Shown in pieces: positions 1-33,924 of a DNA stretch of 33,924 nucleotides. The position numbers and the translations under genes were made by a program. Numbering within the stretch: the stretch's first letter is position 1; each line of letters starts with the position of its first letter. The stretch covers positions 1 to 33,924 of the forward strand of contig JAIRSY010000052.1 of the NCBI GenBank assembly GCA_031255215.1, written 5' to 3'. The notes beneath the pieces were generated by a model. That model saw only the letters and a list, made by a program, of their open reading frames with translations. It was not told the DNA's origin and did no database searches. The stretch is from Christensenellaceae bacterium. Its GTDB lineage: Bacteria; Bacillota; Clostridia; Christensenellales; UBA1242.

Positions 1-139
1 CACTCCGCCGCGTTGCGGCTCCGTAAAGGTGGACGCAGGTGCTTAAATAGAACTCTTGCAAAGGTATTGTTTTTTCGTTTGCCATGGATATTTGTTTCCG
101 CCGCACTCCGCCGCGTTGCGGCTCCGTAAAGGTAGACGC
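1..139. repeat. Two copies of a 36-bp GC-rich REP-like repeat (1-36 and 104-139)
   Basis: cactccgccgcgttgcggctccgtaaaggt(g/a)gacgc occurs twice with one mismatch, period 103 bp, with an internal hairpin GCCGC-gtt-GCGGC. The first copy may extend beyond the window edge. Confidence 0.8.
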
Positions 140-227
140 TGTCGCGTAGATAAAGATTGGGGCGCGGCGTTCGCTTACGCTCACTTTGCGAAACGGAAAC
201 GCTTCTGGCTACCGCCGACCCGCTCGC

Positions 228-1226
228 TTATGCTTCAACGGGACTTAATAAGGATAGAGATGAGAGTCTTGTTTTGGAGCCGAAGGGCACGCCTAAAATA
301 TTGTATTTTTTGATAAAATCGGTGAATTTGTAATCGCAAAAAATATACGGACTGTTTTCACCGCCGACAAACTTTATTTTTTTCATTTTCAAAAACTCTT
401 TTATTTTCGCCGCATTTTTCATATAAGATTGGATATTTTTTTTATTTTCTTCTATTACTTCCGGTGATAATGCCGTTTCTGCTCCTTTTTGAATAATATA
501 CGGAACTCCGTTGAAGCAAGTTGTCACGCGTCTTGTCCACATTTTTTTAAGGCTTTCATTTTTTATAATAGTCCAACCGCAGCGTAAGCCGGTGAAGCCG
601 GCCATTTTTGACAAGGAATTTATTTCGATACAATTTTCCGATGAATTTTTGATTTGGAAAATACTTTTTGTTCCGTTGGTGTTATATGCACTATACGCCC
701 CATCAAATATAATGAGAGCGCCGATTTTATTGGCAAGGTTAACCCAATTTTCGATATTCAGGACCTTGCCGGTAGGATTATTCGGCGAGCAGAGATAGAG
801 GACGTATTGTGAAGATTTTTTATTCAATTTATTCTTAATCAAAACGCTTTCATAGGGGACAGGATACGTCGGGACGATTGTGACGAAGTTATTTTTCCCC
901 AAGATATCAAATATATTTGCGAGGTCGCTGTTTGCTCCGTCATTTATAAAAATTTCAGTTTTATCAAGGTCGACATTAAATTCGGTCCGGTAATATTTTT
1001 GAATTGCCTCTTTCAAGAAGTCGTATCCTGTTTCCGGCGGATATTTATGTGCTTCATCGTCATCAAGTGCCTTTTTTATCGCGTCTTTAATTTTTGGAAC
1101 AAGAGGCAAACTCCAATCGCCGATACTTAAATCTATATATCCCTTGTTTTTGTATTTTGCAACTTCCGCAAAAACATAATTTGTTTTTAATTTATTAAAG
1201 TTTTTGTTTAACCTTATATTTAACAT
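228..1226 (-). CDS. dapL: LL-diaminopimelate aminotransferase, shortened (~332 aa)
   Basis: N-terminus LNKNFNKLKTNYVFAEV..IDLSIGD, YPPETGYDFL, CSPNNPTG, IFDGAY and PLP-lysine motif SLSKMAGFTGLRCGW match the DapL family. Start placed at ATG 1226. Confidence 0.8.
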   Translation of the reverse strand: MLNIRLNKNFNKLKTNYVFAEVAKYKNKGYIDLSIGDWSLPLVPKIKDAIKKALDDDEAHKYPPETGYDFLKEAIQKYYRTEFNVDLDKTEIFINDGANSDLANIFDILGKNNFVTIVPTYPVPYESVLIKNKLNKKSSQYVLYLCSPNNPTGKVLNIENWVNLANKIGALIIFDGAYSAYNTNGTKSIFQIKNSSENCIEINSLSKMAGFTGLRCGWTIIKNESLKKMWTRRVTTCFNGVPYIIQKGAETALSPEVIEENKKNIQSYMKNAAKIKEFLKMKKIKFVGGENSPYIFCDYKFTDFIKKYNILGVPFGSKTRLSSLSLLSPVEA

Positions 1227-1306
1227 ACATTTTTTATATGAAGAATGAAGAAACAATAGTTACGGATATGCCTTGAAGGAAATGGTGCAGCGTCAATTTT
1301 ATTTCT

Positions 1307-2002
1307 TCAAATGTCACCGATATTTTTCGAAACGGAGACAATTTGGAAGCCCTTTTCCAAATAATATGATAAAATCCGAGCCAAAACGGCGGCGGTTGCC
1401 TTTGTCGGGTGCATAAGAATAAGGTCGCCGTTTTTTATGTCTTTTGTTGCACGTTGGAAAATTAACTGCTCATCTTGATCACGCCAATCTATGGTGTCTT
1501 TCCCCTGGGTTCTTAATATGGTTTTATAGTTCAAACTTTCCGCAACTTTTACCGTTGTTTTATTATATGCCATTGACGGCGGTGCAAACAAGGTCATTTC
1601 GACGCCGGTAATACTTTTTACAAGTGCATGAGTATTCAAAATTTCGCTTCTTATTTTGTTCTCGTCTGCAATGTTTAAATCTGCATGTGTATACCCGTGG
1701 TTGCCGATTTCAAATTCCCGTGACATTTGTTGAAGAAGTGCATGATTTTTCATTACCCAAACCCCGCCCACAAAAAATGTCGCCGATGCTTTTGCATTTT
1801 TAAGTGTTGATATGATGTTGGGCAAAACTTCGTCAAAATCGTCATAAACATTTATCATTATTGAAACATAATTTTTATTCGGGTTGCCATTGTAAAGCGG
1901 TGCGGTTATTCCAACATAGGTTTTGTCCAAATTGAGGGTAAAGACAAGGACGGACAATACGGCCAAGGCACCACAGATAATTACATTTGCAAATTTGTGC
2001 AT
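1307..2002 (-). CDS. Polysaccharide deacetylase family sporulation protein (YlxY/PdaB-like)
   Basis: N-terminal hydrophobic anchor; NodB-type motifs ATFFVGG, GNHGYTH, FAPPS, TIDW, ILMHP. INVY in place of TFDD is typical of YlxY-like proteins. Confidence 0.8.
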   Translation of the reverse strand: MHKFANVIICGALAVLSVLVFTLNLDKTYVGITAPLYNGNPNKNYVSIMINVYDDFDEVLPNIISTLKNAKASATFFVGGVWVMKNHALLQQMSREFEIGNHGYTHADLNIADENKIRSEILNTHALVKSITGVEMTLFAPPSMAYNKTTVKVAESLNYKTILRTQGKDTIDWRDQDEQLIFQRATKDIKNGDLILMHPTKATAAVLARILSYYLEKGFQIVSVSKNIGDI

Positions 2003-2015
2003 AATAATATATATT
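1987..2015 (+). promoter_or_regulatory. SigA-type promoter of the M16 peptidase (leaderless)
   Basis: TTGCAA-17 bp-TATATT ending 7 nt before ATG 2023; no SD. Confidence 0.55.
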
Positions 2016-2022
2016 TATGAAG

Positions 2023-3258
2023 ATGGCAAAAATTGTTAAAAATTATCCCTCCGGACTTCGTTTGATTGTTGATGAAATGCAGAATTTCAAAAGTGTATCG
2101 ACGGCAATCACAATAATGGTAGGGAGCAGTGACGAGCGGCCGAATGAGCACGGTCTTTCGCATTTTTGTGAACATATGCTTTTTAAAGGGACAAAAAAAC
2201 GCAGCGGAACCGAAATCATCAATCAACTGTCTTTCCTCGGTGTCGATTATAACGCTTGGACCGGAGAGAATTGCACTTGTTATCATACAAAGGGCATTGC
2301 GGATAATGTCGAGACTACCGTCGAAATCCTTGCCGATATGTATTTTAATTTGAAGTTCAATGAAGATGATTTTTATAAGGAAGGCGATGTAATAGTTCAA
2401 GAAATTGCCATGCATGAAGATAACCCGAGAAGTGTTTTATTTGAGTTGGCAAATTCCACGTTCTTTTATGGAACAAAATATCAACACCCGATCGCCGGAA
2501 CGGCAAAAGATGTAAAAAGTTTCCAACCTAAGGATGTCTATAACTATATTAAAAAACATTATATTGCATCAAAAACCGTCTTATCTTTCGCCGGCGACAT
2601 TACGCTTGAAAAAGCGGAAAAATTGGTTGAAAAATACTTCACACCTAACTTTACCGAATTTACAAAACCACAAGTTTTAGAGATTACAGATGAAGTTCTT
2701 CTTCCAAAATCCAAAGAGGTAAAAAAGAATAAGAAAACCGAGCAGCAGCACGTAATGCTTTCTTTCCCCGTTTGTAATCAATTCGGTCACGAAAGATACG
2801 CCTTGCGTTTTCTTAACTCTATCTTTTCCGGGGATATGAGCAGCCGGCTTTTCATGAATGTTCGTGAGAGGTTAGGTCTTGTATACACAATTCACGGCGG
2901 TATGGAACTTACCGATATCGGCGGTTATTATTATATTTTCTTCTCTTGCACGCCTCAAAATACGAAAAAAGTTATTGAAACAATTAAAATTGAGATAGAT
3001 AAACTCTTGAAAAACGGAATAACCGAAGATGAACTTGAAAAGACAAAAAACCAAAAGCAAACCGACCTCTTGTTTGAAACGGAAAATGGTGAGGCGGTAA
3101 ATTCAATCAATGTTGACCAACTTATTAAATTTAATAAGATTCTTCCGTTTGAAGAGCGTCTTAAAATTTACAAAGATATGAAGGTAGCCGACATAGACGG
3201 TGTTGCCCGTAAATATCTTGACATGAACAAGGTAATTATCTCCGTTGTCGGCAAATAA
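2023..3258 (+). CDS. M16 family zinc peptidase (MlpA-like)
   Basis: Inverted zinc motif HFCEH in HGLSHFCEHMLFKGT, NAWT, SSRLF..VRERLGLVY. Alternative start 2017. Confidence 0.9.
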   Translation: MAKIVKNYPSGLRLIVDEMQNFKSVSTAITIMVGSSDERPNEHGLSHFCEHMLFKGTKKRSGTEIINQLSFLGVDYNAWTGENCTCYHTKGIADNVETTVEILADMYFNLKFNEDDFYKEGDVIVQEIAMHEDNPRSVLFELANSTFFYGTKYQHPIAGTAKDVKSFQPKDVYNYIKKHYIASKTVLSFAGDITLEKAEKLVEKYFTPNFTEFTKPQVLEITDEVLLPKSKEVKKNKKTEQQHVMLSFPVCNQFGHERYALRFLNSIFSGDMSSRLFMNVRERLGLVYTIHGGMELTDIGGYYYIFFSCTPQNTKKVIETIKIEIDKLLKNGITEDELEKTKNQKQTDLLFETENGEAVNSINVDQLIKFNKILPFEERLKIYKDMKVADIDGVARKYLDMNKVIISVVGK

Positions 3259-3283
3259 GAAAACGGTCAACTTGAAATAAGGT

Positions 3284-3312
3284 TTGTCAAAATATTCCTT
3301 CGGGGTTATAAT
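3284..3312 (+). promoter_or_regulatory. SigA-type promoter of ftsK (leaderless)
   Basis: TTGTCA-17 bp-TATAAT ending 8 nt before ATG 3321. Confidence 0.75.
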
Positions 3313-3320
3313 CTATTGGA

Positions 3321-5783
3321 ATGAAAAAAACAAAGCAAAAATTCGGGATAGGTGATGCGGTTATAATTTCAAGTGCCTTGCTCTTGGTTTCTGTTCTTTT
3401 TGATTGGGTTGTTGCGAGATTCCTGCTCGGCATCTTTGGTCTTTATTCCTTTGCACTGTTTTTTGCCGGTATTGTTGTCGGTTGCTTGGTGAAGTTCAAA
3501 AATCGAATTTCCGTTAATAAAACATATTTATACGGAAGCCTTGCCCTTTCCGCCGCCGTTTTTACCGCCCTGCATATCCTGTTTACCCAAAAAGAAATTA
3601 ACACTTCAATTGGTGATTATTTGACCGAATGCTATTCCTCCTTTGTTTCCCCGGGGGGAATCCTGTTCGCCGTTCCCGCTTATTTCTTTTTTATTTCATG
3701 CGGTGGGGTGTTGGGAAGCGTTATGGTTTTGTCTTCCGTTTCAATCATTTGTATGGTTTTGATTTTCAATAAGATAGTCGTTCATATTGACGAAAACAAA
3801 GTATTATCACAGGTTCAAAACACCGAAGAAAAAGAACCCGATGATTTTTTAATAGAACCGGACGATTTACAAAAAAGCGTTGAGGCGAAGTATAAAGAAA
3901 ACCTTGAACGCACAAGCCGCAAAAATCTTGACAAAAACAAGTCAATTCTCGGTCTTGATAAGTTGCCTCCGCCGCCCGCAAAACCTAAATTGACACCTTA
4001 TGCGATAAATGCAATGACCACAAGTGTGGCCGCCGGTTCGGTTACCGCTTACGCTTCAAATGTCTTTCAACCCAATATGTATGCACCGAATGGTCCCACG
4101 ATAAATCCTTCCCCTCAACCGTCATTTCAACCTCCCGATGATAACGGCATTAAAAACTTTGATACAAATACCGAATATTCTTTTGCCCAAGAACGTAATC
4201 CCGATCGGCGAAGACCCAATGTTGTTTCACCTGCGAAGTTTGAACAAACTGAAATTTCCCCCGATATCTTGCCGCCGCGTCAATCGCGTCCCGTTCGTTC
4301 CCATAAATATATTAAACCGCAGATTGATATAATAAAAACGGAAAGCAGCGACCTTTCCGGCTTTAATGAGGAAATTGTGTCCAAAAAGATTGCCCTTGAA
4401 GAACTCTTCGTTCAAAACCGCGTCGGTGCACGTATTGACAATTTCGTTGTCGCCCCCGCCGTCACAAGATTTGAAATCGTCCTTGATACCGGAACACGTG
4501 TGAGCGGTGTCGAACGGCTTGAAAGCGATATACAATACGTCCTTGGAACGGACAAAACACGTATGGAATCCCCGATTCAAGGTAAAAACGCGATAGGAAT
4601 AGAAGTCCCCAATAAAGACGTAGGGGCGGTTTCAATCAAAGACCTCCTCAAAAGCCGCGAATTTTTGATGCATTCAAGCCCCCTTGCAATATGTTTGGGT
4701 AAGGATTTGAATAATAATCCGGTTATCGCCGACCTCGCCAAAATGCCGCATCTCCTTGTCGCCGGCACAACGGGTTCCGGTAAATCCATTTGCATAAAGT
4801 CTATTCTCACAAGTTTATTGTTCAAAACCGGTCCCGATGACCTTCGCCTTTTACTTGTCGATATGAAACATGTCGAGTTGAATATCTATAATAACCTTCC
4901 GCATATGTTAATCCCGCAATCAATTACGGATGCGGCCAAGGCAATCAACGCCTTGAAATGGCTTGTCAAAGAAATGCAAAGACGTTACGAAATGTTGGCG
5001 GCAAACGGACTTTCAAGTATCGTCCATTATCATTCGTTGCCGGATTACCAAAACGGAACTCTTGAAAAGTTACCTTACATAGTTATGGTTATTGATGAGG
5101 CCGCCGACCTTATGGCAACAAACCGCAAAGAAGTAGATGAGCAGATTAAACGGCTTGCCTCCCTTGCACGTGCCGCCGGTATCCATATCATTCTTGCTAC
5201 CCAACGTCCAAGTGTTGACGTGATAAGCGGGGTCATTAAGGCGAACATAGGTATTCGCATCGCCTTCCGCGTCCTTTCCGCCGTCGATTCGTCTACGATT
5301 TTGGATACAAAAGGTGCCGAAACCCTCGTCGGCCGCGGCGATATGCTCTATAAAAATGAATTTGGTGTGCAAAGACTTCAAGGCTGTTACCTTGAAGATA
5401 GCGAGGCACGTGAGATTATATCCTTCGTCCGCGATAAAAACCCGTCTAACTTTGATTCCGAACTTGAAGATATTATCCTCAATGGCGAATCCGTTAATGC
5501 CGTTACGACTTTTGATTCATCCGGAAGACCAATAAAGGGTATAGAAGACCAGGACCCATATTTTGTTCAGGTTTTGAAATATGCGGTTCGTGCCGGCAAC
5601 AAGAAAAACACAATTTCAATAAGCGAATTGCAGCGAATCTTTTCAATCGGTTTTGGACGAAGCGGAAAGATAGTCGAACAACTTGCCGCCGCCGGCTATT
5701 TAAGTAATGAAGGTGACGGCCGCCCGCGGACGGTTCTTATTTCGCGTGCCGAAGTAGAGAACCTTTACGGTTCCATAGATTAA
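3321..5783 (+). CDS. ftsK: DNA translocase FtsK/SpoIIIE
   Basis: N-terminal TM helices, Pro-rich linker, MPHLLVAGTTGSGKS (Walker A), IDEAADLM, ATQRPSVDVI, C-terminal gamma-like domain SISELQRIFSIGFGR. Confidence 0.95.
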   Translation: MKKTKQKFGIGDAVIISSALLLVSVLFDWVVARFLLGIFGLYSFALFFAGIVVGCLVKFKNRISVNKTYLYGSLALSAAVFTALHILFTQKEINTSIGDYLTECYSSFVSPGGILFAVPAYFFFISCGGVLGSVMVLSSVSIICMVLIFNKIVVHIDENKVLSQVQNTEEKEPDDFLIEPDDLQKSVEAKYKENLERTSRKNLDKNKSILGLDKLPPPPAKPKLTPYAINAMTTSVAAGSVTAYASNVFQPNMYAPNGPTINPSPQPSFQPPDDNGIKNFDTNTEYSFAQERNPDRRRPNVVSPAKFEQTEISPDILPPRQSRPVRSHKYIKPQIDIIKTESSDLSGFNEEIVSKKIALEELFVQNRVGARIDNFVVAPAVTRFEIVLDTGTRVSGVERLESDIQYVLGTDKTRMESPIQGKNAIGIEVPNKDVGAVSIKDLLKSREFLMHSSPLAICLGKDLNNNPVIADLAKMPHLLVAGTTGSGKSICIKSILTSLLFKTGPDDLRLLLVDMKHVELNIYNNLPHMLIPQSITDAAKAINALKWLVKEMQRRYEMLAANGLSSIVHYHSLPDYQNGTLEKLPYIVMVIDEAADLMATNRKEVDEQIKRLASLARAAGIHIILATQRPSVDVISGVIKANIGIRIAFRVLSAVDSSTILDTKGAETLVGRGDMLYKNEFGVQRLQGCYLEDSEAREIISFVRDKNPSNFDSELEDIILNGESVNAVTTFDSSGRPIKGIEDQDPYFVQVLKYAVRAGNKKNTISISELQRIFSIGFGRSGKIVEQLAAAGYLSNEGDGRPRTVLISRAEVENLYGSID

Positions 5784-6343
5784 ATTTTTTCAAGGTCAAG
5801 GTCGTTGCCACGCTTTCCGTAGAGTCCAATTTCTTCTAAATGTCTAAGGCATTCTTTCGCAGACCAAATGGTATGACTGCACTTGCCGCCGTTTTTTAAG
5901 TAATGTTCACAAAGTTCAATATCGTTTGTAGTTTTGGCGTTTTTGTCCATTTTTTCCTTTTCATTGTGAGTTAGTTTTAAGGGTGGTGTTAAATCCGTTA
6001 ACCATCGTTGACCATAAAAACCGTGAATTTCCAACTTTTCAAGAGCCTTTGTACAATCCTCATGGCGGTGTGATTTACTGTGAACGTATCCTGGTTTCTC
6101 GTTTTCATTATGGATAATATCTGTTAGCATTTCAATTAAACTTTGAACTTTTTTGTTCCAAGCCTTTTTCTCTTCTAATAATTCCTCCCTGAAGTATGCT
6201 ATCTCGCCTTTATTATGCCCTATCAATTCAATTACATTTTGAACTTTTTTGCCAAAAACTTTTCTCTCTTCTAATAATTCATCTACCATTTTATTTATTT
6301 TTATTTCTCTCGCAGTCGTTCCAATAGGTGTTTCGCCGCCCAT
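5780..6343 (-). CDS. Hypothetical protein with internal duplications (187 aa)
   Basis: Strong SD AAGGAGG and its own SigA-type promoter; stop overlaps the ftsK stop; no recognisable family. Confidence 0.75.
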   Translation of the reverse strand: MGGETPIGTTAREIKINKMVDELLEERKVFGKKVQNVIELIGHNKGEIAYFREELLEEKKAWNKKVQSLIEMLTDIIHNENEKPGYVHSKSHRHEDCTKALEKLEIHGFYGQRWLTDLTPPLKLTHNEKEKMDKNAKTTNDIELCEHYLKNGGKCSHTIWSAKECLRHLEEIGLYGKRGNDLDLEKI

Positions 6344-6374
6344 GATATTTCCTCCTTATGTTTATTTTTGCATA

Positions 6375-6403
6375 ATCATATCTTGATTTGTAAACAATGT
6401 CAA
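6375..6403 (-). promoter_or_regulatory. SigA-type promoter of the 187-aa orphan
   Basis: Minus strand TTGACA-17 bp-TATGAT. Confidence 0.7.
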
Positions 6404-6451
6404 TAGTCAATGTTGTGTGTTTTGGCGGCGGTTCAAACCGTATTTACGCAC

Positions 6452-6470
6452 TTTGTCACAATTTGCCGAA
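6452..6470 (+). promoter_or_regulatory. Putative tandem Spo0A boxes
   Basis: TTTGTCACA and TTTGCCGAA 10 bp apart (the second matches TGNCGAA), upstream of TAAAAT at 6491-6496. Confidence 0.4.
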
Positions 6471-6581
6471 CGAATTCGCTTAACAAACTATAAAATATCG
6501 TGAAATAATGCAGTCACATACTTATTTGCCCTTTACCGTTTAAGAAACACATAAGCATTTTAATTTTAAGGAGTAATATTT

Positions 6582-6872
6582 ATGTGTGAAATAGTGCGAA
6601 AGGCAATTGAACGCCTGAAACAAGGTCTATCGGCTTATGAAAAACTTAAAAATCAACCGGAGGAGAAAGAAACGATCCTTGTTCCCAATATAATTGATGA
6701 CGCCGCATTTTATGACGAAGCGGTGCAGTGCGGCTTTGAAATTTCACATTTTATAAGGGACAAGAAGTTTGACAATGATTTACAGCGTGAGAGATACATT
6801 TTAGATTTAAGCCGCAAATTGCAGGAATACAGAGATTATAATAACTTTATGACCGAAAATCGGTGTGTATAA
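6582..6872 (+). CDS. Hypothetical protein (96 aa)
   Basis: AAGGAG SD 8 nt before ATG, followed by a terminator; no recognisable family. Confidence 0.65.
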   Translation: MCEIVRKAIERLKQGLSAYEKLKNQPEEKETILVPNIIDDAAFYDEAVQCGFEISHFIRDKKFDNDLQRERYILDLSRKLQEYRDYNNFMTENRCV

Positions 6873-6883
6873 GCGAACTAAAT

Positions 6884-6913
6884 GTAAGGCAAAATATAAT
6901 TCCTTACTTTTTT
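6884..6913 (+). terminator. Intrinsic terminator
   Basis: GTAAGG...CCTTAC stem followed by TTTTTT. Confidence 0.5.
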
Positions 6914-6915
6914 AC

Positions 6916-6944
6916 TTGTTACTTGTTTGATCTTGTTGTATATT
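6916..6944 (+). promoter_or_regulatory. SigA-type promoter of topA (leaderless)
   Basis: TTGTTA-17 bp-TATATT ending 8 nt before ATG 6953; no SD. Confidence 0.6.
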
Positions 6945-6952
6945 GAAAAAAT

Positions 6953-8986
6953 ATGAAGTTGGTTATTATTGAAGGTGCGGGCAAAAAGGATACAATCAAG
7001 AAGTATTTGGGATCCGGTTATAACGTGATGGCAACGGGCGGGCATTTTAGGGACCTTAAACAAAATGCTCTCTCCGTTGATGTCGAAAACAATTACCAGC
7101 CGGAATACGTTATCATTCCAAAAAGTGCCAACCCGAAAGGCAAACCGCCGAAAGAGGTGGTAAAGGAATTGAAAAATGCCGCGAGCCAGTGCGATGACGT
7201 CTTAATTGCGACCGACCCGGACAGGGAGGGCGAGGCAATCGCGTGGCATTTGACCTATGTCTTGGGTCTTCCCCACGATTCCGTCCACCGCATTGAATTT
7301 AATGAAATCACAAAAAATGCAATTCAAAAGGCGTTGCAGGTCCCTCGTCCGATCAATATGAATTTGGTAAATGCCCAGCAGGCACGCCGCGTCCTTGACC
7401 GCCTTGTCGGTTATAAATTATCCCCCGTATTATCAAAAAAGGTTAAAAGCGGGCTTTCTGCCGGACGTGTTCAGTCCGTAACACTTAAACTTGTTATCGA
7501 TAGAGAACGTGAAATTCAAAATTTCAAACCCGATGAATATTGGGACTTCTTCTCTCATCTATCAAAAAATAAAATAAGTTTTAAGGCAAAATTGCTTCAA
7601 AAAGAACCGCCGAAAAGTGAAGCCGAGGTCATCGGGATTGTTAAAAAACTTGACGGTGCGGTTTATCGTGCCTCCAATGTTACCAAGAGTATAACCAAAC
7701 GTCACGCCTACGCACCCTTTACAACTTCATCAATGCAACAAAGTGCCGGGACGTTCCTTCAACTTTCACTTAAACGTATTACAATGGCCGCCCAAAATCT
7801 TTATCAGGGTGTAAATTTGGGGGAACAGGGTGCAACCGCACTTGTTACATATATAAGAACCGACAGCGTCCGTATTTCGCCCGAGGCGGCGGCATCGGCG
7901 AAGGAATTTATAGTTAAAAAATTCGGTTCCCAATATTATCCCGAGACACCTAATATTTTTAAGAGTAAAAAAACCGCACAGGACGCCCATGAGGCAATCC
8001 GCCCGACGCATATCGAAATCACACCTGATGAAGTTGACCGATACTTGATTCCGCAGAAAAGACTCGACGAGGCAAAACTTTACCGCCTTATTTATAATAG
8101 ATTCCTTTCATCACAAATGGCGGATGCGACGTTTAATACGACCAAGGTCGATATTGACGCAAATGACGTCAAATTTCGCGTCAACGGAAGGACCCCCATA
8201 TTTGACGGTTGGCTTGTATTGAATGCAAAATCAAAACATAAAGAAGAAGATAAAACCGATGACGACGAAAACACCGTTGCCGAACTTCCCGAAATAAATG
8301 TCGGCGACGTTTTGGACTTCATAAAATTGGAATATGCCCAAAAATTTACTTCTCCGCCCGCCCGTTACACCGAACCTTCTCTTGTCAAGGCAATGGAAGA
8401 AAACGGGATAGGGCGTCCCGCAACTTATAACCCCACAATTCAATTGCTTTTTAACCGTCTCTATATACAACATGATGAGGATAATAAACGGGCCGTTAAA
8501 CCAACCGAACTTGGTTTCACCGTCGTCGATTGGCTTTCAAAATATTTTGTTAAGGTTATGGATATAGGTTTCACCGCCGATATGGAAGATAAACTTGACG
8601 ATATCGCCGCAAATGGAATTGATTGGACAAAGGTCGTTGATGATTTTTATAAACCGTTTAGTGAAACCATTCAGTTTGCCAAAGAACACGGCGAGGAGAG
8701 CAGGGTCGCACCCGAACTTACCGATATTTTATGTGAAAAATGTGGAAAACCTATGGCGGTAAGGGTCGGCAGGTTCGGCAAGTTTTTGGGCTGCTCCGGC
8801 TATCCGGAATGTAAAAATCTTAAACCTTTCGGACCCCCCGCCTTTAATTGTCCAAAATGTGGGGCGGGAGTTTTCAAACGCAACGGAAAGAAATCGGTTT
8901 TTTACGGTTGCAGCAACTATCCCAAATGCGACTTTATGTGTTGGAAAAGCGATCTTGAAAAATACCTGCCAAAGGAACAAAAGTAA
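6953..8986 (+). CDS. topA: DNA topoisomerase I (type IA)
   Basis: TOPRIM ATDPDREGEAIAWH, SAGRVQS, catalytic TYIRTDS, GIGRPATY, two C-terminal C4 zinc ribbons. Confidence 0.97.
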   Translation: MKLVIIEGAGKKDTIKKYLGSGYNVMATGGHFRDLKQNALSVDVENNYQPEYVIIPKSANPKGKPPKEVVKELKNAASQCDDVLIATDPDREGEAIAWHLTYVLGLPHDSVHRIEFNEITKNAIQKALQVPRPINMNLVNAQQARRVLDRLVGYKLSPVLSKKVKSGLSAGRVQSVTLKLVIDREREIQNFKPDEYWDFFSHLSKNKISFKAKLLQKEPPKSEAEVIGIVKKLDGAVYRASNVTKSITKRHAYAPFTTSSMQQSAGTFLQLSLKRITMAAQNLYQGVNLGEQGATALVTYIRTDSVRISPEAAASAKEFIVKKFGSQYYPETPNIFKSKKTAQDAHEAIRPTHIEITPDEVDRYLIPQKRLDEAKLYRLIYNRFLSSQMADATFNTTKVDIDANDVKFRVNGRTPIFDGWLVLNAKSKHKEEDKTDDDENTVAELPEINVGDVLDFIKLEYAQKFTSPPARYTEPSLVKAMEENGIGRPATYNPTIQLLFNRLYIQHDEDNKRAVKPTELGFTVVDWLSKYFVKVMDIGFTADMEDKLDDIAANGIDWTKVVDDFYKPFSETIQFAKEHGEESRVAPELTDILCEKCGKPMAVRVGRFGKFLGCSGYPECKNLKPFGPPAFNCPKCGAGVFKRNGKKSVFYGCSNYPKCDFMCWKSDLEKYLPKEQK

Positions 8987-9014
8987 TTTCAATCTCCGCT
9001 TCATTACTTTTTAC

Positions 9015-9043
9015 TTGTCCCTTATCACTTATTGTGTTATTCT
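9015..9043 (+). promoter_or_regulatory. SigA-type promoter of hslV (leaderless)
   Basis: TTGTCC-17 bp-TATTCT with extended TGn, ending 6 nt before ATG 9050. Confidence 0.65.
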
Positions 9044-9049
9044 TTGCTC

Positions 9050-9583
9050 ATGGAAATAAGAGGAACAACAATAATTGCCGTTAAAAAGGACGGCAAAACC
9101 GTTATCGCCGGTGATGGGCAGGTAACGGTGGGACAATCCGTTATTATGAAAGGTAATGCGGTCAAGGTTCGCCGTATGTATGACGGTAAGGTCGTCGTCG
9201 GGTTCGCCGGCTCCGTCGCCGACGCCTTCACTTTGTCCGCAAAGTTTGAGGAAATGCTTCAAAAACGTTCGGGAAATCTCTTACGCTCCGCCGTTGATTT
9301 GGCAACAAGTTGGCGGACGGATAAGTTTTTGGGGAAACTTGAAGCGATGATGATTGTTGCGGATAAGGACAAGTTCTTGCTTATATCCGGTGACGGGAAT
9401 GTCATTGAACCCGACGGCGGTGCGGCCGCAATCGGTTCCGGCGGCAATTATGCCCTTTCCGCCGCAAAGGCACTTCTTCAAAATACAAATATGACCGCAA
9501 AAGAAATCGCAAAAGAGGCGATGAAGATTGCGGGGGAGATTTGCATCTTTACGAATAATAATTTAACAGTGGAGGAAATATGA
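9050..9583 (+). CDS. hslV: ATP-dependent protease subunit HslV/ClpQ
   Basis: [43 protein letters not shown]. Confidence 0.97.
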
Positions 9584-11172
9584 AAACAGAAAATAAAAGC
9601 ACAGAGATTAAAAAACCCGATACAAAACAAGACGATAAATCCGGTTCGCGTGTGCCGCTCGTCTTGTCTTTATTAAATTCAATCGGTCAAACAACCGCCG
9701 GAATTGAAAAGGCCGCAATCTATCGCCACAATGCACTTTGTGAAATGGAAATTGAGAGCCGTTTATTCTTTTTGAATGAACAAGACGCACACCAGGACGA
9801 ATACATTAAAAAATATGGTATTTCAACCGATGACGTTATCAATATCTATGACATTTATACCGAACTTAATGACGCTCCGTTGAAAAAGAATAGCATCCTT
9901 GAATTTGCAAAAAGGAATTGTTGGCACCTTGGGGTCTTCAATAATGCTTCGCAAAAACCAACCGATTTTCATCTCCTCAATGCAAAAAATATGATTGTCG
10001 GTTATGCAAAGGTCTATGAAACCGGCAACATAAGTTATATCAATATCCTATCAACCAAAGGTGTAATCCTGCGTCGCCTTATCTTTAACCAAAATGGTTA
10101 TCTTGTCTTTGAGGACTTTGTCGACCCGAATAATGTCGGGGCTTGGTTGGTTCGAAATGTCCACAATGCAAAGGGGGAGCCGGTTATAAAACTTTATCAA
10201 AAATTGGTTGACAAGGAATATCAAATTTATGGTGTGGAAGTTTTGGTCCAGGGGGTCTACTTCACTTTCGGTACATTTACGGAATTTCAAAAGTTTACGT
10301 TGGAAAAGGTTACGGCTATACTTGCGAAGGAATATGATATAATTTTAATAACCGACAGAGACAACTATATTGATATAATCAAGAGTCTTCCAAAGGGGAT
10401 AAAACAGGTCGGCATTTTGCACAATATTCACCGCTCTATTGATGGCAAAAGATTCATGTATAATACAACAATATTAAGCAAGGAGATATCGGCGTTGATT
10501 ACCTTGACAAAATGGCATGCCGATGACATAGTCAAAGAATTTAATCCGTCTTACAAGATTTTCACCATTCCGTCGTCTTATACCGTGGAAAATATAAGAA
10601 CCGAACCGCCGCACCCGTTTGACCCGAATGCCCCGAAATTTATAACGGTCGCAAGATTGCACGAACAAAAAAACATAACACATATGATTTTGGCAATGAA
10701 AGATATCGTCAAGGCAATCCCGAAGGCAACCCTTGATATTTTTGGAAGCGGTCCCGAGTATGCAAGTCTCGCCAAGGCAATAAAGACGACAAAACTTGAA
10801 AAAAACGTCTTTTTGCATGATTGGACAAACAATGTTCATGCGGAAATGTCGAAGCGTGACATATACCTTCTTACGTCAAAATACGAAGGGCTTGCGATAG
10901 TGCTGTTAGAGGCACAATCTTGCCTTCTGCCGTGCATCTCTTACGATGTTAAATATGGGTCTCGTGATATTATCAACGACGGTGTAAACGGGCTCTTGGT
11001 GCGTCAAAACGACTATTACGAATTTGCCCAAAAATTGGTCGAGCTTTGTAAAAATCCGACCCTCGTCGAAACGATGAAGAAGAATTGCAATGACACAATC
11101 AAGAAGTTCAATAAAGAAGTTTACAAGCAAAAATACAAGGAGCTTATAGATTATTTAGTAAGTAATAAATAA
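9580..11172 (+). CDS. GT4 glycosyltransferase, GtfA/TagE/TarM-like
   Basis: N-terminal [16 protein letters not shown], beta-rich insertion, [11 protein letters not shown]7E motif [33 protein letters not shown] overlap with hslV. Confidence 0.85.
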
Positions 11173-11222
11173 AAAGGAAGAAGTTTGGATAACATAATAT
11201 TGTTTCCTTACTTCTTCCTTTT
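11172..11222. terminator. Bidirectional intrinsic terminator
   Basis: AAAAGGAAGAAGT...ACTTCTTCCTTTT inverted repeat between convergent genes. Confidence 0.75.
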
Positions 11223-12952
11223 TACTTGCCCCTTAATTTTGCATTGCGTTTAAGTGCCCTGGAAACTTTGGCGGCATCTTTGAGGATTGCGTCTTCAAGT
11301 TGTTGTGGGGTTAGTTTATTTTTAATTGAATTGATGAAACATACATACATTGCCGTCCATACATTCGGAAGACCGATTTCACCATAATTTGGGAACGTTT
11401 CGATGAATTTTGCCTCTAAATCGGGATTGGAAAGGTAAGATATCACGTTTTCATTGGTAAATGCGGTCGCGATTTCAAACGGAACCTTATTAAATACGGT
11501 CTTGAAATTGTTATTATCCAAAATATAGTTATTGGACGACAAGACGATGATGTTTTCTATGTTTTCCCTATTCTTCATATTATTGATAAAAATGCGGAGG
11601 AATTTCTGCTTTATAAGTGCATGAATTTGCTCGGTTATACGTGCCAAACTTGTCCCGTTTTCAAGCAATGAAATAAAATTGTGGTAAAGTTCTTCATTGG
11701 TTATAAACCGTTCCATATCAACAAGATATTCCGCGAAACCGTAAAGTTTATTGTGGGTGGCGACCATGGAATAAATGACGGAATTGGGCTGCCCCGGGGT
11801 ATCACTTGCCTTTATTGTTATTTTATTATATGGGGCGGTCCCAAAGGTATCTTTGAATTCATCTCGGTTCATAAGGAAACATGCCGCTATCTCTATGAAG
11901 TAATTATTTATGTAACGTTGAAGATTCTTTGGTGTAAATATCAACTTCTTATTGTCCGCCTTTTTGCCTTTTTTAATTTCAAAAGAAACGATATTTGCAT
12001 TTGAAGGGTATTCGGGAACCTCTTTTGTTTTAACATCGGTGTCAATTTCTTGTTTTTGTTCGGGTTCTTTTACCTTTATTTCCTTGGCGGCGGGTTCCGC
12101 AACCACTTCGGGCTCGATGATTGGTTCCGCAACCACTTCGGGTTCGGCAACCATTTCGGGTTCAATGATTGGTTCCGCAACCATTTCGGGTTCAACAACC
12201 ATTTCGGGTTCGATGATTGGTTCGGGTTTTGGTTCTTGTTTAGGTTGAAGTTTCAATAACTCTTCATTGATTGCCTTTGCCAATTCCTCTTCATCAAAAT
12301 CAAATTCGATTTCCTGTTCCTGTGGTTCTTGTTTCTGTGGTTCTTCTTGTTGTCGTCGTTGTTGTTCAATATTTACATGAGATTGCGGTATTATAATGGG
12401 TTGAGGCAAGGGTTCCGGCGTTTCTTCCCTTTTCAATTCAACTTCAATAAGGTCCTTGTCTCTTTTTTCAAATTCCATTTGAGAAATCGGCATAACCTTT
12501 TCGTCATATAATTCTTTTTCAATTTCCGTCTTTCGTGCATCAAGGAGGGATTCGGCAATTTTTGTTTCAATTTTTTCAAGCACTTCTTCCTTTTGTTTCA
12601 ACTTCTTCATCTCATTGCCGACATCGTCTTGACTTGCATAGGTATTATACAAAAAATTGGTGTCTTCGCTTATATAATCTCCATTGTATTTTTTTTCTAC
12701 TCTAAACGGTTCGCGTTCCCTATTTAATTGGATTCTGTCTTCCTTATCTCGAATAAGTGAAATGGCATAAATCAACAAAAAGACCACCACGGGAAGGACC
12801 AAAATACCGGCGATAAGGAAAATCAACCCCGAAGTCTCGCGGTCCTTAACGGCGGTATCAAAATATATGGCAAGGGCGAACGCGGTCATTGATAGAAGAC
12901 CGGCGGCTATCGCCACAATGTCAAACCAACTTTGTTTTTCTGTTTTATTCAT
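11222..12952 (-). CDS. Hypothetical membrane protein: 2 TM, charged helical region, Glu/Pro-rich linker, unknown C-terminal domain
   Basis: 576-aa ORF with a G-rich SD, two N-terminal hydrophobic segments and EP-rich repeats. Confidence 0.8.
   Translation of the reverse strand: MNKTEKQSWFDIVAIAAGLLSMTAFALAIYFDTAVKDRETSGLIFLIAGILVLPVVVFLLIYAISLIRDKEDRIQLNREREPFRVEKKYNGDYISEDTNFLYNTYASQDDVGNEMKKLKQKEEVLEKIETKIAESLLDARKTEIEKELYDEKVMPISQMEFEKRDKDLIEVELKREETPEPLPQPIIIPQSHVNIEQQRRQQEEPQKQEPQEQEIEFDFDEEELAKAINEELLKLQPKQEPKPEPIIEPEMVVEPEMVAEPIIEPEMVAEPEVVAEPIIEPEVVAEPAAKEIKVKEPEQKQEIDTDVKTKEVPEYPSNANIVSFEIKKGKKADNKKLIFTPKNLQRYINNYFIEIAACFLMNRDEFKDTFGTAPYNKITIKASDTPGQPNSVIYSMVATHNKLYGFAEYLVDMERFITNEELYHNFISLLENGTSLARITEQIHALIKQKFLRIFINNMKNRENIENIIVLSSNNYILDNNNFKTVFNKVPFEIATAFTNENVISYLSNPDLEAKFIETFPNYGEIGLPNVWTAMYVCFINSIKNKLTPQQLEDAILKDAAKVSRALKRNAKLRGK
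12092..12235 (-). repeat. Coding tandem repeat of 18-bp (EPEMVA/EPEVVA) and 12-bp (EPII) units
   Basis: Repeated ggttc(c/g)gcaacca(c/t)ttcg and ttc(g/a)atgattgg blocks. Confidence 0.85.
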
Positions 12953-12998
12953 TACTTAAATTCCCCCCAATTATAATAACATGTTTATGATAATACAT

Positions 12999-13027
12999 TT
13001 GCAAAAATTTGTAAATTAAAATATAAT
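12999..13027 (+). promoter_or_regulatory. SigA-type promoter of hslU
   Basis: TTGCAA-17 bp-TATAAT; the downstream gene has an AAGGAG SD. Confidence 0.7.
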
Positions 13028-13099
13028 CCCTTATATTTCATGACGATGAAGAATAATCATTCGAGGGAATGAAATGAAAAAAAGAAGGAGTTAAAGTTT

Positions 13100-14419
13100 A
13101 TGGATATTTTACCGAAAGAGATAGTGACACAACTTGACCGCTATATAATCGGTCAAAAGGAGGCAAAGCGTGTGGTCGCGATTGCCCTTCGAAACAGATA
13201 CCGCCGAAGTCAGCTTCCAAAGGAAATACGGGAGGAAATAACACCGAAAAATATCATAATGAAGGGGCCGACGGGCGTCGGCAAAACCGAAATCGCAAGA
13301 CGCCTCGCAAAACTTGTCGGTGCACCCTTTATAAAGGTGGAGGCAACAAAATATACGGAGGTCGGTTATGTTGGACGCGATGTGGAGAGCATGATACGTG
13401 ACTTGGTGGAAGTTGCCATTCGAATGGTGCGGGAGAAGAAACAAAAGGAAGTGCAGGAAAAAGCGGAAAAGATAGTGGAAAAAAGAATCGTTTCCGCGAT
13501 TGTTGCGGAAAAAAAGAAAAGGGCGGTTGATGTGGCGGAAAGTATTCTCACCGAACAAACTTATGCGGAATACAGGGACAAAAAACTTGAAAACTTTATA
13601 ATTGAATTGGAAATGAAACGCGAATTGAAACCCATGCTTGACCTTCCCGTTGGTATGTCAATGGGTATTGAAATCGGTTCAATTTTCGATTCAATCGCCC
13701 CGGGGACTTTACCGAAAAATACAAAGAAGAAATCAATAAGCGTTGAATCGGCACGTGAACAACTTCTTGAAGAAGAATGCGATAAACTTATTGATAGGGA
13801 TTTAATTTCGCAGGAAGGCATTGCACTTGCGGAACAAAGCGGAATAATCTTCCTTGATGAAATTGATAAAATTGGAACGGTGGGGCGTGGCGGCGGTCCG
13901 GAAGTTTCGCGTGAAGGTGTTCAAAGGGATTTGTTGCCGCTTGTGGAAGGGTCGGCGGTTCAAACGAAATACGGGACGGTGAAAACGGATTATATCCTCT
14001 TCATTGCCGCCGGTGCATTTCACGTTTCAAAAGTAAGCGACCTTATCCCCGAACTTCAAGGACGTTTCCCCATTCGTGTCGAATTGGCATCGTTAAACAA
14101 GGGCGACTTCTTGAAGATTTTAACACAGCCTGACAATGCCATTACAAAACAATATGAGCAGTTACTTTCGGTTGACGGTATCAATTTGAAATTTGACAAA
14201 GACGCCTTGAACCTTATCGCCGAACTTGCGGAAAATGAGAATGAAGCCAATGAGAATTTGGGTGCACGAAGACTTCACACAATTATGGAAATGTTGTTGG
14301 AGGAAATATCTTTTAATGTTTCTAAAACTCCGCAGGAAGTAATAATTGATAAAGCGTTTGTTGAATCGAACATGAAAAATATAATCAAAAAGACCGACTT
14401 GAAAAATTATGTCCTTTGA
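13100..14419 (+). CDS. hslU: ATP-dependent protease ATPase HslU/ClpY
   Basis: PKEIV..LDRYIIGQ, GPTGVGKTEIARRLA, GYVG pore loop, FLDEIDKI, ELQGRFPIRVEL, ENLGARRLHTIME. Confidence 0.97.
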   Translation: MDILPKEIVTQLDRYIIGQKEAKRVVAIALRNRYRRSQLPKEIREEITPKNIIMKGPTGVGKTEIARRLAKLVGAPFIKVEATKYTEVGYVGRDVESMIRDLVEVAIRMVREKKQKEVQEKAEKIVEKRIVSAIVAEKKKRAVDVAESILTEQTYAEYRDKKLENFIIELEMKRELKPMLDLPVGMSMGIEIGSIFDSIAPGTLPKNTKKKSISVESAREQLLEEECDKLIDRDLISQEGIALAEQSGIIFLDEIDKIGTVGRGGGPEVSREGVQRDLLPLVEGSAVQTKYGTVKTDYILFIAAGAFHVSKVSDLIPELQGRFPIRVELASLNKGDFLKILTQPDNAITKQYEQLLSVDGINLKFDKDALNLIAELAENENEANENLGARRLHTIMEMLLEEISFNVSKTPQEVIIDKAFVESNMKNIIKKTDLKNYVL

Positions 14420-14444
14420 CCTTGTGGGTCGGTCAAGTTATATT
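14416..14444 (+). promoter_or_regulatory. SigA-like promoter pointing antisense into the aspartokinase gene
   Basis: TTGACC-17 bp-TATATT; also contains a TTGACC-N9-GGTCAA inverted repeat. Confidence 0.4.
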
Positions 14445-14445
14445 G

Positions 14446-15102
14446 TCACTTAATCGGTGGATGTTGGGTGCATACCCTTGTGCCTGCCTTACGTATATCA
14501 AACGTGTTTCTTATCTCCATGGGAATGTTTGCGGTTTCCAATAGTTTTATTGCGTTTTTATGAACAACGGGGAATGCGGCAAGCATTTTATAACTCATTT
14601 GAGAAATGGTCTTCTTGTTTTCATCATAAATGCCGTCTACATCTGTGAACTTTTCATAGACCTTTGCATGAAATAACATCGCCAAAACCGCACCGGTGTA
14701 ATCACTTCCGCCGCGTGTAAGTAATTCGTATCTTCCGCCGTTGACGCCGTAAAATCCCCCTATGACGGCGGGTAATTTTATTTTGGCAAGATTCCGTTTC
14801 GTTTTTGTTAAATTTATGGTTCTGTTTTTATTTATTTCAATTACATCTTTTGCATCTATAAAATTAAAGTTTAATAATTGTGCCATAAGTTTTGCGGAAA
14901 AATATTCGCCGCGTGACACGATATAATCTTTGTCTGTCAAGTTTTCAAACCGGTCGGCAAATTCAAAGAGTTGATTTGTAACATTGTGCGGAGCGGAAAC
15001 GACGATAAGTTTTCTCCGTGAATCGCTCTTTACAATTTTAACACACCGCAAAACGGCACGTTTGTTCCCCATACTTGTCCCGCCAAACTTTACGACCTTC
15101 AT
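14446..15102 (-). CDS. lysC: Aspartate kinase, catalytic domain only (218 aa)
   Basis: MKVVKFGGTS, VVSAP, SRGEY, TRGGSDYTG, TDVDGI, NTF...GT; the ORF ends where ACT domains normally begin. Confidence 0.85.
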   Translation of the reverse strand: MKVVKFGGTSMGNKRAVLRCVKIVKSDSRRKLIVVSAPHNVTNQLFEFADRFENLTDKDYIVSRGEYFSAKLMAQLLNFNFIDAKDVIEINKNRTINLTKTKRNLAKIKLPAVIGGFYGVNGGRYELLTRGGSDYTGAVLAMLFHAKVYEKFTDVDGIYDENKKTISQMSYKMLAAFPVVHKNAIKLLETANIPMEIRNTFDIRKAGTRVCTQHPPIK

Positions 15103-15179
15103 ATTTCCAGTATATTATGCCGTCAAACTTCTTTGTGAATTTGGGAGCGTGGACCCAATTGTTTGCATATATATAGACA

Positions 15180-16286
15180 ATGGAATTTTTTGTAAAAGAT
15201 GAAAGTAAAAGAGTGGAAGAACTTAAAGAAAGATATAAAAATGATAAACGCGGGATATTTTACTTCGAACCGAGAACAATCGCCAATGGTGTTGCGTTCG
15301 GTTACCCGAATGACTTCAAATATGTGTCGCTTTCTAATGATGAAATTTTTGTGGAAAAAAATAATTATTTAACCGCTCTTGCCTTGAAACAAATTATCGG
15401 TGTAACAAAGAAAAAAATATACGTTTGCGGATACGGTAAATTGGGGAAACAGATAGAAAAAGTTTTCAAAGATTATGATATTGAATTTGGTAAGAAAATT
15501 CCTCAAAATGCGGACATTGTCGTCAATACGGTGCCGGCACCAATTTTCAAACCTATAAAGGGCATGGAAATAATCGACCTCGCGTCCGCACCTTATGGTT
15601 TTAATTGGAAGAAATTAAATAAAGAAAATTACAATTACAGAATCGAACCCGCCTTACCAAGCAGATTCTTTCCAAAGGAAAGTGCCGAGATTGTAAGTGA
15701 GGCAATTGAGCGTTATATGCGTCCGTCCCTTGTATTATGTATAACCGGAAGTGCCTGCTCCTACCTCCGTCTTCCCGCAATTTTGAAAGAACTTGTCAAA
15801 TCATTTGAAATTTATCCTGTGTTGAGTGAAAATGCAAACGTTGTAAACCGGTTTTGCGATATTGAGAAATTCAAGGCGGAGATTGCGGAGATTACGGGAC
15901 ACAATATAATTACAAATATTGCCGGTGCCGAAACTCTTTCCGCAAAAAAAGAACTTCGCTGCTCCTTGATTTTCCCTGCGACCGGTAATACTATCGCAAA
16001 ACTTAATAATGCAATCACCGATACCGCAGTTTTAATGGCGGCGAAGGCACTCCTCCGCAATGGTAAACCTTGTATCATAGGAATATCCACAAATGATGCA
16101 CTTTCCGCAAACGCCAAAAACATCGGCGAATTACTTAACCGCAAAAATATATATTTTGTTCCTTATAAGCAGGACGACCCGGTGAACAAACCGTTTTCCT
16201 GTATCTGTGACTTTGACAGGATAAAAGAAACCATAGACGCGGCGTTAGACAATCGGCAAATCCAACCGTTTATTCTTTGCCAATAA
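15180..16286 (+). CDS. Fused dipicolinate synthase subunits A+B (SpoVFA-SpoVFB)
   Basis: aa 1-179 DpaA-like (GYGKLG, DIVVNTVPA, IIDLASAPYG, PALP); aa 180-368 DpaB (ITGSACS, PATGNTIAKL, TDTAVLMAAKA, ISTNDAL, NIYFVPYKQDDPVNKPFS, QIQP). Confidence 0.88.
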   Translation: MEFFVKDESKRVEELKERYKNDKRGIFYFEPRTIANGVAFGYPNDFKYVSLSNDEIFVEKNNYLTALALKQIIGVTKKKIYVCGYGKLGKQIEKVFKDYDIEFGKKIPQNADIVVNTVPAPIFKPIKGMEIIDLASAPYGFNWKKLNKENYNYRIEPALPSRFFPKESAEIVSEAIERYMRPSLVLCITGSACSYLRLPAILKELVKSFEIYPVLSENANVVNRFCDIEKFKAEIAEITGHNIITNIAGAETLSAKKELRCSLIFPATGNTIAKLNNAITDTAVLMAAKALLRNGKPCIIGISTNDALSANAKNIGELLNRKNIYFVPYKQDDPVNKPFSCICDFDRIKETIDAALDNRQIQPFILCQ

Positions 16287-16338
16287 ACCTGCCGCCGCCT
16301 CGTTCACCCCAATATATATAGGAAAGCAACAAACATCT

Positions 16339-16641
16339 TTATAGATTTTCAAGCATTTTCAAGATGACCGCTTTGGGTTTTAGTCCCGCCCATTTCTCAA
16401 TGACCTCTCCATCCTTCATTATCACAATAAATGGGATGTGGGTAATTCCAAATCTTCTGTTAAGTCCTTCGCTGCTCCCCGTGTCAATACTCCAAAAATT
16501 GATGCCTTTTTTTTCCTTTTCTATTTGTTCCAAAACGGGCTGAATCATTCTGCAAGCACCGCAGCCCACCCCCCAAAAATCGACAACGGAGATGCCGTTG
16601 GCGGTTTTTTCATCGAATTCATTTTCATTTATTTCTTTCAT
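16339..16641 (-). CDS. Thioredoxin-family protein (CGAC active site)
   Basis: VVDFWGVGCGACRMIQP, HIP cis-Pro motif, KDGE; start at ATG 16641. Confidence 0.85.
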   Translation of the reverse strand: MKEINENEFDEKTANGISVVDFWGVGCGACRMIQPVLEQIEKEKKGINFWSIDTGSSEGLNRRFGITHIPFIVIMKDGEVIEKWAGLKPKAVILKMLENL

Positions 16642-16648
16642 ATTTTCC

Positions 16649-16677
16649 AATATATAAAAAAGAGGTTGACTTGTCAA
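16649..16677 (-). promoter_or_regulatory. SigA promoter of thioredoxin (leaderless)
   Basis: Minus strand TTGACA-17 bp-TATATT ending 7 nt before ATG. Confidence 0.75.
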
Positions 16678-16694
16678 ACTATTTGTGTTAAAGT
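16666..16694 (+). promoter_or_regulatory. SigA promoter of rpoB
   Basis: TTGACT-17 bp-TAAAGT with extended TGn; SD GGAGGA before ATG 16778. Confidence 0.65.
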
Positions 16695-16777
16695 TTTCTA
16701 AATAGAGATTTTTATTCTTTCACTTATACTTTGGCGGATTGAAATAAAGCCAATTTATAAATTATGGAGGAGTTTGC

Positions 16778-19700
16778 ATGGCAATAAATTTGAAACAAAC
16801 GGGAGAGTTTGTAGATAAATACGGAAAAACGGATAGGCACGTTTTTCGGCGTGTTCCGGAATTATTAGAAGTGCCGAACCTTTTGGATGTTCAAAGGGCG
16901 AGTTTTAATCGTTTTCTTGAAAATGGGATAAAGGAAGTTTTTAACGAATTCAACCCAATAATTGATTACTCGGGAAAGATTGAGGTTTGGTTCCTCGATT
17001 ATCATCTTGAAAACGATTCTAAAAATTATTCGGAACAGGAATGCCTACGCCGCGGCGTTATGTTTACCAAATCCTTGAAGGTAAAAGTCAGGGTCTTGAT
17101 AAAGGATAGCGGGGAAATCATTGAGCAGGAAGTGTTTTTGGGCGACGTTCCTATGATGACGGAGGGCGGATATTTTATTGTGAACGGAGTGGCGAGGGTG
17201 ATTGTAAATCAAATTATAAAGTCCCCGAGTGTTTATTATAAGACGACGCAGTATACGAACAAGGCTACACTTTCCGCAAAAGACATTACATGCACGCTTG
17301 AACCCGCACATGGGGCATATATAGAGATTACAAAAGACATGAAAGATGTCCTGCATGTTTCCCCGAATAAGACGCCGAAGATGACCTTGGGAGTTTTTCT
17401 GCGAGGGCTTGGTTTTGGTTCCGATAATGAAATTCTTGAATTGTTTGGACATCATCCTTTAATAAAGAATACTCTTGACAAAGATAAAGATAAAAGTAAA
17501 GAAAAAGACCTTGAAATGACAAAAGAGAAAGCACTTTTGGAAATAAGCCGAAAGATGCGTCCAAGCGAACTTCCCAATGCGGGTGCGATGGAAAATGCAC
17601 TCAACAATATGTTCTTTACCTTTCCAAGTTATGATTTATCTTCGGTTGGAAGATATAAATTCAACAAGAAGTTGGGACTTTTGGGCAGGATAATAAATGA
17701 AATCGCCGCCGAAGACATAAAGGTTAACGGGAAAGTTATAGTAAAAAGAGAGGAAGAAATAACGAAAGAGACCGCGGAGAAGATTGTCGGGGCGGGTATA
17801 AACAGGATATCTATACTTAACAAATTCGGTAATGCCGTATTGGTGATAGGTAATGGGCAGAGGACGGAACGTCATCTTACAAAAGATGACATTGTCGCCG
17901 CCGTGTCTTATTATTTGAACTTTATGGATGATGTAGGGTCAAAGGACGAAATTGACCACCTTATGAATAGGCGTCTCAACATGACGGGCGACCTTATGAC
18001 GCGGCATTTCAAGGACGGAATGCTTAAACTTAGAAATTCTATACGTGAAACAATGCAGACCATGGATATAAACAGTAAACAAATAAATCCGATTTCCATT
18101 ATAAATGCACGGCCGATAACGAGGGCGCTCCGTGATTTTTGTGCGGTTTCGCAGCTTTCTCATGTTATGGACACAAACAATCCTCTTACGGAAATTACAC
18201 AAAAGAGGAAGGTCACGGCGGTCGGGCCGGGCGGAATAATGGAGAAGAAGAGGGCGACGGCGGAGGTTCGCGACCTTCATTTTTCTCACAATGGCCGTAT
18301 TTGTGCCGTGGAAACACCGGAGGGGCAGTCCATCGGGCTTGTAAACTCCCTCGCTATGTATGCGAAAATAAATCAGTATGGCTTTATTACCGCTCCGCTT
18401 CGACAAGTTGATAAAAAAAGCGGAAAAGTTACGGACAAGGTGGACTATCTTACCGCCGATGAAGAGGACGCCTTTTATATTGCACAGGCAACGGAACCGT
18501 TGAAGGCCGACGGAACATTAAAAAACGAATACATTGTTGTCCGTCATAGAGATTTGGTAATGGAGGTGACAAAGGACAGAGTAGACTATATTGATGCAAG
18601 TCCAAGGCAGTTTATTTCCTTGTCCACGGCGTTGATTCCGTTTCTTGAAAACGACGATGCCGGCCGTGCCTTATTGGGTTCAAATATGCAAAGGCAGGCG
18701 GTTCCGCTTATAAAAACGGAGGCACCGATTGTGGGGACGGGTCTTGAACATCGTGCCGCCCTTGATTCCGGTGCCTTGGTTGTTGCAAAAAATGACGGTA
18801 TAGTTACCTCCGTTACATCCGAAACAATTGAAATTCAAAGGGATTTGGATAAGAATAAAGATATTTATAAACTTATCAAATTATCACGGTTCAATGAGGA
18901 GGCTTGTGTAAATCAAAAAGCGATAGTGAAAAATGGGGATAAAGTAAAGAAAGGTGACGTCATTGCGGATGGCTATGCGACCGATAACGGTGAATTGGCA
19001 ATCGGCAAAAACATGTGTGTTGCCTTTATGAATTGGGAAGGATATACCTTTGAAGATGCGATTTTAATAAGTGAGAGGGTTGTAAAGGAAGATAAATTTA
19101 CATCTATTGCCCTTCATTTGAAAGAATGCCGTGCAAGAATAAACCCAAAGATAGGCGACGAAGAAATCACTCGTGATATTCCCAATTTAAGTGATGATGC
19201 ACTTGCGAATCTTGATGAAAGGGGAATCGTTCGAATAGGGACATTTGTAAGGACGGGCGATATACTTGTTGGAAGGGTTACCCCAAAGGGCGAAACGGAA
19301 ATGTCGCCGGAAGAGAAGTTGTTAAAGGCGATTTTTGGGGACAAAAGCCGTGACGTTCGCGATACCTCTCTTCGTGTTGAAAACGGTAAAGAGGGTGTTG
19401 TTGTCGGGATAGAGGTTTTCAGCCGAGAGAACAAGGATGAACTTGACGTCGGGGTAAATGAATTGGTTAAGGTGATTATCGCACAAAAACGCAATGTAAA
19501 GGTCGGCGATAAAATGACCGGCCGTCACGGAAACAAGGGTATTGTTTCAAAGATATTGCCGGTTGAGGATATGCCTTACATGGCGGACGGCACACCGGTA
19601 GATATAATATTGAATCCTATGGGCGTCCCGTCACGTCTTAATATTGGGCAATTATTGGAAATCTCGCTCGGCTTAATCGGTCATATAACGGGCAATAAAT

Positions 19701-20431
19701 ATGCCACTCCCGTCTTTAATGGTGCGACAAGAGCGGACATTTCAAAACTCCTTCGCGAAAACGGACTTCCCGAAGATGGTAAAATGCAGCTGCTTGACGG
19801 GCGGACCGGCGAACCGTTCCAAAATAAAACTACCGTCGGCTTTATGTATATGTTGAAACTTCATCACATGGTAGATACAAAAATCCACGCACGAAGCACC
19901 GGTGCTTATAGTTTAGTTACCCAGCAACCTCTTGGCGGAAAAGCCCAATTCGGCGGTCAAAGAATGGGTGAAATGGAACTTTGGGCGTTGGAGGCCTACG
20001 GTGCGGCACATCTTCTTCAAGAAATTCTTACCGTCAAGTCCGATGATATCCAGGGACGGACCAAAACTTTTATGTCAATAGTAAAGGGCGAACAACTTCC
20101 TTCCCCCGGTATGCCCGAGGCTACAAAAGTTATGATTAAGGAACTTCAAGGTCTTGCCTTGGATGTGACCATGTTTACAAAAGAAGGTGTTGTTGATACG
20201 AAGGATATCTCTACGGCTTTAAGTGAAATTGATGATGTGTCAAAGGATGGACAGCCGGTCGATGACGTTGATATAAATGCACTCTTCGATAATACCGATA
20301 ATCTTTCATCATCCGCAGGCTTGGAACCGGATACGCAAGATTATGAAACATTTGATATTAACGCAATGTTTGACGATGATGACGGCAAAAACGATAATGA
20401 TGATGACAATAATGAAGAGGAGGACAGATAA
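16778..20431 (+). CDS. rpoB: RNA polymerase beta subunit
   Basis: [53 protein letters not shown]; acidic C-terminal tail. Confidence 0.99.
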
Positions 20432-20433
20432 TT

Positions 20434-23400
20434 ATGTTTGAATTAAATAATTTTGAGAGCGTAAGAATAAGTTTGGCAAGCCCGAACAAGATTTTATCTT
20501 GGAGTCACGGCGAGGTTACAAAACCTGAAACCATCAATTACCGGACACAAAAACCGGAAAAAGACGGTCTTTTTTGTGAGCGTATTTTTGGGCCGAAAAA
20601 AGATTGGTGCTGTGCTTGCGGCAAATATAAACTTATCCGTTACAGAGGAACGGTGTGTGACAGATGCGGTGTTGAAGTTACAAAGAGCTCCGTTCGCCGG
20701 GAAAGAATGGGGCATGTTCAACTTGCCGCACCGGTTACCCATATTTGGTATTTCAAAGGAATTCCGTCTAAAATCGGCACTCTCTTGGGTATGACTATAA
20801 AAAGTTTGGAACATGTTATCTATTTTGTGTCATTTGTCGTTATCAATCCCGGAAGCACCCCCCTCAAATATGCTCAAATTTTAAGTGATAATGAGTTGCA
20901 GGACGCACTTGAAAAGTATGGACCAAAGGCGTTTGATTATGGAATGGGTGCAGAATCCATAAAAAAGATGTTGGCGGCACTTGATATAGACAAGGAGATT
21001 GAAGATTGCCGTATTATGATAAAAGAGGTGAAGAGCGGTCAGAAGCGGGATAAAGCGATAAAAAGGCTTGATTTACTTCAATCATTTAAGGAGAGCGGCA
21101 ACCGTCCCGAATGGATGGTGTTGGACGTTATTCCCGTTATTCCGCCCGAACTTCGTCCTATGGTTCAAATTGACGGCGGACGTTTTGCCACCACCGATGT
21201 CAATGAACTTTATCGGCGTGTTATTAACCGAAACAATCGTTTGAAAAAGTTGATTGACCTTCAAGCACCGGAGGTAATTATCCGCAATGAAAAAAGGATG
21301 TTGCAGGAGGCGGTCGATGCCCTTATTGATAATGGCAAGCGTGGGAAGTCCGTGCAGAATAACAAGGGGAGAGAACTTAAATCTCTCGCGGCCGGTCTTC
21401 GCGGAAAGCAGGGACGGTTCCGTAATAACCTTTTGGGAAAACGTGTCGATTATTCCGGCCGAACCGTAATTGTTGTCGGCCCCGAACTTAAACATTACCA
21501 GGTTGGTCTTCCAAAAGAAATGGCACTTGAATTATTCAAACCTTTCGTAATGGAACGTCTTGTCAAAAATCAACTTGCAAATCATAGCCGTTCCGCGAAA
21601 AGAATGATTGAAGCGGAAAAGGACGAGGTATGGGATGCCTTACAGGAAGTAATCAAGGACCACCCGGTTTTATTGAATAGGCAGCCAACACTTCATAAGT
21701 TATCAATTCAGGCGTTTGAACCGGTTTTAATTGACGGCAAGGCAATCCGCCTGCACCCCCTTGTATGTCCGGCGTTTAATGCGGACTTTGACGGTGACCA
21801 AATGGCGGTTCATGTTCCAATTTCACCGGAGGCACAGGCGGAGGCACGGATTTTGATGCTTTCTTCTAATAATATTTTGAAACCAAGTGACGGAAAGTCC
21901 ATTGTGACGCCGACACAAGATATAGTTTTGGGGTGTTATTATCTTACAACAATGGTTGATAAGGCGGAAGGTCACGGTAAGACTTTCAAGAATGAGGACG
22001 AGGCACTTCGGGCGTTTGATGCCAAAAAAATTGATTTACGTGCAAAAATCTTTGTCCGTCGCTCTGCATTTGAAATAGATGGGAATATGGATGAAGAGGA
22101 AACATTTGGAAGGGTGGAGACAACGATCGGCAGGATTCTTTTCAATCGTTGTTTTCCGCAGGATATTGGAATACTTGACAGAAGTAAAAAAGAGAACAAA
22201 TTTGCGTATCAAATAAACAAGGATATTGTGAAAAAAGACTTAAATAAAATTATCGTTAAAACTTTTGAAAGACATGGTCCCACAACGACAAGTGAAACAA
22301 TTGATAACATAAAAAACATTGGGTTTAAGTATTCTACGCTTGCCTCTCTTTCATTTTCAATTTTTGATGCGAATGTGCCTAACGAAAGGGCAAAAATAAT
22401 TAAGGATACGGAATTGAAGGTCAAGGCGGTCGAAAACGGCTATGCCGACGGCGATTATACTCTGTCCGAAAAAATTGACCTTAATATTGAACTTTGGGAT
22501 GAGGCGGCGAAAAATATTGAAGACAAGGTTACGGATTCGCTTAGTCCTGAAAATCCAATTTTAATGATGGCAAAATCCGGTGCAAGAGGTTCAATAAAAC
22601 AAATTATGCAGCTTATCGGTATGCGTGGAATTATCGTGAACGTTTTGGGAACGAAGGAAGACGTCCCGATAAAGGGCTGCTATATCCTCGGTCTGTCTCC
22701 ATTTGAATATTTCCGTTCCGCACGTGGCGGCCGAAAGGGTCTTGCGGATACCGCGATGAGAACGTCCGATGCCGGATATTTGACAAGACGTTTGGTTGAT
22801 GTCGCACAAGACGTGATAGTAACGGAGGAGGATTGTTTTGCCTTCTTGAACGAAAAACCGCGTGGTTTGGTTATACGCAAGTTTGATGTCGACGGTTATA
22901 CGGAGAGTTTGGCAAGCCGAATCACCGGACGCTATACCTCAAAAATGATTCCTAAAATAATTGCGGAAAATGAAATGATAACCGATGAAATTGCCGCCAA
23001 AATAGAAAATGCAGGCATAGAGGAGGTTGAAATACGAACCATTCTCACCTGCAAATGTAAACATGGTGTTTGTGCCAAATGTTATGGCCGTGATATGAGT
23101 AATAATCAAACCGTTCAGGTCGGCGAAGCGGTGGGAATCATCGCGGCACAATCCGTCGGGGAGCCGGGAACCCAACTTACCATGAGAACTAAACACGGCG
23201 GCGGAACAAAAGATACCGCCGGTCTTGTCGGGATGCAAAATATTTTGAAAAACATAAGTTACATGGCGGCGGATTTGGGTGCCTCGGACTCCGCCGTAAT
23301 TATAAAAGAAGAGGGGCTTCCTCGGGTAGAAGAAATTTTGGAGGCACGTCTTCCCAAAGGGGCGGCAATTATGTCAAACGTATCGGGTGAAGTGATTGAA

Positions 23401-24033
23401 ATCAGGCGTGCCGATAAATCCCAAGAAATCGTCATTCGAATCGGTGTAAAAACTCATGAGACTTATAAAATTCCGTTTGGTATTAAGATAATTGTGAAGA
23501 AGGGTGACAAGGTTGAACCGGGTTCGACGTTGACCGATGGCGTCGCCAACCCGCACGATATCTTGAAAACCCGCGGTCTTAAAACCGTTCAGGAATATTT
23601 AATGACCGAAATTTTGAAGGTATATAAGACCCAAGACATCGAAATTAACAACAAACATCTTGAAATAATCGTTCGGCAAATGCTTCAAAAAGTCAAGGTG
23701 GAGGACCCGGGCGAAACCAACCTTCAACTTGGTTCCGTTATTGATGCCGTTGAATTTGAGGCAATCAACATGTCTGCAATTCAAGAAAACAAGAAACCCG
23801 CACGTGCCGCAAGAATTTTGATGCCGATTACAAAGGCCGCCTTGCGAACGGACAGTTTCCTTTCCGCGGCATCATTTCAAGAAACAAGTTCAGTCCTTGC
23901 CGATGCGGCGGTAAAAGGCAAAGTTGACAACCTTATCGGTATTAAGGAAAACGTCATCTTCGGCAAACTTATTCCTGCGGGAACCGGACTTAAACGTTAT
24001 CGAAATGTCGGTTATAAGGTGGTGAAACAATGA
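20434..24033 (+). CDS. rpoC: RNA polymerase beta' subunit
   Basis: KPETINYRT, zinc finger, [42 protein letters not shown]. Confidence 0.99.
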
Positions 24034-24347
24034 AAAATATATTTCTCGAAAATGATTTGGTGATTCCGTGGGTCGCCGACAATATTGAATGGATTCAAGG
24101 TGTTTTTGTCGCGATTATGGCACTGTCCGCCGTGATAATGATAATAGCAATTTTGGCGTCTCCTCCCGAAACCGGTTTGGGACATAATGCAATAACGGGA
24201 ACCAATGAGAGTTATTATTCCAAAAACAAACGCGGGACAAATAGCGGCATAATTCGCAACATAATAATAATCTGTGCGGGAGTGATAGCATTAAGTGCAA
24301 TAATTTACTTTGTCTTATATGGAATCTATCACGACACAACAAAATAA
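24030..24347 (+). CDS. secG: Preprotein translocase subunit SecG
   Basis: Two TM helices flanking a [15 protein letters not shown] loop; ATGA overlap with rpoC. Confidence 0.75.
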
Positions 24348-24374
24348 GAAATCCGGAAGGCACCGTGTTCGTGC

Positions 24375-24403
24375 TTGCAATCATTAAATTGTTATGCTAC
24401 AAT
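24375..24403 (+). promoter_or_regulatory. SigA promoter of rpsU-mtaB
   Basis: TTGCAA-17 bp-TACAAT with extended TGn. Confidence 0.7.
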
Positions 24404-24438
24404 ACCAAATAGATAAATAAAAGAGAGGTGATGTAAAA

Positions 24439-24633
24439 ATGAATCAAATAATCGTTGGAGAAAACGAGGGCTTTGAAGGTGCTCTTAAAAGATTTAAAAG
24501 AAAGATTGCCAAGGACGGTGTTTTGCAGGATATGAAGAGAAAGGAAGAATACGTTAAACCGTCGGTAAGGAAAAAACTTAAAAGACAAGAAGCACGCAAA
24601 CGAAAGCGTAAAGAGGAACGCGGCGGCTGCTAA
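24439..24633 (+). CDS. rpsU: 30S ribosomal protein bS21
   Basis: ENEGFEGALKRFKR...KEEYVKPSVRKKLK. Confidence 0.95.
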   Translation: MNQIIVGENEGFEGALKRFKRKIAKDGVLQDMKRKEEYVKPSVRKKLKRQEARKRKRKEERGGC

Positions 24634-24635
24634 CA

Positions 24636-25568
24636 ATGGTTTATGTCCTCAATTATGGCTGTCGTGTGAATTATTATGAAAGCGAGCAGATTGCGGCAAA
24701 ATTCAACGGAGTTGTCATAGTGGAAAAAGACATTAAGAAGATCAAGGACGCCGAGCCCGTCTTTTTTGTCAATTCATGTGCGATTACTTCCAAGGCGGAA
24801 AAAGGTTCACGGTATGCCGTTTCAATCATAAAAAAATATCACCCGAATGCGGAGATAAATTTTGTTGGCTGTGCCTCTAAACATCAAAATAAATTAAACA
24901 ATGCAATAATTGCGAAGAGGGAGAAAGCATTTATAAAGATCCAGGACGGCTGTGCCGATTTTTGTTCCTATTGTATAATTCCCTATATAAGGTCAAAGAT
25001 CTGCTGCCGCAATGTTGCCGATGTTCTTGCCGAAATCAAGGCACAGCCGCCGGTTGTTAAAACGATAATTCTCTCCGGAATCAACTTGACCTATTATAAA
25101 CATTTGAACGAACTTTCTCAAAATATCAATAAACCGTTTTATTTTGGAAGTTTAGAACCGAATTGTATAACGAAAGATTTTTTAGAGGTTTTGCACGCAA
25201 ATTCAAACTTTATCCCCAACTTTCATGTGTGTCTTCAATCCGGATGTGATGAAACCCTTTCAAATATGAATAGGCATTATACAACCGCGGAATATCTTGC
25301 AAAGATAAATTTGATAAGGAAGTATTTCCCGACGGCGAGGATTTCAACCGACATAATCGTTGGATTTCCAACCGAAACGGATATAAATTTCGACCGGACC
25401 TTGCACTTTATTAAAATAATTAACTTTGATAAAGTCCATATCTTTCCGTTTTCGCCGCGTCCAAAAACCGCCGCTTTTTTGATGAAACCCATCACCAACA
25501 GAATTATTAAAAATAGGGTTGACAAGCTTAAAAGTCTATTGTATAATGATAATGAAAAAAAGAAGTGA
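24636..25568 (+). CDS. mtaB: tRNA methylthiotransferase MtaB-like, shortened, no TRAM domain
   Basis: UPF0004 cysteines (GCRVN, NSCAIT, VGC), radical SAM KIQDGCADFCSYC, LQSG..MNRHY, TDIIVGFPTET, HIFPFSPRPKT. Confidence 0.8.
   Translation: MVYVLNYGCRVNYYESEQIAAKFNGVVIVEKDIKKIKDAEPVFFVNSCAITSKAEKGSRYAVSIIKKYHPNAEINFVGCASKHQNKLNNAIIAKREKAFIKIQDGCADFCSYCIIPYIRSKICCRNVADVLAEIKAQPPVVKTIILSGINLTYYKHLNELSQNINKPFYFGSLEPNCITKDFLEVLHANSNFIPNFHVCLQSGCDETLSNMNRHYTTAEYLAKINLIRKYFPTARISTDIIVGFPTETDINFDRTLHFIKIINFDKVHIFPFSPRPKTAAFLMKPITNRIIKNRVDKLKSLLYNDNEKKK
25519..25547 (+). promoter_or_regulatory. Consensus SigA promoter of the infC operon, inside the mtaB 3' end
   Basis: TTGACA-17 bp-TATAAT. Confidence 0.85.
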
Positions 25569-25677
25569 ATTCCTTTCCACCTTTATTGCCTTCAATGTGC
25601 GGTCAAGGTCAATAACAAAAATTCCCCCCAAGGTTTTTGTTCGGAAAAGGAGTGTAATCATTTTCACTTCTTTTTTC
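25555..25677 (+). ncRNA. Ribosomal protein L20 leader with attenuator terminator
   Basis: Lies upstream of infC-rpmI-rplT; AGAAG...CCACCT..TTGCC...GGTCAAGGT pattern; terminator AGGAGTG...CACTTCT-TTTTT at about 25648-25677. Confidence 0.7.
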
Positions 25678-25735
25678 AAAATATAGGAATCGTTGTTCAA
25701 TTAAACGGCGGTTTCGTAAAAAGAGGAGGGAAAAA

Positions 25736-26275
25736 ATTATTTTTAAGGGGTGTAAAATAAACGGCGAGATAAGGGCGGGGGAACTTCGCGTTATCGGTGC
25801 CGATAACCAAATGGTTGGGATTATGACCCTCGCCGCCGCTCTTCGTCGTGCCGATGAAGACGGGCTGGATTTGGTTTTAATCAATGAAGCTTCTCAACCG
25901 CCGATTGCCAAAATTACAGATTACGCAAAGTTTCGTTACGAGGCAATAAAAAAAGAAAAAGAACAAAAGAAGGAACAGAGGAATAACATTGTCCATCTTA
26001 AAGAAATTCAACTTTCAATCGCTATTCAGGAAAATGAAATTGAATTCAAAATGAAAAAGGCAAGGGAATTTATTAACGACGGCGACAAGGTTAAGGTTTG
26101 CATCAACCGCCTTAAAGGTCGAAAAATGCAGCTTGCCGACAAGGGCGTCGCCGTCATTAACGCTTTCGCCGAAAAAATGGCCGACATCGCCGAAATGGAA
26201 ATGCCCGTTAAAAAACTTGGCGGCGGTGCAGGCGGTGTGAATATTATGACTATATTAAAAGGGAAAAACAAATAA
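25736..26275 (+). CDS. infC: Translation initiation factor IF-3 (ATT start)
   Basis: GGAGG SD then in-frame ATT at 25736 or 25739 giving ..INGEIRAGELRVIG; LDLVLI...PPIAKITDYAKFRYE, GDKVKV. Confidence 0.95.
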   Translation: MIFKGCKINGEIRAGELRVIGADNQMVGIMTLAAALRRADEDGLDLVLINEASQPPIAKITDYAKFRYEAIKKEKEQKKEQRNNIVHLKEIQLSIAIQENEIEFKMKKAREFINDGDKVKVCINRLKGRKMQLADKGVAVINAFAEKMADIAEMEMPVKKLGGGAGGVNIMTILKGKNK

Positions 26276-26469
26276 TGAAAATAAAAGCAAAAACTCATAG
26301 CGGTGCAAAAAAAAGATTCCGTGCACGCAAGAATGATATAAAAAGAAGTATGAAGAATAAAAATCATATCTTAAATAAAAAAAGCCGTGAACGAAAACGT
26401 AAATTGCGTCATGGTTCCGTCGTTGAAAAGGCAAATGAAAAGACAATAAGGAGGTTAATTCAAAAATGA
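26275..26469 (+). CDS. rpmI: 50S ribosomal protein bL35
   Basis: [12 protein letters not shown]...[15 protein letters not shown]; operon position. Confidence 0.95.
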
Positions 26470-26825
26470 GAATCAAAAGAAGCGTAAACGCACTTAAAAA
26501 AAGACGCAAAACTTTGAAACTTGCAAAAGGTTATCGTGCGACGAAGTCTACCCTTTACAGAGTAGCAAAAGAACAGGTAATGAAGAGCGGCGAATACGCA
26601 TTCCGCGGACGCCGTATGAAAAAACGCGATTTTCGTAAGTTATGGATTGCAAGAATTAACGCCGCGGCAAGAATTAACGGCCTCACTTATTCACGGCTTA
26701 TGGACGGACTTAAAAAGTTGGCAATTGATATAAATCGAAAGATGTTGAGTGAACTTGCCGTCAATGATGCGAAGGAATTTACAAATTTATGCGAGAAAGT
26801 GAAACAATCGACGCCAAACTCCTAA
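26466..26825 (+). CDS. rplT: 50S ribosomal protein bL20
   Basis: [36 protein letters not shown]. Confidence 0.98.
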
Positions 26826-27418
26826 AAAAATTGGAGGATAAAAAATACAGACGCCAATATGGTCTTTGTATTTTGGAGGGTGAAAAGATAATCAAGGATA
26901 ATCTTGACAAGGTAGTCAAGGTTTTCTTGAACGAAAAAAATAGTTTGAAAAACTATTCCGGACGCGTTGCGGTCGCCCAAATTCCTATGCCTGCCGTGCC
27001 TACAATTCCGTTTTTGGTCCTTGATTGTATACAGGATCCAACCAATATGGGTGCCATCTTACGCTCTGCCTTCGCATTCGGTTTCCGCACCGTATATTGT
27101 ATCAATTGTGTGGACCAATATTCATCAAAGGTCATTCGTGCCTCCGCCGGTTATTGTCTCCGCCTTAATATAATAAATTGTAATTATCAAGATATCCCAA
27201 ATGAAAAGTTGTTCGTCGCCGGTTTTAATGGCAAGGAAGTTAAAGGATTTTCCCAAATAAATAATCTTGTTCTTGGCAATGAGGGGAACGGTGTGTCCGC
27301 GGAAATTCTTTCTAAATCACATGAGATTATCTCGATCCCGATGAATGAAGGCTGCGAATCCCTTAATGTTTCGGTTGCCGGTGCAATCATTATGTATTAC
27401 AATAAGGTGTCGTCTTGA
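26789..27418 (+). CDS. TrmH/SpoU family RNA methyltransferase, shortened
   Basis: [26 protein letters not shown]...[11 protein letters not shown]. Confidence 0.9.
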
Positions 27419-27435
27419 AAAAATGTTTTTCAAGA
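27413..27435. repeat. Perfect inverted repeat (hairpin or operator) between trmH and yebC
   Basis: TCTTGAAAAA-atg-TTTTTCAAGA. Confidence 0.55.
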
Positions 27436-27466
27436 TGAATTTATTAAAAGGAAAAGTAATAAAACC

Positions 27467-28036
27467 ATGAGCGGACATAATAAATGGAGTAAGATTCACC
27501 GAAAAAAAGGTGAGGCGGACGCCGCCAAGGGCAATGTCTATGCAAAACTTGGCAAGGAAATCTTTGTCGCCGTGAAACAGGGTAAGTCCGCCGACCCCGA
27601 ACAAAATTCTAAACTTCGCGAACTTATATCAAAGGCACGAAATGTCAATATGCCCAATGCCAATATTCAACGTGCCGTTCAAAAGGCCGTCGGCGACTCC
27701 GCCTCAAATGATTATGAATATATAACCTATGAGGGTTATGGTCCCGTCGGCGTTGCCGTTTTAATTGACTGCCTTACCAATAATAAAAATAGAACCGCCG
27801 CGAATATAAGAAGTTACTTTGAAAAAAGCGGTGGTTCCTTGGGCGTTTCGGGTTCCGTTTCGTTCCTTTTTGATGAAGATTTTGATGATGACGGCGAGAC
27901 GATTATCAAAGTGCCGAACTATTTCGTATCTATACCGGAGGAAAAAGAAAAGGCATTTGAGAAGTTGCTTGAAAATTTGGAAGAAGATGAAGATGTAGTA
28001 AATTTTTATCATAACGGAAGTGACAATGAGCAATAA
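27467..28036 (+). CDS. YebC/PmpR/TACO1 family protein with internal deletion (189 aa)
   Basis: MSGHNKWSKI, YEGYGPVGVAV, TNNKNRT, GSVSFLF, LEEDEDV..FYHN. Confidence 0.92.
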   Translation: MSGHNKWSKIHRKKGEADAAKGNVYAKLGKEIFVAVKQGKSADPEQNSKLRELISKARNVNMPNANIQRAVQKAVGDSASNDYEYITYEGYGPVGVAVLIDCLTNNKNRTAANIRSYFEKSGGSLGVSGSVSFLFDEDFDDDGETIIKVPNYFVSIPEEKEKAFEKLLENLEEDEDVVNFYHNGSDNEQ

Positions 28037-28571
28037 TACGCATCGGACCAAGGTAATTATGGGAATTGACCCGGGCATAGGTATCATGGGTTGGGGCATA
28101 ATTAAAAAAATCGGTTCAATTAACGAAATAATTGACTATGGAGCGATTGAGACGGAGGTGAAAGGCGACTTCGGCAGACGATTATGTAAAATAAATGATG
28201 AACTTGAAAAACTCTTCGCATATTATAATCCCGATGAAATAGCGATTGAGGAACTCTTTTTTTGTGCCAACGTTAATACCGCCTTGTCGGTTGCCGCCGC
28301 CCGGGGGATCGCCGTCATGCGGGCATCGTATTATAATGATAAGGCGGTTTTTAATTATAAACCTAATCATATCAAAATTGCGGTCACCGGTTCCGGCAAA
28401 TCAAGAAAACCTGAAATCCAAAAGAAAGTAGCCGAAATCTTTAATTTGTCTCAAAAAATTAAGCCCGATGACGCCGCCGACGCCCTCGCCATTGCCCTCA
28501 CGCATTCTTTTTATTTAGAAAATCCAAATTGCATTAAGGTTGTCAAGCCGTCAAAAGTAATACAAAAATAG
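28026..28571 (+). CDS. ruvC: Holliday junction resolvase RuvC
   Basis: MGIDPG..MGWG, AIEELFF, IKIAVTGSG, DDAADALAIA. Confidence 0.95.
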   Translation: MSNNTHRTKVIMGIDPGIGIMGWGIIKKIGSINEIIDYGAIETEVKGDFGRRLCKINDELEKLFAYYNPDEIAIEELFFCANVNTALSVAAARGIAVMRASYYNDKAVFNYKPNHIKIAVTGSGKSRKPEIQKKVAEIFNLSQKIKPDDAADALAIALTHSFYLENPNCIKVVKPSKVIQK

Positions 28572-28598
28572 ATTTGGCGGCAAAGGATACGTGAAAGG

Positions 28599-29237
28599 TT
28601 AAATTCTTTTGTCATCGCCTTCGAATGTTATTACCGCGGTTTTATTTTTATCGAAAATCCTACCGAAGATTCTTTGCCCGTATGTTTCTAAAATCTGTTC
28701 CGTACTTAAATTGCTTGTTATAATAAATGACCTGTCACTTTCATATCTTTCCGCTATTACGGCATAGAGATATTCCATTGTGTTTTTTTGGTCTGGCTCC
28801 GTTCCTAAATCATCAATAATTAAAAGGTCATAGTTTTCAAGGTCTTCAAACCTTACTTTTTTGATTATTGAATATGCCGAATAAAACCCGACCTTAAATC
28901 CCCTAATATGTAGATTTTGGGCGATTTTTTTAGCGACAAATGTCTTGCCTGTCCCCGTTGCACCGATAAAAACTAAATTTATTTTTTTTGTGTTGGGGAA
29001 CTTCTCGCAATAACTGTCTAAATTTTTATAATTTATTGGGGATAGTTGTTTCCTTGGTTCAATGGCTTCAATGAAATCATTAAGCATTTTATCGCGTTTT
29101 TTCACGAGTGCCAAATAACCACGCTTTGCCGATTCGTCGGCCGACCTTCCAATTGCTATCGTAAGAGCCCGCACTTCGTCATCTAATTTTAAGAATTCCT
29201 TGTTCCTTCTCGCTTCTAAAATGTATCTTCTTTGCAT
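28599..29237 (-). CDS. DnaC/DnaI-like AAA+ helicase loader, shortened
   Basis: GATGTGKT, LLIIDDLGTE, IITSNL, YGQRIFGRI, GDDKR; SD AAGGAG; overlaps the dnaD-like gene. Confidence 0.85.
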   Translation of the reverse strand: MQRRYILEARRNKEFLKLDDEVRALTIAIGRSADESAKRGYLALVKKRDKMLNDFIEAIEPRKQLSPINYKNLDSYCEKFPNTKKINLVFIGATGTGKTFVAKKIAQNLHIRGFKVGFYSAYSIIKKVRFEDLENYDLLIIDDLGTEPDQKNTMEYLYAVIAERYESDRSFIITSNLSTEQILETYGQRIFGRIFDKNKTAVITFEGDDKRI

Positions 29238-29935
29238 TTTGCAATCTCCTTTATCTTCTCTATGTCGTAATCATGTTTAATGAAATTCTGCTTATTCGGT
29301 TGTGTTTGCCGTTTTCTTAATTCCTTGATAAGTCTCTCTAATTCGGTTCTGTTCGCCTTGCCTGCCTCGAATTTGGCCGATACACCCCCAACCGTCCTTA
29401 ATCCCAAATACGCAAGATTCTTCGCTACGGTCAAAATATAAGCGTAACCAACGGTATACCCTTTTAACTCTGCACAGTTTTTGATTACAAGCAATAACGC
29501 GTCCGGTTCAAAGTGCATGCTTTCCATAAAGGCGTAATACTCATGAAATTCGGTTGTTGTTATCATTCGTCCGTCCAAAATCGCCTGTGCCTTTGCATTA
29601 AAATCATCGTATTTTCCCGTAGGCAGGTTTTTTACTTTTGAAGAATTATTTCTAATAGGAAGATACTTCACCTCGTCATTTACAAACTGGACAAGACCTT
29701 GCCCCTCCCAAAATTCAAATGCACTCTTCACATCTTCAACCGACAACCCCAATGTCAAACTTACATTCTCAATTGTATTTTCTGAACCAATGGAATTATT
29801 GCAAAGCATTAACCCGTAGAGATATACACGGACGCAATCCCCGTTTGATGTGGGAAGATGCTCGTTCAAAAAAATGTTGGAAATCATCGTGTAATTTGAA
29901 TTTACCATTCCCCTCGAATATGAAACAAACGCCAT
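29216..29935 (-). CDS. DnaD/DnaB domain replication protein
   Basis: TMISNIFLNEHLP..NGDCVRVYLYGL, AFEFWEGQGLV, YILTVAKN...G.T; next to the loader ATPase. Confidence 0.8.
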   Translation of the reverse strand: MAFVSYSRGMVNSNYTMISNIFLNEHLPTSNGDCVRVYLYGLMLCNNSIGSENTIENVSLTLGLSVEDVKSAFEFWEGQGLVQFVNDEVKYLPIRNNSSKVKNLPTGKYDDFNAKAQAILDGRMITTTEFHEYYAFMESMHFEPDALLLVIKNCAELKGYTVGYAYILTVAKNLAYLGLRTVGGVSAKFEAGKANRTELERLIKELRKRQTQPNKQNFIKHDYDIEKIKEIAKCKEDTF

Positions 29936-29940
29936 GTCTA

Positions 29941-29949
29941 ATTGTAACA
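29941..29949 (-). promoter_or_regulatory. Extended -10 of the dnaD-like gene (leaderless)
   Basis: Minus strand TGtTACAAT ending 5 nt before ATG 29935. Confidence 0.55.
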
Positions 29950-29984
29950 TAAAAATGAAGAAATTAAAGTTCTATTTTTTTGCG

Positions 29985-31256
29985 TTAAAAGTCTTTCTTT
30001 TTGAAATTATAAAACAATTGCCATGATGCCACTATCATAAACATTAAGAAAATTGGAAACGTCCACCAAATGTCATGATAAACGGTTAATGGAGAAAGCA
30101 TCAACCTTGTTCCTAAATATTTTATAGGGTCAAGCGGAATCGAAGTAAAAAAACATGAAAATAAAATGAGGGCGACCGCGGCCGCCGCCGAACTTCCAAT
30201 AACCGTTTTGGGTTGCCTCTTGCTTAAACAAAATAATCCCGTGCCTATCATAAAGACAACAATTTTGAACAATAACGATAAAATGTAAATCAATAGGTAA
30301 TTCATCGCAAACATGTCCGCCGGCGTCTTCGCCCCCTCAATGAAAATTATCTTGTCCGTTCCGTCCATGTCAAAATATTGTCCTGCGAAAATGTAAAACA
30401 AGGCAAACAATAACCCAATCACCGCCGTAACCGCAATCAAGGACGCAAAAAACTTTGCCAACAGTATTTGTCCCCTTTTTCTTTTGATTGCAAGAGAAGT
30501 AATAATCGTTCCCTTGTGAATATCGGTCCAAACGGAACCCGCCGTGAAAATAATCGCTAAAATTATAAGCGGAATGCTTGCAATCTCCATACAATTAAAA
30601 ATAAAATCATAAAATGAGTTAACTTCGCCGAATCGAAACGCCGTTTCGCCGTGTCCGTATTTTTCGTAAACCGCCTCAATTCGTTCCGCTTCTAATCTAT
30701 CATTTGGCAATAAATATTTATTATCATTGTTTTTGTTAAGAAAAAGTCTATACTTCGCATCCAATAATTCATAATTATCTATTGCAAGCAATTCGGTCCG
30801 CTGCTCCATTGTTAAAATCTTCTTTTCAATTGCATTTAGTTCTTCCGCCAAATTAAATTTTTCCCAATTTGCATTTAATATTGAAAGGTTTCTATCCGTC
30901 GGTTCATTGAAATAATCCGTCAAATTTGAATTTACTTTATCAAAAACCCTTTTCTCTATCTCCGTAAGGTTTTCATACGCCGACCGTGCCGCCGCTCTCG
31001 CCGTTTCTAATCCGCCTGTTATTACCGATGCGTTCATCTTCTTAAATGCTTCATGAAAAACCTTGATGTTTTGCGGATTCGTTTCATTTACTATTATATA
31101 CCGAAGTTCAGTGTATTCTTTGCTGTAATCCTTTTCTTCTTTATCATGTATAAGACTTACAACCGCTATTGAAAATACACCGACAAGAAAAATGAAATAC
31201 AGTATCGCAAGCGGCGGAACGCGTCTTAATAACTTTTTCAATTCATAAAATAACAT
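29985..31256 (-). CDS. ABC-2 type transporter permease
   Basis: MLFYELKKL start, one TM + large extracellular loop + about 5 TM, DIHKGTI...KRGQILLAKF motif. Start could be 31262 or 31268. Confidence 0.8.
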   Translation of the reverse strand: MLFYELKKLLRRVPPLAILYFIFLVGVFSIAVVSLIHDKEEKDYSKEYTELRYIIVNETNPQNIKVFHEAFKKMNASVITGGLETARAAARSAYENLTEIEKRVFDKVNSNLTDYFNEPTDRNLSILNANWEKFNLAEELNAIEKKILTMEQRTELLAIDNYELLDAKYRLFLNKNNDNKYLLPNDRLEAERIEAVYEKYGHGETAFRFGEVNSFYDFIFNCMEIASIPLIILAIIFTAGSVWTDIHKGTIITSLAIKRKRGQILLAKFFASLIAVTAVIGLLFALFYIFAGQYFDMDGTDKIIFIEGAKTPADMFAMNYLLIYILSLLFKIVVFMIGTGLFCLSKRQPKTVIGSSAAAAVALILFSCFFTSIPLDPIKYLGTRLMLSPLTVYHDIWWTFPIFLMFMIVASWQLFYNFKKKDF

Positions 31257-31286
31257 ATACATAAACATTGTAATATATAAAATACA

Positions 31287-32144
31287 ATGAGTAAAATTAA
31301 AATTGCCGTTGTCGGGTGCAGCGGTTTGGTTGGTTCGACAATGTTAAAAGTCTTAAAGGAGCGGGGCGTCGACGCCGACCTTGTATGTATAAAAAAACTT
31401 TCTCTTCAAATAATCCGTGACACACGCCCGGATTATGCCCTTATGGCGGTTTCCGCAGACCTTTCCAAAATTTGGACCCCTGTTTTCGTGAAATATGGAA
31501 CGGTGGTGATTGATAATAGCAGTCACTTTCGCCAAAACCCAAAAGTCCCACTTATCGTTCCCGAGGTCAATGCCGACCAAATAAAATCCGCCAAGATTAT
31601 CGCCAACCCTAATTGTTCAACTATTCAATCCGTTATCCCTCTTTCACTATTGAATAAGGACAATAAAATTAAAAAGATTATTTATAATACTTATCAGGCC
31701 AAATCCGGTGCCGGTGCCGAAACACTTCGCGAGTTTATCAAAAAACCCGATTTCAATGTTATACCCTTTATCCAAGATGAAGAAGAAAAAATGATAAATG
31801 AAACGAAAAAAATACTTAATGATTTTAATCTTGAAATTTATGCCACATGTGTTCGCGTTCCCGTTCGAAATTGTCATCTCGTTTCAATTTATGTCGAATT
31901 TGAATCAATCATTGATTTTGAAAAGATAAAAACCTTGCTCAATCCACGCAAAATGATTACCCCGGTTGAAGCCGATGGTTTTGATGAGATTTTCGTTTGC
32001 CGCCTGCGTCAAAATAATGACCGTTCAATTTCCTTCATTACCGTTGCCGATAATTTACGCAAAGGTGCCGCCACAAATGCAGTCCAAATCCTCCAAGGTA
32101 TCCTCCGTAACAAACATAAAGGTATCGACGACGGGGGGAAATAA
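31287..32144 (+). CDS. asd: Aspartate-semialdehyde dehydrogenase, shortened (285 aa)
   Basis: AVVGCSGLVG, VIDNSSHFR..VPLIVPEVN, IANPNCST, ATCVRVPV..CH, DNLRKGAATNAVQI. Confidence 0.93.
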   Translation: MSKIKIAVVGCSGLVGSTMLKVLKERGVDADLVCIKKLSLQIIRDTRPDYALMAVSADLSKIWTPVFVKYGTVVIDNSSHFRQNPKVPLIVPEVNADQIKSAKIIANPNCSTIQSVIPLSLLNKDNKIKKIIYNTYQAKSGAGAETLREFIKKPDFNVIPFIQDEEEKMINETKKILNDFNLEIYATCVRVPVRNCHLVSIYVEFESIIDFEKIKTLLNPRKMITPVEADGFDEIFVCRLRQNNDRSISFITVADNLRKGAATNAVQILQGILRNKHKGIDDGGK

Positions 32145-32236
32145 TGCTTGATACCTTGATTATTGATATCTGTGTAGGTTTGGCGTTCGCCTTCTTTGCC
32201 TCCTTTATCGCTTTTTTTGCGTGTCGTCAAAAGTAG
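32144..32236 (+). CDS. Putative 30-aa single-TM small protein
   Basis: MLDTLIIDICVGLAFAFFASFIAFFACRQK; TAATG overlap with asd; GGGGGG SD at 32133-32138. Confidence 0.5.
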   Translation: MLDTLIIDICVGLAFAFFASFIAFFACRQK

Positions 32237-32258
32237 ACAAGATACGATTCTTCCTTGA

Positions 32259-32267
32259 TGCTACTAT
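32259..32267 (+). promoter_or_regulatory. Extended -10 of the spoIIA operon (leaderless)
   Basis: TGcTACTAT ending 7 nt before ATG 32275; no SD. Confidence 0.55.
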
Positions 32268-32274
32268 CTTGATT

Positions 32275-32592
32275 ATGAAAGTAATAAATAAGATTTTGGA
32301 CAATGTCCTCTACATCTCATTGGAAGGTGAACTTGATGAGGCATCCGCCGAGTTTACGCGTTCCAATCTTGATGCCTGTTTGGACAATTCACATGCAAAA
32401 CAAATCGTCATTGACCTTGCAAAACTTTCCTTTATGGATTCCACCGGTATTGGCATGCTTATCGGCCGTTATAAAAAAATGAAAACGAAAGGTGTCCCAA
32501 TCTTCATTTCCAATCCAAGCAGCCACGCCGACCGCATTTTCAAAATGACGGGTCTTTACGAAATAATGCCGAAAGTTGAAAGGAGGGCATAA
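32275..32592 (+). CDS. spoIIAA: Anti-sigma F factor antagonist
   Basis: LEGELD, LSFMDSTGIGMLIGRYK with the phosphoacceptor Ser retained; operon context. Confidence 0.92.
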   Translation: MKVINKILDNVLYISLEGELDEASAEFTRSNLDACLDNSHAKQIVIDLAKLSFMDSTGIGMLIGRYKKMKTKGVPIFISNPSSHADRIFKMTGLYEIMPKVERRA

Positions 32593-32595
32593 AAA

Positions 32596-33051
32596 ATGGA
32601 AAATAAAATGTCTTTAAGAATTTCTGCCAAAAGTCAAAATGAAAGTTTCGCTCGCTTCGTCATCGCCGCCTTTGCCGCGTCCGCCAATCCTACAATCGAT
32701 GAAATAAATGATATTAAAACCGCCGTAAGCGAGGCAATAACCAATTGTGTCGTTCATGCGTATAAAAGACGCCAAAATCAAAATGACCTTATAACAATTG
32801 ATTGTGAACTCCACAATTCATCTCTCACAATTAAAATTGCCGATAACGGTGTGGGTATTCCCAATGTGATACAGGCAATGCAACCCTTCTTTACAACCGA
32901 ACATAATGGGGAACGTTCCGGCATGGGGTTTACCGTAATGCAAAGTTTTATGGACGAATTATCCGTTCAAAGTACGACAAACGGCACCGAGGTTATAATG
33001 AAAAAAACTTTTACAGAAGAGGAGAATAAACAAGAAGCGGCAGGGGATTGA
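32596..33051 (+). CDS. spoIIAB: Anti-sigma F factor (serine kinase)
   Basis: SQNESFAR, DIKTAVSEAITNCVVHAY, DNGVGI, ERSGMGFTVMQSFMD. Confidence 0.96.
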   Translation: MENKMSLRISAKSQNESFARFVIAAFAASANPTIDEINDIKTAVSEAITNCVVHAYKRRQNQNDLITIDCELHNSSLTIKIADNGVGIPNVIQAMQPFFTTEHNGERSGMGFTVMQSFMDELSVQSTTNGTEVIMKKTFTEEENKQEAAGD

Positions 33052-33054
33052 TAC

Positions 33055-33747
33055 GTGGATAAAAGTAAAGACAAAAATCTTGACCCTGATTTTTTAATCA
33101 GGAAACATAATCCGCTTATAAAAAGCATTGTCCGCCGTTATGTTGGTCGCGGGGTTGAATATGACGACCTTTATCAACTTGGTTGTCTCGGTTTTGTAAA
33201 GGCGATAAAAAAATATGATAAAAAATATAATGTAAAGTTTACTACTTATGCCGTTCCTCTTATCGCCGGAGAAATAAAAAGGTTTTTGCGTGATGATGGC
33301 TGCATAAAGGTTTCCCGCTCCGTCAAGTCTCTTTATGTCAAGATTAAAAAATATCTTGCCGAAAACAATACCCCTAATCCAACCGTTGATAACCTCGCCT
33401 CTCATTTCAATGTTGACCCCGAAGATATAATTTACGCCATGGAGGCATCTCACCTTCCGCTCTCCTTGTTCGATAAAAATGAAAATGACGACGGTGAGGA
33501 CGGCATATCTCTTGCCGAAAAAATCTCCGCTAATGACGATAAGGCGTATATTGATAAAATAATGATTTCAAATTGCCTGAAAAAACTTAATCCAACCGAA
33601 CAAAAAATAATTCTTCTCCGCTATTATAGAAATCAAACCCAAAGCGAAGTCGCCGCCGCGTTAAATCTTTCACAGGTTCAGGTCTCTCGTATGGAACAAA
33701 AAGTCCTTGCCGAAATAAAGGCTTATTTTACCGCAGATGTCATATAA
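33055..33747 (+). CDS. sigF: Forespore sigma factor SigF
   Basis: DDLYQLGCLG, FTTYAVPLIAGEIKRFLRDDG.IKVSR, TQSEVA..L..SQVQVSRME; follows spoIIAB; GTG start. Confidence 0.93.
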   Translation: MDKSKDKNLDPDFLIRKHNPLIKSIVRRYVGRGVEYDDLYQLGCLGFVKAIKKYDKKYNVKFTTYAVPLIAGEIKRFLRDDGCIKVSRSVKSLYVKIKKYLAENNTPNPTVDNLASHFNVDPEDIIYAMEASHLPLSLFDKNENDDGEDGISLAEKISANDDKAYIDKIMISNCLKKLNPTEQKIILLRYYRNQTQSEVAAALNLSQVQVSRMEQKVLAEIKAYFTADVI

Positions 33748-33863
33748 CCACACCCCCCCCCAAACAAACAGTACAAAAAGGCAAAAAAGATTGCCTTGTC
33801 CCATACCCGCGGCATATGCTTTAATTCTAACTATACATACACCCAAAAAAAGGAGGAATACCC

Positions 33864-33924
33864 GTGGATACCCTCAACGAAAAACAACTTGAAGATATGA
33901 GCAAAGAACAACTATATAAGATCC
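33864..33924 (+). CDS. 5' fragment of an unidentified gene (MDTLNEKQLEDMSKEQLYKI...)
   Basis: AGGAGG SD 7 nt before GTG; open to the window end; upstream CATATGCT resembles a SigE/SigK -10. Confidence 0.55.
   Translation, partial: MDTLNEKQLEDMSKEQLYKI

Follow-up and report, generated by a model that had tools for sequence, protein, structure and literature searches.

Predicted leaderless genes beside Shine-Dalgarno-led genes in a small-genome lineage of the Clostridia

The stretch of DNA analysed here, hereafter the window, comprises 33,924 nucleotides from the genome of a Christensenellaceae bacterium (G000), an uncultured, rumen-type member of the Clostridia. The assembly is a metagenome bin of 706,728 bp in 71 contigs, 86% complete, from a very small genome of about 0.7-1 Mb. 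It has 40% GC, with 68% A+T in the regions upstream of genes, and uses code 11, in which TGA is a stop codon (coding share 90% under table 11). Rfam (gathering thresholds) and ARAGORN searches across the window gave no matches. Genes were called with a crude finder of our own, which combines codon log-odds with a first-ATG rule, and the leaderless class was defined by a strict position-weight matrix (PWM) for the -35 and -10 elements; the leaderless counts given below come from this pipeline. Eight genes of the window carry a -10 element that ends 5-8 nt before the ATG:

1987-2025, + strand: promoter of an M16 peptidase gene (Pfam M16); TTGCAA at 1987-1992, 17 nt, TATATT at 2010-2015, 7 nt, ATG at 2023; PWM 8.2
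3284-3323, + strand: ftsK promoter (Pfam FtsK); TTGTCA from 3284, 17 nt, TATAAT ending at 3312, 8 nt, ATG at 3321; PWM 11.8
6916-6955, + strand: topA promoter; TTGTTA from 6916, 17 nt, TATATT ending at 6944, 8 nt, ATG at 6953; PWM 8.6
9015-9052, + strand: hslV promoter; TTGTCC from 9015, 17 nt, TATTCT at 9038-9043, 6 nt, ATG at 9050; PWM 10.0
15100-15139, - strand: amino-acid kinase gene; TATACT at 15114-15109, 6 nt, ATG at 15102; a weak case
16639-16677, - strand: thioredoxin promoter; TTGACA from 16677, 17 nt, TATATT ending at 16649, 7 nt, ATG at 16641; PWM 8.5
29933-29949, - strand: DnaD/DnaB_2-like gene; extended -10 TGtTACAAT, 5 nt, ATG at 29935; no -35
32259-32277, + strand: STAS (SpoIIAA-like) gene; TGcTACTAT, 7 nt, ATG at 32275; no -35; a weak case

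These hexamers and distances had been described in a first-pass annotation of the same DNA, and all eight can be read in the sequence. The five genes with a full -35 and -10 pass the strict PWM; the amino-acid kinase (PWM 3.2, below threshold), the DnaD-like gene and the STAS gene fail it, having a -10 or extended -10 only, and are the weaker examples. The kinase site can also be read as TTCACA-16-TAATAT, 9 nt, and the divergent neighbour of this gene starts at 15180, 77 nt away. A sigma-70 scan of positions 1-17000 lists four of the eight sites, with thioredoxin as the best match, thioredoxin and ftsK (11 of 12 consensus positions) as the top two, and M16 and topA also listed. The gene identities first proposed agree with Pfam, save that HslU lies at 13100-14419, that 9580-11172 encodes a glycosyltransferase and that the supposed lysC is a 218-aa amino-acid kinase gene. 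At three of the genes (hslV, thioredoxin and the DnaD-like gene), the longest reading frame starts inside the promoter.

The window also holds genes led by Shine-Dalgarno (SD) sites, together with divergent genes whose starts lie very close to each other:

16766-16780, + strand: rpoB SD site GGAGGAG, ATG at 16778; class SD5
13085-13102, + strand: hslU SD site AAGGAG, ATG at 13100
25722-25738, + strand: infC SD site GAGGAGGG, start codon ATT at 25736, in frame
2000-2025, both strands: divergent starts 20 nt apart, deacetylase ATG at 2002 (-) and M16 ATG at 2023 (+)
31266-31289, both strands: divergent starts 18 nt apart, ABC-2 membrane gene (-) and asd-like gene with ATG at 31287 (+)

In infC, the IF3_N profile match begins 20 positions ahead of the first ATG. 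An SD site is likewise present at rpsU (S21), so that the contrast genes named in the first-pass annotation (rpoB, rpsU, infC and hslU) do have the SD sites ascribed to them; sites are also kept at rpoC and rplT. The 3' end of the 16S rRNA reads GATCACCTCCTTT / CACCTCCTTT, with the CCTCC anti-SD intact. Neither the deacetylase gene (2002) nor the 31268/31287 pair has a properly spaced -10, although the intergenic gaps are tiny. Divergent starts at most 40 nt apart occur in 16 of 106 divergent pairs in G000; two other members of the order have no such pair, G022 among 31 and G030 among 23.

Comparison with congeners bears on where these genes start and on how their start signals differ. The M16 ATG at 2023 is the second in frame; the N-terminus of the orthologue in the congener G005 aligns there, at a co-linear start preceded by TTGCAT-17-TATCAT-6-ATG. 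A congener homologue that shares the thioredoxin N-terminus (MKEIN) itself reads TTGCAA-17-TAAAAT-6-ATG, and the G005 orthologue of the DnaD-like gene has TGaTATAAT, 7 nt and ATG at a co-linear start (MGLVSFSRG). The G005 orthologue of the STAS gene is SD-led, with AAAGGAGG. For topA, 16 congener loci have an AGGAGG-type SD before the same ATG, with the upstream gene directly preceding; the HslV start (MEIRGTTI) is co-linear in 17 congeners, and AGGAGG precedes it in 17 of 17. Since AGGAGG stands at the same ATG in 16-17 congeners, the signal of topA and hslV has changed in the G000 species, at an ATG shared with SD-led congeners, and this change is new. The two genes may be examples of leaderless promoters that arose by operon breakup. 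For window genes near rpoB, synteny comparison with the closest named metagenome-assembled genomes (L001-L003) yielded no match that began in residues 1-12.

Across the genome, the motif, its position and its context are directly observed. Of 654 genes, 69 (10.6%) have a TANNNT whose first base lies 12 nt ahead of the first ATG, against 3.0% per position at -60 to -21 (p=6e-19); when the upstream 40 nt were shuffled 200 times, the same count averaged 23.5 and reached a maximum of 39. TTG-N19-21-TANNNT at -15 to -11 is found in 108 of 654 genes versus 15.4 expected. The first-pass annotation had proposed a pervasive leaderless architecture beside SD-led genes, to be judged by motif enrichment upstream of starts and to be given up if TANNNT were no commoner than in shuffled sequence; the genome-wide counts, their controls and the relatives described below support it. 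When only TANNNT is fixed, the columns left free resolve into TAtaaT and, 17 nt further up, a TTG (T 68%, T 61%, G 48%) with an A/T-rich tract upstream of it. The spacer among promoter seeds is 17 nt in 64, 18 nt in 17 and 16 nt in 8; the sites are of SigA/sigma-70 type, with a TTGACA-like -35, a 16-18 nt spacer and a TATAAT-like -10. Full -35/-10 promoters peak sharply at exactly the distance at which +1 would coincide with the first base of the ATG. A count free of gene calling found 56 cases of TTG-N19-21-TATAAT-N5-8-ATG, versus 18 and 13 with the ATG displaced.

A PWM trained on G005 and applied to G000 at a threshold of 6 marked 99 of 654 genes (displaced-site null 2.2%). With the G005 PWM, 669 G000 genes divide into 120 leaderless (18%), 208 with a strong SD, 126 with a weak SD and 215, about a third, in neither the leaderless nor an SD class. 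Leaderless calls fall on 109 of 495 operon-first genes (22%) versus 11 of 174 operon-internal genes (6%), and 113 of the latter 174 have an SD. Among the 120 calls, the gap from -10 to ATG ranges from 4 to 9 nt with a mode of 6-7 (6 nt in 40, 7 in 30, 8 in 20, 9 in 15 and 5 in 14). An SD 4-mer core at -20 to -5 is present in only 4 of 134 leaderless calls of a separate call set, and among the 183 first-ATG genes whose TANNNT falls at -14 to -10, 13 have an SD core.

The spread of the pattern among relatives is likewise observed. With the same pipeline, one congener is 20% leaderless, whereas G022 and G030, of the same order, are at 1% and 4%. The composite motif occurs in 146 of 825 genes of G005 versus 22.6 expected, and strict pattern matches number 32-74 per genome in 19 of 19 genomes of the genus, which are roughly 0.6-1.1 Mb in size. 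Among 81 genomes of the order, the largest pattern excess is that of G000. No peak was found in eleven other families of the order; beside the controls G022 and G030, nine families run through the same pipeline had 0-2 composite hits each, and the peak is absent from G030 and G024, which are as AT-rich as G000. The pattern is thus a lineage trait of the whole genus rather than a quirk of the window, and the genus is the extreme end of a gradient within its order. Leaderless status is common to G000 and G005 orthologues above chance (34 pairs, odds ratio 4.3, p=2e-7). The layout is nonetheless labile: 77 leaderless-called G000 genes have a G005 orthologue, and 34 of these 77 are leaderless there.

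We consider it very probable that about one fifth of G000 genes, and roughly a quarter of operon-first genes, have a SigA/sigma-70 promoter sited for leaderless mRNA, and that an SD route coexists with it. Transcription starts and the mode of translation are inferred here from promoter geometry. This promoter joins TTGaca to TAtaaT across a spacer of 17±1 nt, and its -10 ends 5-8 nt (mode 6) before the ATG; RNA polymerase would then initiate at the A of the start codon, or one or two bases from it, and the resulting mRNA would have neither a 5' leader nor a Shine-Dalgarno site. If it behaves like leaderless mRNAs studied elsewhere, its 5'-terminal AUG would be bound by ribosomes carrying initiator tRNA. 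The remaining genes, above all operon-internal ones, would initiate via Shine-Dalgarno sites; because the 16S anti-SD is intact, both routes are expected to coexist.

Other readings have to be weighed against this one. The promoters could be real but direct transcription from just upstream of the ATG, by a few bases, or from within the frame, giving very short leaders or a downstream start. The spread of gaps over 4 to 9 nt and the deacetylase -10, which overlaps its ATG, would suit such a reading, but the modal gap of 6-7 nt is the canonical distance to +1 and A is a favoured initiating base; in studied systems, leaders of 1-3 nt behave like leaderless mRNAs. We regard this as unlikely, and as less likely still that start codons were miscalled, with true SD-led starts lying downstream and the promoter-proximal ATG inside a 5' UTR. 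Starts were indeed picked by simple rules, and 24 of the 134 leaderless calls are not the first ATG; however, TopA, HslV, thioredoxin, the DnaD-like protein and M16 align with relatives from residue 1, and starts are co-linear with G005 orthologues in 57% of leaderless-called versus 53% of strong-SD genes.

The A/T-rich box might instead be no promoter at all, serving ribosomes as an unstructured, non-SD landing site on leadered mRNA, as in Bacteroidota, a reading to which the third of genes that lack both an SD and a called promoter lends some colour. It is made highly improbable by the constant 17±1 nt placing of the TTG and the upstream A/T tract, which are promoter features with no known RNA role, by the scarcity of the motif at operon-internal genes (11 of 174), and by divergent starts at most 40 nt apart, which leave leaders no room. 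Chance occurrence of TANNNT in AT-rich upstream DNA is scarcely credible: upstream A+T is 68% and the loose hexamer occurs at about 3% of positions, but composition would not explain a peak of 10.6% at -12, a count of 69 beyond the shuffle maximum of 39, a -35 accompanying the peak at 17 nt, or the lack of any peak in the equally AT-rich G030 and G024.

Leaderless architecture itself is already known, though unusual for Clostridia, and in G000 it is a predicted one. GeneMarkS-2 assigns bacterial leaderless genomes, in which 25-50% of operons are leaderless, to its group C, which includes 773 of 859 Actinobacteria, 37 of 38 Deinococcus-Thermus and 36 of 1064 (3.4%) Firmicutes genomes (Lomsadze et al. 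2018, PMC6028130). Like group C, G000 has a Pribnow box about 6-8 nt before many operon-first starts with no SD there, and an SD model for the rest, above all operon-internal genes, with the anti-SD intact; its share of 22% or more of operon-first genes is comparable. Group C is mostly made up of high-GC Actinobacteria and Deinococcus-Thermus, whereas G000 belongs to the Clostridia at 40% GC under code 11, and in G000 the signal clearly includes a -35 TTG, unlike in the group C description. In Clostridioides difficile, 6 of 1646 transcription start sites are reported to give leaderless mRNAs and about 90% of 5' UTRs have an SD (10.1101/2020.08.10.244764). These two sources bear out the earlier remark that leaderless genes are uncommon in model Bacillus and Clostridium. 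C. difficile is of the same class as G000 and shares its SigA promoters and aGGAGg sites; it represents the ordinary state, from which the G000 lineage departs. Six Coriobacteriia/Actinobacteria rpoB loci were taken as a positive control; their regions were redundant and left just 68 usable genes.

Among low-GC Firmicutes, Lactococcus, Streptococcus and Leuconostoc have leaderless genes that resemble those of G000, with TAtAAT about 10 nt before the start and often a TG extension; the survey gives a Firmicutes average of 4.2% (range 2.4-16.6%) and reports no Clostridia (Zheng et al. 2011, PMC3160421). The 18-20% of G000 stands against that 4.2%, obtained by different methods. Mollicutes (Mycoplasma), which use code 4 and belong to group C, are described as having 30-60% leaderless transcripts (MetaGeneMark-2 preprint, 10.1101/2022.07.25.500264). 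They and the G000 lineage are alike in being low-GC, reduced and Firmicutes-derived with many leaderless transcripts (predicted in G000); unlike them, the G000 lineage reads TGA as stop, is placed in Clostridia and has kept a SpoIIAA/AB/sigma-type operon. Literature searches on leaderless genes found no paper for Christensenellales and, supplementary tables aside, no report of such architecture in uncultured gut or rumen Clostridia.

Also new is that the pattern strengthens across the order with divergence of the ribosomal protein S1 homologue. In 44 genomes with a well-conserved S1 (at least 265 bits), 940 pooled leaderless-pattern matches compare with 964 displaced controls, that is, no enrichment; in 33 genomes with a diverged S1, the figures are 1116 versus 688. 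None of the 19 genus genomes (roughly 0.9 Mb) yielded an S1 homologue, and nowhere in the order is the pattern excess higher than in this genus. The S1 homologue is fused to IspH in the two relatives inspected for it (G027 and G019). Genome size alone was considered as the cause and rejected, as the correlation between S1 and the pattern outlasts size correction (-0.56 after partialling out genome size) and the 1.4 Mb G030 is peakless. Mollicutes are not known to carry ribosomal protein S1. A more far-reaching account, which we put forward tentatively and with considerable doubt, is that leaderless initiation rises stepwise with S1 erosion across the order, that the genus may be a second independent reduced, S1-less Firmicute case beside Mollicutes, and that new leaderless promoters may arise at unchanged starts upon operon breakup.

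With about one fifth of genes looking leaderless, the genus provides such a case among low-GC Firmicutes that use the standard code. As standard gene callers assume a ribosome-binding site, starts in the G000 lineage would be misplaced by them. The order-wide link with S1 divergence or loss and small genomes provides a lead on what permits a switch of initiation mode, and since close relatives are SD-led at the very same start codons, the lineage may serve as a natural system for studying how and why bacteria make that switch.

A codon log-odds finder called 708 genes (90% coding) across the genome to which the window belongs as contig C31 (a bin of 706,728 bp in 71 contigs, 86% complete, 0% contamination, 40% GC); each start was set at the earliest ATG of its frame, a choice that could favour no motif. 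A TANNNT hexamer starting at -12 precedes 69/654 genes (10.6%), whereas the rate per position at -60 to -21 is 3.0% (p=6e-19); 200 shuffles averaged 23.5 and never exceeded 39. An alignment of the 170 genes with TANNNT at -14 to -10 and no Shine-Dalgarno (SD) site, anchored at the hexamer, shows T, T and G in 68, 61 and 48% at exactly 17 nt upstream of it, A/T-rich sequence at -32 to -28, and TAtaaT, all in columns that were not selected for; this marks the boxes as promoters rather than simply AT-rich stretches. The composite TTG-N19-21-TANNNT at -15 to -11 was found in 108/654 genes (15.4 expected from -45 to -21). A count that needs no gene calls places an ATG 5-8 nt after TTG-N19-21-TATAAT in 56 cases, compared with 18 at 15-18 nt and 13 at 25-28 nt. 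In a motif-free test, divergent gene pairs with starts at most 40 nt apart numbered 16/106, compared with 3/34 in a congener (G005, first 286 kb) and 0/31 and 0/23 in two same-order genomes of other families (G022 and G030).

The first-pass annotation had placed a -10 element 5-8 nt before the ATG of eight genes, and every hexamer and distance was recovered from the window sequence. Pfam confirmed M16 peptidase, FtsK, TopA, HslV, thioredoxin, a DnaB_2/DnaD-like protein and a STAS protein, whose gene is followed by those of an anti-sigma kinase and a sigma factor. Two labels, the position of hslU and the name 'lysC', had to be corrected. A sigma-70 scan gave 78 promoter-like sites (43.3±7.0 in shuffles); its list includes the M16 and topA sites, and its two best sites in 1-17000 are those of thioredoxin and ftsK.

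Corrected genes in the window and the two best-scoring promoter-like sites of 1-17000
ftsK promoter: TTGTCA-17-TATAAT ending at 3312, ATG at 3321 (sigma-70 scan)
9580-11172: GT1 glycosyltransferase, not HslU (Pfam)
13100-14419: HslU (Pfam)
thioredoxin promoter: TTGACA-17-TATATT ending at 16649, ATG at 16641 (sigma-70 scan)
'lysC': amino-acid kinase of 218 aa (Pfam)

The GT1 glycosyltransferase gene shares 4 nt with the end of hslV and lies between hslV and hslU, together with an opposite-strand gene of 576 aa (11222-12952) without a Pfam match. A polysaccharide deacetylase gene (minus strand, ATG 2002; region 1995-2029) starts 20 nt from the M16 start; it has no SD, and its sole good -10 (TATTAT/TATATT) overlaps or abuts the ATG.

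The N-termini of relatives support the example start codons: alignments of TopA with 16 congener loci begin at residue 1, HslV (MEIRGTTI) aligns with 17 congeners, and the thioredoxin, DnaD-like and M16 N-termini align with those of congeners or G005. Three of the eight genes (kinase, DnaD-like and STAS) have a -10 or extended -10 only and do not pass a -35/-10 position-weight matrix; the DnaD-like layout is retained in G005 as TGaTATAAT-7-ATG.

A matrix trained on G005 and applied to the present genome at a threshold of 6 called 99/654 first-ATG starts leaderless (displaced-site null 2.2%). After start refinement, 669 genes comprised 120 leaderless, 208 with strong SD, 126 with weak SD and 215 with neither signal. 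The gap from -10 to ATG peaks at 6-7 nt, the distance that would put the predicted +1 on the A of ATG. Leaderless calls were made for 109/495 operon-first and 11/174 operon-internal genes (those with a same-strand neighbour at most 25 nt upstream); 113 of the latter 174 have an SD. The class with neither signal retains a -12 peak (22 vs ~6 per position), along with 11 instances of TGnTANNNT at -13/-12; both point to about 20 further -10-only cases.

The canonical initiation route is intact, given the 16S 3' end (GATCACCTCCTTT) and infC, which retains an SD and an ATT start. Such a non-AUG start would be of the classic autoregulated kind. The putative in-frame ATT lies at 25736 or 25739, 6-9 nt past GAGGAGGG (25722-25741); the first ATG, at 25811, would remove ~20 residues of the IF3 N-domain. 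A 12/12 consensus promoter (TTGACA-17-TATAAT, 25519-25547) lies ~190 nt ahead of infC, within the 3'-terminal part of a radical-SAM gene, and implies a long leader for infC-rpmI-rplT; Rfam gave no L20 leader at gathering score. In the rpoB leader, G005 shares the stretch GGCGGATTGAAATAAAGCC (16733-16751) unchanged despite a protein identity of just 67%, and this stretch may represent a conserved element of the leader.

RpoB is 67-74% identical to that of three Clostridia MAGs, the title of one of which names a water-buffalo rumen (next best ~50%). All 19 genus members have genomes of ~0.6-1.1 Mb, compared with 1.3-3.9 Mb in other families of the order. The composite motif occurs in 146/825 genes of the whole G005 genome (904,191 bp; 22.6 expected), and the same pipeline gave leaderless shares of 20% in G005, 1% in G022 and 4% in G030; samples of nine other families yielded 0-2 composite matches each. 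Strict pattern matches number 32-74 in each of the 19 genus genomes (backwards control 0-7). In an even draw of 81 order genomes from 42 families, no genome exceeds its displaced control by more than the present one (56 vs 18, 53.7 per Mb); outside its family the median excess is 2.0 per Mb, and the pattern/control ratio is at least 2 in 12/78 genomes. The leaderless trait, as far as promoter geometry predicts it, forms a gradient in the order, with this genus at its extreme.

Between this genome and G005, 420 reciprocal best hits (median identity 52%) include 34 pairs in which both orthologues are called leaderless (odds ratio 4.3, p=2e-7); for the other genes called leaderless here, the G005 orthologue is SD-led in 17 and unclassified in 26. 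The clearest candidates for turnover are topA and hslV: in 16 and 17 congeners, respectively, they stand in an SD-led string behind an upstream gene, and here both genes have a promoter of their own directly before that same ATG. An intergenic repeat of tandem TTACTT-type heptads (…CTTACTTnTTACTTnTTACTT…) occurs in the window at 6905-6924, 9004-9018 and 11209-11227, and on contigs C9, C28, C35, C37, C39, C44, C61, C65 and C70. A strict regex found 17 copies, all intergenic (backwards control 1), some forming inverted pairs 30-100 nt apart, and no copy in the whole of G005 or in 400-kb samples of G022 and G030. The -35 regions of the topA and hslV promoters specific to this genome coincide in part with two of the copies, so the repeat may supply their TTGT. 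Upstream of a thioredoxin paralogue in several congeners (L225, L228, L229, L232, L226, L235, L238, L239), a conserved block (…ACGGAAAC…CATACCA…TTTGTAAAGTGGCAGAA…) may be a regulatory site or RNA element.

An rpsA profile gave a four-domain S1 match (171-330 bits) in 12/12 other-family relatives and found no multi-domain S1 homologue in the 19 genus genomes (63-93% complete), where single S1 domains alone (≤53 bits) occur in ORFs of ~709 and 570 aa. In two relatives (G027 and G019) the S1-match frame has an N-terminus that we take to be IspH-like; tblastn with these frames recovered no IspH part and no multi-domain S1 part from the present genome or G005. Within the family, one genome (G050) keeps a stand-alone S1, and none was found in another (G084). 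Among the 81 order genomes, 77 have an S1 match at E≤1e-25, and the leaderless/control ratio tends to fall as the S1 score rises (Spearman -0.55; -0.60 by family means, n=42; -0.56 with genome size partialled out), although relatives are non-independent and one clade may account for all of it. Pooled leaderless/control counts are 940/964 at S1 scores of at least 265 bits, 1116/688 at 121-255 bits and 176/96 at none. As stated in a review, Bacillus and other low-GC Gram-positives lack bS1 on their ribosomes, and leaderless mRNAs do not need bS1 (PMC9031893). Given these statements and the non-independence, the possible link between the S1 gradient and the leaderless pattern is a lead, not a mechanism.

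The predicted architecture is of the GeneMarkS-2 group C type, reported for 36/1064 Firmicutes in the GeneMarkS-2 paper (PMC6028130); code-11 group C genomes are described as nearly all high-GC in the MetaGeneMark-2 preprint (10.1101/2022.07.25.500264). Leaderless genes in Firmicutes are given as 4.2% on average, mostly in Lactobacillales and Mycoplasma (Zheng et al. 2011, PMC3160421), and C. difficile is reported to have 6 leaderless mRNAs among 1646 TSSs (10.1101/2020.08.10.244764). What would be added to the known leaderless architecture is the switching from SD to leaderless signals at fixed start codons, together with the S1 gradient.

Follow-up and report, generated by a model that had tools for sequence, protein, structure and literature searches.

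The RNA polymerase of an uncultured Clostridia-type bacterium appears to combine two changes of different age in the trigger loop of its β′ subunit, RpoC. The first is a lysine next to the catalytic histidine, shared by a clade of related genera, and the second is an expansion of the loop tip that looks private to a single lineage. The rpoC gene seems to be real and functional, and the reading that we hold with fair confidence is that the extra residues form a tolerated, flexible tip loop which possibly shifts the folding of the trigger loop. All cellular RNA polymerases rely on the trigger loop as their mobile catalytic element and, to our knowledge, the tip of this loop is the sole site at which bacteria tolerate insertions, those known being large domains made of sandwich-barrel hybrid motifs (SBHM). 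The gene lies in a window of 33,924 nucleotides, the whole stretch of DNA that was analysed (Christensenellaceae bacterium, GCA_031255215.1 JAIRSY010000052.1:1-33924), and its host genome is referred to here as G000.

The trigger loop of RpoC

The rpoC gene occupies positions 20434..24033 on the plus strand and encodes a β′ subunit of 1199 aa, along which the Rpb1 Pfam domains 1–5 are found (PF04997, PF00623, PF04983, PF05000 and PF04998, with E-values from 1e-81 to 6e-12). It starts directly downstream of the end of rpoB (16778..20431, plus strand), an ORF for a β subunit of 1217 aa with six Rpb2 Pfam domains and an acidic tail at its end, and this rpoB–rpoC order fits a bacterial RpoC. The best PDB matches in phmmer searches are Clostridia-type and Bacillus β′ chains (E = 0), and the catalytic NADFDGD motif, N449–D455, is invariant in an alignment of 66 sequences.

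The translation of 23161–23340 (plus strand) given by the first-pass annotation was reproduced exactly and falls inside the single open frame 20434–24033. In RpoC numbering, the trigger loop reads M917-R918-T919-K920-H921-G-G-G, followed by 36 residues, T925–E960, and then by G961 onward. The N-terminal trigger helix (23158..23205, plus strand; residues 909–924) keeps the catalytic residues Met917, Arg918 and His921, as had been claimed, and the conserved C-terminal trigger helix (23314..23349, plus strand; residues 961–972) starts with GLPRVEE. Between the two helices lies the tip segment (TKDTAG...IIKEE; 23206..23313, plus strand), where 36 residues are found in G000 and 8–9 in 28 relatives, a net gain of 28 residues or 84 nt. 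The same length difference emerges from the phmmer alignments with PDB β′ chains, which cover query residues 1–925 and 960–1196 and so split the query at 925/960, where the chain residues are only 6 apart (943/950 in 8i23_D, 916/923 in 7l7b_D), indicating about 28 extra residues in the trigger loop of G000. The insertion of some 28 aa described earlier, with 36 residues standing for 8, is thus upheld. Furthermore, the MRT-to-GLPR spacing is 41 in G000 versus 13 (71 proteins), 14 (35) or 16 (13) among 119 database matches. Chance is no issue here, since this is a specific, in-frame difference of 84 nt in a highly conserved gene. A Pfam scan of RpoC returned no family covering the insertion.

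The loss of a DITQ motif had also been pointed out, and it is confirmed in the following form. The Thr of the (D/N)IT motif just before GLPR is present in 65 out of 65 aligned homologues and is replaced by Glu in G000 (Thr959 equivalent), and the Ile that precedes this lost Thr is out of register.

Distribution of the insertion

The rpoC gene was taken from 40 related genomes and its trigger loop was read in 29 loci, including that of the window. None of the 28 relatives carries the insertion, and neither does any of the 120 nearest database matches, 119 of which were judged by motif spacing and one, P0037, by eye. A further 400 genomes of the family were sampled, of which 360 matched a 91-residue trigger-loop query (361 of 401 with G000 itself). 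Among the matches listed, those of all genomes but G000 stop at query residues 31–37 with at most 48.6 bits, and G000, with 180.6 bits over residues 1–91, gives the sole match that spans the insertion. The best database match to the 91-residue region is 49–54% identical. Additionally, back-translated scans of a genome-contig and a metagenome-contig collection found no relative of the 50-residue trigger loop, and an exact 63-nt word of the insertion had 0 matches in the metagenome-contig collection. The proposal that the insertion is lineage-private agrees with the lack of another carrier among the 28 relatives, the 120 database matches, the matches listed for the 360 family genomes and the two contig-collection scans.

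Protein P0037 (1171 aa, from a single-member cluster) presents a different change, TMQTKH, in which the conserved Arg is a Gln; either a sequencing error or genuine variation could explain this.

With regard to the lineage itself, the RpoC of G000 is 73–75% identical to those of 14 genus-mates, which are 87–100% identical to each other. The insertion is the sole sizeable indel in this comparison, the others affecting one residue each, apart from a scattered deletion of 6 residues around residue 840. The 400 conserved C-terminal amino acids of RpoB show a similar divergence, with 83–84% identity for G000 versus 98–100% among the genus-mates, and the long branch of G000 therefore appears to be genome-wide. 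In a quick RpoC tree, built on an alignment from which loci L020 and L029 were left out by an ORF filter, G000 branches off as sister to all other members of the genus and has a terminal branch of 0.43. As the sampling holds no sister species, the insertion may be old and private in appearance only.

The lysine before the catalytic histidine

Lys920 (codon AAA, 23191..23193, plus strand) takes the position of F935 in Escherichia coli β′. The sequence KH occurs in 18 of the 29 trigger-loop loci. All 14 genus-mates carry it without the insertion, in the form MRTKHSGG-IAVSNITE (or a one-residue variant)-GLPRVEE, and Lys-His is also present in three further genera of the family. Phe is kept in two genera of the family and in all ten other families of the order, several of these Phe relatives matching exactly the Firmicute form that the first-pass annotation had quoted. 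In the 119 nearest database proteins whose motif could be recognised, KH occurs 45 times, FH 70 times, IH twice and FQ twice. On the quick tree, 17 KH rows, comprising the genus and two other genera, form a clade with a support of 100, and one further KH row sits on a long branch placed elsewhere.

The substitution of Phe by Lys that had been noticed before the His is therefore present, but it is shared by insertion-free relatives, which makes it an inherited trait of the clade and not a remodelling specific to this genome. On the sequences compared, the Phe-to-Lys change is older than the insertion, and the two changes differ in age. E. coli F935 is counted, with M932 and H936, among the trigger-loop residues that stabilise the incoming NTP in published structural work. 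A clade with Lys at this position is the better-supported and more easily testable item of the two.

A separate variant of the motif was seen in locus L020 (genome G019, same family, another genus), where Gln stands in place of the catalytic trigger-loop His (TFQSGG / TFQTGG); P0072 and P0090, 2 of the 119 database matches, present the same replacement.

Comparison with known trigger loops

The closest counterpart of the insertion by position is SI3 (β′ In6). Both elements interrupt the trigger loop at its tip, where they lie between the two helices and a short way past the catalytic His: the G000 insertion starts 4 residues after His921, and SI3 is reported as residues 943–1130 of the E. coli subunit, with H936 as the catalytic His. 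Owing to this site, both must move with trigger-loop folding. As published, SI3 consists of 2–5 sandwich-barrel hybrid motifs, measures 188 aa in E. coli, occurs in Proteobacteria, cyanobacteria and other phyla, moves with the folding of the trigger loop and modulates pausing; SBHM insertions are reported to be absent from Firmicutes. The G000 insertion, at 28 residues, is about one seventh of E. coli SI3, with no SBHM detected, and whereas SI3 is conserved across phyla, the insertion is confined to one genome (0 of 28 relatives, and the sole span among the family matches listed). An SI3- or SBHM-type domain was considered for the insertion and rejected, the net 28 residues being too few, with no Pfam family and no predicted strands (pLDDT < 40). 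The insertion is SI3-like in topology only and is not a member of the SI3 family. A short, unrelated insertion in a Firmicute-type enzyme would mean that the SI3 site accepts other sequence.

The insert-free trigger loops of Firmicutes and Clostridia (PDB 8i23, 7l7b and 6wvj) have the same β′ architecture and length class and near-identical flanking helices. They differ from G000 in having about 6–9 tip residues and a Phe before the His, where G000 has 36 residues and a Lys. The G000 insertion is in this respect a minimal natural test of the effect of loop length alone on trigger-loop folding. A search of a limited collection of papers found neither a short trigger-loop insertion described for Firmicutes nor a clade with the Phe-to-Lys change.

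Another case of natural trigger-loop variation in an otherwise conserved RNA polymerase is that of Deinococcus and E. coli, in which substitutions in the trigger loop tune RNA cleavage and are proposed to alter its folding and proofreading (Esyunina et al. 2016, PMC4756841). These are point substitutions accompanied by biochemistry, whereas G000 presents an insertion and a clade-wide Phe-to-Lys change.

Structure and possible role of the insertion

The AlphaFold2 model of full-length RpoC, made with 65 homologues, has a mean pLDDT of 64.9 and drops below 50 at residues 909–962, and the model of a 251-aa fragment from the bridge helix to the trigger loop, made with 23 relatives, drops below 50 at residues 143–219. 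In both, the trigger loop has a pLDDT of 22–39 and no secondary structure, so the models are uninformative on its fold and a flexible loop is the default reading. The amphipathic helix that had been suggested was not recovered: the best 18-residue hydrophobic moment of the insertion, 0.40, was reached by 11.7% of 5000 shuffles, and AlphaFold2 gave no secondary structure, with pLDDT values below 40. We infer that the insertion is a flexible or weakly structured loop devoid of an SBHM fold.

The sequence of events may have begun with the Phe-to-Lys change beside the catalytic His, which is the older one and common to the clade of related genera, followed by the lineage-private expansion of the tip from 8–9 to 36 residues, a few residues from the SI3 site, which would have been fixed on a long, fast-evolving branch. 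Since the two trigger helices run next to each other where they join the tip, the extra residues would be directed towards the solvent and would not necessarily prevent the helices from forming. The intact Met, Arg and His, together with the fact that this is the only rpoC found, suggest that the enzyme stays functional. The main effect, if any, would be a higher cost of closing the trigger loop into the trigger helices, and this cost would be increased further by the loss of the Thr and of an in-register Ile where the second helix begins. Nucleotides would then be expected to be added somewhat more slowly, with changes in pausing or in intrinsic cleavage. The replacement of this conserved Thr could also impair catalysis more than is assumed here.

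An adaptive regulator is no more likely than a largely neutral passenger that drift has fixed in a lineage with a small genome. An insertion of the regulatory kind, which we consider improbable, would be a small folded element, such as a helical hairpin, docking on modules of the polymerase or on a factor and tuning pausing, fidelity or Gre access in concert with Arg751-to-Ile, Leu757-to-Phe and Lys920. Its location at the same topological site as SI3 and its high codon-usage score (given below) would fit such a role. On the other hand, AlphaFold2 predicts no fold, the helical amphipathicity does not rise above that of shuffles, Lys920 predates the insertion, and the insertion has no homologue by which its conservation could be gauged.

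The two substitutions invoked by this regulatory reading are located in residues 751–757 (codons at 22684..22704, plus strand), just N-terminal of the bridge helix, a segment which we take to be the F loop. Arg751 is changed to Ile and Leu757 to Phe, both in columns with at least 97% agreement in 65 homologues. Along with Ile908-to-Val and the Thr-to-Glu change, they bring to 4 out of 10 the conserved-column changes that fall in the F-loop/bridge-helix/trigger-loop region, which holds 65 of the 399 conserved columns. This clustering favours a regulatory role, but it is not significant (Fisher one-sided p = 0.0625) and the region was picked after seeing the data. A remodelled active centre, claimed earlier with the help of changes in RpoB, is therefore weakly suggested at best. 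The Lys is clade-wide, and the RpoB tail is found order-wide. From the sequence comparisons, such remodelling of the G000 polymerase is suggestive at most.

The tail in question is a long stretch rich in Asp, Glu and Asn at the end of RpoB (20140–20431). Acidic tails of 74–118 residues after an ELQ(G/S)L motif are present in relatives across the order, and the RpoB tail is consequently not specific to G000.

The presence of greA, which the first-pass annotation had proposed to check, was borne out by a GreA homologue of 167 aa on another contig of G000 (L031:1246-1749, contig C36), whose N-terminal domain matches with E = 3.4e-21. Its C-terminal domain is divergent and scores 18 bits, where the Pfam cut-off is 26.9. 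The presence of GreA and the divergence of this domain are in line with the regulatory role discussed above.

Origin of the insertion

There is a hint, at the level of the DNA sequence, that the insertion was born by a local, in-frame tandem duplication. The 31 codons at 23221–23313 share 41 of 93 bases (44%) with the adjoining 31 codons at 23314..23406 (plus strand), which are a possible, weakly indicated source of an old duplication. This offset of +93 gives the highest identity among the 642 offsets compared (mean 25.9%, sd 4.5%; codon-shuffle p = 0.0007), as would be expected if the segment encoding the second trigger helix had been tandemly duplicated in frame long ago. The offset of 93 differs from the net insertion of 84. 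At the protein level, a local alignment of the insertion with its flanks was not significant, its score being reached by 578 of 2000 shuffles, and against an HMM of the post-GLPR segments of 147 relatives the insertion did not outscore shuffled sequences, standing at line 1894 of a 4705-line table that covered the insertion and 5000 shuffles. The in-frame peptide had only weak tblastn matches (best E = 0.032). The single Rfam match (E = 0.25) was far below the gathering score and lends no support to a reading as an RNA element.

Short direct and inverted repeats of 11–17 nt surround the insertion, some at offsets of 68 or 69, none of them convincing. One is a GC-rich direct repeat of 13 nt, identical at 12 of 13 positions, between the 5′ junction (23193–23205) and 23261–23273, 68 nt inside the insertion and in a different frame; it could be due to chance or to microhomology.

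A more ambitious possibility, and in our opinion a doubtful one, is that we are looking at the birth of a trigger-loop insertion, in which a short, non-SBHM duplication at the SI3 hotspot was fixed in a Lys-bearing Firmicute-type RNA polymerase and measurably retunes folding, pausing or cleavage. If this were true, it would be the first functional trigger-loop insertion that is short and not a domain, and the Lys clade would represent a natural variation on NTP recognition.

Authenticity of the insertion and of the gene

G000 is a metagenome-assembled genome of 706 kb in 71 contigs, 86% complete, and an artefact therefore had to be weighed. The sequencing runs containing this DNA carry the label termite gut metagenome, and no RNA run is listed among them. 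The 84 extra bases might in principle come from a chimeric assembly path or a rare variant in the library, foreign to the real rpoC of the organism, and the insertion is indeed a singleton in a fragmented assembly, at a low depth of about 7, with no homologue anywhere in the sequences searched. Against this, run X1 has a Logan contig, made by a different assembler, of 2832 nt at a depth of 6.9, which spans the insertion and 1 kb of its flanks (22700–23900) with 0 differences and 0 gaps. Since X1 is the likely source run, this contig represents a second assembler on the same reads and not independent DNA; the insertion, for which the first-pass annotation had asked for a check with reads, is in this manner backed by a second assembly.

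The composition of the insertion also argues against an artefact. It is in frame and open within rpoC, and, read in the frame of rpoC, it scores +18.0 bits for codon usage, compared with 12.8 ± 5.5 in 36-codon windows of rpoC and −21.2 to +3.5 in the other five frames of the insertion. Its GC content is 44% vs 43% for rpoC. No second copy of the insertion DNA exists elsewhere in G000, so that it is not copied from other DNA of this genome, and the identity to its flank is only 44%, where duplication errors of an assembler would give near-identical repeats. The trigger-loop insertion is probably real in the sample DNA, and an assembly or library artefact is very unlikely.

Other contigs of the same runs were inspected over this region. 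Runs X2 and X3 hold no contig covering 23220–23394. A 280-nt contig of X2 covers 22943–23219 with 18 differences and ends 14 nt into the insertion, and a 642-nt contig of X2 resumes from 23395 onward; they belong to a relative about 90–93% identical, found in another sample from the same study. Additionally, an X1 contig with a depth of 4.96, retrieved at a min_likeness of 80, joins 23360 to 23512 and skips 151 bases; it is probably the rpoC of another organism.

Turning to the gene as a whole, G000 has one rpoC match, its 1199 codons are free of stops and frameshifts, and only 10 changes, mostly conservative, are found at columns at least 97% conserved in 65 homologues. These observations suggest that the organism most likely lives on this RpoC, the 86% completeness of the genome leaving narrow room for a second copy. 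A decaying or redundant rpoC, under relaxed selection while another copy does the work, would account for the long branch and the lost Thr959 equivalent in an incomplete genome, but it is disfavoured by the single intact match, by the conservative nature of the changes and by the similar divergence of RpoB from the same operon, which makes the branch length genome-wide, and we give it next to no credence. The rpoC of G000 is most probably a genuine single-copy gene of an uncultured, deep-branching, small-genome bacterium of the Clostridia type.

Two further ORFs of the window are short for their families. The ORF at 24636–25568 encodes a MiaB/RimO-like radical-SAM protein of 310 aa with the UPF0004 and Radical_SAM domains and no further domain match, and the ORF at 27467–28036 encodes a YebC/TACO1-like protein of 189 aa. 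A reduced genome in which genes have shrunk may account for their length.
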